Positions 1-64,000 of a stretch of DNA of 64,000 nt are shown here, piece by piece. The notes below the pieces were generated by a model that was not told the DNA's origin, searched no databases, and saw only the letters and a list, made by a program, of their open reading frames with translations. The stretch spans positions 128,001 through 192,000 of the forward strand of contig CBEVQO010000001.1 in assembly GCA_965552055.1 (NCBI GenBank), written 5' to 3'. The DNA comes from an uncultured bacterium. Lineage in GTDB: Bacteria; Hydrothermota; UBA3073; NMUJ01; CBEVQO01. Within the stretch, counting starts at the first letter, position 1. Every line of letters starts with the position of its first letter. Position numbers and translations under genes: made by a program.

Positions 1-152
1 TCTCTATAAAATTTAACCTTGGGATTTTCTTCTGGCAGGAATTTTGTGATGTCTGTTTCGAATTTGAGATTGCGAATCTGGTAGCCAAGTGCGAGCGTCA
101 ATCCCGCAGACAGTATAATCCACACCCATCTATATTTTAAAATTCTTTGCAT
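1..152 (-). CDS. MMPL/RND-family transporter, N-terminal fragment (runs off the window)
   Basis: Read manually: AAGGAGTG SD, then ATG at 152, MQRILKYRWVWIILSAGLTLALGYQIRNLKFETDITKFLPEENPKVKFYR (TM1 plus the L.F.TD...FLP...P pattern of MMPL-type RND proteins); downstream of a LolA-like gene. Confidence 0.75.
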   Translation of the reverse strand, partial: MQRILKYRWVWIILSAGLTLALGYQIRNLKFETDITKFLPEENPKVKFYR

Positions 153-163
153 ATTCACTCCTT

Positions 164-2149
164 TTAGAAGTTAAATTCTCCGAGTATCATTATCATATCT
201 TTGTCTTTGAAGTCGGTGAAGAATGTTTTTCCTTTTCCGTCGAAGAAAAATGCTCCTATTGTTATTTTGGCATCTTCATGTGGTTTAAATGTTATGCCTG
301 CTCCTGCCATCCAGCCATAATTATTCTTTATATCATCCCAATCTGCAATTTGTCCTCCTATATTAAATCCGAGTTTGTATTCACCATCTTTAAATTCTCT
401 TTCAAATCTTGTCATGAAAAAGTCGGTTAAATTATTCCGTTCTGTGAAAAAGCCGTGCATCCATTGGCAATTCATATAAATATCAAAAGGCAAAGTGTAA
501 TCAAATCCCAGAGTATATTTTAAATAGGGTTTGTCAAAGATAATACTATCATGCTCGATATAGGGATGAAGTGTGTCAAGTGGATTGGGATTGGGCATCA
601 TCATTTTCAGGGTATCTTTTTTCGGCAAGAACAATGCAAATTCACCCCATATCCCTGCTTTTAAAATCTCGCTCCTGAAATCCGCTCCAACTACTTTTAT
701 CGGTAAAAATCCATAGTAAAGCTTTTGAGGAACATAAGAAACATTTGGAGGAGTGCCCACCATCACCATATTCATCTTGTAAACATAAGGAAAATCATCA
801 TATCCTTTAAAGAATGAGAATGAAAAGTCAATTTTTTCAAGCGATGCTTTAAGTTTAACAGCATACATCATATTTTTTATTTTCTTTTCAGGGAATATCA
901 GGGTATCTTCAACATTTTGGAGGGTATCACCAAAAATTGGTTCTTTTGGCATCAAAACAGGTTTAATGGATGGCAATGTTACAAAATCAACGGCTATATT
1001 TTCTTTTAGCCAGTAAGTAAAGCTCATTGCTTCTGTTGGTATCTTTTCACCAAATTTTACAATATCCGAAAAATCATCCGGATTCAGGTTATCCGTTGGA
1101 CACAGTTTATCCGCTGTGCCCCATGCTATACGCTGTTTGCCAATCTTAAAGTCAAGATTCGGCAGTAAAAAGCCAGTTACAGAACAATATGCCTCCCATA
1201 CTGAAAATTCATAAGGATAACTTTTGTGAAGGAAAGATAAATCACTCAAATTATAAACCAAATTTTTATCCCAAAATCTAAACTTTGTGCTTACGAAAAT
1301 TTCTATATTTTCCTTCGGTAATGTCTGATATTTTATCATCAACTCATGAAAAGGAATCTCTGCCTGGGTTTTTTCCTTTATCAAAAATCTTTTATCATAT
1401 CTGAATTCGCCATTTATTGCATCATCTTCCCTTGGTGGTTGCTTCAAATATCTAATTGAGAAAAAGTTATCGGGAATCTCTTTATCAAATTCAATTTTTA
1501 CCTGCTTCATAATAGTTTTGTGATGGCGTTTTTTATCCCACATCTCTATTTCCGTCATCACCCAGTATTTTCCGATCTTCTTATATCCCTTATTGGTCAT
1601 AACTTTCCAGAGATTCCCTGCATCATCATAAAACTCAATCTTTTCGGGTAAATAATTTTCCTTCAGAACCCACATTTTCAAAATTTTGTAATCCTTTTTT
1701 GATTCAGGCTTTCTATGCAATTCCAGCACATAATATTTATTGGTTTCAGATATTAATTTTGCATCATAATCTTTTTTATAAGCACCCCTTTTCGATGCCA
1801 TATCGCTGTAAGAAAAGTCAGTTCCCTGAAATCTCTCTTTTTTAGCATGGGAAGCTATCCTTCTTACTTTCCTGAAAGCAGGCAGATACAGGTGAATCTG
1901 CTCTTTCGGGCTATCGGGATACCTTATTAGGAGACCCACTCCTCTCACAGCAGAAGGTGTTAAAAATTTCGTCATCATAAAATCTTCGCCCTTACGCCAC
2001 ATAGCCATCTTGCGGACTTCTCTGTCGCTACCATCTTCGTTCATCAGAATCATCTCACTAACAGAATACGCTGTCTTCGGTGCACTCAAAACATTCTCAA
2101 CACTATCAAGTATCTGTGATGCGGTAAGGGATATTAAGAATACTATCAT
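164..2149 (-). CDS. Fusion: LolA-like outer-membrane lipoprotein-sorting protein (N, ~235 aa) plus DUF1302-like outer-membrane beta-barrel (C)
   Basis: N-part LYLPAFRKVRRIAS...FQGTDFSYSD...FFSIRYLK; C-part GKQRIAWGTADK.CPTDNLNP, ending in barrel-type F (LGEFNF). Confidence 0.8.
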   Translation of the reverse strand: MIVFLISLTASQILDSVENVLSAPKTAYSVSEMILMNEDGSDREVRKMAMWRKGEDFMMTKFLTPSAVRGVGLLIRYPDSPKEQIHLYLPAFRKVRRIASHAKKERFQGTDFSYSDMASKRGAYKKDYDAKLISETNKYYVLELHRKPESKKDYKILKMWVLKENYLPEKIEFYDDAGNLWKVMTNKGYKKIGKYWVMTEIEMWDKKRHHKTIMKQVKIEFDKEIPDNFFSIRYLKQPPREDDAINGEFRYDKRFLIKEKTQAEIPFHELMIKYQTLPKENIEIFVSTKFRFWDKNLVYNLSDLSFLHKSYPYEFSVWEAYCSVTGFLLPNLDFKIGKQRIAWGTADKLCPTDNLNPDDFSDIVKFGEKIPTEAMSFTYWLKENIAVDFVTLPSIKPVLMPKEPIFGDTLQNVEDTLIFPEKKIKNMMYAVKLKASLEKIDFSFSFFKGYDDFPYVYKMNMVMVGTPPNVSYVPQKLYYGFLPIKVVGADFRSEILKAGIWGEFALFLPKKDTLKMMMPNPNPLDTLHPYIEHDSIIFDKPYLKYTLGFDYTLPFDIYMNCQWMHGFFTERNNLTDFFMTRFEREFKDGEYKLGFNIGGQIADWDDIKNNYGWMAGAGITFKPHEDAKITIGAFFFDGKGKTFFTDFKDKDMIMILGEFNF

Positions 2150-2763
2150 CTTGCCCCCCTTTTTAATATACCATTCAAATATATATCAGAAAGCACATTT
2201 ACACCTTCTTTTACATTTATCTTTTCACCAAGATAAACGCTCCTCATGAAAGAGAAAATCATACCGAAAAATGAAGATACACAATATTTTAATGGTAAAT
2301 CTTTTATCTTGCCCTGTTTAAAACCTTCCTTTATAATTTCACCAAAGATATTTTCACGCTTCTCAATGCCCTTACGCATCATATCCCTTATTTCACCGAA
2401 CTCATGAGGGTCAAACTGAGGGGGATAAAGGAAAAGCAATCTCATACCCTCCTTAAATTGATTTAATCCGCTGAGATACTGCCTTATGAGAGATTTTATC
2501 TTGTCTTCAAAACATGCTTTCATGCTCTTCACTCTCTTTAACATCTTCTCCTCTTTCTCAAGAGCAAGTTTCAAAGCCTCTTTGAACAATTCCTTTTTGT
2601 CTTTGAAATAAAAATAAATCGAAGATTTGGCAATACCACATTTGTTTGCAATCTCTTCCATACTCGCACCAAAGAAACCATCTCTTCCAAACACATAAAG
2701 CGACGCCTTGACTATCTCCCTCATCTTTAATTTCCGACTTTTGAGTCGAAAAGTTGACTTCAT
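2146..2763 (-). CDS. TetR/AcrR family transcriptional regulator (start 2763 or 2724)
   Basis: HTH GFFGASMEEIANKCGIAKSSIYFYFKDKKELF; the ORF-track start at 2799 lies inside the -35 box. Confidence 0.9.
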   Translation of the reverse strand: MKSTFRLKSRKLKMREIVKASLYVFGRDGFFGASMEEIANKCGIAKSSIYFYFKDKKELFKEALKLALEKEEKMLKRVKSMKACFEDKIKSLIRQYLSGLNQFKEGMRLLFLYPPQFDPHEFGEIRDMMRKGIEKRENIFGEIIKEGFKQGKIKDLPLKYCVSSFFGMIFSFMRSVYLGEKINVKEGVNVLSDIYLNGILKRGAR

Positions 2764-2769
2764 AGTCAA
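2735..2769. promoter_or_regulatory. Two tandem TetR-type operator palindromes
   Basis: CGACT-TTTG-AGTCG (2735-2748) and TTGACT-TCAT-AGTCAA (2754-2769), centres 20 bp apart, just downstream of the -10 box. Confidence 0.7.
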
Positions 2770-2772
2770 ATT

Positions 2773-2799
2773 ATTATACTGAAAATTCGAGTTTGTCAA
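2773..2799 (-). promoter_or_regulatory. sigma70-type promoter of the tetR operon
   Basis: TTGACA(2799-2794)-N15-TATAAT(2778-2773). Confidence 0.8.
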
Positions 2800-2808
2800 G
2801 CTGGAATT

Positions 2809-5800
2809 TTAATGAGTATGTGCCAGCCAGAAGCAGTAAACTTTGCCTTTCTTCGTCCCTATTACTATGCAACTGTCAGATACACTTATTGATGGCAAAG
2901 ATAAGATTACGCTTCCCGTGTTGTATTTCCATATCAATTCGCCTGTCTCCTTGTTAATTGCATAGAAGAAGCCGTTATCCGCACCAAAATAACAAACTTT
3001 ATTCCAGACAATCGGGAGTGCATGAATGGGAGAACCTGCATCAAATGGATATGTTGTCCAGCCGTAAGGATTCTGGTTGCCAAGTGTATCCACCACCCAT
3101 AATTTTCCTCCTACATCCACAAAATAGATGTAGCGACCAGGTACAAAGAAATCCTGCCAGCACATTGTGTGAATCCCGGAGGAAGGATTTGTAAATGTCC
3201 AGACTACATTGAAGTTGGTAAAATCGATGCAATAAAAATCAGTACCATAACTTCCGACATAAATTTTATCAGAATAAAAATCATACCATGGAGCTGCTTT
3301 TACATCGCCTCCCAGTGCTTTAGCACCAGTCCAGTCTCCGTTTTCTGCGTTTATTTTAAATAAAGTATCGATATCGGAGCCTATTGCAATACTATTTGCC
3401 GATTTGTTTACACATGGTGAAGAACATATACTGCCATTTGTTGAGTAAGGTGTATTCCATGCTTCCTGACCGTTTGTTGCATTTAAAGCGTATATATTGC
3501 CATCAGATGCACCAAAATAAACTCTGTCGCCATCGGATATCACTGCACCAACTATCGCACCAGGCACATCGTAGGACCATAACACATTTGGGGAATTGCC
3601 CTCATCTTCAATTGCATAAACTTTAGCGTTTACACCATAAGTACCAAGGTAAATTTTGCCACCAAAATATGATGGTATGCCTCTTATTGCACCCGATAAT
3701 TTAAGCGTCCATATTGTATCTCCTGTATTTATATCCAGAGCATAAAATTTCCCGAGCTCATCCCCTATGTAGCATCTTCCGTTGTAAATTATAGCTGATG
3801 ACCTTATTTCTCCTATGTATTTATCTTTTTGTTCGGGATAAATCCACCTAACACTGCCAAATTTTTCAGACCACTCAATGACACCTCCTTCCTCAAATTC
3901 GTAATTTTCACCTGTTGCTTCACCGCCGTGATTTATTACCCACAAAGTATCCCCGTTTTTCAACCAGATGTTGTATTTGCATGAACTGTCGGAGAAGGTC
4001 AATCCATTGAATGTGTCTTTAAATGTTGAGGATGTTTTTCTTATCAATTTTAAGTAAACTCCATCTGATTTTATCTTACCAAAGTAAATATTGTCGAATG
4101 CTATTATGTTTGTGAGAGAATCTATTAAGAAAGTATCGACTCCTTCTATTACCAGATGTTGTATATTGAGGTCGTTTTTTATCTGTTTAATAACAAAGTA
4201 ATCATTTTGTGATGTGCTTATTATCTCCGGTGGAGCTAAGCCCTGTGCAGTGAAATCGCCTTCAATTATTGCTTTATTGCCGAGATAAAGCTTTGCACCG
4301 TCTTTTAATGTTAATTTGCCCTGAGATGTTACATGAAGGGAATCAAAAATTTTCACAGTGGAAGTGGAGTCAAAAATTAATTTTCCTGTTAGATAAAGAC
4401 CTTTTGTTTCTACATCGTATCCATTAAGGTTAAAGCAACATCCCGAGCCTATTTTTATGAATCCGACATGTGTTAAATCTTGCATAAGTTTTAAAGTATC
4501 GCAATTTGGTGGTAATGTTTTGATTCCTACATTTTTGTAAATGCCTCCTCCTTTTAACACTGCTGATTTGCAGAATACGAGTTCGGGATAGGTATCCATT
4601 GAATCTTCCGCTATAATCACTCCTTTATTTATGAATTCTTTTGTTTCCCTGAAATAAAAGCATATATTATCACCTGATTCTATTCTCAATGTGCAACCTG
4701 CGGGTATTATTACTTTTTCGCTTTCAAATACGAATTTGCCATACCACATACCACTTCCTTTCAATGTGCAAATTTCTGATTCTACTAGGAAAGAGTCATT
4801 TGCCACACCATAAGTTCTGATGAGTCCATCGTTTTTGATTGAAGTTCCTGCGAAGATAAATCCCCCTGAATTATTATTTATCCAGAGTGTACATGGCTGG
4901 TCAATAACCAGATTATTACTGTAGGAAATATCGCTTAAAGATGAGCACTTCTTCCTTGTTGCATCTTCCTGGATAAATACCTTTGAATAAGGGGGGGTGG
5001 ACATTGGAGTCTCATCGGAATCCCAGTTTCCCGGTGTATGCCAGTTATTGCTGATGTCACCTTCCCAGAAATAAGGTTCTCCCTTTGTATAGAAGGAGTC
5101 AATGATGGATGTTCTATTACCGACGCAATCTTTATACCATACTCTGTATTTGTATTTGGTTTTGCCGAGAAGTGGAGGTGTTGGTGACCATGTTGTATCT
5201 TCATCCCATCCCCATTTTTGATATTCCGGACTGCTGGTTATTATTGCATTACCTGAGTCAAGTTGCACACCATGATAAATTGGACCCGGTGAGTTATCGC
5301 TACCATAGCTGAAGATGATAGCGGGATTCCTTGGCACTTTATTCAGCAAAGAATAATGGGGATAAATTGTGAAAAGATTGGTCGGGTTTGCGTTATCCAG
5401 AACGAGTTCTATTTTTCTTTTTCCCTTTAAATCCTTTCTGTAAGCGGTTATTGTGATTTCTGTTTCCGCTGGGTCTCCCTGGTCTATTTTATAAACAAGG
5501 AAATAAGGTGCACCATTTTTATCTTTTGGAGTGTCACCAAACGCGGTGCTACCGACTACGGAGTCAAGTGTAGAATCTGATGAAACAAAGATAGTGCATT
5601 GAGTAGCATTTGGTATATTGGGTGTATTATCTGTCCTGTAATAAATTTTGAGCCATGGATAAGCAGAATAAACTCTTGCATAGGTGTGCTTTGCCCATTT
5701 GATGCTGTCTATGTAAACAGATAGTTTTGCTGTCTTAAAAGAATCGCATCCAGCTACATCTGCTGACCTGCCGCACCATATAGAGATGTTACCACCTTTA

Positions 5801-8262
5801 TCCTTTGCCCTTACTCTCCAGTAATATTTCATATCGGATTTTAACTTTGTGGTGCATACCCACATTGTATCTGTGAACCATGGTGAAGTAATGAGATTTA
5901 CCGAATTGAAATCTTTTGTTGTATCAAGCTGTATCTGATATGCTTCGACACCAAGTGGGTCTTCTGCTTTGCTTACGAACAAAATAGGTTGTATCGCTAT
6001 GTCCGAATCGTTAGAAGCAGGGGTTGATAGTTTTACGCCTGTAGGCGGTAGTGTATCGCACATTATATAGATTGAATCTCTGGCGGTTTGACCGCCATTT
6101 AGATGGGTATAAGAGGTAACAGTGAGCCAGCCCCATTTCTTTACACCCTGTTCTATTGAATATTGTAGAGAAAATGGTTTTATAGTATCTTTTGGTCTAT
6201 CAGCAAAGAATTCTTCGCCTACAACAGAATCTGAGCCAATGCTCGTAATGTAAAGCGTGAAGACAGCAGGTCCTATTGCTCCATAATAAAGTGTATCGTT
6301 CTGGAAGACAAGATAATCATAATTCTCTTTCAGTGAATCGATTATGCATCGCAAATTGGGGTCCCATTTGAGAGTGAGGTCTTTTAATACTGGTTCTGTT
6401 CCGTCGGCATTATGGTCGAATCTCAAAAATATTCTTATAGTGTCGTAAATTTCCGGGTCAAAATGATAAATATCAAGTGTATTTACATAGCAGAAAGGTG
6501 TAGCATCTTTCCATTCGCCTGTTTCCTTATACTGCAATTTTATACCGATTGAATCACCTGTATTTGAACTAATAATTATTTTATCCCATGAAATTGGAGT
6601 TTTAGGATGATTGTTAAAGATGATTGCAGGTGTAGTTAATTCACCCCAATTTGTATTTCCAGTGATAAATACAAAATCAATACCAACAGAATTAGCAGAA
6701 TCTTGATCAGCATACTTATATTGGAAGCCGATGTGTACAGGATACCAGTCATCGAAGGTAGAAATATCATGAGACATAAGTTCCCATACATGGTCAGGTT
6801 CGACCCAGTTATCGTATAGATGAATCTGTTGCCAAGAATTTTGGCTGTCACCCGATATTTTTACTAATAAAGAATCATGCCAGTTATATCGTTGAAATAG
6901 AGCAAATTTTAAAACACAGTTTGAGACTCCTTTCAGATTTAAAGTTGGCGAGATAAGCCATTTATTAAGAGTCACGAAATCTTCATATTCATGGATTGCC
7001 GCAAGCTTGCCATAAGTTGTGGTGTTAGGTGCTGCGAAATCTCCTCTATTCCAGTACTTTGTAGCGGTTTCATTTTGTCCGCTCTTCTGTGTCCAATATC
7101 GCGGAGCAGGTAAATTATCAGGAGGACCAGAAATCCAAGGTTCTTCAAAACTTTCAGGTCCAAATATAGTATCAAGAGAAGGAGGTCGCAAAATGGTAGA
7201 ATCTTTTAAAACTTTCAAGCCGCAAGATGGATTATCGTCGAATATTTGACCATCTTTTGTTTGATGCCAATCTTCGAAAGATAAAGAGGTATTTATCGTG
7301 AAACTAAAAACTTCTGACCAATTTCCCCATTGCCCTGTGCCAGCAGGATCTTTTGCTCGCACTTTCCAGAAATAAGTTTTTCCATTAAGTAAGACTCCGG
7401 TTGCGAAAAGGTACGAAGCCGTGTCTCCACTCGCATAAAGAAGAGTAGTATCACTATCCGCGGTTTGAAAATCAAAGAGAGTATCCCAACAAATTTGATA
7501 TCTTACCTGCTGGCCTTCAGGATCAGTAGTGGTAAAATATAATCTTACGGTATCATAATAAACTCTTATATTTTCAAAAGGAGCCAATAACTTTGGAGGA
7601 TTTGGAGGATGTCCAATATAATATACTACTGCCCTGATGCAAATATCATCATCTACTAAATACCAAGTTGAATGATCGGTAGAGAAATAAGACCTTAAAT
7701 CATCTCCCACTCCATCTCCACATATAAAAACATCTCGGTTTCCTAATAAACTTTTTTGAGTTAGGCAAAAAGTGGTAATCCAAAAATCGGATGTTACTAC
7801 AGGTTTTGTACTACTAGGAACCCAGTACCAATAGACACCCGTTTGGTTATTTTGGTAAAATACTTTGTCGAGAATTGTCCCAGGGAAACTGTTGTTATCT
7901 GTTCTTATGTACATCGTGTCATCGAAAATAGGAGAAAGAGAAGCAGAATAAATGCAAATCAATGCACCCAGAATAGTGCAAGCTTCCTGCGGAGTAAACC
8001 TTACACCCCAATATTCGGTAGAAGCATCAGAGTGCCAGCCTGTAGCTGAACCTGTGTCATATTCTATAGTATCCAAGGGATACCCCTTTGTAGGAGACAA
8101 AATTTGAATTTGAGGTTTCTTTAATAACTCTCTTAATTCTTTTAATTTCTCATCTTTCTTTAATTGATTTAATAAAATCTTTTTCATAGGTGGTTTTTCA
8201 GGTGCATTTTCTTTTAAGAGAAATGCACAGAGAAATATTAAACTTAACCCTACCCCATTCAT
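2809..8262 (-). CDS. Large secreted/surface multidomain protein (three FN3-like modules, adhesin/MAM-like domain, beta-helix-like region, C-terminal PQQ-type beta-propeller)
   Basis: Signal-like N-terminus; repeats YFWKVRAKD, YYWRVRAKD, YKYRVWYKD; WLISPTLNL; W.G....W....NW motif; repeated G..YAL...TG...W blades at the C-terminus. Confidence 0.75.
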   Translation of the reverse strand: MNGVGLSLIFLCAFLLKENAPEKPPMKKILLNQLKKDEKLKELRELLKKPQIQILSPTKGYPLDTIEYDTGSATGWHSDASTEYWGVRFTPQEACTILGALICIYSASLSPIFDDTMYIRTDNNSFPGTILDKVFYQNNQTGVYWYWVPSSTKPVVTSDFWITTFCLTQKSLLGNRDVFICGDGVGDDLRSYFSTDHSTWYLVDDDICIRAVVYYIGHPPNPPKLLAPFENIRVYYDTVRLYFTTTDPEGQQVRYQICWDTLFDFQTADSDTTLLYASGDTASYLFATGVLLNGKTYFWKVRAKDPAGTGQWGNWSEVFSFTINTSLSFEDWHQTKDGQIFDDNPSCGLKVLKDSTILRPPSLDTIFGPESFEEPWISGPPDNLPAPRYWTQKSGQNETATKYWNRGDFAAPNTTTYGKLAAIHEYEDFVTLNKWLISPTLNLKGVSNCVLKFALFQRYNWHDSLLVKISGDSQNSWQQIHLYDNWVEPDHVWELMSHDISTFDDWYPVHIGFQYKYADQDSANSVGIDFVFITGNTNWGELTTPAIIFNNHPKTPISWDKIIISSNTGDSIGIKLQYKETGEWKDATPFCYVNTLDIYHFDPEIYDTIRIFLRFDHNADGTEPVLKDLTLKWDPNLRCIIDSLKENYDYLVFQNDTLYYGAIGPAVFTLYITSIGSDSVVGEEFFADRPKDTIKPFSLQYSIEQGVKKWGWLTVTSYTHLNGGQTARDSIYIMCDTLPPTGVKLSTPASNDSDIAIQPILFVSKAEDPLGVEAYQIQLDTTKDFNSVNLITSPWFTDTMWVCTTKLKSDMKYYWRVRAKDKGGNISIWCGRSADVAGCDSFKTAKLSVYIDSIKWAKHTYARVYSAYPWLKIYYRTDNTPNIPNATQCTIFVSSDSTLDSVVGSTAFGDTPKDKNGAPYFLVYKIDQGDPAETEITITAYRKDLKGKRKIELVLDNANPTNLFTIYPHYSLLNKVPRNPAIIFSYGSDNSPGPIYHGVQLDSGNAIITSSPEYQKWGWDEDTTWSPTPPLLGKTKYKYRVWYKDCVGNRTSIIDSFYTKGEPYFWEGDISNNWHTPGNWDSDETPMSTPPYSKVFIQEDATRKKCSSLSDISYSNNLVIDQPCTLWINNNSGGFIFAGTSIKNDGLIRTYGVANDSFLVESEICTLKGSGMWYGKFVFESEKVIIPAGCTLRIESGDNICFYFRETKEFINKGVIIAEDSMDTYPELVFCKSAVLKGGGIYKNVGIKTLPPNCDTLKLMQDLTHVGFIKIGSGCCFNLNGYDVETKGLYLTGKLIFDSTSTVKIFDSLHVTSQGKLTLKDGAKLYLGNKAIIEGDFTAQGLAPPEIISTSQNDYFVIKQIKNDLNIQHLVIEGVDTFLIDSLTNIIAFDNIYFGKIKSDGVYLKLIRKTSSTFKDTFNGLTFSDSSCKYNIWLKNGDTLWVINHGGEATGENYEFEEGGVIEWSEKFGSVRWIYPEQKDKYIGEIRSSAIIYNGRCYIGDELGKFYALDINTGDTIWTLKLSGAIRGIPSYFGGKIYLGTYGVNAKVYAIEDEGNSPNVLWSYDVPGAIVGAVISDGDRVYFGASDGNIYALNATNGQEAWNTPYSTNGSICSSPCVNKSANSIAIGSDIDTLFKINAENGDWTGAKALGGDVKAAPWYDFYSDKIYVGSYGTDFYCIDFTNFNVVWTFTNPSSGIHTMCWQDFFVPGRYIYFVDVGGKLWVVDTLGNQNPYGWTTYPFDAGSPIHALPIVWNKVCYFGADNGFFYAINKETGELIWKYNTGSVILSLPSISVSDSCIVIGTKKGKVYCFWLAHTH

Positions 8263-8273
8263 CCTTCTTGGTT

Positions 8274-8301
8274 AATTTAATTCAAATTTTTCAATTGTCA
8301 A
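8274..8301 (-). promoter_or_regulatory. sigma70-type promoter of the large surface protein gene
   Basis: TTGACA(8301-8296)-N16-TAAATT(8279-8274). Confidence 0.6.
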
Positions 8302-8345
8302 GAAAAAATTTATCAAATTTTATCTTTTTTATCTTTAAAAATGGG

Positions 8346-8373
8346 TTGACAAAATAAAAATACAAAATATAAT
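8346..8373 (+). promoter_or_regulatory. sigma70-type promoter
   Basis: TTGACA(8346-8351)-N16-TATAAT(8368-8373). Confidence 0.75.
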
Positions 8374-8387
8374 TATGGGGACAGAAA

Positions 8388-9158
8388 TTGAATAAGATAG
8401 GGATAATAGGTGCAGGTAGAGCAGGAACTGCTTTTGGATATTCACTTCATCTTTCGGGTTATAAAATAATTGCTTTTCTGGAAAAAAATGAAATCAATGC
8501 AAAAAAATTTATGCAACTTACAGAATGTAAAAATTGGGAAAAGACCCCTTCTCAAATCTTTAAAGAATGTGATATCCTGTTTTTTACTTTGCCCGATGAT
8601 TTAATTGAAAAGATAAGTAATGAAATGTGGGAAAATGATTTTATAAATGAAAATGTGTTTTTGTTTCATGCAAGCGGTGCTTTGCCTTCTTCTATTTTAC
8701 CGGGTAAAAGAAGAGCATCAATTCATCCCTGTATCTCCATAAATTTTGAGAAATTCCCTGAAAATACAAATTTTGTGATAGAAGGAGATGAGGTAGCCAT
8801 TGAGAAAGCAAAAGAAATCGTTGAAAAATTGAAAGGCAAATATTACATAATAGATAAAGATAAAAAGTTGCTTTATCATTCTGCACTCTGTTTTGTATCG
8901 CCTTTCTGTTATACTCTTTTGCTAATCGGTGAAAAAATATTGAGAGATTTGAATTTGCCACAAAATTTGATTTGCGATTTATTTATGAGTATATGTAGAA
9001 ATTTGAAGGAGAAAGGAATTAGGGAGAGCATGACGGGTCCTCATTTGCGAGGCGATGTGAATTTGATAAAAAAGGAGATTGATGAATTAAAGAAAAAATA
9101 TCCTCAATTTTCAGAAATTTATCGTCTTCTTACGGATGCACTATTTAAATTGAAATAG
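8388..9158 (+). CDS. Rossmann-like/DUF2520 oxidoreductase (PanG-like putative ketopantoate reductase)
   Basis: IGIIGAGRAG, PDD, HASGA, SIHP, KLLYHSA, MTGPHLRGD motifs. Confidence 0.8.
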   Translation: MNKIGIIGAGRAGTAFGYSLHLSGYKIIAFLEKNEINAKKFMQLTECKNWEKTPSQIFKECDILFFTLPDDLIEKISNEMWENDFINENVFLFHASGALPSSILPGKRRASIHPCISINFEKFPENTNFVIEGDEVAIEKAKEIVEKLKGKYYIIDKDKKLLYHSALCFVSPFCYTLLLIGEKILRDLNLPQNLICDLFMSICRNLKEKGIRESMTGPHLRGDVNLIKKEIDELKKKYPQFSEIYRLLTDALFKLK

Positions 9159-9815
9159 CTTTTGCAATTCCTTTGCGAGAGATAAAATTTCACTCGCATC
9201 CTTTTCATCTATTTCAGCATCATAATCATATCTTGCGCTATTCCTTATCTTCAGTGCTTTTTTCAATCTTTTTGCAATTTCTTTTGAAATTTTACCTTTT
9301 TTGCATAGTAATTCTTCCATTTCGTCCAATAATAATGCTTTTATCATCAATTCGCATGCATTATATCCAGTATCGCACACTATTCTGTATTTTTCTTTTC
9401 TGAAAAGCATTTCTGCTGTTTCGAGGTATTCCTTTGCCAATAAAAATAATTTTTCCTTAACTTCTCTTTTTATTTCCTCATCGCCCATAGTATAAACCTC
9501 CTTTCCATATTTTTTAACAGTGTAAATGAAATAATTTGGGATATACCATTTAATCACGGGGTAAACAAGAGTTTCTATTACTTCTCTCTTTTCCATCATT
9601 AAGTCAAAAGATATATCATCTACTTTTTCTTCTAACTTTTTCCTTTCCTTTTCGGAGCCGAATGCAAAAATCAAGATATCAATATCGCTATCAGATGTGG
9701 GAGTACCCTCTGCTACACTACCGTATAGTAAAATTTTTGCTATTTTATCTGTAGAATGAGTTATTCTTTTGACGAATTCTTCAACGACATTCAATTTTTT
9801 AGAGAGTATTTTCAT
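9141..9815 (-). CDS. MNT (minimal nucleotidyltransferase)-HEPN fusion protein
   Basis: LYGSVAEG..TSDSDIDIL followed in frame by HEPN-like AKEYLETAE...YNACELMIKALLL...IRNSARYD; start placed at ATG 9815 behind its promoter. Confidence 0.8.
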   Translation of the reverse strand: MKILSKKLNVVEEFVKRITHSTDKIAKILLYGSVAEGTPTSDSDIDILIFAFGSEKERKKLEEKVDDISFDLMMEKREVIETLVYPVIKWYIPNYFIYTVKKYGKEVYTMGDEEIKREVKEKLFLLAKEYLETAEMLFRKEKYRIVCDTGYNACELMIKALLLDEMEELLCKKGKISKEIAKRLKKALKIRNSARYDYDAEIDEKDASEILSLAKELQKLFQFK

Positions 9816-9820
9816 CTTAT

Positions 9821-9848
9821 ATTTTACTGGATTAACTGAAAAAGTCAA
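9821..9848 (-). promoter_or_regulatory. Promoter of MNT-HEPN (leaderless geometry)
   Basis: TTGACT(9848-9843)-N16-TAAAAT(9826-9821)-5 nt-ATG. Confidence 0.7.
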
Positions 9849-9866
9849 CTTAATTTTGAAAAAAGC

Positions 9867-9893
9867 TTGACAAAATAAAATTTTGATTATTTT
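9867..9893 (+). promoter_or_regulatory. Promoter of the rplM operon
   Basis: TTGACA(9867-9872)-N15-TATTTT(9888-9893); ATGs at 9896/9902, no SD. Confidence 0.6.
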
Positions 9894-9895
9894 TA

Positions 9896-10306
9896 ATGCA
9901 AATGATGGTTGAGCGTAAATGGTATCTGGTTGATGCGGAGGGCAAGGTTCTGGGGAGGTTGGCGTCAGAAATTGCCCGCATTTTACAGGGCAAGCACAAG
10001 CCAGAATATGCTCCTCATAAAGATGTCGGTGATTTTGTAATCTGTGTAAATGCTGAAAAGGTTGTTTTAACAGGAAAGAAGTTAAAGCAAAAATATTATA
10101 CAAAATATTCGGGATATCCAGGTGGTTTAAAAATAATTCCTCTTGAGAAGTTAATGGAGAAGAAGCCCGAGTGGGTCATCTGGCATGCGGTTAAGGGTAT
10201 GCTTCCCAAGAATAAGCTTGGCAGGAGGATGATAAAAAGGTTAAAGGTTTACAGGGGTCCCGAACATCCCCATCATGCTCAGAAGCCTGAGAAGATTGAG
10301 ATATAG
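9896..10306 (+). CDS. rplM: 50S ribosomal protein L13
   Basis: [29 protein letters not shown]. Confidence 0.98.
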
Positions 10307-10314
10307 GGGGTGAG

Positions 10315-10707
10315 ATGTCTGCGGAGTTTATACATGCAGTAGGCAAAAGGAAGACAGCTACTGCGAGAGTCTGGCTAAAACCCGGCACCGGCAAAATTAA
10401 AATAAACAAAAAAGACCCATTAACATATTTTAAAAGGGAAGACCTTGTAAAGGATATGCTTACTCCGCTTTATCTCACCGGGTTGCAGGATAAGGTTGAT
10501 GTTATGGTGCTCGTATCAGGAGGAGGGCTATCTGGTCAGGCAGGTGCAGTTCGCCATGGTATCGCAAGAGCATTGTTGAAATTTAATCCGGACTTAAAGG
10601 ATATATTAAGGGAATATGGGTTATTGACGAGAGATGCCCGAAAGAAAGAAAGAAGGAAATATGGCAGGGTTAAAGCGAGGAAATCGCCTCAATGGACAAA
10701 GAGATGA
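10315..10707 (+). CDS. rpsI: 30S ribosomal protein S9
   Basis: GKRKTATARV, GGGLSGQAGAVRHGIARAL, PQWTKR. Confidence 0.98.
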   Translation: MSAEFIHAVGKRKTATARVWLKPGTGKIKINKKDPLTYFKREDLVKDMLTPLYLTGLQDKVDVMVLVSGGGLSGQAGAVRHGIARALLKFNPDLKDILREYGLLTRDARKKERRKYGRVKARKSPQWTKR

Positions 10708-11402
10708 GGGAAGTTACTCTTAAAGATTTATTTGAGGCTGGTGCACATTTTGGTCACAAGCGCGAAGCATGGCATCCTGCTATGAAAAAATACATACTCG
10801 CTGATAAGAGCGGAATACATATAATTGATATTGAAAAGACACTCGAATTGTTGAAGAAAGCAGGAGAATTTGTGAAAGAGAAGGCAAGCAAGGGTGCAGA
10901 ATTCTTATTTGTTGGTACAAAACAGCAAATCAAAGAGGTGATAAAAGAAGAAGCAAAAAGATGCGGAGCACATTATGTTACAGAAAGATGGCTCGGTGGT
11001 ACTCTTACAAATTTTGAAACGATTAAAAAGAGTATAGCAAATCTTAAAGAAATGGAAAGGATGAAAGAAGAAGGGGAATATGATAAATTATCCAAGAAAG
11101 AGAAAGTTAGATTTGATAAAAAACTTGCAAAATTACAGAGAATATTGCAGGGGATCAGGGATATGGAACGCTTACCCGATGTTGTATTCATTGCGGATAT
11201 CAGAAGAGAAGGTGTTGCATTGAGAGAATGTCAGAAATTGGGAATTCCTGTTGTTGCGATAATTGATACAAATGCCGACCCAAGGGAGGTTCAATATCCC
11301 ATACCTGCGAATGATGATGCGATAAAATCCGTTCAAATAATAACAAGTTACATTGCAGATGCAATAATTGAAGGTAGAGGTCTGGCAGAAAAGGGAGCTT
11401 AA
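10704..11402 (+). CDS. rpsB: 30S ribosomal protein S2
   Basis: [28 protein letters not shown] overlap with rpsI. Confidence 0.98.
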
Positions 11403-11403
11403 A

Positions 11404-11997
11404 ATGAAGGTAGATATTGAATTAATAAAAGAATTGAGGAAAAGGACAGGAGCAGGAGTTGTTGACTGTAAGAAGGCGCTTGAGAAAACAGGTGGTGATA
11501 TCGAAAAAGCAATAGAGGAACTTCGTAAGATGGGTGTTGCAAAAGCTGTTAAGAAAATGAGCAGGGAAACCACGCAGGGGATAATAGATGCATACATTCA
11601 TGTTGGCAACAGGATAGGAGTACTTGTGGAATTAAATTGTGAAACAGATTTCACTGCCCGCACAGAAGAATTTAAAAAGTTAGCACACGAGATAGCCAAA
11701 CAGATAGCTGCTATGAACCCCAAATGGATATCCCGTGAAGATGTTCCAAAGGAAATAATTGAAAAAGAGAAAAAGATTTATGAGGAACAGGCAAAGAGAG
11801 AAGGGAAACCCGAAAAAGCCATCCCCCGCATAGTTGAAGGAAGATTGGAGAAATTTTTCAAAGAAAATTGCCTGCTTGAACAACCATATATCTGGAATGA
11901 GAAAATAACGATTGATGAATTGATAAAAGAGCACATTTCAAAATTTAGTGAAAATATTAAAGTAAAGCGATTCGTCAGATTTGAAGTCGGGGAGTAA
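11404..11997 (+). CDS. tsf: Elongation factor Ts (short ~197-aa type)
   Basis: [27 protein letters not shown]. Confidence 0.97.
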
Positions 11998-12709
11998 TCT
12001 CAAAAGAATAATCCTGAAAATAAGTGGAGAGCTGTTTAAGGGTGAAGATAGTTCGCTTAATATTCCTTTTATAGAGGAATTTGCAAGGGAGCTCGTTGAA
12101 GCCAAAAATTTGGGGATAGAGCTTGCTGTTCTGGTGGGCGGAGGTAATTTTTTCAGAGGCGAGAAATTATCAAAAGAGTTCGCTTTACCACAATTAATGC
12201 TCGATTATGCAGGCACTCTGTCAACCGTGATAAATGGAATTATTTTAATGTCAATATTTGAAAAAATGGGACAAAATTCAAGAGTTTTAAATGCATATAA
12301 AATAGGTGAATTTATAGAGCAGTATGAACCAAAGCATGCCATATCTTATCTTGAAGGGGGCGATATCGTTATATTAACAGGTGGACTCGGTATACCCTTT
12401 ATCACAACAGATACTGCCACAGCATTAAGGGGAATAGAACTCGGTGTAGATATAGTTTTAAAGGGCACGAAGGTCGAAGGAGTTTATGATGCAGACCCCA
12501 TGGAAAATCCAGATGCAAAATTTTATCGCAAAATAAGTTATGAAGAAGTTTTAAGAAATAAACTCGGAATTATGGATTTGACGGCAGTTACACTTTGTAT
12601 GAAAAAAAGAATACCTATAAGGGTTTTTAATTTTAAAGAAAGAGGGAATTTAATTAAAATTTTAAAAGGCAAGGATATAGGAACCTTTATAGGGGGTGAA
12701 GATGAATGA
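11981..12709 (+). CDS. pyrH: UMP kinase
   Basis: [30 protein letters not shown]. Confidence 0.96.
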
Positions 12710-13259
12710 GGAAGTTATAAAAGATATAATAAAAGAGGCAGAAAAAAAGATGGAGAAGTCGGTTGAATTTGTGAAAAAGGAGCTAATGAGGATAAGGGCG
12801 GGCGAAGGCAATCCTGGCATGCTTGAAGGCATAAAAGTAGAAGCTTACGATACTGTTCTGCCATTGAATCAGGTAGCATCGATTGTTTGCCCTGAGCCCC
12901 GTCTTATAGTTATTAAACCATGGGATAAAACTATCTTGCCAAACATCAAAAAAGCGATAATGAAAAGTGACCTTGGAATCACACCTGTAGAGGATGGAAA
13001 TGCCCTTAAATTGCCGATACCGCCTTTGACCGACGAGAGAAGGAAAGAACTTATAAAGATGGTGAAAAAAATAGTTGAAGAAGGTAAAGTATCCATAAGA
13101 AATATAAGGCGTGATGCCATCGAAAAGATAAAAGAATTAGAGCATGTATCCGAGGATGATATAAAACGAGGAGAAAAAGAAGTTCAGAAGAAGACAGATG
13201 AATACATAGAAAAACTGGATGAACTTTTTGAAAAGAAAGCAAAAGAAATAGAAAGTTGA
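12702..13259 (+). CDS. frr: Ribosome recycling factor
   Basis: IRAG, PPLTDERRKEL, IRNIRRDA. Confidence 0.97.
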   Translation: MNEEVIKDIIKEAEKKMEKSVEFVKKELMRIRAGEGNPGMLEGIKVEAYDTVLPLNQVASIVCPEPRLIVIKPWDKTILPNIKKAIMKSDLGITPVEDGNALKLPIPPLTDERRKELIKMVKKIVEEGKVSIRNIRRDAIEKIKELEHVSEDDIKRGEKEVQKKTDEYIEKLDELFEKKAKEIES

Positions 13260-13981
13260 AAGAGATAGACCTTGAAAAATACGGAATTGACCCTAAGAAT
13301 CTTCCCCGTCATATTGCTATAATAATGGATGGTAATGGGAGATGGGCGAAAAAGAGGGGCTTGCCACGGGTTGAAGGTCACAGGAAAGGAGTTGAATCTG
13401 TTCGCGATATTGTGGAATCATGTGGAGTAATAGGGATAAAGCAGTTAACACTTTATACCTTTTCGGAAGAAAACTGGTATAGACCCAAACCCGAAGTAAT
13501 TGCATTGATGAAGTTGCTTAACGAATTGCTCGATAAAGAATTGCCAGAGTTTATGGAGAATAATGTAAAAGTATCTTTTATCGGCAGGATTTATAAACTT
13601 CCAAGGTCTTTACAGCGAAAGATAAGGAAAGTGGAAGAAGCAACCGGGAAAAATACGGGTTTACATTTGATACTTGCGATAAGCTATGGTGGTAGAGATG
13701 AAATAATAGATGCGGTTAATAAAATAATAGAAGCAGGATTGAGGAAAGTTAACGAACGAATTTTCAGAAAGTATTTGTATCTGCCGGAGATGGAAGACCC
13801 TGATTTGCTCATAAGGACAGGTGGAGAGATGAGGGTTTCGAACTTTTTACTTTATCAAATTGCTTACACCGAGCTATGGGTTACAGATGTCTTATGGCCT
13901 GATTTTCGCACCGAACATTTATTACAGGCAATAAGGGATTATCAAAAGAGAGAAAGGAGATTCGGGAGGGTTCTTGAGTGA
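13256..13981 (+). CDS. uppS: Undecaprenyl-diphosphate synthase
   Basis: HIAIIMDGNGRWA, FSEENW.RP, RTGGEMRVSNFLL. Confidence 0.97.
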   Translation: MKEIDLEKYGIDPKNLPRHIAIIMDGNGRWAKKRGLPRVEGHRKGVESVRDIVESCGVIGIKQLTLYTFSEENWYRPKPEVIALMKLLNELLDKELPEFMENNVKVSFIGRIYKLPRSLQRKIRKVEEATGKNTGLHLILAISYGGRDEIIDAVNKIIEAGLRKVNERIFRKYLYLPEMEDPDLLIRTGGEMRVSNFLLYQIAYTELWVTDVLWPDFRTEHLLQAIRDYQKRERRFGRVLE

Positions 13982-14870
13982 GCTTTCAAAAAGGATAATA
14001 ACTGCTGTTATTTTTTTGCCTGTACTGGTATGTCTTGCTACTATCGGCAGGATTTATTATGTGATACTGGTTGAAATAGGGATAATACTCGGCACTTATG
14101 AATTTTTCAAAATACTTGAAGCAAGGGGCTTACAGCCCTATAAGAAGCTCGGTATACTGGCAGGGGTATTGCTTGGTCTAGTTTGCTATTACAAGAGTTA
14201 TATCTTTACCATGTTCGTTTTGACATGTTTGATTCTTGTTCTATCTGTTTCCGAGCTTACCCGTAAGAAGGTTGAGCATGCTATTTATCACATGTCTGGT
14301 ACAGTCTTCGGTATGCTTTATGTATCGTGGCTGTTCAGTCACCTGATACTTTTGCGTGAGATACCCAAATTTTTGCATTATAGATTTGATTATGATATGG
14401 GTATAAGTTTTTCCCTTTTACCCTTTTTAATAGCATGGATAAATGACACATTTGCATATTTTGGTGGGAGGCGATATGGCAGGAATCCTCTTTTTCCGCG
14501 CGTAAGTCCGAAGAAGACATGGGAAGGTGCCATCACAGGTGCATTAAGTGTTTTGATTACCCTGTTTTTAATCAAATGGATATCGGGTTGCGGAAGCGGT
14601 CAGGAGCTTTCGTTGAAATTTTTAACCTCTTTTTATCACCTTTTCAGATACTATTTAACATGGTATGATTGCGTTATTCTCGGTATTTTCGGTCCTTTAC
14701 TTGCGGTAGTGGGTGACCTAGTTGAATCTCTTCTAAAGCGCGATGCTTCGCTAAAAGATGCTTCAAAGATAATACCAGGACACGGTGGCATACTTGATAG
14801 ATTTGATAGTATACTTTTTGTAGCTCCATTTGTTTATTATTATTTGAGATTTGTTGTTTTACAGAGATGA
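13974..14870 (+). CDS. cdsA: Phosphatidate cytidylyltransferase
   Basis: SPKKTWEG, GDLVESLLKRDA..KD...IPGHGGILDRFDS. Confidence 0.96.
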   Translation: MSELSKRIITAVIFLPVLVCLATIGRIYYVILVEIGIILGTYEFFKILEARGLQPYKKLGILAGVLLGLVCYYKSYIFTMFVLTCLILVLSVSELTRKKVEHAIYHMSGTVFGMLYVSWLFSHLILLREIPKFLHYRFDYDMGISFSLLPFLIAWINDTFAYFGGRRYGRNPLFPRVSPKKTWEGAITGALSVLITLFLIKWISGCGSGQELSLKFLTSFYHLFRYYLTWYDCVILGIFGPLLAVVGDLVESLLKRDASLKDASKIIPGHGGILDRFDSILFVAPFVYYYLRFVVLQR

Positions 14871-16003
14871 AGAGGATAGTTGTAATGGGTTCAACGGGTA
14901 CTGTGGGAAAATTGACACTTGAAGTTGTGAAAAATTTAAAAGACTTTGAGGTAGTGGGCTTAATTACTTACAGGAATGTTGATGCTCTTCTTGAGCAATA
15001 CAAGTTTTTTCGTCCCGGTTTTTTATGTGTGATAGATAAAAAAGCATTTGAAAAAATAAAGGATATAGATGCGAATGTTTATGCAGGTAAGGAAGGAGTT
15101 TTATCTGCGATAGATGAACATGATTTTGATATCGTTGTAAATGCACTTTCAGGTACTGTTTCGGTGGAGCCCACTTTAAAAGCAATAAAAAAGAAGAAAA
15201 GAATTGCGATTTCAAATAAAGAGATAATAGTTGCTTATGGCGAAATAATAATGAGAGAGGCTCAAAAGGAAAATGTTGAAATAATTCCCGTGGACAGCGA
15301 ACATTCTGCTATCTTCCAGTGTTTATACGGTAGGAGGAAAGAAGATGTGAAAAAGGTTATTTTAACAGCTTCAGGTGGACCTTTTTTCCGTGAAGGACTC
15401 AGAGAAGATATAACCCCTGAAGAAGCGCTTTCGCATCCTGTCTGGAAAATGGGGAAAAAGATAACAATAGACTCCGCTACACTTATGAATAAAGCGCTTG
15501 AAATAATAGAAGCAAATAGATTATTTTCACTCCCTCACAATAAAATTAAAGTGTTGATTCATCCCCAGGCTGTAATCCATTCTTTTGTGGAATTTATCGA
15601 TAATTCCGTTTTAGCACAGCTATCCTATCCCGATATGCGATTACCCATACAATATGCTTTGACGCATCCAAAAAGAGAGATTTCACTCGCTAAATCGCTT
15701 GATTTTTCAAAAATCAAAAATCTTGAATTTTATGAACCTGACACCGATAAGTTTCCTGCCCTTAACCTCGCGTATTACGCGCTTAAAGAAGGCGGGACTA
15801 TGCCAGCAGTGTTAAATACGGCAGATGAAGTTTGTGTGAGAGCATTTTTGCAAAGAAAAATTAAAATAACGGATATCACAAAAATAGTGGAAAAAATAAT
15901 GCAAAAGCATAAGACTATAAAAAATCCAGGTCTTGAAGATATTAAAGAAGCTGAAAAATGGACAGAAATTGAGGCAAAGAAAGAGATAGAAAAATGTTCA
16001 TAA
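14867..16003 (+). CDS. dxr: 1-deoxy-D-xylulose-5-phosphate reductoisomerase
   Basis: GSTGTVG, PVDSEHSAIFQ, LTASGGPF, WKMGKKITIDSAT. Confidence 0.96.
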   Translation: MKRIVVMGSTGTVGKLTLEVVKNLKDFEVVGLITYRNVDALLEQYKFFRPGFLCVIDKKAFEKIKDIDANVYAGKEGVLSAIDEHDFDIVVNALSGTVSVEPTLKAIKKKKRIAISNKEIIVAYGEIIMREAQKENVEIIPVDSEHSAIFQCLYGRRKEDVKKVILTASGGPFFREGLREDITPEEALSHPVWKMGKKITIDSATLMNKALEIIEANRLFSLPHNKIKVLIHPQAVIHSFVEFIDNSVLAQLSYPDMRLPIQYALTHPKREISLAKSLDFSKIKNLEFYEPDTDKFPALNLAYYALKEGGTMPAVLNTADEVCVRAFLQRKIKITDITKIVEKIMQKHKTIKNPGLEDIKEAEKWTEIEAKKEIEKCS

Positions 16004-17256
16004 TATTTTTAATAATTACGATTGTGAGTATAGGTTTTTTGATTCTGGTGCATGAATTTGGTCATTACCTTGTTGCGAAATTATCGGGGATAAAAGTAGA
16101 GACATTTTCGATAGGATTTGGACCTTCGATTCTTCAATTTGAAAAAGGCGAAACTTTATATAAAATCGGGTTAGTTCCTCTTGGTGGTTATGTAAAGCTA
16201 TCCGGGTTAAATCCCTCTGAAAAGAGAGGAGAATCCTATGAATTTCGTTCGAAGCCTTATTATGTTAGATTCCTGACAGTGCTGGCTGGTCCTTTATTCA
16301 ATGTGCTTGCGAGTATTTTTGTGCTTATTATACTTTATTCTTTCGTTGGAGTTTCTACATTCTCTGGAAGACAGGTTAAATCCTCTAAGACAGGCAAATT
16401 GAAATACGGAGACGAAATAATTGAAGTGGATGGTAAAAAAGTAGAAGACTGGTACGATGTTGAATTTTATCTCCATGATGATGAGAGTTCTTTTGTCAAA
16501 GTAATAAGGGATAGCGATACCATTGGGCTTTTTCTTTACAGGGACAAAGGCGATTATGATATTTCGCCGCTTATACCTGTTGTTATTGGGCGTGTTTTTG
16601 GTGAGCCTGCTTTGAAAGCTGGTTTAAAAAGCGGGGCAAAGATTTTGAAGGTCGGGGATAAGGAGATAAAGGACTATATGGATTTCAGGGATATTATAAT
16701 AAAAAATCCGGGTGAAACTTTAACTGTTATCTTTGAGAAAGGAAGAATCTGCACAACACAACTGGTTGTGGGCAGGAAAAAGATTCTTGAAGATAACACC
16801 GAAAAGGAAATAGGATTCATCGGTATATCCGTAGCGGTGTCAAAGAAGAAATTTGGCTTAATGGGTATTAAGAAATCTGTAGAAGTTACATTTTCCACAA
16901 TTGTATTAACTTTGAAGGTTCTTTACAAGCTTTTAAAAGGCGATATCTCGAGGAAGGCGCTAGGAGGACCCATTAGTGTTTTTCATACGGTTTTTGAGAG
17001 TGCTAAAATTGGTATAGATTATTTATTGACTATAATTGCATTTATTTCAATTCAATTGTTTATTTTAAATCTTTTGCCAATTCCTCCGCTTGATGGTGGT
17101 TATCTTTTTATCTTTTTATTCGAGAAAATAAGAAGGAAGGAGGTAACAGAAAAGGGCATGCAAATTGTCCAGCTTATAGGTCTTTCTCTTCTTATAATGC
17201 TTGTTTTGTTTGCAACGATGAACGACATTGCAAGATTTATGGGGAGGGTAAAATGA
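15994..17256 (+). CDS. rseP: RIP metalloprotease RseP
   Basis: HEFGH, PLGGYVK, PDZ region, NLLPIPPLDGG. Confidence 0.95.
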   Translation: MFIIFLIITIVSIGFLILVHEFGHYLVAKLSGIKVETFSIGFGPSILQFEKGETLYKIGLVPLGGYVKLSGLNPSEKRGESYEFRSKPYYVRFLTVLAGPLFNVLASIFVLIILYSFVGVSTFSGRQVKSSKTGKLKYGDEIIEVDGKKVEDWYDVEFYLHDDESSFVKVIRDSDTIGLFLYRDKGDYDISPLIPVVIGRVFGEPALKAGLKSGAKILKVGDKEIKDYMDFRDIIIKNPGETLTVIFEKGRICTTQLVVGRKKILEDNTEKEIGFIGISVAVSKKKFGLMGIKKSVEVTFSTIVLTLKVLYKLLKGDISRKALGGPISVFHTVFESAKIGIDYLLTIIAFISIQLFILNLLPIPPLDGGYLFIFLFEKIRRKEVTEKGMQIVQLIGLSLLIMLVLFATMNDIARFMGRVK

Positions 17257-17747
17257 AAATTTGCGTAATATCGGATACTCATGATAATCTATATGCTGTG
17301 GACGGCTTTGCGGAAAAAGTCAGGGGGAAGGTAGAGCTCATCCTGCACGCAGGTGATATTGTGGCACCTTTTGTCGTTAAGTCACTTAAGAAGGCGAATT
17401 GCAAGGTAATAGCGGTTTACGGCAATAATGATGGTGATAAATTACTGCTCAAGAAGAAATTCGAAGAGTCGGGTTTTGAGATTCATCCTCCTCCTCATAT
17501 CTTTGAAATAGGTGGCAAAAAGGTTCTTCTGATGCATTTTCCCGATTTTGTTGAAGAGATTGCGCACTCAGGTGAATTTGATTTAATAATTTATGGTCAT
17601 ACACATAAAGTAGATGTGCGTAAAATTGGTAATACCCTTATATTAAATCCCGGGGAACTGGGTGGCTGGTTGTCAGGCAAAAATACATATTGTTTGCTTG
17701 ACATTTCAACAATGTCATATAAAATAGAAGAAATAAGGAGGGGGTGA
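17253..17747 (+). CDS. YfcE/MJ0936-type metallophosphoesterase
   Basis: SDTHDN, HAGD, GNNDG, GHTH, NPG. Confidence 0.92.
   Translation: MKICVISDTHDNLYAVDGFAEKVRGKVELILHAGDIVAPFVVKSLKKANCKVIAVYGNNDGDKLLLKKKFEESGFEIHPPPHIFEIGGKKVLLMHFPDFVEEIAHSGEFDLIIYGHTHKVDVRKIGNTLILNPGELGGWLSGKNTYCLLDISTMSYKIEEIRRG
17698..17725 (+). promoter_or_regulatory. Internal promoter upstream of the Lrp-domain gene
   Basis: TTGACA(17698-17703)-N16-TAAAAT(17720-17725), then AGGAGG SD. Confidence 0.5.
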
Positions 17748-17980
17748 TGCCGACATTGGCGTTTGTGCTAATAAAAACAAAGGTGGGTAAGACAGGTAAA
17801 GTGCTGGAAGACCTGAAACAAATGAAAGAAGTGGTGGAATGCTACATGGTAACAGGTGTGTACGACATAGTTGCGAAAATAGAAGCTCCCGACCTCGAGT
17901 CACTCGGCAGAATAGTGGCTGATAAAATGCACGAAATGGAAGGAGTAACATCTACGGTGACATGTCTGGTAATTAGATGA
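17747..17980 (+). CDS. Stand-alone Lrp/AsnC ligand-binding (RAM) domain protein
   Basis: AFVLIK...VTGVYDIVAKIEA...GVTSTVT; no HTH. Confidence 0.9.
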   Translation: MPTLAFVLIKTKVGKTGKVLEDLKQMKEVVECYMVTGVYDIVAKIEAPDLESLGRIVADKMHEMEGVTSTVTCLVIR

Positions 17981-18921
17981 AAATAGAGGAAATATGTGAA
18001 CTGCAAAATAAAATAATAAGAGAACTCGAAAGATATTGTAATGGATACGAAAAAAACTTCGATAAATATTCTTTTAGACGATTATCTGGTTTACTGAAAA
18101 ACCTTAAGGGAGAAAGGGAAGAGTTAAAGCTAAAATTATGTGAATTCAACAAATACCCTGCTTTTTATAAATACTTTCTTTTGAAAATAAAAAAATATGT
18201 TGAGCAATTTTTAAAGGATTATGTAAAAGCTGTGATAGTGCATGGTAGTTTAGCGACACTTGATTTTACGGAATATAGTGATGCAGATATTTTAATGATT
18301 TTGAAAGATGAAGTAATAATGTCTGACTCAATAAAATATTTTCGTAAACATTTACAGAATTTGCTGAGAATAATATATCAATTTGATGCTTTACAGCATC
18401 ATGGTATTTTTATTTTGCCAGAAATTTATCTTGAATTCTATCCCGAAGAATATTTGCCTGTCGATACTTTAAAACACTCCGTGCTTTTGTATCCCAAAGA
18501 ATTGACGCTTTTTATTAAAAAAAGATTTTATAAGAAAATATCCGAAAAGAGATTTAAAGATGTTATTAATTTTTTGATAAATAGTCCTTTGCCTGCAGAT
18601 ATGTATAATGAAAAGAGATTTCTGAGTGCTTTTTTCCTTTTGCCTGCGCTTTACCTGAGTTGCAAAAATAAATTGATGTATAAGAAGTATTCCTTTGATG
18701 AGATAAAGAATTACTTACCGGCCGGGATATTTAAAAATGTGTCGACAGTGAGGGAAAGATGGAGAAGGTTAAGGCTACCCTGGATTTTGAGTTTATTACC
18801 TGTTAAATTTTTACCAAAGATTATACATCTGTATAGAAAAAGACAGGGTAAAGTTTTTATTTACAGGGGGATAAAGAAATATGTTGCTTTACATTTTCAC
18901 GATTGCATTAATAACGATTAG
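17977..18921 (+). CDS. Pol-beta-like nucleotidyltransferase-domain protein
   Basis: VIVHGSLATLDFTEYSDADILMIL (hGS-x-DxD); DALQHHG. Confidence 0.7.
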   Translation: MKIEEICELQNKIIRELERYCNGYEKNFDKYSFRRLSGLLKNLKGEREELKLKLCEFNKYPAFYKYFLLKIKKYVEQFLKDYVKAVIVHGSLATLDFTEYSDADILMILKDEVIMSDSIKYFRKHLQNLLRIIYQFDALQHHGIFILPEIYLEFYPEEYLPVDTLKHSVLLYPKELTLFIKKRFYKKISEKRFKDVINFLINSPLPADMYNEKRFLSAFFLLPALYLSCKNKLMYKKYSFDEIKNYLPAGIFKNVSTVRERWRRLRLPWILSLLPVKFLPKIIHLYRKRQGKVFIYRGIKKYVALHFHDCINND

Positions 18922-20212
18922 ATTTTTCACAGATACCCTTAAAATCGCTCCTCTACTGTTAAGATTTACAGATGTTTTGTTTCTAATTCCTTTTATTTTG
19001 TATTTCCTTTATCGGAAAATATGGGCAGGAGATAAACTTGAGGGCAGTGGTTTGTGGCTTTATCGCGGGATTCTGGTTTTTGCGGTTATCAGTGTAATAT
19101 CAGGGCTGTTAAATCTTTCGAGGATAAGATTGTATCCTGCGATTTTCTTTTTGTTCTTAACAACCGTTCCCTTTTTTTATTCTTTTTTAATATTGAATTC
19201 TTTTGATTATCATGTACTTGAGAAGAATTTTAAACTACTTTTATTTCTTGGCATATTGCAGATACCTGCTGGTCTTCTGGAATTTGCATATTTTGGTCCG
19301 CATGCCGATTTAATATCTGGCACATTTGGTGGCAATTGTTATCAGATGAATTTTTTCCTTTTTATTACCCTATGTGGTTTGCTTTCGTTGATTTCGATGA
19401 ATAAGAGATACTGGTATTATTTTCTCCTTTTCCCTCCTGCACTTTTTATCATATTGATGTCAGGCTTCAGGTCGATATGGGTTTTTTTCTTTATCATTAT
19501 AATAATTATAACATGCATAACAGCGTGGCATACAAGGACAAAAGTTATAGCCGTTCCGGCATTGGTGGCATTTATCGTTATAGGATTTACCATTTTTAAT
19601 TTAAAGCTCCCTGAAGCAAGGGGAAGGGATGTAGTATTCATTTTGAAGAATCCTTCAATAATACTGGAGTTCGGGAAAATAAGAGCTTTTTTAAATTTGT
19701 TTAAGATGTATAGTGATAATGCGAAGTGGCTGTTATTCGGGACAGGTCCCGGCTGTTATAATAGCAGAGCTTTCTGGATATTCTATCATTATGCCAAATC
19801 TATGAGGATTTTTCCAGTAATTGGTCCAACGGATGTTGCTCTGAAGTATGTTCTTCCGATATGGAGCACATCATTGTTATTTGTGAAATTTGGTTCTGCT
19901 ACAATTACCACTCCATGGTCAAGTTTCATCGGAATACCAGGGGAAGTGGGGATTACAGGTGCTTTGCTTTTCTTTTTCCTTTATATAAGAATTACTCACT
20001 TTGTATGGAAATGTCAAAGGTATGCTCTTAAAATAAGGGATGAGAATCTTTTTACTTTATCAACGATGGCGTTCGCAGGTATGCTCACTATCTGGTGTAT
20101 GGCAACACTCGGTAACTGGTTTGAATCAACAAGGGTTATGTTGATAGAATGGCTTTTAATTACACATTTAATAGCTGCAAAAAATAGAGGATTAATAAAA
20201 ATAAAATGCTGA
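18881..20212 (+). CDS. Wzy/O-antigen ligase-like polytopic membrane protein
   Basis: About 11-12 hydrophobic segments, SGTFGG, LFGTGPG, GEVGITG motifs. Confidence 0.65.
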   Translation: MLLYIFTIALITIRFFTDTLKIAPLLLRFTDVLFLIPFILYFLYRKIWAGDKLEGSGLWLYRGILVFAVISVISGLLNLSRIRLYPAIFFLFLTTVPFFYSFLILNSFDYHVLEKNFKLLLFLGILQIPAGLLEFAYFGPHADLISGTFGGNCYQMNFFLFITLCGLLSLISMNKRYWYYFLLFPPALFIILMSGFRSIWVFFFIIIIIITCITAWHTRTKVIAVPALVAFIVIGFTIFNLKLPEARGRDVVFILKNPSIILEFGKIRAFLNLFKMYSDNAKWLLFGTGPGCYNSRAFWIFYHYAKSMRIFPVIGPTDVALKYVLPIWSTSLLFVKFGSATITTPWSSFIGIPGEVGITGALLFFFLYIRITHFVWKCQRYALKIRDENLFTLSTMAFAGMLTIWCMATLGNWFESTRVMLIEWLLITHLIAAKNRGLIKIKC

Positions 20213-21171
20213 ATTATAAATTTAAAAATTTACCGCTAAAAATCGAAATGATTAAATACCGGCAATTGAGAGAAAAGATTATCGATTATTATTCTAAAAA
20301 AGATTGGGTATATGCTATTTACGAATATGGCAAAATACGAAATCCCGGAATATCCGATTTAGATATCCTTATTGTTACATACGAGAAAATACGAAAAGAA
20401 GAGATAAAAATATTTGGGGATGAAATTTTGCTTCATCAACCAGCGATTATGAATATTGAAGTATTTAAAAATTTCGGTAAGTTCTTTGATGTCCCCGATT
20501 TAAATTTGCTTTATGGAAAGCAATGTGAAGTCCAAAAATCACCGGAAGAAATAAAGAAAAAGATTGCTCTTGAGTTTTTAATTTATTCTGTTTTTAGAAT
20601 ACTCAATATGAAACATTCAAAAACAATAAAAGTGCGACAATTTTTATGCGAAGTTTTTTCTTTGAAGAGAGATTTTGCAATTTTCAATCTTAAGGATTCT
20701 AAGTTTTTGTCCTTTATTGAGAAAGTTAAAAAATTAAGGGATAATTGGTGGAAGCTGGAAGAGCCGTTAAAAGAGTTAATACAAATTTTTGAAGAGAGTT
20801 TATATATCCTCATGCAGGTTTTAAATTTTATAAGTCGAAAAGAAAATTGGACTGGAATTAAAGAAAAAGAAATAGAATTTGGTTATCCATTTCATATTGT
20901 GAAATTTAAAAATATAAAGCGAATTTATGTGAAACGATCTTTTAGGGATTTTTTTATTTTATATTTACCTCTGTCTTTGTTAAATTACTTTGAATTGAAA
21001 GGAAAAATAGCGAAAAATTTTAAGCAGATAGTAAATGATTATAAATCATGGCTTATTGTGAATGATATCACTCAATTTGGTTTTCTACCGCCTTCGCTTC
21101 GTTTTTACGGTTTGAAGCATAAATTTATAAGAATTTTGCGAAAAGCGGTGCAAGTACCAGAGATATTATAG
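20206..21171 (+). CDS. Putative nucleotidyltransferase-fold protein
   Basis: AIYEYGKIRNPGISDLDILIV (G-x-PGISDxD). Confidence 0.55.
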   Translation: MLNYKFKNLPLKIEMIKYRQLREKIIDYYSKKDWVYAIYEYGKIRNPGISDLDILIVTYEKIRKEEIKIFGDEILLHQPAIMNIEVFKNFGKFFDVPDLNLLYGKQCEVQKSPEEIKKKIALEFLIYSVFRILNMKHSKTIKVRQFLCEVFSLKRDFAIFNLKDSKFLSFIEKVKKLRDNWWKLEEPLKELIQIFEESLYILMQVLNFISRKENWTGIKEKEIEFGYPFHIVKFKNIKRIYVKRSFRDFFILYLPLSLLNYFELKGKIAKNFKQIVNDYKSWLIVNDITQFGFLPPSLRFYGLKHKFIRILRKAVQVPEIL

Positions 21172-23119
21172 ACATCAATTTTATTAAAATATTTAATGAA
21201 GGTCCCATTGCGTCTTTCAGAGGGTCGCCGAAAGTATCGCCTATTACCGCGGATTTGTGAGCTTCTGTTCCTTTACCTCCGAAATGCCCTTCTTCTATGT
21301 ATTTTTTGGCATTGTCAAGAGCAGCTCCTGTATTCGCCGTTTGAATACCAAGTTGCAGACCGGTTACAAGAGCTCCCATAAGAAGACCTGCCACAGATGA
21401 TGGACCCAGCAATAAACCTATTGCTACGGGCATCACAATTGCTATTACACCGGGCAATATCATACGCTTTAAAGCATTACGGGCGATTATATCAACACAG
21501 GTTTTATAATCGGGCAAAGCTTTTCCTTCAAATAGACCCGGGATTTCTCTGAATTGCCTTCTTACTTCGTCAATAACCTTAAATGCAACTTTACTCACAC
21601 CTGAACCTACAAGAGAGGAGAATAAAAATGGTATCATACCGCCCACAATTAAACCACAAATCAAAGCTGGGTCTGTTAACGATAATTTGAAATCAGGTGA
21701 ATATTTCTTCATGGTGCTTATATATGCACTGATTAATCCAAGTGCTGCAAAGGCAGCTGAACCGATTGCGAATCCTTTTCCTATAGCTGCTGTTGTATTG
21801 CCAACGGCATCAAGTTTATCTGTTGTAGCCCGCACTTCCGGAGGTAAGCCAGCCATCTCTGCGATACCACCTGCGTTATCAGCAACAGGTCCGTAAGAGT
21901 CAACAGCAAGGGTTATACCAAGAATTGATAACATACCAAAAGACGCAAGTGCTACACCATACATCCCTATTAATTTATAAGAAATAAATACAGCTGCAAC
22001 TATTGTTATTACGGGTAGCAAAGTGCTTCCCATTCCAAGTGCCATACCCTGCACGATTGTAACAGCAGGTCCGCTTTGGGCATAAGACGCAAGATTACGG
22101 GTTGGTTTGTATTTATTAGATGTGTAAAATTCACTAACCCAGCCAATAACCAGTCCCGCAATTAATCCGCTTATTAAAGGAATAAAACCTTTTAAGCCAA
22201 AACCAAGTTTCTTTGTGATAAAATAACCGCTGATTATCATTAAAATTGATGCTACATATACTCCCAGATTTAAATTGTTTTGTGGGTCCTGCAGAGGTGC
22301 GAGTTTTACAATGATACATCCTATTATTGAGGCTATAAGCCCGGCAGCTGCCAGATAAAAGGGCAAGGAAATGCCTTTTTCACCGAGTATCCCAGCTGTT
22401 GCAGATATTGCAACTGTTGCTATTATCGATTCAACATAGGATTCCAGAAGGTCTGCTCCAAGTCCTGCTACATCGCCCACATTATCTCCGACATTATCTG
22501 CGATGACAGCGGGGTTTCTTGGGTCATCTTCGGGGATGCCTTTTTCGACTTTGCCAACGAGGTCTGCTCCCATATCTGCTGCTTTCGTGAATGTTCCGCC
22601 GCCAACACGGGCAAAAAGAGCAACAAGAGAAGCTCCCATGGCATAACCATTTACTGCGGTGATTTCGCCTTTAAAAATTATCCAAACAAGAGCAAGTCCA
22701 AGAAGAGCGATTCCACAGATGGATAAACCTGTGCTACTTCCACCTGTAAAGGATATAGAAAGAGCACGCTTGAGTCCATGGCGCGCCGCTTCAGCTGTGC
22801 GCGCATTCGAGCGTGTAGATATAAACATTGAAATAAAGGAAGCAAGAGTAGACGCACATGCACCTATTACAAAAGCAATGGCTGTTTTCCAGTTTACTTC
22901 TGTCCATCTTCCGATAAGCGTGAATACACATGCGATTATTGCAACGATTAATGCTATAACCGTAAATTCTCTGCGCAGGAATGTATTTGCTCCTTCCTGT
23001 ATTGCACGAGATAGCATTTGCATTTTTTCTGTCCCCTTTGGATATCTAAAAGCAGTTATTGTGAAAATTACTACAGTAACCAACGCCAATAATGCCGATA
23101 TTACAATTGCTTTTATCAT
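21125..23119 (-). CDS. hppA: Membrane-bound pyrophosphatase (K+-dependent, probably Na+-translocating)
   Basis: GGGTFTKAADMGADLVGK, EDDPRNPAVIADNVGDNVGD, GNTTAA (Ala = K+-dependent type), GDTFGDPLKD. Confidence 0.95.
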   Translation of the reverse strand: MIKAIVISALLALVTVVIFTITAFRYPKGTEKMQMLSRAIQEGANTFLRREFTVIALIVAIIACVFTLIGRWTEVNWKTAIAFVIGACASTLASFISMFISTRSNARTAEAARHGLKRALSISFTGGSSTGLSICGIALLGLALVWIIFKGEITAVNGYAMGASLVALFARVGGGTFTKAADMGADLVGKVEKGIPEDDPRNPAVIADNVGDNVGDVAGLGADLLESYVESIIATVAISATAGILGEKGISLPFYLAAAGLIASIIGCIIVKLAPLQDPQNNLNLGVYVASILMIISGYFITKKLGFGLKGFIPLISGLIAGLVIGWVSEFYTSNKYKPTRNLASYAQSGPAVTIVQGMALGMGSTLLPVITIVAAVFISYKLIGMYGVALASFGMLSILGITLAVDSYGPVADNAGGIAEMAGLPPEVRATTDKLDAVGNTTAAIGKGFAIGSAAFAALGLISAYISTMKKYSPDFKLSLTDPALICGLIVGGMIPFLFSSLVGSGVSKVAFKVIDEVRRQFREIPGLFEGKALPDYKTCVDIIARNALKRMILPGVIAIVMPVAIGLLLGPSSVAGLLMGALVTGLQLGIQTANTGAALDNAKKYIEEGHFGGKGTEAHKSAVIGDTFGDPLKDAMGPSLNILIKLMSIISLVLAPLFAKFL

Positions 23120-24159
23120 AACTCCCTCCTTATTATAAAATCACTGAATTCACAGAGAAAATCTTTTGCCTCTTTTTTAATCTTTAAATCAATGAGTATT
23201 TTTTTGGCTTTTTGTGCGAATTCTTTAGCTTTCTCTTTACAATAAGAGAGTGCGCCTGTTCTTTTGTAAATTTCTCTCACTTTGTTTATATCTTCTTCTT
23301 TTACTTTTCCTTTTCCGATAGTTTTTCTGAGGAAAGCTTTTTCCTCTTCTGTTGCATTTTGCAATGCATATATTAATAAAAGTGTTTTTTTACCTTCTTT
23401 TATATCGGAATCTGCGGGTTTACCTGTCAATGCAGGATTGCCGAATGTCCCGAGAATATCATCCTGTATTTGAAAAGCTTTTCCCAGTTCTTTACCAAAT
23501 TTCCTGAAACCTGTGATTATTTCTTCTTCTGCATCACCAAGGATTGCACCCATTACAAGCGGTAACTCAACAGTATAACTTGCTGTCTTTAATTCTACCA
23601 TTTTAAAAAATTCTTCTTCTGTTGCTTCTTCTTTCTTTTGCAAAATTATATCCGCAAGTTCGCCAAAAAAACATTTTTCTTTTGCTGTCAGAAGCTCTTT
23701 CAATGCTTTTTCCTTTCTATCAGCTGGAAAATCGCTATCTATGAGTGCTTTTATCCCGAGATTGAATAAAACATCACCTCCTATTATTCCGGCAGATATT
23801 CCAAGGTGCTTATCTATCAGCCTTTCTCCCATTAAAATATGGAAAGAAGGAGCTCCTCTTCTTTTTTCATCTCTATCTATGATATCGTCATGCATTAAAA
23901 CAAATGCTTCGATTAATTCAATTGATAAAGATGCTTTTATTATTTCTTCGTTTTCACCGTTAACTGCCTGATATCCTGTAATAAAAAGAATCGGGCGTAA
24001 TCTTTTGCCACCACGAAGGATAAAATTTTTTAATTCATCTACAAAAAAATTTAAATTCCTGTTAAAAAATTTTTCGGTTTTTAAGTTTTGCGATAAAAAA
24101 ATTAAAAGTTCTTTTTCGATTTTTTCTTTTAAGGATTTAATCTTTTTTTCAAAGTCCAT
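23116..24159 (-). CDS. Polyprenyl diphosphate synthase (trans-prenyltransferase)
   Basis: GGKRLRP, HDDIID..RRG, FQIQDDILG, SDIKEGKKT. Confidence 0.93.
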   Translation of the reverse strand: MDFEKKIKSLKEKIEKELLIFLSQNLKTEKFFNRNLNFFVDELKNFILRGGKRLRPILFITGYQAVNGENEEIIKASLSIELIEAFVLMHDDIIDRDEKRRGAPSFHILMGERLIDKHLGISAGIIGGDVLFNLGIKALIDSDFPADRKEKALKELLTAKEKCFFGELADIILQKKEEATEEEFFKMVELKTASYTVELPLVMGAILGDAEEEIITGFRKFGKELGKAFQIQDDILGTFGNPALTGKPADSDIKEGKKTLLLIYALQNATEEEKAFLRKTIGKGKVKEEDINKVREIYKRTGALSYCKEKAKEFAQKAKKILIDLKIKKEAKDFLCEFSDFIIRREL

Positions 24160-26829
24160 TCAGGCTTTTTTCTTCTTTTCCATCAATACTGCGCGTGCAG
24201 CAGCAAGACGCGCAACAGGCACCCTGTAAGGCGAGCAGCTAACATAATCCATACCAACTTTATGACAGAAATAAATTGAATTTGGTTCGCCTCCGTGTTC
24301 ACCGCAAATTCCTACTTCTAATTTAGGATTTGTTTTCCTTCCCTTCTGAATGCCTATTTTTATAAGCTCTCCTACTCCTTTTTCATCTAAACGCTGGAAG
24401 GGGTCATAAGGCAAAATACCTTTTTCTATGTAATCGGGCAAAATTTTACCTACATCATCTCTTGAAAATCCAAATGTTGTTTGTGTAAGGTCATTTGTCC
24501 CAAACGAGAAGAATTCTGCGTATTTCGCTACCTCATCTGCAGTTAAAGCTGCTCGAGGTAATTCTATCATCGTTCCAACCATATATTTTATCTCAACTCC
24601 GTATTTTATCATGGTTTCCCGGGCAACTTTATCTATTATTTTTCGTTGATGTTCTATTTCTTTTGCCTCCGATGATACAGGAATCATTATTTCGGGAATT
24701 GGATTTTTACCTTCTTTCTTCAGCTCACATGCTGCTTCAAAAATTGCCCTTGCCTGCATCTCAGTGATCTCCGGATAGGTAATACCGAGACGGCAGCCCC
24801 TGTGACCGAGCATCGGGTTTAATTCCTGTAAAGCTTCCACTCGTTCTTTAACTTTTTCATAAGGTTTACCTATATCCTGTGCAAGTTTTCTTATTTGTTC
24901 TTCTTCTTTCGGCAAAAATTCATGCAAAGGTGGGTCAAGTGTTCTTATGATGACCGGGAGACCATCCATTACTTCAAATATTTTCTTAAAATCTTCTTTT
25001 TGCATGGGTAAAAGCTTATCAAGTGCACGCTTGCGTTCCTCAGCGGTATCAGCCAGAATCATCTCTCTCATCGCACTTATTCTATTTTCTCCAAAGAACA
25101 TATGTTCTGTTCTACAAAGTCCTATCCCTTCTGCACCGAACTCACGCGCTATACGAGCCTGCTCAGGAGTATCGGCATTCGCACGCACTCCTAATTTTCT
25201 TATTTTATCAGCATAATTTAAAAGCTCTTTAAATTCGGGAATCGCTGCACCTCTAACTTTGGGCACATCACCAAGTATTACATTGCCAGATGTACCATCA
25301 ATCGTTATTGTATCTCCTTCTTTAACAACATTATCACCCACTTTAAATTCTTTCTTTTCATAGCTTATTGAAATTGATTCACATCCAACGACACATGGTT
25401 TACCCATTGCGCGTGCAACAACAGCAGCATGCGATGTCATACCACCTCTTTGCGTAAGAATACCCTCACAGGCAGCCATACCGGCAATATCTTCAGGAGA
25501 AGTTTCCATTCTTACAAGGATTGTCTTCTCACCTTTTTCTTTGAGTTTTACTGCATCATCGGGATGAAATACAACTTTGCCTGTAGCAGCACCGGGTGAA
25601 GCAGGCAGACCTTTTGCGATAGGCTCATATTTTGCAGATGGATCGAGCATCGGATGAAGTAAAGCATCGATTTGTTCAGGTGTCACACGCTCTACGGCTT
25701 CCTCCTGAGAAATCAGCCCCTCTTTCACCATATCAACAGCTATCTTTACCGCAGCAAGGGGTGTTCTTTTGCCTGCTCTCGTTTGTAAAATGTATAATTT
25801 TTTCCTTTCAATTGTAAATTCAATATCCTGAATATCTCTAAAATGTTTCTCAAGTTTTTCTCTTATTTTTAAAAGTTCATTATAAACCTCTGGCATTTCT
25901 TCTTCAAGTGAAGGTAATTTATCTCCTCTTCTTTCCTTTTGTAATCTGTTTAAAGGTTGGGGAGTTCTTATTCCAGCTACTACATCTTCACCCTGTGCAT
26001 TTCTCAGATATTCTCCATAAAATACATTTTCGCCTGTTGCCGGATCCCTTGTGAAAGCAACACCTGTTCCCGAATCCTCACCCATATTACCGAATACCAT
26101 GGTCTGCACATTTACAGCAGTACCCATATCATCGGGTATCCCATGTAATTTGCGATACTCTATCGCCCTCTTATTGTTCCAGGATTTGAAAACAGCGACT
26201 ATAGCCTGCCATAATTGGTCTTCGGGGTCTTGCGGAAATTCTTTCCCTGTTTTTTGTTTAACAATTTCTTTAAACTTTTTGACAAGATTTTTTAAATCCT
26301 TTGCATCAAGTTCTGTATCGAATTTTACTTTCTTTTTTTGTTTCAATTCATCTATTTCTTTTTCAAACTCCTCATGGGGTATTCCCAAAATTACATTACC
26401 GAACATTTGGATCAATCTTCTATAGCAATCCCATGCGAATCTTTCATTTTGCGTAAGTTTTGCAAGACCTTCAACAGTCCTGTCATTCAATCCAACATTC
26501 AAAATGGTATCCATCATCCCCGGCATGGAAACAGGAGCTCCAGACCTTACAGATACGAGTAATGGATTACCGGGGTTACCAAAACTTTTACCTGTTACTC
26601 TCTCAAGCTCAGCGAGAGCAACCTCTACTTCGGGTTTTAATTTTACGATGAAGTTGATTCCTTCCTTAAAAAATTGTTTGCAGGCTTCCGTCGTTATGGT
26701 GAATCCAGGGGGCACAGGGATACCCATACGCGCCATCTCGTGTAAACCGGCTCCCTTACCCCCAAGCAAATCCCTCAAACCAGCATGCCCCTCTGCATTA
26801 TCCTTTGAAAAGAAATATACATACTTCAT
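24160..26829 (-). CDS. ppdK: Pyruvate, phosphate dikinase
   Basis: LLGGKGAGL, SMPGMMDT, GGMTSHAAVVAR, FSFGTNDLTQ, GICGEHGG. Confidence 0.98.
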   Translation of the reverse strand: MKYVYFFSKDNAEGHAGLRDLLGGKGAGLHEMARMGIPVPPGFTITTEACKQFFKEGINFIVKLKPEVEVALAELERVTGKSFGNPGNPLLVSVRSGAPVSMPGMMDTILNVGLNDRTVEGLAKLTQNERFAWDCYRRLIQMFGNVILGIPHEEFEKEIDELKQKKKVKFDTELDAKDLKNLVKKFKEIVKQKTGKEFPQDPEDQLWQAIVAVFKSWNNKRAIEYRKLHGIPDDMGTAVNVQTMVFGNMGEDSGTGVAFTRDPATGENVFYGEYLRNAQGEDVVAGIRTPQPLNRLQKERRGDKLPSLEEEMPEVYNELLKIREKLEKHFRDIQDIEFTIERKKLYILQTRAGKRTPLAAVKIAVDMVKEGLISQEEAVERVTPEQIDALLHPMLDPSAKYEPIAKGLPASPGAATGKVVFHPDDAVKLKEKGEKTILVRMETSPEDIAGMAACEGILTQRGGMTSHAAVVARAMGKPCVVGCESISISYEKKEFKVGDNVVKEGDTITIDGTSGNVILGDVPKVRGAAIPEFKELLNYADKIRKLGVRANADTPEQARIAREFGAEGIGLCRTEHMFFGENRISAMREMILADTAEERKRALDKLLPMQKEDFKKIFEVMDGLPVIIRTLDPPLHEFLPKEEEQIRKLAQDIGKPYEKVKERVEALQELNPMLGHRGCRLGITYPEITEMQARAIFEAACELKKEGKNPIPEIMIPVSSEAKEIEHQRKIIDKVARETMIKYGVEIKYMVGTMIELPRAALTADEVAKYAEFFSFGTNDLTQTTFGFSRDDVGKILPDYIEKGILPYDPFQRLDEKGVGELIKIGIQKGRKTNPKLEVGICGEHGGEPNSIYFCHKVGMDYVSCSPYRVPVARLAAARAVLMEKKKKA

Positions 26830-27221
26830 ACTGCTTCCTCCTCTTTAACTTCTTTCTTGGGTGTTTGACGCTCGAAGCCAACGAGTTTTATCATAACAAG
26901 TTCAGCATCATCTCCCCTGCGCCTCTTACCAAGCCTTATTATCTGAGTGTAACCACCAGGTCTATCCTTAAATTGGGGCGCTATTTCATCGATCAACTTT
27001 TTGACCATATCCTTAAAAGGAAATCTACGCAATAATAATCTTCTATTCGATAATGTAGGATTTTTTGCTATAGTTATCAATCTTTCCGCAAATGGTCGTA
27101 AAGCTTTTGCCTTCGCTTTTGTAGTTATAATACCATAATAAGTGAATAATGCACGGGCTAAGTTCCTCAACATCGCTTTCCTGTGAGCCGAAGTCCTATG
27201 TAGTTTCCGAACTTTCACCAT
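26826..27221 (-). CDS. rplQ: 50S ribosomal protein L17
   Basis: RKLHRTSAHRKAMLRN, ITTKAKAK, RPGGYT, RRGDDA; start 27221 (or TTG 27230). Confidence 0.96.
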   Translation of the reverse strand: MVKVRKLHRTSAHRKAMLRNLARALFTYYGIITTKAKAKALRPFAERLITIAKNPTLSNRRLLLRRFPFKDMVKKLIDEIAPQFKDRPGGYTQIIRLGKRRRGDDAELVMIKLVGFERQTPKKEVKEEEAV

Positions 27222-28218
27222 GCTGTGCAAGATATTTCTCTTTAACAGATTGAGGTATTTCCATACCAAAACGCAAATTGTAACGCTTTAATAATTCCTG
27301 TAAATCACTTAAAGTTTTCCTTCCCAAATTCTCAATTTGCAAAAGCTCAGATTCTTTTTTTGTCGCAAGGTCAAATAATGTTTTTATGCCTGCTTTCCTC
27401 AGACAGTTTTTAGCACGCTGAGAAACATCAAGGTCATCTATTCTTATTTTCAATGTCTCAAGTAATTTCCTTTCTTCTTCTGTCATCTCCTTTAATCTAA
27501 CATATTCTTTTTCTTCACTTAATTCTCTAAATTTGTTAAAATATTCGAGTAAGTTTATAGCAGCATGTGCAACAGCTTCTTTGGGATTTACTCTACCATC
27601 CGTCCACACTTCCAGGATCAATTTTTCATAATCAGAGCGCTGACCAATTCTTACATTTTCGACTCTGAAATTCGCTTTTGTAACAGGAGAATAAATACCA
27701 TCGATGAAGATAGTATCCACAGGTACAACATCGCCATATTCTGTTTTTAAAAGCTCTACAGGCACATATCCTCTACCCGAAGTTATAAACAATTCCATTT
27801 TTATCGGGTCTTTCCTATCCGTCACGGTCATTATATGTTGCTCTGGATTTGTGATTTCAAAAGTTCCATCACACGGAATATCTCCCGCTTTTATCTCGCC
27901 TTTCTTTTTAATCTCCCATTTTATCCTTTTATCAAGACCCGACAATAATTTTATCTTTACCTGTTTCAAGTTCAAAACAATTTCCGGGATATCTTCGAGC
28001 ACACCTTCTATTGTCGAGAACTCATGTAGCACGCCCTCTATCCTTATTCCCGTAATCGCAGTTGACTGAATAGATGACAAAAGTGCACGCCTCAAGCTGT
28101 TACCTATGGTTGTGCCAAAGCCACGCTCAAGAGGCTCAAAAATAAATCTTCCATAAGTATCTGTTAATTCTTCAATTTTAACCTCTTCCGGAATTTTCAT
28201 CGGTAAAAGTTTAAGCAT
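27196..28218 (-). CDS. rpoA: RNA polymerase alpha subunit
   Basis: EPLERGFGTTIGNSLRRALLSS, VLHEFSTIEGV, CTD NLGRKT. Confidence 0.98.
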   Translation of the reverse strand: MLKLLPMKIPEEVKIEELTDTYGRFIFEPLERGFGTTIGNSLRRALLSSIQSTAITGIRIEGVLHEFSTIEGVLEDIPEIVLNLKQVKIKLLSGLDKRIKWEIKKKGEIKAGDIPCDGTFEITNPEQHIMTVTDRKDPIKMELFITSGRGYVPVELLKTEYGDVVPVDTIFIDGIYSPVTKANFRVENVRIGQRSDYEKLILEVWTDGRVNPKEAVAHAAINLLEYFNKFRELSEEKEYVRLKEMTEEERKLLETLKIRIDDLDVSQRAKNCLRKAGIKTLFDLATKKESELLQIENLGRKTLSDLQELLKRYNLRFGMEIPQSVKEKYLAQHGESSETT

Positions 28219-28226
28219 AACACCTC

Positions 28227-28865
28227 CTACTTGGAGTAGAACTCAACAACAAGTTGCATCCTGAAATCTTTTGGCAAATCATCGGGCTGAGGATAATTTA
28301 AAACCTCACCCCTAAAGTTCTCCTTATCAAGTTTAAGCCATTTTGGCACTTCATTTGCTCTCTTATCAAGCGTTTCCTTTACAATCGGAATGTTTCTGCT
28401 CTTTTCTTTTAATTCAATGACATCACCGGGTTCAACGAGATAAGAAGGAATATCTGTTTTCCTTCCATTTACAAGGATATGCCCATGTGCTACAAGCTGT
28501 CTTGCTGCACGCCTTGAAGGAGCAAATGCCAGCCTGTAAACTACATTATCAAGCCTCCTTTCCAGAAATTGTAAAATCAATTCTCCCGTTACTCCTTTTT
28601 TGCGGGATGCCATCTCATAATATTTTTTCATCTGTGTCTCCGAGACACCGTAAAACCTTTTAACTGCCTGCTTCTCTCTTAAATGCAAAGCATAACCCGT
28701 TACCCTTGTTCTTTTTTTCGGAGGTTCCCCAGGAGGTATATGCTTGCCAAGTGCTTTCCTCCTTTCCAGAGCACATTTATCAGTGTAACATCTTTCCCCT
28801 TTTAAAAAAAGCTTCCTTCCTTCTCTTCTACATAATCTGCAAACAGGTCCGGTATACCTTCCCAT
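28227..28865 (-). CDS. rpsD: 30S ribosomal protein S4 (Zn-binding Cys form)
   Basis: [33 protein letters not shown]. Confidence 0.98.
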   Translation of the reverse strand: MGRYTGPVCRLCRREGRKLFLKGERCYTDKCALERRKALGKHIPPGEPPKKRTRVTGYALHLREKQAVKRFYGVSETQMKKYYEMASRKKGVTGELILQFLERRLDNVVYRLAFAPSRRAARQLVAHGHILVNGRKTDIPSYLVEPGDVIELKEKSRNIPIVKETLDKRANEVPKWLKLDKENFRGEVLNYPQPDDLPKDFRMQLVVEFYSK

Positions 28866-29239
28866 TACACCCTCCTTCTCTTTGGCGGTCTGCAACCATT
28901 ATGGGGAATTGGAGTTACATCCCTTATCTTTGTTATCTCAAGACCAGCTGCTCTTATAGCCTTTACTCCAACATCTCTTCCAGGTCCCGGACCTTTAATC
29001 CAAACTTCCACTTTTTTCATACCAAGTTTTAATGCTTCTTTCGCTGCTTTCGTAGCTGCCATACTCGCTGCCCAAGGAGTGCCTTTTTTCGTGCCCTTAG
29101 CACCTATAGTCCCTCCACTAGCCCAGCAAATGGTATCACCATTCTTGTTCGTTACAGTAACAATCGTGTTATTAAATGTCGTATGAATGTGCACAATACC
29201 TTCTTTTTCCGCTATTTTCTTCTTTTTCTTCCTCGCCAT
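28865..29239 (-). CDS. rpsK: 30S ribosomal protein S11
   Basis: [32 protein letters not shown]. Confidence 0.98.
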
Positions 29240-29246
29240 ACTCTCA

Positions 29247-29273
29247 ATAATAACGATTTTTGTAAATTGTCAA
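29247..29273 (-). promoter_or_regulatory. Promoter of the rpsK-rpoA operon
   Basis: TTGACA(29273-29268)-N15-TATTAT(29252-29247)-7 nt-ATG. Confidence 0.75.
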
Positions 29274-29308
29274 GCTAAAATTTTATAAATTTTTATGAAT
29301 TAAAATGC

Positions 29309-29335
29309 TTGACTTTATGATATTATGTTTAATTA
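29309..29335 (+). promoter_or_regulatory. Promoter of the uxs-nadD operon
   Basis: TTGACT(29309-29314)-N15-TAATTA(29330-29335)-5 nt-ATG 29341; -10 imperfect. Confidence 0.5.
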
Positions 29336-29340
29336 TAGGT

Positions 29341-30282
29341 ATGCAAAAAATTTTAATAACAGGAGGTGCCGGTTTTATAGGTTCACATTTAATTGATTTT
29401 CTTTTACAAAAAAATTTTGAAATAATCTGCATTGATAATTTCATCACGGGGAACAGAGAGAATTTGTCCCATTTAGAAGGGGACTCTCGTGTTAAAATAA
29501 TAGAGCATGATGTAAGAGAGCCTTTTGATTTTTCTGATGAATTATCATGGGTTTTGCATTTTGCATCGCCTGCCAGTCCCAAAGATTATTTAAAATATCC
29601 TATTCTAACTTTGGAAACAGGTTCTATCGGCACAAAGAATATGCTCGAACTTGCTAAGAAAACAGGTGCAAAATTCATGCTGGCATCTACTTCGGAAGTT
29701 TACGGTGACCCCCTTTGCAACCCCCAACCAGAAAGTTATTACGGGAATGTGAATCCCATAGGAAAAAGAAGCGTTTATGATGAAGCGAAAAGATTCTCAG
29801 AAGCGATTACGATGGCATATCACAGGGAATATGGTCTCGATATAAGGATAGTAAGGATTTTCAACACTTATGGTGAAAGAATGCAGATGGACGATGGCAG
29901 AGTGATACCGAACTTTGTCTGCCAGGCATTGAAAAAAGAGCCACTTACAGTTTACGGAGATGGAACACAGACAAGAAGCTTTTGCTACATATCTGACTTA
30001 GTCGAAGGTATCTGGAGAGTTATGAATGTTGAATATCATAAACCTATAAATCTCGGCAATCCGAATGAAATGAGAATAATAGATTTGGCACATTTAGTTT
30101 TAAAATTGACGGGCTCGAGCAGTAAAATCATTTACAAAGAGATAATGGAAGATGACCCGAAGCGTCGCCGTCCAGATATAACCCTCGCTAAAAAATTGTT
30201 GAATTGGGAACCAAAAGTATCACTCGAAGAAGGACTTAAAAGAACAATAGAGTACTTTAGGAGAAAACTGGGAATAAAATGA
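29341..30282 (+). CDS. UDP-glucuronate decarboxylase-family NAD-dependent epimerase/dehydratase
   Basis: ITGGAGFIGSH, ASPASP, STSEVYGDP, YDEAKR, RIFNTYG. Confidence 0.93.
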   Translation: MQKILITGGAGFIGSHLIDFLLQKNFEIICIDNFITGNRENLSHLEGDSRVKIIEHDVREPFDFSDELSWVLHFASPASPKDYLKYPILTLETGSIGTKNMLELAKKTGAKFMLASTSEVYGDPLCNPQPESYYGNVNPIGKRSVYDEAKRFSEAITMAYHREYGLDIRIVRIFNTYGERMQMDDGRVIPNFVCQALKKEPLTVYGDGTQTRSFCYISDLVEGIWRVMNVEYHKPINLGNPNEMRIIDLAHLVLKLTGSSSKIIYKEIMEDDPKRRRPDITLAKKLLNWEPKVSLEEGLKRTIEYFRRKLGIK

Positions 30283-30851
30283 AAATAGGCATTATGGGCG
30301 GGAATTTTGACCCTCCTCACATAGGGCATCTGATTGGTGCGGAATTGGCTCTTGAGAAATTTGCTCTGGATTTTGTGCTTTTTATTCCTTTTAACATCCC
30401 TGTGCATCGTGAAAGCACACAGACACCCGCAGAAAAAAGATTGAAGATGGTAAAACTCGCCATAAAAGGAAATAAGCGTTTTAAAGCTTCGGACATCGAA
30501 ATAAAAAGGGGAGGAAAATCTTACACAATAGATACTGTTAGGGAATTGCAGAAAGTTTATAAAGATGCGGAGTTCTACATAATAATAGGAACGGATCAGG
30601 CAGAAAAATTTGAGGAATGGAAAGAATACGAAGAATTACTGAAAATTTGCAATTTCATAATATTGACACGGGGTAAATATGACGAAGAAAAGATAAAAAA
30701 TATTTTCGGAGAAAAAGCAAATATGTTGAAATTGGAATTAGGAGTGTCTTCTTCTGAAATAAGAAAAAGGGTAAAAGAAGGAAAAACGATAAAATATATG
30801 GTACCTGAAAGTGTTGAGAAATTTATAAGGAGGGAAAAATTATACCTGTAA
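30279..30851 (+). CDS. nadD: Nicotinate-nucleotide adenylyltransferase
   Basis: GGNFDPPHIGH, SYTIDT, IIGTD, VSSSEIR. Confidence 0.95.
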   Translation: MKIGIMGGNFDPPHIGHLIGAELALEKFALDFVLFIPFNIPVHRESTQTPAEKRLKMVKLAIKGNKRFKASDIEIKRGGKSYTIDTVRELQKVYKDAEFYIIIGTDQAEKFEEWKEYEELLKICNFIILTRGKYDEEKIKNIFGEKANMLKLELGVSSSEIRKRVKEGKTIKYMVPESVEKFIRREKLYL

Positions 30852-31684
30852 TTTTTTCGGAAAAATGTTTATCTTATCATCAGCCGGGGCATCCTGAGAG
30901 TCCCGAAAGAGTTAGAATTATTTATGAAGTTTTGAAAAAGAAAGGTTTCAAATTTTATGATTGTGATTATTGCAGTGAGGAAGATTTATTACTTTGTCAT
31001 ACTCAATCACTAATTAACAGTGTTAAAAGTGGCGATTTTTATGATGTTGATACTCCGAATTTACCGAATATTTTTGATTATGCGAGGTTGGCTGTTGGAG
31101 GTGCTTTAAAAGCTCTTGAAATCGCTTTTTCAAAAGGAGCTGCTTTTTCGCTTTTGAGACCTCCTGGTCACCACGCTGGAAAAGATTTCTTAGGAGGATT
31201 CTGCTATTTCAACAACATCGCGATTGCTGTGAGGAAATCCGGGAAAAGATGCGCAATAATAGACATCGATTGTCATCACGGAAATGGCACAGAAGATATT
31301 TTTCTTGGAGATAAAAATGTCCTTTATACTTCAATCCACAGGAATGGCTTTTTCTATCCTGGAACAGGAATAGAATCGAGGGAAAATTGCATAAATTATC
31401 CTTTAAGATTTCCATCAGAAGCAGACTGGCTCAGATTTTTCGATGAACTTATTGAAAAAGTGAAAGAATTTAATCCCGATTTCATAGCTGTATCTGCTGG
31501 ATTTGATGCCTATGAAGGTGACCCTATCGGTAACCTTGGATTGAAAGTAGAAACTTACGAAATAATAGGCAAGAAAGTAGGGGAAATTAAAAAGCCTGTT
31601 CTGTGTGTACTTGAAGGAGGATACAGTGAAAAAATTGGTGAGTGTGTTTATAACTTTTTAAGGGGGTTAAAATGTTCCATATAG
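30839..31684 (+). CDS. Zn-dependent histone deacetylase-family amidohydrolase (true start upstream of the ORF-track call)
   Basis: In-frame GHPESPERV upstream of TTG 30932; RPPGHHA, GFCYFNN, DIDCHHGNGT, SAGFDA, LEGGY. Confidence 0.9.
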   Translation: MIPVIFSEKCLSYHQPGHPESPERVRIIYEVLKKKGFKFYDCDYCSEEDLLLCHTQSLINSVKSGDFYDVDTPNLPNIFDYARLAVGGALKALEIAFSKGAAFSLLRPPGHHAGKDFLGGFCYFNNIAIAVRKSGKRCAIIDIDCHHGNGTEDIFLGDKNVLYTSIHRNGFFYPGTGIESRENCINYPLRFPSEADWLRFFDELIEKVKEFNPDFIAVSAGFDAYEGDPIGNLGLKVETYEIIGKKVGEIKKPVLCVLEGGYSEKIGECVYNFLRGLKCSI

Positions 31685-32841
31685 CATCATGGGATGATAT
31701 AAAGAAGGGCAAAACCACGGATATTTATTTTGTGAGGACGGTTGAAATTTTAAACAAAAAAGGGATAAGGAAACGGGTTGTAGCTGAATTTGTGAATAAA
31801 AAATTGCCTCAAAACTGGGAGTGGGGGATTTTTGCAGGACTGGAAGAATGTTTGAAACTCTTAGAAGGATTACCTGTAAATGTAGAGGCTTTACCCGAAG
31901 GTACTGTTTTTTACCCGCTCGAACCTGTGCTTGTTATTGAAGGCATTTACAATGATTTTGCGATTTACGAAACTCCTGTTCTCGGGCTTATCTGTCAGGC
32001 ATCTGGTGTTGCTACAAAAGCCTCTCGTTTCAGGAAGATAGCGGGCAAAGATAAAACTTTGTTAGATTTCGGTGCAAGGAGGATGCATCCTGCTTTGGCT
32101 CCTATGCTTGCACGCAATGCATATATCGGTGGATTCGATGCAGTGTCAGCTATAAAAGGAGCAGAATTGATAGGAGCAGAGCCACAGGGAACGATGCCTC
32201 ATGCACTCATACTTCTACTTGGAAATTCTCAAGAGGCGATAAAAGCATTTGACGAGATAATTGATAAAAAGGTTAAAAGAGTAGCATTAATTGACACTCT
32301 GGAAGATGAAAAATGGGAAGCGATAAAGGTTTGTGAAACTTTAAAAGAAAAATTATTTGGGATAAGATTTGATACACCTGGAAGCAGGCGTGGCAATTTC
32401 AAAGAGATTTTAAGAGAGGTTAGATGGGAACTTGATTACAGGGGATTTAAAGATGTTAAAATTGTTGTGAGCGGTGGGATAGACGAAAAAGAAGTTGCTG
32501 AACTGCGGGATATCGTAGATGCTTTTGGAATAGGAACATCATTATGTAACTCTCCGGTTATAGATTTTGCAATGGATATCGTTGAAATCGAAGGCAAACC
32601 TTTTGCCAAACGCGGTAAATGGTCGGGAAGAAAAAAGTTATTAAAATGTAAAAAATGCGGTAAAAGATTGATTTATCCTTATCATAAAGAAATTAAAAAG
32701 TGTGAATGTGGTGGTGAATTTGAAAATTTATTAAAACCTGTGATTAAAGAAGGGAAAATAATTTGTGATTTGCCTTCTCCGAAAGAAATAAGGGAGTATG
32801 TTTTAAATCAACTTGAAGAAATAAAAATGGAGGGGAGATGA
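31672..32841 (+). CDS. pncB: Nicotinate phosphoribosyltransferase (archaeal/Thermotoga-like, C-terminal Cys ribbon)
   Basis: TDIYF, DFGARR, GTMPHA, GIRFDTP, SGGID, KRGK. Confidence 0.92.
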
Positions 32842-33980
32842 GGTATTATCTGACATCAGAATCTGTAGCAGAGGGTCATCCAGATAAAATCTGTGACCAG
32901 ATATCGGATGCTGTTCTTGATGCTATTCTTGAGAAGGATAAATACGCAAGGGTCGCATGCGAATGCTTTGTCACAAGGGGACTCTGTGTGGTAGCAGGTG
33001 AGATAACAACAGAAAGCTATGTCGATATACCGACAATTGTGAGAGAAGTTTTAAAGGATATAGGTTACACTGACCCTGCTTATGGATTTGATTACAGGAG
33101 TTGTGCGATTCTAACAGCGATTCAAGAGCAGTCACCAGATATTGCACTTGGAGTGGATAAGGGAGGAGCAGGAGACCAGGGAATAATGTATGGATATGCT
33201 GTGAGAGAGACACCAGAATTGATGCCTTTACCCATAACCCTTGCCCATAAACTTGTAAGAAGATTGGCAGAAGTAAGAAAGACAGGTTTGCTCAGTTATT
33301 TGCGCCCAGATGGAAAATCACAGGTTACCGTTGAATATGAAGATGGAAAACCTTTAAGAGTTACGGCGGTTGTTCTCTCTGCACAGCATGACCCAGATGT
33401 TGATATCGAAAAATTGAGAAAAGATTTAAGAGAATATGTAATCGAAGAAGTTATTCCAAAGGATTTACTTTCGAAAGATACAAAATATTATATAAATCCG
33501 ACGGGCAAATTTGTTATAGGAGGTCCGCAGGGAGACACAGGGCTCACAGGCAGGAAAGTTACGATTGACACTTATGGAGGCGTTACCCGTCATGGTGGTG
33601 GTTGCTTCTCTGGAAAAGACCCAACAAAGGTGGACCGTTCTGCAGCATATATGGCACGCTACATTGCAAAAAACATAGTGAAAGCAGGATTAGCAGATAA
33701 ATGCGAGGTGCAACTTGCTTATGCAATCGGTGTCGCAGAACCTGTTGCGGTAAATATTGATACATACGGGACAGGGAAAATACCGGATGAAAAGCTCGCA
33801 AAAATAGTTAGAAAAGTATTTCCATTAACTCCAAGGGGCATAATCGAAGAATTAAAATTGTTACGCCCAATTTACAGAAGAACAGCATGTTATGGACACT
33901 TTGGAAGAGAGGAAGAAGGATTTACTTGGGAATTAACCGATAAAGTCCATACTTTAAAAGAACTGGCAGAAATAGATTAG
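32838..33980 (+). CDS. metK: S-adenosylmethionine synthetase
   Basis: [33 protein letters not shown]. Confidence 0.98.
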
Positions 33981-33988
33981 GAGGGGCT

Positions 33989-35179
33989 ATGAAAACATGG
34001 GATTACATAAAATTAGAGGAAGATTTTGGAGCAAGGAATTATAAACCTTTGCCTGTTGTAATCTCGAAAGCAAAAGGTTGCTGGGTATGGGATGTTGAAG
34101 GAAAAAAATACCTTGATATGCTTAGCGCTTACTCTGCTGTAAATCAGGGGCATCTGCATCCAAAGATTGTGAAAGCAGCAGAAGAGCAGTTGAAAAGAGT
34201 AACCCTTACATCCCGTGCATTCTACAATGATAAATTACCTTTATTCTTAAAGAAAGTTTGCGAAGTTACAGGTATGGAGATGGCTCTTCCTATGAATACA
34301 GGAGCAGAAGCCGTTGAAACTGCTTTAAAGGCTGCAAGAAAATGGGGATACTATGTAAAGGGTGTAAAGAAAAACAGAGCAGAAATTATCGTAGCGCAAA
34401 ATAATTTCCATGGAAGAACTATAACCGTTATTTCTTTCTCTACGGAGGAGCAATACAGGGATGGATTCGGACCTTTTACTCCCGGGTTTGAGATTGTGCC
34501 TTTTGGTGATGCAGAAGCAATTGAAAAGCGTTTCACAGAGAATACAGTTGCTGTAATGCTTGAACCGATTCAGGCAGAAGGCGGTATAATAGTGCCGCCA
34601 GATGGATATTTGAGAGAAGTAAGGGATATTTGCAAGCGCCATAATGCACTTTTTATCCTTGATGAAATACAAACAGGTCTCGGCAGGACAGGGAAGATGT
34701 TTGCATGGGAATGGGATGATGCGAAGCCCGACATGATAATACTCGGTAAATCACTCGGAGGAGGTGTAATACCTGTATCTGTTGTTGCATCTTCAAAAGA
34801 AGTTTTAGGAGTTTTCCGTCCGGGTGACCATGGTTCCACATTTGGAGGAAATCCATTAGCTTCAGCAGTGGGAATCGCATCACTCGATGTAATAATTGAA
34901 GAAAAATTACCGGATAGAGCAAAAGAACTTGGTGAATACTTTATGAATAAACTGAAAGAACTGGAAGGTCATCCGGATATAAAAGAGATAAGAGGAAAGG
35001 GTTTACTCATCGGTATAGAACTTAAAAAGCCTGCAAGAGAATATGCAGAAAAATTGAAAGAAGAAGGGCTACTTTGTAAAGAAACTCACGAATATGTTTT
35101 AAGATTGGCACCTCCTCTTGTAATCAAAAAAGAAGAAATTGATTGGGCATTTGAACGGCTGAAAAAAGTATTTTCATAA
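33989..35179 (+). CDS. rocD: Ornithine--oxo-acid aminotransferase
   Basis: [41 protein letters not shown]. Confidence 0.93.
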
Positions 35180-35878
35180 GAATCTTTTGTAAAACTCGAT
35201 TACTTCTGCAGGACTTCCTATTTTTTTCAAATAACCATCTTTAATTAGCATAACTCTATCGCAATACTTTTTAATTAAGTTGAGATTATGAGAGGCAAAA
35301 ATTATCGTTTTATTTTGTTTTTTTATTTCTTCAATCTTTTGGAAACATTTTTCCTGAAACTCTTCATCACCTACCACAAGCACTTCGTCAACTACAAGTA
35401 CATCAAAATCAGTATGTACTGCAACGGAAAAACCAAGACGAACGAACATTCCCGTAGACAAAAATTTAACAGGCATATCAAGAAACTGTCGCAGACCCGA
35501 AAAGTCTATTATTGAATCTATTTTATTTTTTATCTCACGCTGACTCATACCAAGAATTGTGCCAGATAAAAAGATATTTTCATAAACGGATAAATCTTCG
35601 TGAAAACCAACGCCAATTTCTATGAGATTTGAAACTTTACCCTTTACTATTACTCTACCTTTATCAGGTTTTAAAATTCCGGCAATTAATTTTAAAATTG
35701 TAGTTTTACCTGCTCCATTTGGACCTATTATTCCAAACATTTCTCCCTTATAAACTACAAAGCTAATATCTTTCAATGCCCAGATTATCTCTCCCCTTCC
35801 GAAAATATCACGCAAAGATGAATAAGGTCGCCTCCTGAAACATTCACTTACTTTATCAAAAATTACAACTTCATGCAT
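35174..35878 (-). CDS. wzt: Polysaccharide ABC exporter ATPase (Wzt/TagH-like, no C-terminal CBM)
   Basis: [36 protein letters not shown]. Confidence 0.88.
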
Positions 35879-36653
35879 TTTTAGGTAACAAATGTTCTAA
35901 TTTATGGAAAATACTTAGACCCAAAATGAAAGTAAAAAGCGCCCATAGAATAGCGGTAAAAGTAACATCAAAAGAAGGCAATTTTGAATTTATTAAAATA
36001 GAACGATGAAGAACACAGAGAGAGGATGCGGGATTTAAATAAAGCAAAAATTTAAATTTTTTCCCCCATAAAGATACAGGATAAAATACCGGAGTTAAAA
36101 AAAGCCATACAGTTGATAAAATGTTAAATGCAAAGCCAACATCCCTGAAAAAGAAGTTACCTAAGGATAATAATAAGCCTGCACCTATTGCAAATAAAAA
36201 AAGAAGTAAACCACAAAAAGGGAGGTAGAAAAGATTTAAACCTATCTTGATTTTATGAAATATAAGTAAAAAAATACTTATAACCCAGCCGACAAGCAAA
36301 TAATGGAATTTTGAGAGAACAGAACAGATAGGCAAAACCTCTCGGGGAAAATATACGCTTTTTATCAAAAAGGAATTAATTTTTAAAGATTCTGATGCTG
36401 AATTCAAAGAAGAAATTATAAAAAACCATGGTACAATACCTGATATCGCGAAAACAGGATAAGGTATTCCTTCAACTCCAAATCTTGGAAATCTGCTAAA
36501 AATTATTATGAATACAAAGAGAGTAAAAAGAGGGAGAAAAATAACCCATAAAAATGAAAATATGGCTCCTTTGTATCCTGCCTTTAAATCACGAAGAAAA
36601 ATATACCAGACTAAATCTTTGCGTTGAATTAACTCTTTTAAACTTTCAATCAT
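35871..36653 (-). CDS. wzm: Polysaccharide ABC exporter permease (Wzm)
   Basis: RDLKAGYKG...W, LIKSVYFPRE, FFRDV, TPVFYP, LNP. Confidence 0.88.
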   Translation of the reverse strand: MIESLKELIQRKDLVWYIFLRDLKAGYKGAIFSFLWVIFLPLFTLFVFIIIFSRFPRFGVEGIPYPVFAISGIVPWFFIISSLNSASESLKINSFLIKSVYFPREVLPICSVLSKFHYLLVGWVISIFLLIFHKIKIGLNLFYLPFCGLLLFLFAIGAGLLLSLGNFFFRDVGFAFNILSTVWLFLTPVFYPVSLWGKKFKFLLYLNPASSLCVLHRSILINSKLPSFDVTFTAILWALFTFILGLSIFHKLEHLLPKNA

Positions 36654-36658
36654 CTGTA

Positions 36659-36685
36659 ATTATAATTCCTTTCAATATTTGTCAA
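36659..36685 (-). promoter_or_regulatory. Promoter of wzm-wzt (leaderless geometry)
   Basis: TTGACA(36685-36680)-N15-TATAAT(36664-36659)-5 nt-ATG. Confidence 0.85.
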
Positions 36686-36695
36686 TAATTTTTGC

Positions 36696-36722
36696 TTGAC
36701 ATTTCTGAAGGATAGGTAAAAT
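36696..36722 (+). promoter_or_regulatory. Promoter of recA
   Basis: TTGACA(36696-36701)-N15-TAAAAT(36717-36722), then GGAGG SD. Confidence 0.8.
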
Positions 36723-36739
36723 AAGTAATAGGAGGGAAT

Positions 36740-37765
36740 ATGTCTGATAAAAGTGACAAAAAGAAGATATTGGAGGAAGCCAGGAAGCAAATTGAGAAGC
36801 GTTTTGGCACGGGTGCAATAATTCGTTTTGGAGAAAAAAAGGTGTCAGAGATTTCTCCTGAAGATGTTATTCCTACGGGTGCGCTGTCGCTTGATATCGC
36901 ACTGGGAGTAGGCGGCTATCCCAGAGGCAGAATTATTGAAATATACGGTGCTGAAGCAACAGGCAAAACGACCCTTGTTTTACATGCAATAGCAGAGGTG
37001 CAAAAAAGAGGAGGAACAGCTGTTTTTGTAGATACCGAACATGCTTTCGACCCTTCTTATGCAAAAAGTATAGGAGTAAATGTAGATGAACTTTATCTTT
37101 CACAGCCAGATTATGCTGAACAGGCTCTTGAAATCGCAGAAACCATGATAAGAAGCGGTGCTGTTGATTTGATAGCCGTTGATTCAGTTGCAGCACTCGT
37201 ACCCGAAGCAGAAGTAAAAGGCGAAATGGGAGAGTCACAAATAGGTTTGCAGGCAAGATTAATGTCTCATGCACTGAGAAAATTAACAGGAGCTCTTAAT
37301 AAATCAAGGACATGTGCGATTTTTACAAATCAAATAAGATATAAAATTCAAACATGGGGATATGGAGGTGAGCAAACCACGACACCGGGCGGACTCGCAC
37401 TTAAATTTTATGCTTCTGTAAGAATTGAATTGAAAAGAATAACATCAATAAAAGATACAAAAGAAGATAGAGTTATAGGCAACAGGATAAAAATGAAAAT
37501 CGTCAAAAATAAAGTAGCACCACCTTATAGGGAAGCAGAAGTTGATATAATTTTTGGTGAAGGATTTAATAAAATTGGTGATGTGCTTGACCTTGCAGAA
37601 AAAGAAAAAATAGTTGCAAAATCAGGAGCATGGTATTCCTATGGAACCACAAAATTGGGTCAGGGAAGGGCAAATGCAATTGAATATCTCAAAAAACACC
37701 AGGAAATTTTAAAAGAAATAGAGAATAAATTAAGAGAAAAATACGGTTTACCAAAAATAGAGTGA
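36740..37765 (+). CDS. recA: Recombinase A
   Basis: [40 protein letters not shown]. Confidence 0.99.
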
Positions 37766-38496
37766 TAAAACTCCGGGATGTAAAATTTTTAAGAAAAAAT
37801 TTTGAGTTAAAAGTAAATTTTGAGATTAAAAAAGGGGAATTTCTCGGAATAATAGGCCCCAATGGTAGCGGTAAAACGACGCTTTTACTCTTAATGTGTA
37901 ATATTTTGAAGCCAAATGACGGAGAGATTTTTTTATTCGATAAAAGAATAGAAGAATACAGCAGGCTGGAGATAGGCAGGAGAATTGCATTTTTACCACA
38001 GAGGATAGATTTTATATACGATTTTAAAGTGTTTGATACGATACTTATGGGGCGATATCCTCATTCTGTTTATTGTAATAAAAAGGAAGATTTTGAGATT
38101 GCAGAAAAAGCATTGAAAGATTGTGGGATTTATCACTTGAAAGATAGATATTTGAGTGAGTTATCAGGAGGCGAACTCCAGCTTACCCGCATTGCCCGTG
38201 CTTTGGCGCAATCAACCCAGATATTACTGCTGGATGAACCTGCACAAAATCTGGATATAAATCACATAATACAGATATTTGAATTGCTCAAAAAATTAAA
38301 TGAAGAAGGTCTAACCATAATCTGTACTTCCCATGAGATAAATATAACTTTAAACTATTTTAAGAGGATTATTTTACTTGATGAAGGTAAAATAGTTTAT
38401 GATGGTGAACCTTCTTCCGAAGATTTAGCGCGAAATTTGCGAAAAACTTTTAAAATAAAAGATGAATTCTCATGGGTGCTTGGAGTTTTCGCTTGA
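37762..38496 (+). CDS. ABC ATPase, FepC/BtuD-like (no permease or binding protein nearby)
   Basis: [26 protein letters not shown]. Confidence 0.88.
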
Positions 38497-38519
38497 CAAA
38501 TTGCTTTTTTCTTTAAATT
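38493..38519 (+). promoter_or_regulatory. Promoter of the R-M pair (leaderless geometry)
   Basis: TTGACA(38493-38498, contains the upstream TGA stop)-N15-TAAATT(38514-38519)-6 nt-ATG 38526. Confidence 0.65.
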
Positions 38520-38525
38520 ATTTTG

Positions 38526-39182
38526 ATGGAAGATTTTAAGAAATTTTTACAAAATATTCCTGACATTTATTCAGCTCAATCTAAATTTTATCCAACTATA
38601 ATACAGGAATTTTTATACTATCTTTTTAAAGATTTACTTGAGGATTTAAACAAAAGGTATAATGAGGATTCGAAGTATGAAATAATGATAGGTGCTGATG
38701 TGGATGCTTATACTAATCTTTATTTTGCTCCGCGCAGTTTTGCTTCCTTCAAGAAAGAAGCCAATGTAAGAATTAATGTCAAAAATCAGGATTTCGCAAT
38801 TTACAGAGAGGCTATTATTTCGGTGGACGAAGAGGAAAGTAAAAAAGTTAAAATACCTGTAGTTTGTATTGAGTGTAAAACATATCTCGATAAAACTATG
38901 TTAGAAGGTTCAATAGCTACCGCTGAAAAAATAAAAAGTGGAAATCCTTATTGCCTTTTTGTAGTATTATGTGAAACTTATGAAGTTACATATAATGTTG
39001 ACCCGGCATATTCAAGAATAGACCAAATTTTTGTGATGAGAAAACAAAAGAGAAGGAGCGTCAATTTAAATGCAATTCAAAATGATGTTATTTTAAAACT
39101 TTTTATTTTCATAAAGGAACATCTCGAAAGAGACTGGTCAGAGGTCGAGCAAAAATTAACGAAAGAAGGCATAATAATATGA
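38526..39182 (+). CDS. Bpu10I-family type II restriction endonuclease (possibly N-terminally short)
   Basis: SAQSKF..IIQEF, NQDFAI, IECKTYLDKTM, KSGNP...LCE; adjacent MTase. Confidence 0.7.
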   Translation: MEDFKKFLQNIPDIYSAQSKFYPTIIQEFLYYLFKDLLEDLNKRYNEDSKYEIMIGADVDAYTNLYFAPRSFASFKKEANVRINVKNQDFAIYREAIISVDEEESKKVKIPVVCIECKTYLDKTMLEGSIATAEKIKSGNPYCLFVVLCETYEVTYNVDPAYSRIDQIFVMRKQKRRSVNLNAIQNDVILKLFIFIKEHLERDWSEVEQKLTKEGIII

Positions 39183-40075
39183 AGGAAGAAAAAATAAAGA
39201 ATAAAGGGATTAAAGAGAAAATTCGCAAGGGAACCAAATTTGAGAAGCGTACCATAAAAGTGGAAGAACCAGAGGAAATTCAAAAGTTTATAAATACAAT
39301 AATATGCGGAGATGCAGAAAGGGTACTAAAAGATATTCCGCCAAATTCCATCGATTTAATAGTAACATCCCCTCCTTATAATTTTGGTCAGCATTATGTG
39401 GGAGACCCCTTTAATGACACTATGGAATGGAATGCTTATTTCGAGAAGTTAATGAGAATCTGGAAAGAATGTTATCGAGTTTTAAAACCCGGTGGTAGAA
39501 TTTGTATAAATGTACAACCTTTATTTTCTGATTATATACCAACTCATCATATTATTTCAAATCAGTTGTTAAAAATAGGTTTTCTATGGAAAGCAGAGAT
39601 TTTGTGGGAAAAAAGTAATTATAATGCAAAATACACAGCATGGGGAAGCTGGAAATCTCCTTCTATGCCGTATCTTAAATACACATGGGAATTCATCGAA
39701 ATATTCGATAAAGAAACGCATAAAAAAGCAGGTGAGCCAGAAAATATTGATATTACTGAAGAAGAATTTAAACAATGGGTTTACGCTAAATGGGAATTCC
39801 CAGGTGAAACAAGGATGAAAAAATTTGGACATCCAGCTATGTTCCCAGAAGAACTACCTAAAAGATTGATAAAATTATTTTCCTATAGAGGCGATATAGT
39901 GCTTGACCCTTTCAATGGTGTGGGTACAACAACTTTAGTAGCATTTCGACTACAGAGAAGATTTATTGGAATCGATATATCCTATGAATATTGTGAAAAA
40001 GCAATTGAAAGAATAAAGAAAGAATTTAATATGTTCTCGACTAATATAAGATTAATAGATTACAGGAATAAATAA
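39179..40075 (+). CDS. Beta-class amino DNA methyltransferase (SPPY, probably m4C)
   Basis: IVTSPPYN precedes HPAMFP and DPFNGVGTT. Confidence 0.93.
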   Translation: MKEEKIKNKGIKEKIRKGTKFEKRTIKVEEPEEIQKFINTIICGDAERVLKDIPPNSIDLIVTSPPYNFGQHYVGDPFNDTMEWNAYFEKLMRIWKECYRVLKPGGRICINVQPLFSDYIPTHHIISNQLLKIGFLWKAEILWEKSNYNAKYTAWGSWKSPSMPYLKYTWEFIEIFDKETHKKAGEPENIDITEEEFKQWVYAKWEFPGETRMKKFGHPAMFPEELPKRLIKLFSYRGDIVLDPFNGVGTTTLVAFRLQRRFIGIDISYEYCEKAIERIKKEFNMFSTNIRLIDYRNK

Positions 40076-40076
40076 C

Positions 40077-42161
40077 TTGGTTGTAAAAGTAGCAGTTGAT
40101 ACAGGTGAATTCGTTTATAAAGTCCCTGACGAATTAAAGGGAATTATAAAAATTGGAAGTGTGGTAAAAGTTAAATTACGAAAAAAAGAAAAAATCGGCT
40201 TTGTAACAGAGATAAATCCAGAATACAAAAAGGGTATTATTTTGAAATATGTGGACGATGTTATAAAGGAATTCATGCCTTTGCCTGAGCGCCTTATAAA
40301 ATTCGCAAAATGGTGCGCAAATTATTATGCAGGTGAAACAGGAAAAATATTGAAATCCGCCATTCCAAAATTGATAAAAGAAAAACTAAATGTATATGTG
40401 AAACTTAAAGAACTTCCCCAAATAGAATCGGAAAAAGAGAAAATCCTCGCAAAATTGCTTTTAACAAGGATATTTGGTGTAAAATTGAAAGAAATAGAAG
40501 GGAAAGATAGGCGGAAAATATCTTCTTTACCAGTTGAATACATTGTAAAAAGAGAATATAAATTGCCAGAAGTTAAATTCAAAACAGAAGAAAAGCCACC
40601 ACAAAAATTAACGAGTTATCAGGAAAAAGCCCTTGAGAAAATTTTACCGCAAATAAAAAAGCACGCTTTTAAAGTTTTTTTGTTACACGGAGTTAACGGC
40701 AGTGGCAAGACCGAAGTTTATATGAGGGTGATTGAAGAAGTTTTGAAAATGGGTAAAACTGCGATTTTACTTACTCCTGAAATCTCTCTAACAACCCAGA
40801 TGCTACAGCGCTTCGAAGCACGCTTTGGCGAAAAAGTAGGAGTATGGCATTCAAGATTGTCCGATAGAGAAAGATTCGACATTTATCACGAAATAGTATC
40901 CGGTAAAAAGAGGATAATAATAGGTGCAAGGAGTGTTATTTTCCTTCCATTAAAAGCTGTAGGTGTTATAATTTGTGATGAAGAACATGATACTTCTTAT
41001 AAGCATGAAGAGAGTCCTCGTTATAACGCAAGGGTATCCGCTGTTATGCGTGCAAGGGCAGAGAAATGCGTTTGCATACTGGGAACAGCAACACCTTCAC
41101 TCGAAACATATCAAAATGCCTTAAAAGGTAAATTTGAATTAATAGAACTACCAGAAAGAGTAGATGGTGCACCATTGCCAGAGATAAAAATAATTGATAT
41201 GAGAAAAGAAGAAAACAAGATAATTTCTGATTATCTACGCGAGAAAATCATAGAAAAAGTTAAAAAAGGCGAAAAAATAATTTTGTTTTTAAATAGAAGA
41301 GGTTATGCAAATTATCTCTTATGTCGTGATTGTGGATATGTGCCGAGATGCCAAAAATGTGACATCTCTTTGACTTTGCATTTAAAAGACAAAGTTTTGC
41401 GATGCCATTATTGTGGATATAGACAGGAACTACCCGACACATGCCCAGAATGTGGGTCAGCAGAATTTATCTATGCAGGTGCTGGAACAGAAAGGGTAGA
41501 GGAAGAGATAAAAAAAATTTTACCAAAAGTAAAACTCGTAAGGATGGATTTGGATACCGTCACTTATAAAGATGCTTACTGGGATAAAATACACGCATTT
41601 GAAAGCGGAGCTCAAATTTTGCTCGGAACTCAAATGGTGGTGCATGGTTTACATTTTCCAAAAGTATCTCTATGTGCGATTATAAATATCGATAATCTTT
41701 TGACATTACCAGATTTCAGGGCTTATGAGCGTGTATTCCAGCTTGTGATGCAAACTGCAGGAAGAGCAGGAAGAGGAGGGATACCTGGTGAAGTGATATT
41801 ACAAACTTTTATGCCAGAACACCCTTTGATGAAATTTATAAGAAATTATGACTATAAAGGATTTTTCAAATGGGAGATAAAAAGAAGAAAAGAATTGAAT
41901 TATCCGCCTTTCACACATTTAATCAGGATAGTGGTTGAAAGAAGGAAGCGTGATTCAGCAAAAGAAGTTTGCGAGAAATTAAAAGAAGAACTTGAAGACA
42001 AAGCAGATGTAATAGGGTATTCTATATGCCCGATTGAGAAGAGGTCAAATCTTTACCGCTATCATCTATTGTTGAGAACAGAAAATCCACTAAAGATAAC
42101 ACCATTTTTAAAAAATTTAAAAGGAGTAAAAATAGATGTAGACCCAATTGATATTATGTAA
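40077..42161 (+). CDS. priA: Primosomal protein N'
   Basis: GVNGSGKTEVY, DEEHD.SYK, NRRGY, four CxxC, GRAGR. Confidence 0.96.
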   Translation: MVVKVAVDTGEFVYKVPDELKGIIKIGSVVKVKLRKKEKIGFVTEINPEYKKGIILKYVDDVIKEFMPLPERLIKFAKWCANYYAGETGKILKSAIPKLIKEKLNVYVKLKELPQIESEKEKILAKLLLTRIFGVKLKEIEGKDRRKISSLPVEYIVKREYKLPEVKFKTEEKPPQKLTSYQEKALEKILPQIKKHAFKVFLLHGVNGSGKTEVYMRVIEEVLKMGKTAILLTPEISLTTQMLQRFEARFGEKVGVWHSRLSDRERFDIYHEIVSGKKRIIIGARSVIFLPLKAVGVIICDEEHDTSYKHEESPRYNARVSAVMRARAEKCVCILGTATPSLETYQNALKGKFELIELPERVDGAPLPEIKIIDMRKEENKIISDYLREKIIEKVKKGEKIILFLNRRGYANYLLCRDCGYVPRCQKCDISLTLHLKDKVLRCHYCGYRQELPDTCPECGSAEFIYAGAGTERVEEEIKKILPKVKLVRMDLDTVTYKDAYWDKIHAFESGAQILLGTQMVVHGLHFPKVSLCAIINIDNLLTLPDFRAYERVFQLVMQTAGRAGRGGIPGEVILQTFMPEHPLMKFIRNYDYKGFFKWEIKRRKELNYPPFTHLIRIVVERRKRDSAKEVCEKLKEELEDKADVIGYSICPIEKRSNLYRYHLLLRTENPLKITPFLKNLKGVKIDVDPIDIM

Positions 42162-42486
42162 TTTACAATTATTAGCCCTTTACCCGTGATAAAATGAGGT
42201 TATCCCTAACCACTTGGGGTGTAGCGAAATGCCTATATGTAACAGGACTTCGAGAACATTAAAAATTTAACACAAAAATTAAAAATTTTTATTACCTTAA
42301 TTGCCTAACACATCTGCGATATAAAGGGTATTGCCACTGCTTCAGCGAGATTGCCAGGCAAATTTGAAATCACATCACATGACACCGCTGAAACAGCTTA
42401 CATAAATGTAGATTCAGATTTTACAGTTAGTTGGTCAACTCCAACCTATACAAATTTTTATTCAATTTATTTTTATAATATCCGAG

Positions 42487-42747
42487 GTGTTGATAGAAAC
42501 CCTTGCTCTGATATGGCGAAGAATAGGCAAAGATATGGCTAAAAAGATAGGTAAATGGTTGTTGGAAAATTTCAATGTATATTGGGTGATCGGAGATGAA
42601 TTTAAAGAAGTTCTTGAAAAATCCAATCAAAAAGGATTATCTTTTGTAGATTCTTTTTTACTGCACATTGCATTTAAAGAGAAAGGAAGCATCCTGACAT
42701 TCGACGAAAAGATGAAAGCAGCAGGTAGAGGCATAATCTTTATTTAA
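42487..42747 (+). pseudogene. PIN/VapC toxin C-terminal fragment
   Basis: VLIETLAL..RRIG, LSFVDS, ILTFD; the N-terminal catalytic Asp strand is not found. Confidence 0.6.
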
Positions 42748-42751
42748 AATT

Positions 42752-43183
42752 TTAAACCCAGAATTGAGGCGGGAAACTTTTTCTTAATTTTTGTTCGCCT
42801 CTGAAACGCCGGATTCCTTCACCAACATCTTCTATTGCTATTTTCAAAGCAGACGCCAGTTTATCACTTATTATAACTTCACGCTCATGGCTCATTATGG
42901 TGCAGATGCATTTTACTTCTTCCGTCTCTTTATCTTCTGTTATGATTTTCACCCAAACGGCATCGGGAATTGAATAACAACTTAACACCTCTCCACCAGC
43001 GATTTCATATTTTTCAATACGAGCGTTTTCTATTAACTGTGGATTTATATCAAGTTTTTCCGCTACTTTAAGAGGAATTATTACCTCTGGAGCATCACTC
43101 CTGAAGCCTGAATTCACAAGAGCAATAGTTTCAATTTCCTTACCAGTTTGAGATTTAATCTTTATTTTTATGTTTACCGCCAT
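42752..43183 (-). CDS. Archaeal-type retropepsin-like (clan AA) protein
   Basis: ETIALVNSGF...EVIIP...A.KL, EREVIISD; Asn at the usual catalytic Asp position. Confidence 0.65.
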   Translation of the reverse strand: MAVNIKIKIKSQTGKEIETIALVNSGFRSDAPEVIIPLKVAEKLDINPQLIENARIEKYEIAGGEVLSCYSIPDAVWVKIITEDKETEEVKCICTIMSHEREVIISDKLASALKIAIEDVGEGIRRFRGEQKLRKSFPPQFWV

Positions 43184-43255
43184 CCTTTAAATGTGTAATT
43201 TTTAAAACTCTTTTCAAAATTATCTTGTAAATTTTGCCAACTCTTTTCATCTTTA

Positions 43256-43282
43256 ATTTTATTGAAAAGAGAAAAATGTCAA
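43256..43282 (-). promoter_or_regulatory. Promoter upstream of the retropepsin-like gene and a small ORF
   Basis: TTGACA(43282-43277)-N15-TAAAAT(43261-43256)-5 nt-ATG 43250. Confidence 0.7.
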
Positions 43283-43299
43283 GCTCGTATGGTGCCCCA

Positions 43300-43620
43300 A
43301 TCCCTTAAAAATTTTGTAAAACGCACGGGCACCGCCTTGTGAATATCCAAGGATATAAATCTTTTCTTCATCTATTGAATATCTTTCTTTCACAAAATTT
43401 AATGCACTCATTATTCTTTTTCATCGTCTTGCAAAGTGCTCCATGCGAAAGATGTTTTACTCTCACCTTTGTGGCATAAGGGCAACATAATATTAAGCCC
43501 AATTCCGTTAATTTCTGTAAGCCTTTTGAAAAATTATCGGGATTGCCACCATATCCGTGCAATGCTATCAACAAAGGATATTTTTACTTTTCTCGTATTT
43601 TTCTGGTAATTTCACAACAG
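43300..43620 (-). pseudogene. Alpha/beta-hydrolase (esterase) pseudogene
   Basis: VKLPEKYEKS / YPLLIALHGYGGN / IYILGYSQGG fragments separated by frameshifts. Confidence 0.7.
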
Positions 43621-43848
43621 GCAACCATTGTTTTCCTTTTTAATTTTTTGAGCTCCTCTTTTTGCTTTTTGCTCCAATTCCGCACATCCTAAATAAGGAA
43701 ATTGAGAAAACAGAGAGAAAAATTTACAAATTTTTCCTTAAGAATAAAACTACAAAATTATTAATGTCTGTTCCCGGGATAGGCAAAAGCGGTTTATTAC
43801 AGTACCGCCTTCAAATTTAGTTGTCCATTAGAAGAAGCATAAATTTTG

Positions 43849-43875
43849 TTGACTTTCGAATAATCTCGCTATAAT
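43849..43875 (+). promoter_or_regulatory. Promoter of guaD (leaderless geometry)
   Basis: TTGACT(43849-43854)-N15-TATAAT(43870-43875)-4 nt-GTG. Confidence 0.75.
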
Positions 43876-43879
43876 TTTT

Positions 43880-45106
43880 GTGATTAAAATATGTTCAAAA
43901 ATAATAAACCCAATTTCTTTCGAAAAACTCGAAATTTTAAACCCGGGAACTTTAATAATTGAAAACGGAAAAATAAAAGATTTAACAGAAAAACTACCAG
44001 AGAAGGATTTTTTAGATTACACGAATTATCTTATATTGCCCGGTTTTGTGGACATTCACACTCATTTATCCCAGATAAATATTACGGGAAAGGGCGAAGA
44101 AGACCTGATAATTTGGCTTAACAAGATAGTTTATCCTGAGGAAGGAAAATTTGAAGCTGAAAATTATGCAAAATCTATGGCGGAAAAATTCTTCGATAAA
44201 TTAATCGAAAACGGCATAACCACAGCCGTCATTTATGTTACAAGCCACTATAAAGCAACAGAAGTAGCATTTGAGATAGCACAACAGAAAGGCTTAAGAG
44301 CATTTATCGGTAAAGTAATGATGGATACAAATTGTTTGCAAAGTGTTAAAAAATCGACAAAAGAGAATTTGGAAGAAAGTTTAAAACTTTATCAGAAATG
44401 GCATGCCAAGGATGACAGATTGTTTTATATCTTTACTTTGAGATTTGCGCCAGTGTGCTCAATTGAACTTATGAAAGAAACAGGTAGAATAGCAAAGGAA
44501 TTGAACTGTTACATACAAACACATTTAGCAGAAAGCAAAAAAGAAATAGAACTGGTTAAAAAATTATTTCCAGAGTATAAATCTTACACCCATTTATATC
44601 ACAAATGTGGAATAACAGGTGAAAAAACAATTTTTGCTCATTGTATTCATTTATCTGATGAAGAGATGGAAATCTTAAAAGATACAAATTCGAAAATAGC
44701 GCATTGTCCTTATTCAAATAGATTTTTGAAGAGCGGTAAATTCAGGTACAAGAAATTTAAGGATCTTGGTATAAAAATCGGACTTGGTTCGGACATCGCA
44801 GGCGGACCTTCGCTTTCGCCGTTCCGCCAAATATCAGAAGCAATTTTGACATCCAGAGATTTAAAAGAAGAATTGAATTATGAAATGACGATCGAAGAAG
44901 CACTTTACCTCGCAACAATGGGAGGCGCAGAAGTTTTAAATCTTCAAGAAAAAATCGGTAACTTTAAAAAGGGTAAAGAAGCAGACTTTATCGTGATAGA
45001 GACAGAAGAAAAAGATCCTCAGAGAGCACTCGAAAAATTAATCTTTTGTGATGAAAAATGGAAAATAAAAGAAGTCTGGATAAAAGGCAAAAAGATTTAT
45101 CCCTGA
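43880..45106 (+). CDS. guaD: Guanine deaminase (amidohydrolase family)
   Basis: PGFVDIHTH, RFAPVCS, QTHLAES, AHCIHL, HCPYSN, GLGSDIAGG. Confidence 0.85.
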   Translation: MIKICSKIINPISFEKLEILNPGTLIIENGKIKDLTEKLPEKDFLDYTNYLILPGFVDIHTHLSQINITGKGEEDLIIWLNKIVYPEEGKFEAENYAKSMAEKFFDKLIENGITTAVIYVTSHYKATEVAFEIAQQKGLRAFIGKVMMDTNCLQSVKKSTKENLEESLKLYQKWHAKDDRLFYIFTLRFAPVCSIELMKETGRIAKELNCYIQTHLAESKKEIELVKKLFPEYKSYTHLYHKCGITGEKTIFAHCIHLSDEEMEILKDTNSKIAHCPYSNRFLKSGKFRYKKFKDLGIKIGLGSDIAGGPSLSPFRQISEAILTSRDLKEELNYEMTIEEALYLATMGGAEVLNLQEKIGNFKKGKEADFIVIETEEKDPQRALEKLIFCDEKWKIKEVWIKGKKIYP

Positions 45107-45496
45107 TTTATTCAAAAATAAAAAGCAAAATAGAAAAAAGGCTAAGAGAATTTAAAGAAATTTCCAAATCTTCGAATCATGATATTTTTTGTGAATTAGT
45201 TTTTTGCTTACTCACTCCTCAATCCCGCGCCAAGATATGCTGGCAGGCAGTCTTAAACCTTAAAAGAAAAAATCTACTACTAAAAGGGAATAAAGAAGAA
45301 ATTTTGAAAGAATTGAAAGGAGTAAGATTTAAAAATAAAAAAGCTCAGTATAGAAGAAATTCCTAAAAATTTGACAAAGAAAAATTACCTTGAGATTGAA
45401 AATAAGATGAAAAAATTTGCAAAAGAGATAGGTATCCCTTTACCTCATCTTGATTTTGTCTTATGGTATAAAGAGACAGGGGAAATTTTCAAGTGA
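45058..45496 (+). pseudogene. ogg: 8-oxoguanine N-glycosylase/DNA lyase (archaeal/Thermotoga-type Ogg), internally deleted and frameshifted
   Basis: FCELVFCLLTPQSRA...VRFKNKKAQY in one frame; IEEIPKNLTKKNYLEIE...LDFVLWYKETGEIFK in another from ~45350; central HhH segment absent. Confidence 0.8.
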
Positions 45497-45514
45497 TAAT
45501 TTTTCAATTTTCCC

Positions 45515-45541
45515 TTGACCTTTGGACTTCATGGTTATAAT
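45515..45541 (+). promoter_or_regulatory. Promoter of perR/fur (leaderless geometry)
   Basis: TTGACC(45515-45520)-N15-TATAAT(45536-45541)-5 nt-ATG. Confidence 0.8.
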
Positions 45542-45546
45542 AAATT

Positions 45547-45948
45547 ATGAAGGAGATAAAAAAATTTTTGAAAAATATAGGAATTTATCCCACGCCCCAA
45601 AGGGTAAAAATCCTCGAATACCTGAGAAGCACAAAAGAGCATCCAACAGCAGATATTATCTACGAAAAACTGAAAAAAGAATTACCCTATCTATCGAAGA
45701 CCACAGTTTATAATACTTTGAAATTATTCAAAGAAAAAGGAATCATCCAGGAGTTAACAATTGACCCAGAAGAGCGTAGGTTCGACGGAAACCCAGAACC
45801 CCATGTCCACTTCAAATGTTTGAAATGCGGAAAGGTTTTCGACATAAAAGACGAAATCAAAATCCAGAAGAAAGAAAAAATAGAAGGACACATAATAAAG
45901 GAAGTGCATCTGTACCTTAAAGGAATATGCAAAAACTGCCAAAAGTAA
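45547..45948 (+). CDS. Fur-family regulator, PerR-like
   Basis: TPQR, HPTAD, TVYNTL, RFD, HVHFKCLKCG, C-terminal CKNC; next to SOR and rubrerythrin. Confidence 0.9.
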   Translation: MKEIKKFLKNIGIYPTPQRVKILEYLRSTKEHPTADIIYEKLKKELPYLSKTTVYNTLKLFKEKGIIQELTIDPEERRFDGNPEPHVHFKCLKCGKVFDIKDEIKIQKKEKIEGHIIKEVHLYLKGICKNCQK

Positions 45949-45965
45949 TTTTAAAAAATTTTCAC

Positions 45966-46001
45966 TTGACAATTTACAATTATGGTTATAATGATTTGTA
46001 A
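45966..46001 (+). promoter_or_regulatory. Promoter of the oxidative-stress operon with an overlapping putative PerR/Fur site
   Basis: TTGACA(45966-45971)-N15-TATAAT(45987-45992); TTACAA...TTGTAA inverted repeat and TTATAATGATTTGTA over the -10. Confidence 0.75.
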
Positions 46002-46019
46002 TGAATACAAGGAGGTAAG

Positions 46020-47111
46020 ATGGAGTTGTTGGGAGATAGGAGGAAAAGGGTTAAGGAGTTGTTGAGGAGTCTGCATCGTGGAGAAGATGTTGAGAAGCTT
46101 AAGGATGAGTTGAGGGATATTTTAAAGGAATTGGAGCTTTCTGAGATTGTGCAGATTGAGGAAGAGCTCATAAAGGAAGGGGTTTCGCCGCAAGTCATTC
46201 GGGAGATGTGTGATGTCCATCTAAAGTTGTTTGAAGAAGCGCTGAGCAAGGTGAAGATTGAAGTGGAAGAATGGCATCCCATTTTCATTTTGATGAAAGA
46301 ACATGAGATGATTCTTGAAAATGCAAAAGCAGTAAAAGAAAATCCCGAAAAAGTGAATTTATTATCCGATGAAGAACACTATTTGAGAGAGGAGAATGTG
46401 CTTTTCCCTTTCCTTGAAAAACACGGAGTTACTCAGCCACCGGCTATAATGTGGATGGAACATGAAAACATTAAACAATTGAAAAAGGAATTACTGAAAG
46501 AGAAAAGCAAAGAGGTGGCAAATAAATTGCTCGAATTCCTTATCCTGCATTTCACAAAAGAAAACAAGATTCTCTTCCCAACCGCTTTGAAACTTCTTTC
46601 AAAAGAAGAATGGCTCGAAATACGGCACCAATTTGATGAAATAGGATATCCAATCTATAAACCTGCAAAAGTGGACCTCAAAGAGAAAGAAAAGGTATCA
46701 ACGGATGTGGATAAAGTAACATTTGACACAGGGGATTTTACAAAAGAGGAGCTGGAAGCCGTTTTAAATTCTTTACCGTTTGACATTACATTTGTAGATA
46801 AAGAGGATACTGTGCGGTATTTCAATCAGACAAAAGATAGGATTTTTGTGCGCACAAAGGCGGTACTTGGGCGCAAAGTGCAACAATGTCATCCTCAAAA
46901 AAGTATTCATCTTGTGAATAAAATTCTCTCGGAATTCAAAGAGGGTAAAAGAGAAGTCGCAGAATTTTGGATAAATTTTAAAGGAAGATTGATTTATATA
47001 AGGTATTTCCCTGTTAGGGATAGAAATGGAAATTATCTTGGATGTATCGAAGTCACCCAAGACATCACCGATGTCAAAAAAATTGAGGGTGAAAAGAGAC
47101 TGTTAAAATAG
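46020..47111 (+). CDS. DUF438/hemerythrin/PAS domain protein
   Basis: CDVH, HPI..LMKEH, HYLREENVLFP, MWMEH, ITFVD, CHP, EFWI. Confidence 0.9.
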   Translation: MELLGDRRKRVKELLRSLHRGEDVEKLKDELRDILKELELSEIVQIEEELIKEGVSPQVIREMCDVHLKLFEEALSKVKIEVEEWHPIFILMKEHEMILENAKAVKENPEKVNLLSDEEHYLREENVLFPFLEKHGVTQPPAIMWMEHENIKQLKKELLKEKSKEVANKLLEFLILHFTKENKILFPTALKLLSKEEWLEIRHQFDEIGYPIYKPAKVDLKEKEKVSTDVDKVTFDTGDFTKEELEAVLNSLPFDITFVDKEDTVRYFNQTKDRIFVRTKAVLGRKVQQCHPQKSIHLVNKILSEFKEGKREVAEFWINFKGRLIYIRYFPVRDRNGNYLGCIEVTQDITDVKKIEGEKRLLK

Positions 47112-47119
47112 GAGGGGCA

Positions 47120-47500
47120 ATGGCTGATAGAATGCAAATATATAGATGTGAAATTTGTGGCAATATCGTCTGTGTTTTGCATGGAGGCAAGGGTGAGTTA
47201 TACTGTTGTGGCCAACCCATGAATCTGCTTCAAGCCAAAACAGAGGAAGAGGGCAAGGAAAAGCATTTACCGGTTGTGGAAATATCGGAAGATAGGGTGA
47301 AAGTCAAAGTTGGCTCTATATCTCATCCAATGGAAGATAGACATTTTATTGAATGGATTGAGATTATGACAGATAAAGGCTGTTGCATACAGTTTTTAAG
47401 TCCAGGCGATGCTCCTGAGGCTGAATTCACAGCAGAAGATGTAAAAGCAGTCCGCGCTTATTGCAATATACATGGGTTATGGAAAAAGGAAGTATCATGA
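47120..47500 (+). CDS. dfx: Desulfoferrodoxin (superoxide reductase)
   Basis: CEICGN...CCGQPM, EKHLP, HPM...HFIEWI, YCNIHGLW. Confidence 0.95.
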   Translation: MADRMQIYRCEICGNIVCVLHGGKGELYCCGQPMNLLQAKTEEEGKEKHLPVVEISEDRVKVKVGSISHPMEDRHFIEWIEIMTDKGCCIQFLSPGDAPEAEFTAEDVKAVRAYCNIHGLWKKEVS

Positions 47501-48192
47501 AAATTTTGAGAGTAAAAGCAGATGTAGAAGCTATTTTCAAAAAGAGATTGAATAAATTTTTAGGAATTGTTGAAATCGAAGGTATAGAAGAAAAAGTTCA
47601 TATTCATGACCCCGGTCGTCTGGAAGAACTTCTTTATTCGGGTAATAAAGTCTTATTGAAAAACGCTACAAATCCTTTACGCAAAACTAAGCGGGATATC
47701 GTAGCAGCACAAAATAATGACAAATGGGTATTCGTGCATTCAGGTTATCATGGGAAAATTGCATACAATATTTTGAAATCGGATATAAGTCCGTTTGGAA
47801 AATTAGATGAAATAATTCCCGAAGTTAATTTTGATGGCACTCGCATTGATTTTTTGCTTAAAAAAGATGATAGAAGAATTGCAGTAGAAGTGAAAGGATG
47901 CACACTCTCGCAAAATAATGTTGCTCTTTTCCCTGACGCTCCTACTTTGCGTGGCACACGGCATTTACAAAAACTAATAGAACTTCTCAATAAAGGTTTT
48001 GAATGTGCCGTCATTATATTGATTTTTAGAGAAGAAAGTAAATATTTTATTCCAAATGAAAAAATGGATAAAAATTTTGCAGATATTTTCTGGGAAGCGG
48101 TAAAAAGAGGGGTTAAAGTTTTCCCGATTCTATTGAGATATGATGGGGAGAATATTTTTTACCTTGGTAGAATAAATTTAAAGGGAGGGTGA
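47497..48192 (+). CDS. sfsA: SfsA-family DNA/RNA nuclease
   Basis: [35 protein letters not shown]. Confidence 0.92.
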
Positions 48193-48193
48193 G

Positions 48194-48769
48194 ATGAAAA
48201 GTTTAAAGGGCACCCGGACTGAGAAAAATTTATTGACGGCATTTGCAGGGGAGTCGCAGGCAAGAAACAGATACACTTTCTTCGCATCACAAGCACGCAA
48301 GGAAGGTTATGAGCAAATAGCTGCGATATTCCTCGAGACAGCGGATAATGAGAAAGAGCATGCCAAAAGATTATTCAAATTTCTCGAAGGAGGCGCTGTT
48401 GAGATAACAGGAACATTCCCGGCTGGCGTGATAGGAAATACGAAAGAAAACTTAAAATCTGCTGCTGAAGGTGAAAATTATGAGCATACGAAGATGTATC
48501 CCGAATTTGCCAAAATCGCAGAAGAAGAGGGCTTCCCGGAAATAGCAGCGGTATTCCGTGCCATTGCAGTAGCAGAAAAATATCATGAAAAGCGATTTTT
48601 AAAACTGCTCGAAAATATCGAGAAAGATAGAGTATTTAAGCGTGATGAAGTCGTAAAATGGAAATGCAGGAATTGCGGCTATGTATTTGAAGGTAAAGGA
48701 GCACCTGAAAAATGTCCAGCATGCCAACATCCGAAAGCATTCTTCGAGTTATATCACGAAAATTATTAA
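48194..48769 (+). CDS. rbr: Rubrerythrin
   Basis: [19 protein letters not shown]-terminal CRNCG/CPAC. Confidence 0.96.
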
Positions 48770-49803
48770 TAGGTGAATTCTCTTAAAACTTTTGCAATGT
48801 AAGATACCTCTTTACATGTGAGTGAAGGATAAAGTGGAATTGATACTGCTTTTTTATAAATTTCCTCGGTAACTTCTAATTTTTCATTCTCAAAGTATAA
48901 ATGTAATGGTTTGTAAACCGGCTGCCGTGCTACAATGCCTCTTTCGTTTAGATAGCGCAGTAATTCTTCTTTTTTATCCGTTAAAACTATATATCTGAAA
49001 TATATATGTTCGCGAAAGGGCAAAGACATTGGCGGTTTTAATCCCTTTTCCAATAAAATTTCACTGTAACGCTTTGCTATCTCTTTTCTTCTTGATATAA
49101 ACCTTTTGAGCTTCTTAAACTGGCTTAAAATCAATGAAGCCTGAATATCTGTCATCTTATAATTGAATCTTATTTTATAATTTTCCTTTTCGTCATAATC
49201 TCTTAAATCTTTTATTTTTTCGATTAAATCCACATCGTTTGATAAAATTGCTCCTCCTTCTCCACCTGCTATCACTTTCGTCGCATAAAAAGATAAAATT
49301 GATACTCTTCCAAAAGTTCCGGTCAATCTACCTTTATAATGACAGCCTATTGAATGGGCACAGTCTTCAATTATTGGGATTTTCAATTTTAAAAATTCAT
49401 CGATATTAGCTGCGAGACCGAATAAGTGTGGCAAAATTATTGCCTTTGTATTCTCTTTTTTTCTTTTCGCAGCATCTTCAGGAGAAGGTGAAATTTCTTT
49501 TGCTATATCAAAAAATACAGGTTCTGCATTCAAATATTTCACTGCATTTAAAGGAGCAGAACACATAAAAGAGGGAAGTAACACGCTATCACCTGCTGAT
49601 ACCCCTAAAGAAAGCAAAGAGAGGTGCAGAGCAGCGGTACCAGATGATACGCAAACTGCTCCTCTTACTCCATAAAAATCCTTCAAAAAATTTTCCAGTT
49701 CTTTTACCTTTTTACCCTGAGAAAGACAACGCGATTTTAAAGCTATCACTACAGATTTTATATCTTTTTTATCTATATAGGGTCTTGAGTGAGGAATCTT
49801 CAT
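48766..49803 (-). CDS. DegT/DnrJ/EryC1/StrS sugar aminotransferase
   Basis: [24 protein letters not shown]. Confidence 0.92.
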
Positions 49804-50752
49804 AAGCAATCTCCCATGGATTTCTAGTTCGAGGTAATCCCATCAATTCGGATATTGTCACTATTTTGAAGCCTTCTTTTAACAAAAATCTTATTATTTT
49901 TGGAAGCTCTTTTGCTGTTCTTTCTGCACCTATATGCATAAGAATTATTTTTCCTTTTAAATCTGTTTTATACAGATTTTTAAATCTCACAAGACTTTTC
50001 TCATATAGTTCTGGTGTGCTCTTATCTGCCCAATCGATGATATCGTAAGACCACCCCACATGTATAAATCCTGCTTCCTCAGCCCATCCAGCTATTTCTG
50101 GATTTATCTCGCCGTATGGAGCACGCCAAAATGGTGCAAAATGTCTCCCTGTTATCGTATAAAACAAACTATCACATAACAATAATTCTTTTTGAACAAA
50201 TTTTTTATTTACCCCGGGAGCTGTATCAAATCTTCTGTTTATCTCATAAGTTGTAAAATGTGGATGAGAATAAGTATGGTTTGCTGGTTCGTGTCTGGAT
50301 GCGATATATCTCGTTACTTCGGGAAAATTTTTAATGAACTGACCTGTTAAAAACATTGTGCATCTCAAATTGTACTTATCAAGTATTTCAAAGATTTCTC
50401 TACATGGAACTGCGTATCCTCCGCAATCAAATGTTAAAGCTACACATTTTTTATCGGGGTCTCCACATTTAACATTAAAGGCTCTTTTAATCGCAAAAAC
50501 CCTGAATAACTCAGTTTCTTTGCATTCATCATAAAATATTTTTATTTTAAACTTAAAAATGCCGGGCTGTAATTTTATCCATGCAAAAAGTGTATCTCTT
50601 ATTATTCTTCCCATTGTGTAAAATCTTCCATTAACAAAAATCAAAAAAGCTTTGCCTTCCGGGGAATACAATTTTATAGAAAAATTATCAGAATAAAAGG
50701 TCGAATCGCATAATAGTTTTGTTATAAGAGTTAAACTAATGAGATATTGCAT
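49769..50752 (-). CDS. Secreted polysaccharide deacetylase (CE4)
   Basis: VALTFDC, ANHTYSHP, WRAPYG, IILMH. Confidence 0.88.
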   Translation of the reverse strand: MQYLISLTLITKLLCDSTFYSDNFSIKLYSPEGKAFLIFVNGRFYTMGRIIRDTLFAWIKLQPGIFKFKIKIFYDECKETELFRVFAIKRAFNVKCGDPDKKCVALTFDCGGYAVPCREIFEILDKYNLRCTMFLTGQFIKNFPEVTRYIASRHEPANHTYSHPHFTTYEINRRFDTAPGVNKKFVQKELLLCDSLFYTITGRHFAPFWRAPYGEINPEIAGWAEEAGFIHVGWSYDIIDWADKSTPELYEKSLVRFKNLYKTDLKGKIILMHIGAERTAKELPKIIRFLLKEGFKIVTISELMGLPRTRNPWEIAYEDSSLKTLYR

Positions 50753-51689
50753 CTCTTATTTTTACAGCGAGCTCCTGAATAGCATCTCTCCATAGCTGAA
50801 TATCGTATTCTATTTCCTTTTCTTCTTCTATTTCCTTTACAAATTTTTTCTCTTTGAGAGAGAAAATTTTACATTTTATTTTAACAAGTTGATTTTCTTT
50901 TGATACCTCACCTGTGATTATATATTCCACTTCCAATCTTCTACCCAGGTTTAAAAGTTCATCTTCTGTAAATTCGTATCCGGGTTTAGTGAGGCTTAAA
51001 TTTTCTCTTTCTCTTGAGATATCTTCTTTTTCTGGTATAGCGAATCCTGAGGAAACGAGTGCAGTGCTTAAATATACGGGTATTTTTTCACTATAATTCT
51101 CTTCCTTTGCTTCTTCGTTTAATTCTTTAAATTCGAGCACAAGTATTTTTGTTCTCTTTTCAGGTTTTGCTACTCCTTTTTTCTCGTATTCGCTGTTCAA
51201 TTCTTCGATCACTCTATCCGTGAGGTCAAGGTCTGGCTTCGCATAAACAACACCCATTCCTGCTACATCAAGGATTATGGTGTAACCTTCTTCCTCTGCT
51301 ATTCTTTTTAATATTTCCGAAACTTTTTCAACAAGCGGTTGCATTATCAATTTGTTTTGCTTCTCTGCTTCTCCTCCCGGACCCCATATCCTCTGTATAA
51401 ACTCCTGATATTCTTTCTGTAATTCTTCTAACTCTTTTTCTCTCTCTTTCAATGCTTCTTCGGATAGAAGCAATCTTTGAGATTCTATTTCTCTGTATTT
51501 TTCTTCTATCTTTTTTCGCATTTCTGCTGCTTTTTGCTGCCATTCCTGTAATTTTTTGTTCCATTCCGCCTCTAATCTCGCTCTGCCTTTATATTCCTGA
51601 AATATCCTTTGAGAATCTATATATCCTATTTTAACCGCACCCATCAAATCTGAAGCAAAAAGCACCAAAATAAAAGAATATTTACGCAT
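50736..51689 (-). CDS. skp: OmpH/Skp chaperone fused to a C-terminal CsgG/TolB_N-like domain
   Basis: KIGYIDSQRIF...coiled coil...YTIILD...DLTDRVIEELN, then KILVLEF...LGRRLEVEYIITGEV. Confidence 0.8.
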   Translation of the reverse strand: MRKYSFILVLFASDLMGAVKIGYIDSQRIFQEYKGRARLEAEWNKKLQEWQQKAAEMRKKIEEKYREIESQRLLLSEEALKEREKELEELQKEYQEFIQRIWGPGGEAEKQNKLIMQPLVEKVSEILKRIAEEEGYTIILDVAGMGVVYAKPDLDLTDRVIEELNSEYEKKGVAKPEKRTKILVLEFKELNEEAKEENYSEKIPVYLSTALVSSGFAIPEKEDISRERENLSLTKPGYEFTEDELLNLGRRLEVEYIITGEVSKENQLVKIKCKIFSLKEKKFVKEIEEEKEIEYDIQLWRDAIQELAVKIRDAISH

Positions 51690-52290
51690 TATCCCTCCTT
51701 CTTAATTTGTTTTTAACATAAAAGAAGCGGTACAGGGCAGTCCAGTTTGATAAAAATGCTATTAATGCAACAAAGTAAGGAAAAATTTTTTGCCCACAAA
51801 ATAGTCCTATCATCAATAAAAATATTCTTACACCTCGCTGTGTGAAACCTACTTTGCATTCCTGACCAAGACCTTCTGCTCTCGCACGAGTATAACTCAC
51901 CATATAGGAACCAAGTAAAGCAAAAAATATCAAAATTAAAATCCATAATTTATCGCGATAGTACAAAAGAGCTCCGAAATATATAAAAAATTCGCCATAT
52001 CTATCGAGAACAGAATCGAGAAAAGCGCCAAAGAGAGAGGTTTTACCAGTAGCCCGTGCTACAACACCATCTATCCCATCAAGCGGGAAAGCAAGAAGCA
52101 AAAATATACCTGCAAGCCAGAATTTTGAAAGACAAATAAATAATCCACATAAGACATTTGTAAGAAATGCCAGAAAAGTTACAAAATTTGGATGTATCCC
52201 TGCTTTTATAAAAGGAAGTGCAAGTTTATACAAAATTACATCTCTGCCTGATTGGGTAAATAACTCCTGAATAATTTCTTTAATTTTCAT
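51682..52290 (-). CDS. CDP-alcohol phosphatidyltransferase
   Basis: HPNFVT, DGIDGVVAR...GAFLDSVLDR, SYTRARAE. Confidence 0.92.
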   Translation of the reverse strand: MKIKEIIQELFTQSGRDVILYKLALPFIKAGIHPNFVTFLAFLTNVLCGLFICLSKFWLAGIFLLLAFPLDGIDGVVARATGKTSLFGAFLDSVLDRYGEFFIYFGALLYYRDKLWILILIFFALLGSYMVSYTRARAEGLGQECKVGFTQRGVRIFLLMIGLFCGQKIFPYFVALIAFLSNWTALYRFFYVKNKLRRRDNA

Positions 52291-52865
52291 CTTCCGATTT
52301 TTGGTTCTTCTCCTTTTATCAATCTTTTGATATTTGGTGTATGTCTTAGAATTACGATTGCAGCTCCTATTCCTGTCGTTATTATCAGAATACCGGATTT
52401 ACCGAAAATATAGCATAGAAAAGGTAAAGATGCGGATGCTATCATTGAGGATAAAGAGACTATTCTTGATATTTTAAGTGAGATAAGCCATATTCCAAAA
52501 GCGATTCCTGCCTGTGCAGGTATGATACCGAGGAAAGAGCCGAGTCCAACGGCAACACCTCTTCCGCCTTTAAAACGCAAATAAGGGGTAAATGAATGAC
52601 CTAGAACCGCAGAAACAGCACTTATCCCAGCCCAGAATTCCCCATAAAACTGATTGCAAATTAAAACAGGGATAAATCCTTTAAGTAAATCAAGGATAAA
52701 TACAACGATACCCCATTTTTTGCCACATACACGCGAAACATTCGTAGCACCTATATTGCCACTGCCATATTGCCTTATATCAACACCTTTTACTGCTTTT
52801 GTAATTAAATAGCCAAAAGGAATAGCTGATATGAAAAAAGTAAGTATTGGGAAAATTATTCCCAT
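52287..52865 (-). CDS. plsY: Glycerol-3-phosphate acyltransferase
   Basis: DIRQYGSGNIGATN, GH, FKGGRGVA, RH.PNI.RL. Confidence 0.95.
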   Translation of the reverse strand: MGIIFPILTFFISAIPFGYLITKAVKGVDIRQYGSGNIGATNVSRVCGKKWGIVVFILDLLKGFIPVLICNQFYGEFWAGISAVSAVLGHSFTPYLRFKGGRGVAVGLGSFLGIIPAQAGIAFGIWLISLKISRIVSLSSMIASASLPFLCYIFGKSGILIITTGIGAAIVILRHTPNIKRLIKGEEPKIGR

Positions 52866-54079
52866 TTTACAAGCCGTATAGGTAATCCCCAGAGCTCAAA
52901 CCTTTCTCTTATCGCCCTTTCTATATATTTTCGTTCATTCTCCTTTAAATCTTCAGTAACTTTCACTTTGAAAGTGAGTGGCTCTATCCCTATCTGTACC
53001 ATTTTTTTGACTTTTTTCAATCTAAGCGATTGCACTATTTCTTTCAGGTCATCATTTGGATATGTTCTTCTTGCTTTTTTGTAAAGTTCTATCGCTTTAT
53101 CCAGAGGTTCGTAAATTCTTTCTCCCTTCAATGCTGATATGTAAAAAAGTGGCACAAAATATGCAAAATCAAGTTGATTTGGATGGAATTTTACTTCTTC
53201 GAGGTCTATTTTATTAACAGCGAGTATAAGTCCTTTTCCTTTTTCGAGCACAAGATTTATCAATCTTTTATCCTGCCGTGTTAAATGCTCTGTGCAATCA
53301 AGGAGCTGTATAGCCACATTACATCTTTCTATGGCTGACTCTGAGCGTAAGCTGCTAAAGTATTCTACTGCCGAATCAACACGAGAGCGACGACGCAAAC
53401 CAGGAGTGTCAACAAGCTGAATCAATCTACCTTTATACTCAAATGTTATATCAATAGAATCAACCGTTGTGCCGGGTTTTTCATCAACAATAAGCCTATC
53501 TTCTCCTATTATTTTGTTTATGTAAGTAGATTTCCCGACATTTGGTCTTCCGATGATTGCAATTTTTATCTTCGCTTCAGCAACAGGCGCACCTTCTACC
53601 TCTTTTTCTATCCTTCGTAAAAGAGAACTTATCCCCCTACCATGCAATGCAGATATCGGATAGATATCAAAACCAAATTTTTGAAATTCATATGCCCTTT
53701 TCAACCGCGAGTCATTATCTACTTTATTAACAGCAAGAATTACCTTTTTGCCGTATTTCCTTAAAAATTCCGCTATCTCTTCATCACCGCCTGTTATTCC
53801 ATCTTTTACATCTGTCATGAATATCACAAGGTCTGTCTTTTCGAGAAATTTTATTATCTTTTCTTTTACTTTCTCCTTTATTCCAGATATTCCATGTAGA
53901 ATTAACCCGCCTGTATCAGCGAGCAAAATTATTTTTCCGTCAAGATTAAGGGGTTTTATGTTTATGTCACGGGTAACGCCGGGGGTGTAAGAAGTTACTG
54001 CCTCTCTTTCGCCTATCAATCTGTTAAAAAGTGTAGATTTACCTACATTTTCTCTCCCGATTATCGTTACTAATCCCAT
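52856..54079 (-). CDS. der: Ribosome biogenesis GTPase Der/EngA (short KH tail)
   Basis: Two G-domains: GRENVGKS/DTGG/NKVD and GRPNVGKS/DTPG/NKID. Confidence 0.93.
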   Translation of the reverse strand: MGLVTIIGRENVGKSTLFNRLIGEREAVTSYTPGVTRDINIKPLNLDGKIILLADTGGLILHGISGIKEKVKEKIIKFLEKTDLVIFMTDVKDGITGGDEEIAEFLRKYGKKVILAVNKVDNDSRLKRAYEFQKFGFDIYPISALHGRGISSLLRRIEKEVEGAPVAEAKIKIAIIGRPNVGKSTYINKIIGEDRLIVDEKPGTTVDSIDITFEYKGRLIQLVDTPGLRRRSRVDSAVEYFSSLRSESAIERCNVAIQLLDCTEHLTRQDKRLINLVLEKGKGLILAVNKIDLEEVKFHPNQLDFAYFVPLFYISALKGERIYEPLDKAIELYKKARRTYPNDDLKEIVQSLRLKKVKKMVQIGIEPLTFKVKVTEDLKENERKYIERAIRERFELWGLPIRLVKWE

Positions 54080-54675
54080 CGGAGATTAAGAGAGTTTATG
54101 GTAGCCGGTTTTATCCCTCTTCTGGAAAGATAAGCGAATAATCTTCTCTTTTTGACTTCCTTTGGCAAATCTTTGTTCTTTTCGAGCCATCTCTTTGCTA
54201 ATCTTTCTGCAAGTTCTTTTTCCTCCTCATTATTGTTGGCATTCAAAACATCCTCTATTATCTTTTCAGATATACCTCTTTTAAGCAATTCAAATTTTAT
54301 TCTGTTTTTACCCATTTCTTCCCGCTTCTCTTCAAAGTATAATTCGGCAAATTTTCTATCATCTATCAAGCCCAACCTTTTATAATTCTTGATAACTTCA
54401 TTTATTATGTCTTTTGGAATTTTTGTGTATTTCAACCTTTCTCTGATTTCTTTTTCCGTTCTCATTCTCACTGATAGCAATCTTCCTATGTGATTTTCTG
54501 CAAGTTGTCGCCAGTTAAATCGTTTTATGGATTCTATTTGGGTTTCTTTAAGCTTTTGCCCTTCTCTCAGTCCAAATTCCTTTACCGTAACAGGCAAAAG
54601 ACTTAATTTTTCACCGTTTTTAAAATGAATAACATATTCCCTTATTTTGTTTTCTACTTTCTCTATTTCTTTCAT
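54070..54675 (-). CDS. recX: RecA regulator RecX
   Basis: LLSVRMRTEKEIRERL, LIDDRKFA, EL.KRGI, YLSRRG. Confidence 0.88.
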   Translation of the reverse strand: MKEIEKVENKIREYVIHFKNGEKLSLLPVTVKEFGLREGQKLKETQIESIKRFNWRQLAENHIGRLLSVRMRTEKEIRERLKYTKIPKDIINEVIKNYKRLGLIDDRKFAELYFEEKREEMGKNRIKFELLKRGISEKIIEDVLNANNNEEEKELAERLAKRWLEKNKDLPKEVKKRRLFAYLSRRGIKPATINSLNLRWD

Positions 54676-55304
54676 TAAGATTTCTTTGGAGCTTTTGCCC
54701 GCCTTATAATGAGGTATCCTCCTTTTGGACCCGGCACTGCTCCTTTTACAATCAATATATTATTTTCTTTATCAACTTTAAAAACTTTCAGGTTCCTGAC
54801 GGTTACCTTTCGTCCTCCCATTCTTCCTGGCATCTTTGTTCCTTTTCTCACTTCACTTGGGTCGGTTCCTGCGCCTATTGACCCGGGTGCACGATGAAAA
54901 CGGGAGCCATGAGCAGCAGGACCGCCTGCAAAACCATGACGCTTAACAACACCCTGAAAGCCTTTAGCTTTGGAAATGCCTGTAACATCAACATATTCGC
55001 CTTCCTTGAAAATGTCAACCGTAACTGTATCCCCTACTTTCCATTCTCTCTCGGGGTCTCTTATCTCTCTTAAAATAGCGGTAGGTTCTACTCCTGCCTT
55101 TTTAAACACTCCACTGTAAGGCTTATTGGGATGCTTTTTCTTACCGAAACCTATAACTATTGCCCTGTATCCATCTGTTTCTTCGGTTTTAACATGAATC
55201 ACAGGACAAGGTCCTGCTTCTATAAGTGTGCATGGAACAGCTTCTCCTTTCTCATCGAATAATTGTGCCATCCCCAATTTTTTACCAATTATGCCATCCA
55301 TCAC
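54675..55304 (-). CDS. rplC: 50S ribosomal protein L3
   Basis: GKKLGMAQ, KGFQGVVKRH, HRAPGSIG, KGAVPG. Confidence 0.98.
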   Translation of the reverse strand: MMDGIIGKKLGMAQLFDEKGEAVPCTLIEAGPCPVIHVKTEETDGYRAIVIGFGKKKHPNKPYSGVFKKAGVEPTAILREIRDPEREWKVGDTVTVDIFKEGEYVDVTGISKAKGFQGVVKRHGFAGGPAAHGSRFHRAPGSIGAGTDPSEVRKGTKMPGRMGGRKVTVRNLKVFKVDKENNILIVKGAVPGPKGGYLIIRRAKAPKKS

Positions 55305-55606
55305 ATCTGTTTCATTTCAATATCAACACCTTCCGGTATTGTTAGCTGCTCCATAACCCTTATTGTCTGCTCATTTGTATCTGTTACCTCTATCAACCTT
55401 TTATGTATCTTCAATTCGAATTGTTCAAACGATTTCTTATAAACATGTGGCGAGCGCAAAACAGAAATAAGCGTACGCTTAGTGGGAAGTGGTATAGGTC
55501 CCTTGACTTTCGCACCTGTTTTCTTTATAGCTTTCACGAGTTCTTCAACACATTTATCAAGCAGAGTATGGTCGTATGATTTCAATTTTATCCTTATTTT
55601 TTCCAT
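55301..55606 (-). CDS. rpsJ: 30S ribosomal protein S10
   Basis: IRIKLKSYDH, GPIPLPT, RSPHV. Confidence 0.98.
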   Translation of the reverse strand: MEKIRIKLKSYDHTLLDKCVEELVKAIKKTGAKVKGPIPLPTKRTLISVLRSPHVYKKSFEQFELKIHKRLIEVTDTNEQTIRVMEQLTIPEGVDIEMKQM

Positions 55607-56859
55607 TATTCTATTACTTCTGTTACCACACCTGCTCCTACTGTCCTTCCGCCTTCTCTTATTGCGAATCTCATCTGGGGCTCCAGAGCAACAGGATACA
55701 TAAGGTCAACTGTCATCTCCACATTATCGCCCGGCATCACCATCTCTACACCTTCTGGAAGCGTAATCTTACCCGTAACATCGCATGTCCTGAAATAGAA
55801 TTGCGGTGAATAGCCAGAATGGAAAGGTGTATGCCTTCCTCCTTCTTCTTTCTTCAGCACATAAACCTGTGCTTTGAACTTCTTATAAGGTTTTATCGTA
55901 CCGGGCGCTGCAACAACCATTCCTCTCTCTACTTCATCTTTGGCAATTCCTCTCAACAATATTCCAATATTATCACCTGCTCTCGCTTCATCAAGTGTCT
56001 TTCTAAACATCTCTATTGATGTCGCTACTGTTTCCTTAACAACCCCAAATCCCACAATTTCTACTTTATCACCTGGTCTCAATCTTCCTCTCTCCACCCT
56101 GCCCGTTACAACCGTTCCTCTTCCAGTTATGCTGAAAACATCTTCTACGCTCAAAAGAAATGGTTTATCTTCTTCACGAGTAGGATCCGGAATATATTCA
56201 TCTACTGCTTTTATCAAATCAAAAATTGGTTTAAATGGATCTCCTTCTTCCACTTCTCCTTCCAGCACCTTCTTTGCGTGGTCCTCCGATAATTCCGTTT
56301 CGAGTGCTTTTAAAGCGCTTCCCTTAATGATTGGCACTTCATCTCCCGGGAATTCGTATTTACTTAATAATTCTCTTACTTCCATTTCAACGAGTTCTAT
56401 CAGCTCGGGGTCATCCACCATATCTATTTTGTTGATAAATACCACCATCGCAGGTACATTCACCTGTCTTGCGAGAAGAACATGTTCTCTTGTCTGTGCC
56501 TGTGGACCTTCATTTGCAGATACCACGAGTATAGCGCCATCCATCTGTGCTGCACCTGTAATCATATTTTTAACATAGTCTGCGTGTCCAGGGCAGTCAA
56601 TGTGAGCATAGTGACGAGTAGGTGTCACATACTCTCCGTGCCACAACTGAATAGTCAATCCCCTTGCCTTCTCCTCAGGTGCTTTATCTATCTGGTCAAC
56701 AGGTGCATATTCCGCCCAGTAGCCCTTATCTCTCGCAGCCTGAGTAGAGAGCAGTTTCGTTATCGCAGATGTAAGCGTCGTCTTACCATGGTCAACATGA
56801 CCTATTGTACCTATGTTTACATGCTTTCTATCTCTCCATTTAAATGCTTCCCTTGACAT
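55606..56859 (-). CDS. tuf: Elongation factor Tu (divergent)
   Basis: [38 protein letters not shown]. Confidence 0.97.
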
Positions 56860-56881
56860 AACCCCCCCTTAAGCACTTCTA

Positions 56882-56908
56882 TAAATATTCATTTTTTGAA
56901 TTTGTCAA
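56882..56908 (-). promoter_or_regulatory. Internal promoter for tuf
   Basis: TTGACA(56908-56903)-N15-TATTTA(56887-56882), then G-rich SD; -10 imperfect. Confidence 0.55.
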
Positions 56909-56915
56909 CCCTTTT

Positions 56916-58964
56916 TCAAACATATTTTTCAAGTAATTTTTTAACCTCTTCTTCGGGCACATTATCATAAGAATCAAATTCTATCACAGGTATCGCTCTA
57001 CCCTGTGTTAAAGACCTCAACTTCGTTGCATAACCAAATAAATTTTTTAGCGGACACCTTGCTTTTATTATCTGGATACCTTTATCAACATACATCTCAT
57101 AAATTTTACCCCCTCTACTTTGCATATCTTCAATTATTGCACCGACATATTCCACTGGTGTGACGCATTCTACTCTCATTATAGGATGCAAAAGCGTTGG
57201 CTCTGCTTTCTGCAATCCATTCTGTATTGCAATGGAAGAAGCAACTTTAAACGCAAGAGCAGATTCCTCCTGCTTCCTGCTAATGGCATTCAAAAGCATA
57301 ACCTCGATATCTGTCACAGGATAGCCAAGCAAAACACCTATTTGTAAAGCTTCCATCACCCCATCTTTAATAGCTTCAAAATGCGGGGTCTCTATCTGGC
57401 TCTTGAACTTTACACCCGCTCCCCTTTTCAAAGGTCTCAACAAGAACTCAACTTCTGCATAAAATTTCTTCCCGGATAACTCTTTATCAAAAACACCTTT
57501 ACAGCGAACTTCTTTTTTAATGGTTTCTCTATATGATACTCTTGGATTTTTGAGCGATGTATTCAAATTAAAATCTTCTCTCATCCTTTTCACGAGAACA
57601 TCTAAATGCAGTTCTCCCATTCCGCTTATAATCCACTCACCTGTTTCGGAATCTAACCTGTATTTAAAAGACGGGTCATCAAGTGATAACCTTTCCAAAA
57701 CCTCTTTCAACCTTTCTTCATCCTGCTTTGTTGCCACTCTTAAAGTTGCATCAATTACTGTTTCAAACTGCCTTGGTTTTTCAAATAAAATTTTAAAATT
57801 AGTATCGCAAATTGTATCTCCTGCTTTTATATCTTTAAAGCCATAAATCCCAACGATATTACCTGCTTCTGCTTCCCTTATCCTCTGTCTTTTATTTGCA
57901 TGCATCTGATAAATTGAATGTACTCTCTCCTTCTTGCCTGTTGAAACATTCAAAACATATTCTCCTTCTTTTATTTTCCCGGAATAAACTCTTGTAAATG
58001 CAAGTTTGCCATGTGCATCAACCTGGATTTTAAAAATCAACCCAGTAAACGGCTTATCAGGTAACTGTTCTACACATTTTTCTTCTCCTGTTTCAGGGTC
58101 TTTGCCTTTTATTATTTTTCTATCAAGGGGAGATGGTAGATATTCGCAAACAGCATCGAGCAAAGGTTGCACCCCTATATTACGCAGAGCAGCACCATAA
58201 AATACTGGAAAGAGAACGCAACCTATACAAAGGCGTCTTATAACCTGATGGATTAATTCTTCGGGTATTTCTTTATCTTCGAGATAAAGTTCCGCAATCT
58301 TATCATCATAAGTTGCAAGTATCTCAAGCAATTCTTTTCTCTTCTCTTCTGCTTCCATTTTTAAATCATCAGGGATATCAACAACATCATAATGTGAGCC
58401 ATCTGTACCTCTATACCATTTATAATATTTCATCTTTATGAGGTCACATACTCCATCGAATTTTTCTTCTATTCCCACGGGTATTTGCATCTGAAGGGGT
58501 TTAGCTCCCAATCTTTCTTCCATCATTTTTATACACCTTTCGGGTGATGCTCCCAATCTATCGAGTTTATTTATGAAAACAATTCTCGGAACATTATACC
58601 TATCTGCCTGACGCCAAACGGTCTCAGATTGTGATTCCACTCCTTCAACTGCACTGAAAATAACTATCGCACCATCAAGCACCCTTAATGACCGCTCTAC
58701 TTCTGCTGTAAAATCAACATGCCCTGGTGTATCAATTATGTTTATCTTTTTGCCTTTCCAGTAGCATGTTGTAGCAGCAGCTGTAATTGATATACCTCTT
58801 TCTTTTTCCTGTTGCATCCAATCCATTTGTGCTGAACCTTCGTCAACTTCTCCCATTCTATGTATCTTACCGGTATAATATAAAATTCTCTCTGTGGTAG
58901 TTGTCTTACCTGCGTCTATATGTGCAATTATTCCTATGTTTCGTACAGATGATAAGTCCTCCAT
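56916..58964 (-). CDS. fusA: Elongation factor G (str-operon copy with degenerate domain IV)
   Basis: AHIDAGKTT, RGISI, DTPGHVDF, NKLD, GMGELHL; TAATG overlap with rpsG. Confidence 0.93.
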   Translation of the reverse strand: MEDLSSVRNIGIIAHIDAGKTTTTERILYYTGKIHRMGEVDEGSAQMDWMQQEKERGISITAAATTCYWKGKKINIIDTPGHVDFTAEVERSLRVLDGAIVIFSAVEGVESQSETVWRQADRYNVPRIVFINKLDRLGASPERCIKMMEERLGAKPLQMQIPVGIEEKFDGVCDLIKMKYYKWYRGTDGSHYDVVDIPDDLKMEAEEKRKELLEILATYDDKIAELYLEDKEIPEELIHQVIRRLCIGCVLFPVFYGAALRNIGVQPLLDAVCEYLPSPLDRKIIKGKDPETGEEKCVEQLPDKPFTGLIFKIQVDAHGKLAFTRVYSGKIKEGEYVLNVSTGKKERVHSIYQMHANKRQRIREAEAGNIVGIYGFKDIKAGDTICDTNFKILFEKPRQFETVIDATLRVATKQDEERLKEVLERLSLDDPSFKYRLDSETGEWIISGMGELHLDVLVKRMREDFNLNTSLKNPRVSYRETIKKEVRCKGVFDKELSGKKFYAEVEFLLRPLKRGAGVKFKSQIETPHFEAIKDGVMEALQIGVLLGYPVTDIEVMLLNAISRKQEESALAFKVASSIAIQNGLQKAEPTLLHPIMRVECVTPVEYVGAIIEDMQSRGGKIYEMYVDKGIQIIKARCPLKNLFGYATKLRSLTQGRAIPVIEFDSYDNVPEEEVKKLLEKYV

Positions 58965-59437
58965 TACCACTTATAGTGAGCGAATGCTTTATTAGCTTCC
59001 GCCATCTTATGGGTATCTTCCTTTTTCTTAAACGCTGCTCCTTCTTTTTTGCTTGCCAAAATTATTTCATCCGCTAACCTCTGATACATTGGCTTACCTT
59101 TCTTTGCTCTAGCAGCTTCTAAAATCCATTTAATTGCTAGAAAAATTCTGCGATGCGGTGGCACCTGCACCGGAACCTGATAGGTAGCACCTCCCACCCT
59201 TCTTGGTCTAACTTCCATCAATGGTTTACAATTTTCTATAGCTTTATTAAAAATCGTCATCGCATCCTGATTTGTCCTTTTTTCTATTTCTTCCATTGCT
59301 TTATAAAAAATCTTTTGTGCAAGATACTTTTTGCCATCTTTCATCAAACAATTTATGAATTTGCCAACGACTTCGCTACCGTATTTGGGGTCACGATAAG
59401 GCTCTCTTTTCTTTATGTATCTCTTTTTTCTCGCCAT
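58964..59437 (-). CDS. rpsG: 30S ribosomal protein S7
   Basis: DGKK, RRVGGATYQVP, HKMAEANKAFAH. Confidence 0.98.
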   Translation of the reverse strand: MARKKRYIKKREPYRDPKYGSEVVGKFINCLMKDGKKYLAQKIFYKAMEEIEKRTNQDAMTIFNKAIENCKPLMEVRPRRVGGATYQVPVQVPPHRRIFLAIKWILEAARAKKGKPMYQRLADEIILASKKEGAAFKKKEDTHKMAEANKAFAHYKW

Positions 59438-59445
59438 TTTACCTC

Positions 59446-60138
59446 CTATTTAAAATAATCACTCGCTTCTTCCAATCCCCTTATTATTTTTACACCCAAT
59501 TTAGATGCATATTCAAAAACTTCTGGATAGGTAAATATTGCAACTATTATCTTATCTGTAAGTTTTTCGTTTTCTACCTTTTCGTAAAATTTTGTACATT
59601 TCAAAAAATTTTCAAGTTCGCCGAGTGTCAGAGAAGATTTCACTTCTATTGCTATTTTTTTATCGTCTCTTATTATAATGTCAATTTCGGCATCCCTGGG
59701 AAACATAAAAACTTCTGCCTTTTCATCTTTCTTACGCCATTTTATAACTTTATAACCTAACTCTGATAAAACATCTTCAAAACCTTTTCTGAAAGCTTCT
59801 TCAGCACCCATCCCCCACCTCGAACCCATCGCAGAAATAGCATCCCTTAAAAGCTTAAATCCCTTATCCATACGAGTGATAACTTCCTCAAATCTTTTGT
59901 TTACTTCTTCAAATCTCTTATCAACTTTTTCAAATCTCCTATTAATTTCCTCAAATCTCTTTTCGTATTCTTCTCTCATTTTTTTCAATTCAAGGAGTAT
60001 AGCTTTTATATCATCTTTGGTTGCAGCAGTTTTTTCAACTATTTCTTCTATTGCCATCCGTACTTCAGGATGTTCTTTTATAATTTTAGGCAATTCCTTC
60101 TTTATAAAAGTAATTATCTCATCTTTTGATAGTTTCAA
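59446..60138 (-). CDS. DUF3782-type coiled-coil plus PD-(D/E)XK nuclease-fold protein
   Basis: ATKDDI, (K/R)RFEE heptads, GSRWGMGAEEAFR, EIDIII...IEVKS. Confidence 0.85.
   Translation of the reverse strand: MKLSKDEIITFIKKELPKIIKEHPEVRMAIEEIVEKTAATKDDIKAILLELKKMREEYEKRFEEINRRFEKVDKRFEEVNKRFEEVITRMDKGFKLLRDAISAMGSRWGMGAEEAFRKGFEDVLSELGYKVIKWRKKDEKAEVFMFPRDAEIDIIIRDDKKIAIEVKSSLTLGELENFLKCTKFYEKVENEKLTDKIIVAIFTYPEVFEYASKLGVKIIRGLEEASDYFK
59881..59965. repeat. 21-bp imperfect tandem repeat (4 units) encoding heptads
   Basis: TCAAATCT recurs at 59888, 59909, 59930, 59951. Confidence 0.85.
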
Positions 60139-60152
60139 TATTCCTCCTTATT

Positions 60153-60542
60153 TTATTCTTTCTTCTGTTCTTTTGGTCTTTTGGTTCCGTATTTCGAGCG
60201 AGATGTCCTTCTTCCTTCCACTCCTGCGCAATCATACGCTCCCCTTACGATATGGTATTTCACACCCGGTAAATCTTTAACTCTACCTCCCCTCACCAGT
60301 ACAACAGAGTGCTCCTGCAGATTATGACCCTCACCCGGAATATACGCTATTACCTCCCTGCCCGTACTCAACCTTACTTTCGCAACCTTTCTTTGCGCAG
60401 AATTCGGCTTTTTAGGCGTAGTAGTATAAACTTTTACGCAAACTCCCCTCTTCTGAGGACAGCCCTCAAGTGCCGGGGATTTCGACTTCCTTTTCTTCTT
60501 TTTTCTCCCCTTCCTTATCAACTGATTTATCGTGGGCGGCAT
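60153..60542 (-). CDS. rpsL: 30S ribosomal protein S12
   Basis: [32 protein letters not shown]. Confidence 0.98.
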
Positions 60543-63500
60543 AAACCACCTCCTCTTTAAATTTCCTAAAGCCCGTACCAGCAGGTATCAAACACCCTGT
60601 TATCACATTTTCTTTAATGCCTCTCAAATAATCTACTCTCCCTTTAATTGCTGCATCCGTCAAAACATTTACAGTCTCCTGGAATGAAGCAGCAGCTATA
60701 AAGCTCTCACTACTAACAGCGGCTTTTGCTATACCAAGAAGTAAAGGCTCATAAGATGCAGGTTGTTTGCCTTCGCCTTTCACACGCTCATTTTCTTCCA
60801 TAACTTCCCATATGTTTACAACTTCTCCTTCTATAAACCTCGTATCACCTGCGTCTTTTATTTTAACCTTCGACAGCATCTGCCTGACTATTATCTCAAA
60901 ATGCTTGTCGTTAATTTTAACTCCCTGCATTCTATAAATCTTCTGTATTTCATCAACAAGGTAATTCCTAACCTCATGCACTCCTTTTGTCTTCAATATA
61001 TCATGGGGATCTATGATTCCATCTGTCAATTTCTCTCCTGCTCTTACGAAATCACCATCTCTAACAATTATATGTTTACCAACAGGCACTTTATATTTCT
61101 TTTCTTCATGCTCTCCTTTCACTATTATGTATCTTTCGCCCTTCTCTGATACAATTTTAACATATCCATCAATTTCTGGCACAAGGGCTTTATCTTTTGG
61201 ATGCCTTGCTTCAAACAGGTCTATAGCCTTGGGAAGACCTCCTGTTATATCTTTCACTTTCGCTATAACTTTGGGCTTCCTTGCGAGTATGTCACCAGGA
61301 TATACATATTGACCTTCTTTTACAAATACATAAGCACCATTCGGCAATGTATAGCTTGCAACAGTTTTTCCATCTTTGATTATATCGATAGATGGCTGAA
61401 CCCTTTTATGTGTAGTAACAACAGGTTGCTTTGCTCCTGTTTTCTCATCATATTCAAGACGATAAGAAACATTTTCCTCCCAATTATTGAAATGAACTTC
61501 GCCTTCCACTTCCGATATTATAAGGAAAGAGTAAGGGTCCCATTCAAATAAATCATCATCTTTTTTAACTTTCTGTCCCTCTTCAACAAATACTATTGCA
61601 CCATAAGGCAATTTATAATGTTTTTTCTCATCACCGTGTTCCAGAATAATTTTACCTTTCCTGCCAAGGAAAATCTTTTTACCATCTTTTCTTGTATGCA
61701 ACTTAACATTCTCAAATTTTATCTCACCATCAAAGTGTGCTTTCATCTTCGTCTCTTTAACTTCACCTGCTACTGCTCCTCCCACATGGAATGTCCTCAG
61801 TGTAAGCTGAGTACCGGGTTCTCCTATTGATTGTGCAGCAACGATACCAACCGCTTCTCCTAATTCCACAAGTCTACCTGTTCCGGGATGTATTCCATAA
61901 CATTTTTGACAAACCCCTCTCTTAGTTTCACATGTAAGCACAGACCTTATTAAAACTTTCTCAATACCGGCAGACTCTATCTCTTTTGCCTTCTCAGGGG
62001 TTATCAATTCACCTGCAAATACAATAACTTCTCCTGTTATTGGATTCACAATATCTTCAAGTGCATACCTCCCTGCTATTCTTTCGGATAGAGGCTCAAT
62101 TATTTCTTCTCCCTCCATTAAAGCAGTTACTTCCCTTCCGAGTATCGTCCCGCAGTCTTCTTCTGTAACTATTACATCCTGAGCTACATCGACCAATCGC
62201 CTTGTAAGATAACCAGCCTGTGCAGTCTTCAAAGCAGTATCCGTTAAACCTTTCCTTGCACCATGAGTAGAAATGAAATATTCAACAACTGTTAATCCTT
62301 CTTTCAAACTACTATTTATCGGTGTCTCAATGGCTCCTTTGCCCGGACGCGTCATTAAACCTCTCTGCGCCGTTATCTGCCTCACCTGGTCGATATTACC
62401 TCTCGCACCTGAAATCGCCATCATATAAAGTGGATTAAAACCTTCTCTATCCTTCTGCAATGTCTTTACAGCATCCCTCTCTATCTGAGCCGTCGCTTTA
62501 CCCCAAATATCAACTATTCTGTTATAACGCTCTCTCTCTGTTATCCAACCTTTTCTATAGCTTTCATTTATCATCGCTACTTCTCTCTTTGCCCTCTCTA
62601 TAATTTGCTCCTTAGTCGGAGGCGTTTTCATGTCGTCTATCCCAATAGTAACACCCGCGAGTGTCGCCATTTCAAACCCAAACTCCTTTACAGCATCGAG
62701 AAATTCACATGTCCTGAAATTACCATAACGCTTGTGAATCTCTGCTATCAGCCTGTTTAAAACTTTTTTATCAACAACTTCATTACAAAATCTCAAATCT
62801 TCTGGTAGCAATTCATTAAATAAAACTCTACCTGGTGTTGTTTCTATGATTTTATCTTTAAACCTATATTTTATGATAGTATTCCATGTCACTACTTCTT
62901 CATCCAGCGCCATTTTCACCTCTTCTGGTGTGCCAAAATATTTACCCTCTCCCTTTTCTCCTTTCTTCGGCAAAGTAACATAATAAACACCCATTATCAT
63001 ATCCTGTGTTGGAACGGAAATCGGCTCTCCACTTGCGGGCGATAAAATATTGTTAGTCGATAGCATTAATAGCATGGCTTCGAGCTGCGCCTTCGTGGAA
63101 ATAGGTACATGAATCGCCATCTGATCTCCATCAAAATCGGCATTAAATGGTTTACATATCAAAGGAGATATCATAATGGCTTTACCATCAACCAGTTTAG
63201 GATAAAATGCCTGAATGGATAACCTATGCAAAGTAGGTGCTCTATTTAGCAATACAGGATGATTCTTAACAACTTCTTCCAGCAATTCCCATATCTTGCT
63301 TGCTCCTTTTTCTATCATTTTTTTCGCAACTTTCGCTGATTGAGCATAACCCCTTCTTTGCAGTTCCCTCATCACCATGGGCTTAAACAGCTCAATAGCC
63401 ATTGTCTTTGGCACACCGCATTCATGTATCTTAAGGGTAGGGTCTACTATTATCACTGCTCTACCTGAATAATCAACCCTCTTACCGAGCAAATTCTGTC

Positions 63501-64000
63501 TGAAACGCCCACGCTTACCACTCAGTGCATCAGATAATGATTTCAAAGGTCTATCACCCCTTCCTTTAACGGGTTTTGATTTCCTCCTATTATCAAGTAA
63601 AGCATCAACTGCTTCCTGAAGCATTCTTTTTTCATTCCTGATAATTATTTCGGGTGCCTTCATTGCGATTAAATTCTTAAGCCTGTTATTCCTGGTAATA
63701 ACTCTCCTGTAAAGGTCATTAAGGTCTGTTGTAGCATATCTACCGCCTTCAAGAGGCACAAGTGGTCTCAAGTCCGGAGGTATTACTGGCAAAACCCTCA
63801 AAACCATCCACTCGGGCTTAACACCAGATGTCCTGAATGCCTCTATTATCTGTAATTTCCTGAAAAGCTTCCTGTAACGCTCTGTAAAACGGTCTTTAAC
63901 TTCTCCAAGCGCTAACTGAGTGCGAAGCTCTGCTGCCATTTTATCAAGATCAAGTTCTTTTAAAAGCAAATAAATGGCTTCTGCTCCTGTTTCTGCTTTA
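60466..64000 (-). CDS. rpoC: RNA polymerase beta' subunit (N-terminus outside the window)
   Basis: [35 protein letters not shown] followed by an SI3-type insertion, AASFQET. Confidence 0.99.

Follow-up and report, generated by a model that had tools for sequence, protein, structure and literature searches.

The usual view takes the spacer of 17 ± 1 bp between the -35 and -10 boxes to be nearly constant in bacterial transcription, and promoter predictors incorporate it. Among sigma70/sigmaA promoters of 49 species, a survey gives mostly 17-bp spacers and start positions that centre on 7 bp downstream of the -10 box (PMC12641261). For E. coli, spacers of 15-21 bp are reported to occur, with 17 bp being the best (PMC8695583). 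The short primary sigma factors of Bacteroidota and Chlorobi are described with promoters of the form TTG-N17-23-TANNTTTG, and with TA[ATC][ATC][AT]T in Cba. tepidum (10.1101/172254).

The 64-kb stretch of DNA analysed here (the window) belongs to genome G000, which probably falls into the WOR-3 lineage and comes from an uncultured, probably heat-loving bacterium; we refer to its family as f1 and to the sister family, which includes G001, as f2. G000 promoters share with the canonical sigma70/sigmaA system both hexamers, the invariant A-11 and T-7 and A-rich sequence preceding the -35 box, and the recognition residues of sigma2.3-2.4 and sigma4.2 are conserved in the RpoD of G000. They differ in a spacer mode of 15 instead of 17 ± 1 bp with 17-bp spacers (N17) at background, in an extended -10 TG at -16/-15 rather than -15/-14, in a start site that is predicted to follow the box by 6 bp instead of 7, and in an RpoD without R441, V454 and E458. 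As in non-optimal E. coli promoters, 15 bp is workable for sigma70; what is a rare tail in E. coli is, however, the rule in G000, including tRNA and ribosomal-protein genes. As in the Bacteroidota/Chlorobi systems, G000 contains a short sigma, which resembles theirs in size and motif; f2 has this sigma and no RpoD that could be found, along with a TANNTT box; TTG-N18-TA in G000 lies within the quoted spacing range; and the box is predicted to be close to +1. Unlike them, G000 retains RpoD, the full TTGACA and TAWAAT, and one sharp spacing in place of a broad range. The RNA polymerase and main sigma factor of G000 thus likely measure promoters with a shorter ruler.

Spacer lengths in the window and across the genome

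The first-pass annotation had listed 12 promoters with 15-bp (N15) and four with 16-bp (N16) spacers in the window, and all of them read as described (Table 1). Its weaker -10 boxes at uxs (TAATTA) and tuf (TATTTA) indeed lack T-7, whereas TANNNT is complete at the other 10 of the 12 N15 sites. The pattern TTGAC[ACT]-N-TANNNT occurs 11, 5 and 3 times in the window at N15, N16 and N17 (200 local shuffles: mean 3.2, maximum 9).

Table 1. Promoter sites and RNA polymerase genes in the window (†, gene name from the first-pass annotation; ‡, name given by that annotation only)
Feature	Position	Strand	Remarks
N15 site TTGACT/TATACT	2754..2780	+	Eleventh full N15 site of the window; absent from the first-pass list
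16-bp palindrome	2754-2769		Overlaps N15 site 2754..2780 (+)
N15 promoter TTGACA/TATAAT, TetR-family gene	2773..2799	-	ATG 9 nt behind -10 box; TetR-family matches
N16 promoter TTGACA/TAAATT	8274..8301	-	
N16 promoter TTGACA/TATAAT	8346..8373	+	
N16 promoter TTGACT/TAAAAT	9821..9848	-	ATG 5 nt behind box
N15 promoter TTGACA/TATTTT	9867..9893	+	Precedes rplM‡
N16 promoter TTGACA/TAAAAT	17698..17725	+	
RNA polymerase alpha subunit gene	27196..28218	-	Served for lineage placement
N15 promoter TTGACA/TATTAT, rpsK	29247..29273	-	ATG (29239) 7 nt behind box; predicted leaderless or nearly so
Weak N15 site TTGACT/TAATTA, uxs†	29309..29335	+	Without T-7
N15 promoter TTGACA/TATAAT, KpsM/Wzm-like gene	36659..36685	-	ATG (36653) 5 nt behind box; predicted leaderless
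N15 promoter TTGACA/TAAAAT, recA	36696..36722	+	Leader with Shine-Dalgarno
N15 promoter TTGACA/TAAATT, REase†	38493..38519	+	In-frame ATG 6 nt behind box
N15 promoter TTGACA/TAAAAT	43256..43282	-	
N15 promoter TTGACT/TATAAT, guanine deaminase	43849..43875	+	N17 reading TAATTT also possible
N15 promoter TTGACC/TATAAT, PerR/Fur-family gene	45515..45541	+	ATG (45547) 5 nt behind box; predicted leaderless
N15 promoter TTGACA/TATAAT, DUF438 operon†	45966..45992	+	TG at -16/-15
Weak N15 site TTGACA/TATTTA	56882..56908	-	Without T-7; precedes tuf‡
rpoC (beta') 3' part	60466..63969	-	5' end and rpoB just past the window, G000:C1 about 192,000-196,100

The preference for 15 bp, claimed from the window, extends to the whole genome, where the spacer scan gave a mode at N15 and not at 17, with 7, 121, 27, 7 and 4 perfect TTGACA-N-TATAAT sites at N14-N18. 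The 15-bp spacing of textbook boxes is confirmed at hundreds of G000 gene starts. An N15 site is present at 210 of the 368 divergent gene heads genome-wide (N16 at 25, N17 at 42, none at 120), as opposed to 9 of the 374 convergent gene ends. The best box per intergenic TTGACW site lay at N15 in 330, N16 in 50 and N17 in 19 cases, and shuffling left about 20 each, which puts N17 at the shuffle level. TTGACA sites with a single possible box numbered 38, 355, 75, 50 and 32 at N14 to N18. Among upstream 6-mers, TTGACA itself belongs to the most enriched (395 observed against 51 expected), position 6 of the -35 box is A in 86% of the N15 sites, and the -10 boxes in 366 intergenic N15 sites are most often TAAAAT (124) or TATAAT (113).

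Start register and the extended -10 element

Three sequence features support the N15 register. An ATG opening a reading frame lies 5-7 nt behind the -10 box at 179 of 453 N15 sites; over 524 G000 sites, ATG occurs at 5, 6 and 7 nt in 101, 53 and 27 cases. ATG and purine both peak 5 nt behind the box, with a purine there in 383 of the 453 sites. The distance from TTGACA to ATG peaks at 32 for N15-only and at 33 for N16-only sites, as against 35-36 in an N17 phage contig. Similarly, position 1 of the tRNA follows TTGAC by 32-34 nt in 9 of 24 G000 cases, compared with at least 36 nt in 14/14 cases of relatives. As judged by these features, the ATGs and tRNA 5' ends were shown to lie 2-3 nt too near the -35 box for a 17-bp promoter, and the transcription start of the N15 promoters is predicted to lie 6, not 7, bp behind the -10 box. 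Of 394 G000 sites, 30% have the extended -10 TG at -16/-15 and 4% have it at -15/-14; for 48 sites of the N17 relative G065 the corresponding figures are 2% and 54%.

Spacer series in the phylum

Among 151 genomes of the phylum, the spacer peak lies at N16 in 86, at N17 in 42 and at N15 in 2. Sharply tuned relatives were found at N16 (f17 and f24) and at N17 (f4). In family f3, sites with the perfect consensus lean to N15 (21, 13 and 3 at N15, N16 and N17) and relaxed patterns lean to N16. The spacer mode of f2 is N15 too, but with the box TANNTT instead of TAWAAT. A midpoint-rooted beta tree grouped the families f1 and f2 (SH-aLRT 97), between which beta identity is 55%. No close relatives of G000 were found among metagenome contigs (best RpoA match 52%) or named genomes, and 80 unrelated loci gave a weak spacer peak at N17. 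The N15 mode is the far end of a phylum-wide 15/16/17 series, which was invisible from the window.

The altered promoter geometry proposed by the first-pass annotation holds as a lineage-specific geometry, which is borne out by the N15 mode, the register and the relatives; its attribution of the 15 bp to sigma, core or DNA topology is borne out only in part. In our estimate the chances are evenly balanced that the ruler between the -35 and -10 boxes is evolvable rather than fixed at 17 bp, one phylum having been tuned to 15, 16 and 17 bp with the same boxes, and that the holoenzyme of the G000 order is 2 bp shorter and has also moved its sigma3 contact and its start site. If so, it would form a compact promoter complex without a solved structural counterpart, and these sigma factors could be spacer-selective, partly orthogonal transcription tools. 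The series offers a natural set for finding what fixes the sigma2-sigma4 distance, be it sigma, core or both. Most promoters of the G000 order would escape scans that fix the spacer at 16-18 bp.

Candidate determinants of the 15-bp spacing

We tentatively favour, without quite calling it probable, that the housekeeping TTGACA/TAWAAT boxes at 15 bp are read by an RNA polymerase with a remodelled RpoD, whose optimum moved from 17 to 15 bp. The G000 RpoD (G000:C7 57373-59100) is intact, sits behind dnaG and keeps 72 of 100 highly conserved columns. Its substitutions, including R441K, V454P and E458N, cluster in sigma2.4-3.0, and its indels, a sigma3 deletion and insertions in the sigma finger, lie in sigma3 and the finger. 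The TG contact has been assigned to residues R441, V454 and E458 (PMC4593229). E458 and the 19-residue H455-G475 spacing occur in 113/113 parsed homologs, as against N and 18 in G000. The terminal branch of the G000 RpoD measures 1.32, compared with at most 0.47 elsewhere in the class, and the G000 beta is ordinary (0.58). The RpoD scores 285-288 bits against the TIGR02393 cut-off of 354, below which 18 of 27 other WOR-3 RpoDs also fall. Its predicted fold has a mean pLDDT of 86 (finger region below 50) and matches E. coli sigma70 chains, a free-sigma model being unable to show holoenzyme geometry. A second member of the RpoD cluster differs by about one residue by eye, which is uninformative on selection.

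With the recognition residues unchanged, sigma4 would keep reading TTGACA and sigma2 would keep melting TAWAAT; for the same reason, the sigma2-sigma4 distance and angle on the core would have to have closed by about 7 Å and 70 degrees. The altered sigma3 helix may account for the shifted TG, and the altered sigma finger for the reduced distance to +1. The shift probably represents the far end of a phylum-wide drift (17, 16, 15) by many small changes, not by one indel and not by reverse gyrase. On the other side, expression with E. coli sigma70 is still high at 15 bp (PMC8695583), so that only a modest shift of the optimum would be required. The sister family f2 would have inherited N15 promoters and later handed them to a short sigma. 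The cost of this reading is that two sigmas must fit N15 in turn.

The proposal of the first-pass annotation that the sigma factor is altered thus gains from the unusual changes in sigma3 and finger, but the sister family has N15 although no RpoD was found in 3/3 f2 genomes, so that N15 does not require the RpoD changes. In G025 (family f15), the RpoD is equally diverged (32 of 100 columns, without R441, V454 and E458), yet the peak lies at N16/17, and f3 combines an ordinary RpoD with its lean to N15 on the perfect consensus. Across 35 RpoDs, the sigma2-sigma4 length did not track the spacer mode, nor did any single indel of RpoD or, at class level, of the beta-flap tip. Position -8 is A in 76% of G000 sites and in 93% and 71% of those in RpoD-bearing relatives, and T in 88% of 25 sites in G001; the argument for RpoD from this position is weakened by G045 (f3), which has T in 57% of 19 sites although RpoD is present.

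As the main alternative, it is possible, albeit doubtful, that a short sigma took over as housekeeping factor in the order's ancestor and reads N15, with RpoD lost in f2 and left as a fast-evolving secondary factor in G000. One event would cover the shared N15 mode, f2 without RpoD and the long RpoD branch, in line with the grouping of f1 and f2 in the beta tree. The short sigma of G000 (272 aa, G000:C5 66580-67398) runs from sigma1.2 to sigma4 only, without region 1.1, and also lacks R441, V454 and E458. Its gene lies in a degP-sigma-M23 operon that has an N15 promoter of its own. In both G000 and f2, the short sigma retains two canonical motifs, WWIRQ (WWIKH or WWIKQ in most other members of the class) and RERVRQ of sigma4. 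Chlorobi and Bacteroidota are known to use short primary sigmas, with TANNWT or TANNTTTG as the box (10.1101/172254). However, the -10 box differs between G000 and f2, no separate RpoD regulon is seen in G000, where N17 is at shuffle level and 13 of 24 N17-only intergenic sites retain TA in the N15 register, and RpoD is intact there despite the low f1-f2 beta identity. Moreover, N16/N17 families also have a short sigma, and two sampled genomes (G050, G065) lack an N15 class. The likeness to a Prevotellaceae sigma is one of motif only, the single Prevotellaceae locus examined having no degP upstream. No other RpoD-less lineage appeared among five tested genomes of f12, f22, f28 and f30; f28 is not N15.

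Compared with a remodelled RpoD, it seems unlikely that the core sets the ruler, with changes in the beta flap, switch 3 or beta' clamp bringing sigma4 closer for any sigma, so that RpoD and the short sigma both read N15. This would fit two different sigmas serving N15 within the same order and a spacer mode that differs by family without tracking RpoD indels. It would also fit the few beta positions that are invariant elsewhere in the class and changed in f1 and f2, including K825R, S1099 and S1102 (G000 numbering); we assign K825 to the flap tip, and the two serines to the vicinity of switch 3 of beta. Against it, the beta flap, suspected by the first-pass annotation, has no indel at its tip in the class-level alignment, the scope of our beta comparison. 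In beta', whose N-terminal domains were likewise suspected, the zipper substitution R47K and a 4-residue clamp insertion are private to G000 and absent from the N15 family f2. Furthermore, the single flagellin promoter is not shortened for sigma28, with 6/8 matches at the normal n11 and 1/8 at n9 (one site). Genome-wide sigma28 and ECF promoter scans gave no peak.

DNA topology had also been offered as a cause. That reverse gyrase over-twists the chromosome and makes a normal holoenzyme prefer shorter spacers is highly improbable, even though only G000, G001 and G070 exceed the reverse gyrase cut-off in the class (3 of 22 genomes). Reverse gyrase is not sufficient, since the remaining 27 carriers of the phylum have 12, 165 and 325 sites in total at N15, N16 and N17 (120 non-carriers: 255, 4268 and 3395). 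G000 encodes a type II topoisomerase A subunit, and by arithmetic over-twisting leaves 7 Å of length unremoved. In E. coli data, which cover mild relaxation only, the effect of spacer length on the supercoiling response was minor and non-significant (PMC8695583). A crude text-pattern search for MerR, CarD and HU gave no match, which does not imply absence.

The unchanged sigma4.2 helix speaks against shifted -35 specificity at normal distance. Hardly credible is an artefact, in which the true -10 box lies at N17 with N15 as its shadow, or the sites are repeats or regulator binding sites: N15-only sites exceed N17-only ones by 355 to 50 in G000, ATG and tRNA start positions fit the N15 register, the sites lie at divergent, not convergent, gene ends, and repeat inflation is ruled out by 121 distinct spacers in 119 clusters among the 121 perfect N15 sites. 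The shadow, ruled out for G000 and G001, is real in one phage contig (L471/L472) that at first looked like N15, where each of the 14 N15 boxes found behind TTGACA is accompanied by an N17 box, and 0 sites are N15-only.

Spacer length in the window and its genome

All 16 promoters listed by the first-pass annotation read in the window as it had described them. Sites of the relaxed pattern TTGAC[ACT]-N-TANNNT number 11, 5 and 3 there with spacers of 15, 16 and 17 bp (N15/16/17, the order of all triplets below), against a shuffled mean of 3.2. The proposal that the lineage favours 15 rather than 17 bp also held for the whole genome containing the window (G000; 2.23 Mb, 97% complete). When the best -10 box was taken for each of the 657 intergenic TTGACW sites, 330 fell at N15, 50 at N16 and 19 at N17 (shuffled, about 20 each), and 197 had no good box. 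For the perfect consensus, TTGACA-N-TATAAT, the counts with spacers N14, N15, N16, N17 and N18 are 7, 121, 27, 7 and 4. N15 sites stand at 210 of 368 divergent gene heads and at 9 of 374 convergent ends. We consider it nearly certain that they are working promoters.

A repeat as the source of the N15 sites is ruled out by 121 distinct spacers. They are also not shadows of N17 promoters: 355 TTGACA boxes have only an N15 partner, 50 only an N17 partner and 56 both, a distinction that matters because a phage contig appearing N15-rich had zero N15-only sites.

In the window, a perfect palindrome of 16 bp that lies after the -10 box of the TetR-family gene and before its start codon is a candidate operator for self-repression. 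An inverted repeat within the spacer of another N15 promoter, upstream of a gene that its N-terminus alone marks as Clp-ATPase-like, is a candidate repressor site.

Coordinates of the features discussed
Feature	Location
Start codon, 5-7 nt behind N15 -10 box	window 36653
Start codon, 5-7 nt behind N15 -10 box	window 45547
Start codon, 5-7 nt behind N15 -10 box	window 29239
Start codon, 5-7 nt behind N15 -10 box	window 38526
Palindrome	window 2754-2769
Inverted repeat in spacer	G000:C11 ~19690-19725
RNase P RNA	G000:C1:36248-36525
Flagellin promoter	G000:C4 ~7026-7052
rpoB and rpoC of sister-family genome G001	L078:3117-6668 (G001:C18) and L323 (G001:C31)

Promoter register from fixed landmarks

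The register of G000 promoters was judged from fixed sequence landmarks (ATGs, tRNA 5' ends and TG). An ORF-opening ATG follows the N15 box after 5 nt at 101, 6 nt at 53 and 7 nt at 27 of 524 sites; under a stricter pattern, it lies 5-7 nt behind the box at 179 of 453 (about 40%), so that many mRNAs are predicted to be leaderless. The TTGACA-to-ATG distance peaks at 32 for N15-only and at 33 for N16-only sites, so the ATG distance follows the box; it is 35-36 in the N17 phage contig.

TTGAC occurs within 60 nt of 25 of the 45 placed tRNAs, one of which (TTGACC at 28, without a -10 box) was excluded. For the remaining 24, the distance from TTGAC to tRNA position 1 is 32 nt (1), 33 (1), 34 (7), 35 (6), 36 (6), 38, 40 and 45. 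A TANNNT box stands at N15 in 19 of them. In partial samples from five relatives, the distance is at least 36 nt in 14 of 14 cases. The standard promoter puts +1 at 35 nt (6+17+6+6), which would fall inside 9 of the 24 tRNAs; the G000 promoter as a whole is therefore predicted to be shortened by 2-3 bp. The TG of the extended -10 is shifted as well: it is found at -16/-15 in 30% and at -15/-14 in 4% of 394 G000 sites, and in 2% and 54%, respectively, of 48 sites in the N17 relative G065.

The 5' leaders of promoter-proximal tRNAs would mostly be 0-4 nt, despite the presence of an RNase P RNA, itself short (278 nt vs ~340 in relatives).

Spacer series across the phylum

The closest named RpoA relatives belong to WOR-3 and Ca. 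Stahlbacteria (51-55% identity), which makes WOR-3 the probable phylum. The comparison set contains no genome of the G000 family (f1) other than G000 itself. Counts of the perfect consensus in 151 genomes sampled from the phylum placed the mode at N16 in 86, N17 in 42 and N15 in two (G000 and G008), with three ties and 18 genomes below 10 sites; the commonest mode is thus N16, not N17. Family tallies are descriptive rather than statistical tests, since kin are not independent. The perfect consensus is sharp in f24 (8/803/73), f17 (5/585/59) and f4 (3/24/1466) and favours N15 in f3 (21/13/3), which relaxed patterns put at N16 (22/47/40 in its member G045, the N17 count partly from a repeat). 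Perfect sites are scarce in the sister family f2, but its relaxed sites peak at N15 in three genomes (13/7/5, 17/5/2 and 9/5/1); its box in G001 is TANNTT (40/21/7 in 400 kb of the 1.4-Mb genome). G000 thus carries a genuine sigma70 promoter variant throughout its genome, one that stands at the far end of a 15/16/17 series in one phylum.

The available part of Kuo et al. (PMC12641261) reports predominantly 17-bp spacers for 49 species with mapped start sites, whereas the G000 mode is 15; according to the part available of Klein et al. (PMC8695583), spacers of 15-19 bp are tolerated in E. coli and the peak lies at 17. Our literature search, with subscription papers mostly outside it, found papers on neither a genome-wide 15-bp mode nor WOR-3 promoters.

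The G045 repeat is dispersed on several contigs in ~20 copies, starts with TTGACGG and has a TAYAAT box at N17. On the phage contig compared above (L471/L472, 52 kb), 40 kb contain 44 or more promoter-like sites with TTGACA, at N16 or N17; many directly precede short genes, the ATG often 34-38 nt past TTGACA.

Candidate readers of the 15-bp promoters

The RpoD of G000 is a 575-aa protein with two region-1.1-like repeats, encoded behind dnaG. The genome also encodes a short sigma of 272 aa, FliA and two smaller sigma factors that probably belong to the ECF group. RpoD is predicted to fold as an intact sigma70 and keeps its melting and -35 residues. No candidate scored exceeds about 35% full-length identity to it, and its sigma2-sigma4 branch is 1.32 vs at most 0.47 elsewhere in the class, unlike beta, which is ordinary. 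In sigma2.4-3.0, 9 of 17 highly conserved positions are changed, including R441K, V454P and E458N (E. coli numbering via alignment offset). The available part of PMC4593229 assigns these three residues to the extended -10 TG and reports V454 and E458 to be 100% conserved across a set of 1002 primary sigmas. The first-pass annotation had suggested checking RpoD, the beta-flap and the beta' zipper/ZBD for indels. RpoD has a one-residue sigma3 deletion after H455, seen in 0 of 113 parsed homologs, and two single-residue insertions flanking a sigma finger from which most acidic residues are gone; beta' has a clamp insertion, and the beta-flap tip has no indel.

The promoter geometry and these protein changes are observed in the sequence, and we infer a closure of the sigma domains, in which sigma4 on TTGACA and sigma2 on TAWAAT would sit ~7 A closer and rotated by 70 degrees. 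RpoD may well be the reader, and we tentatively favour it. A somewhat less probable reading, that the short sigma took over in the ancestor of the order, explains f2 and the length of the RpoD branch more economically. RpoD was found in none of the three f2 genomes (G001, G070 and G105; 99, 87 and 66% complete), only the short sigma and one smaller sigma being found; in both where dnaG was found (G001, G070), an unrelated gene follows it. A short-sigma box has been described for Cba. tepidum (10.1101/172254, seen in part). RpoD is favoured because the A-rich box resembles that of RpoD-bearing relatives and not that of the RpoD-less sister family, because a second promoter class is not visible in G000, and because the changed residues are readers of the elements that moved. 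Comparison suggests the link of the -9/-8 box letters to RpoD; PMC4496690, in the part available, does not settle the residues reading them. The RpoD of G025 (family f15; L350) is equally diverged (32 of 100 conserved columns changed) with promoters at N16/17, and sigma2-sigma4 length does not track spacer mode among 35 RpoDs; both findings speak against a simple link.

That the core enzyme sets the ruler is unlikely and weaker than both sigma readings. Private to G000 and absent from f2 are G842A in the flap helix, beta' R47K and the clamp insertion (4 residues). The two families share changes at 15 beta positions otherwise invariant in the class, including K825R, which may reflect plain shared ancestry; two lie near what we take to be switch 3. 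Core contacts tune the spacer preference of an ECF sigma (10.1101/534826, seen in part). The flagellin promoter fits the sigma28 consensus TAAAGTTT-n11-GCCGATAA (PMC2859248, seen in part) at the normal n11, not at n9, and this one site counts mildly against a ruler shortened for every sigma. In G001, rpoC does not come after rpoB, the two lying on separate contigs.

DNA topology, also proposed earlier, is a most improbable cause and weaker than both sigma readings, for although reverse gyrase is confined within the class to G000, G001 and G070, its 27 carriers elsewhere in the phylum favour N17 (12/165/325 in total).
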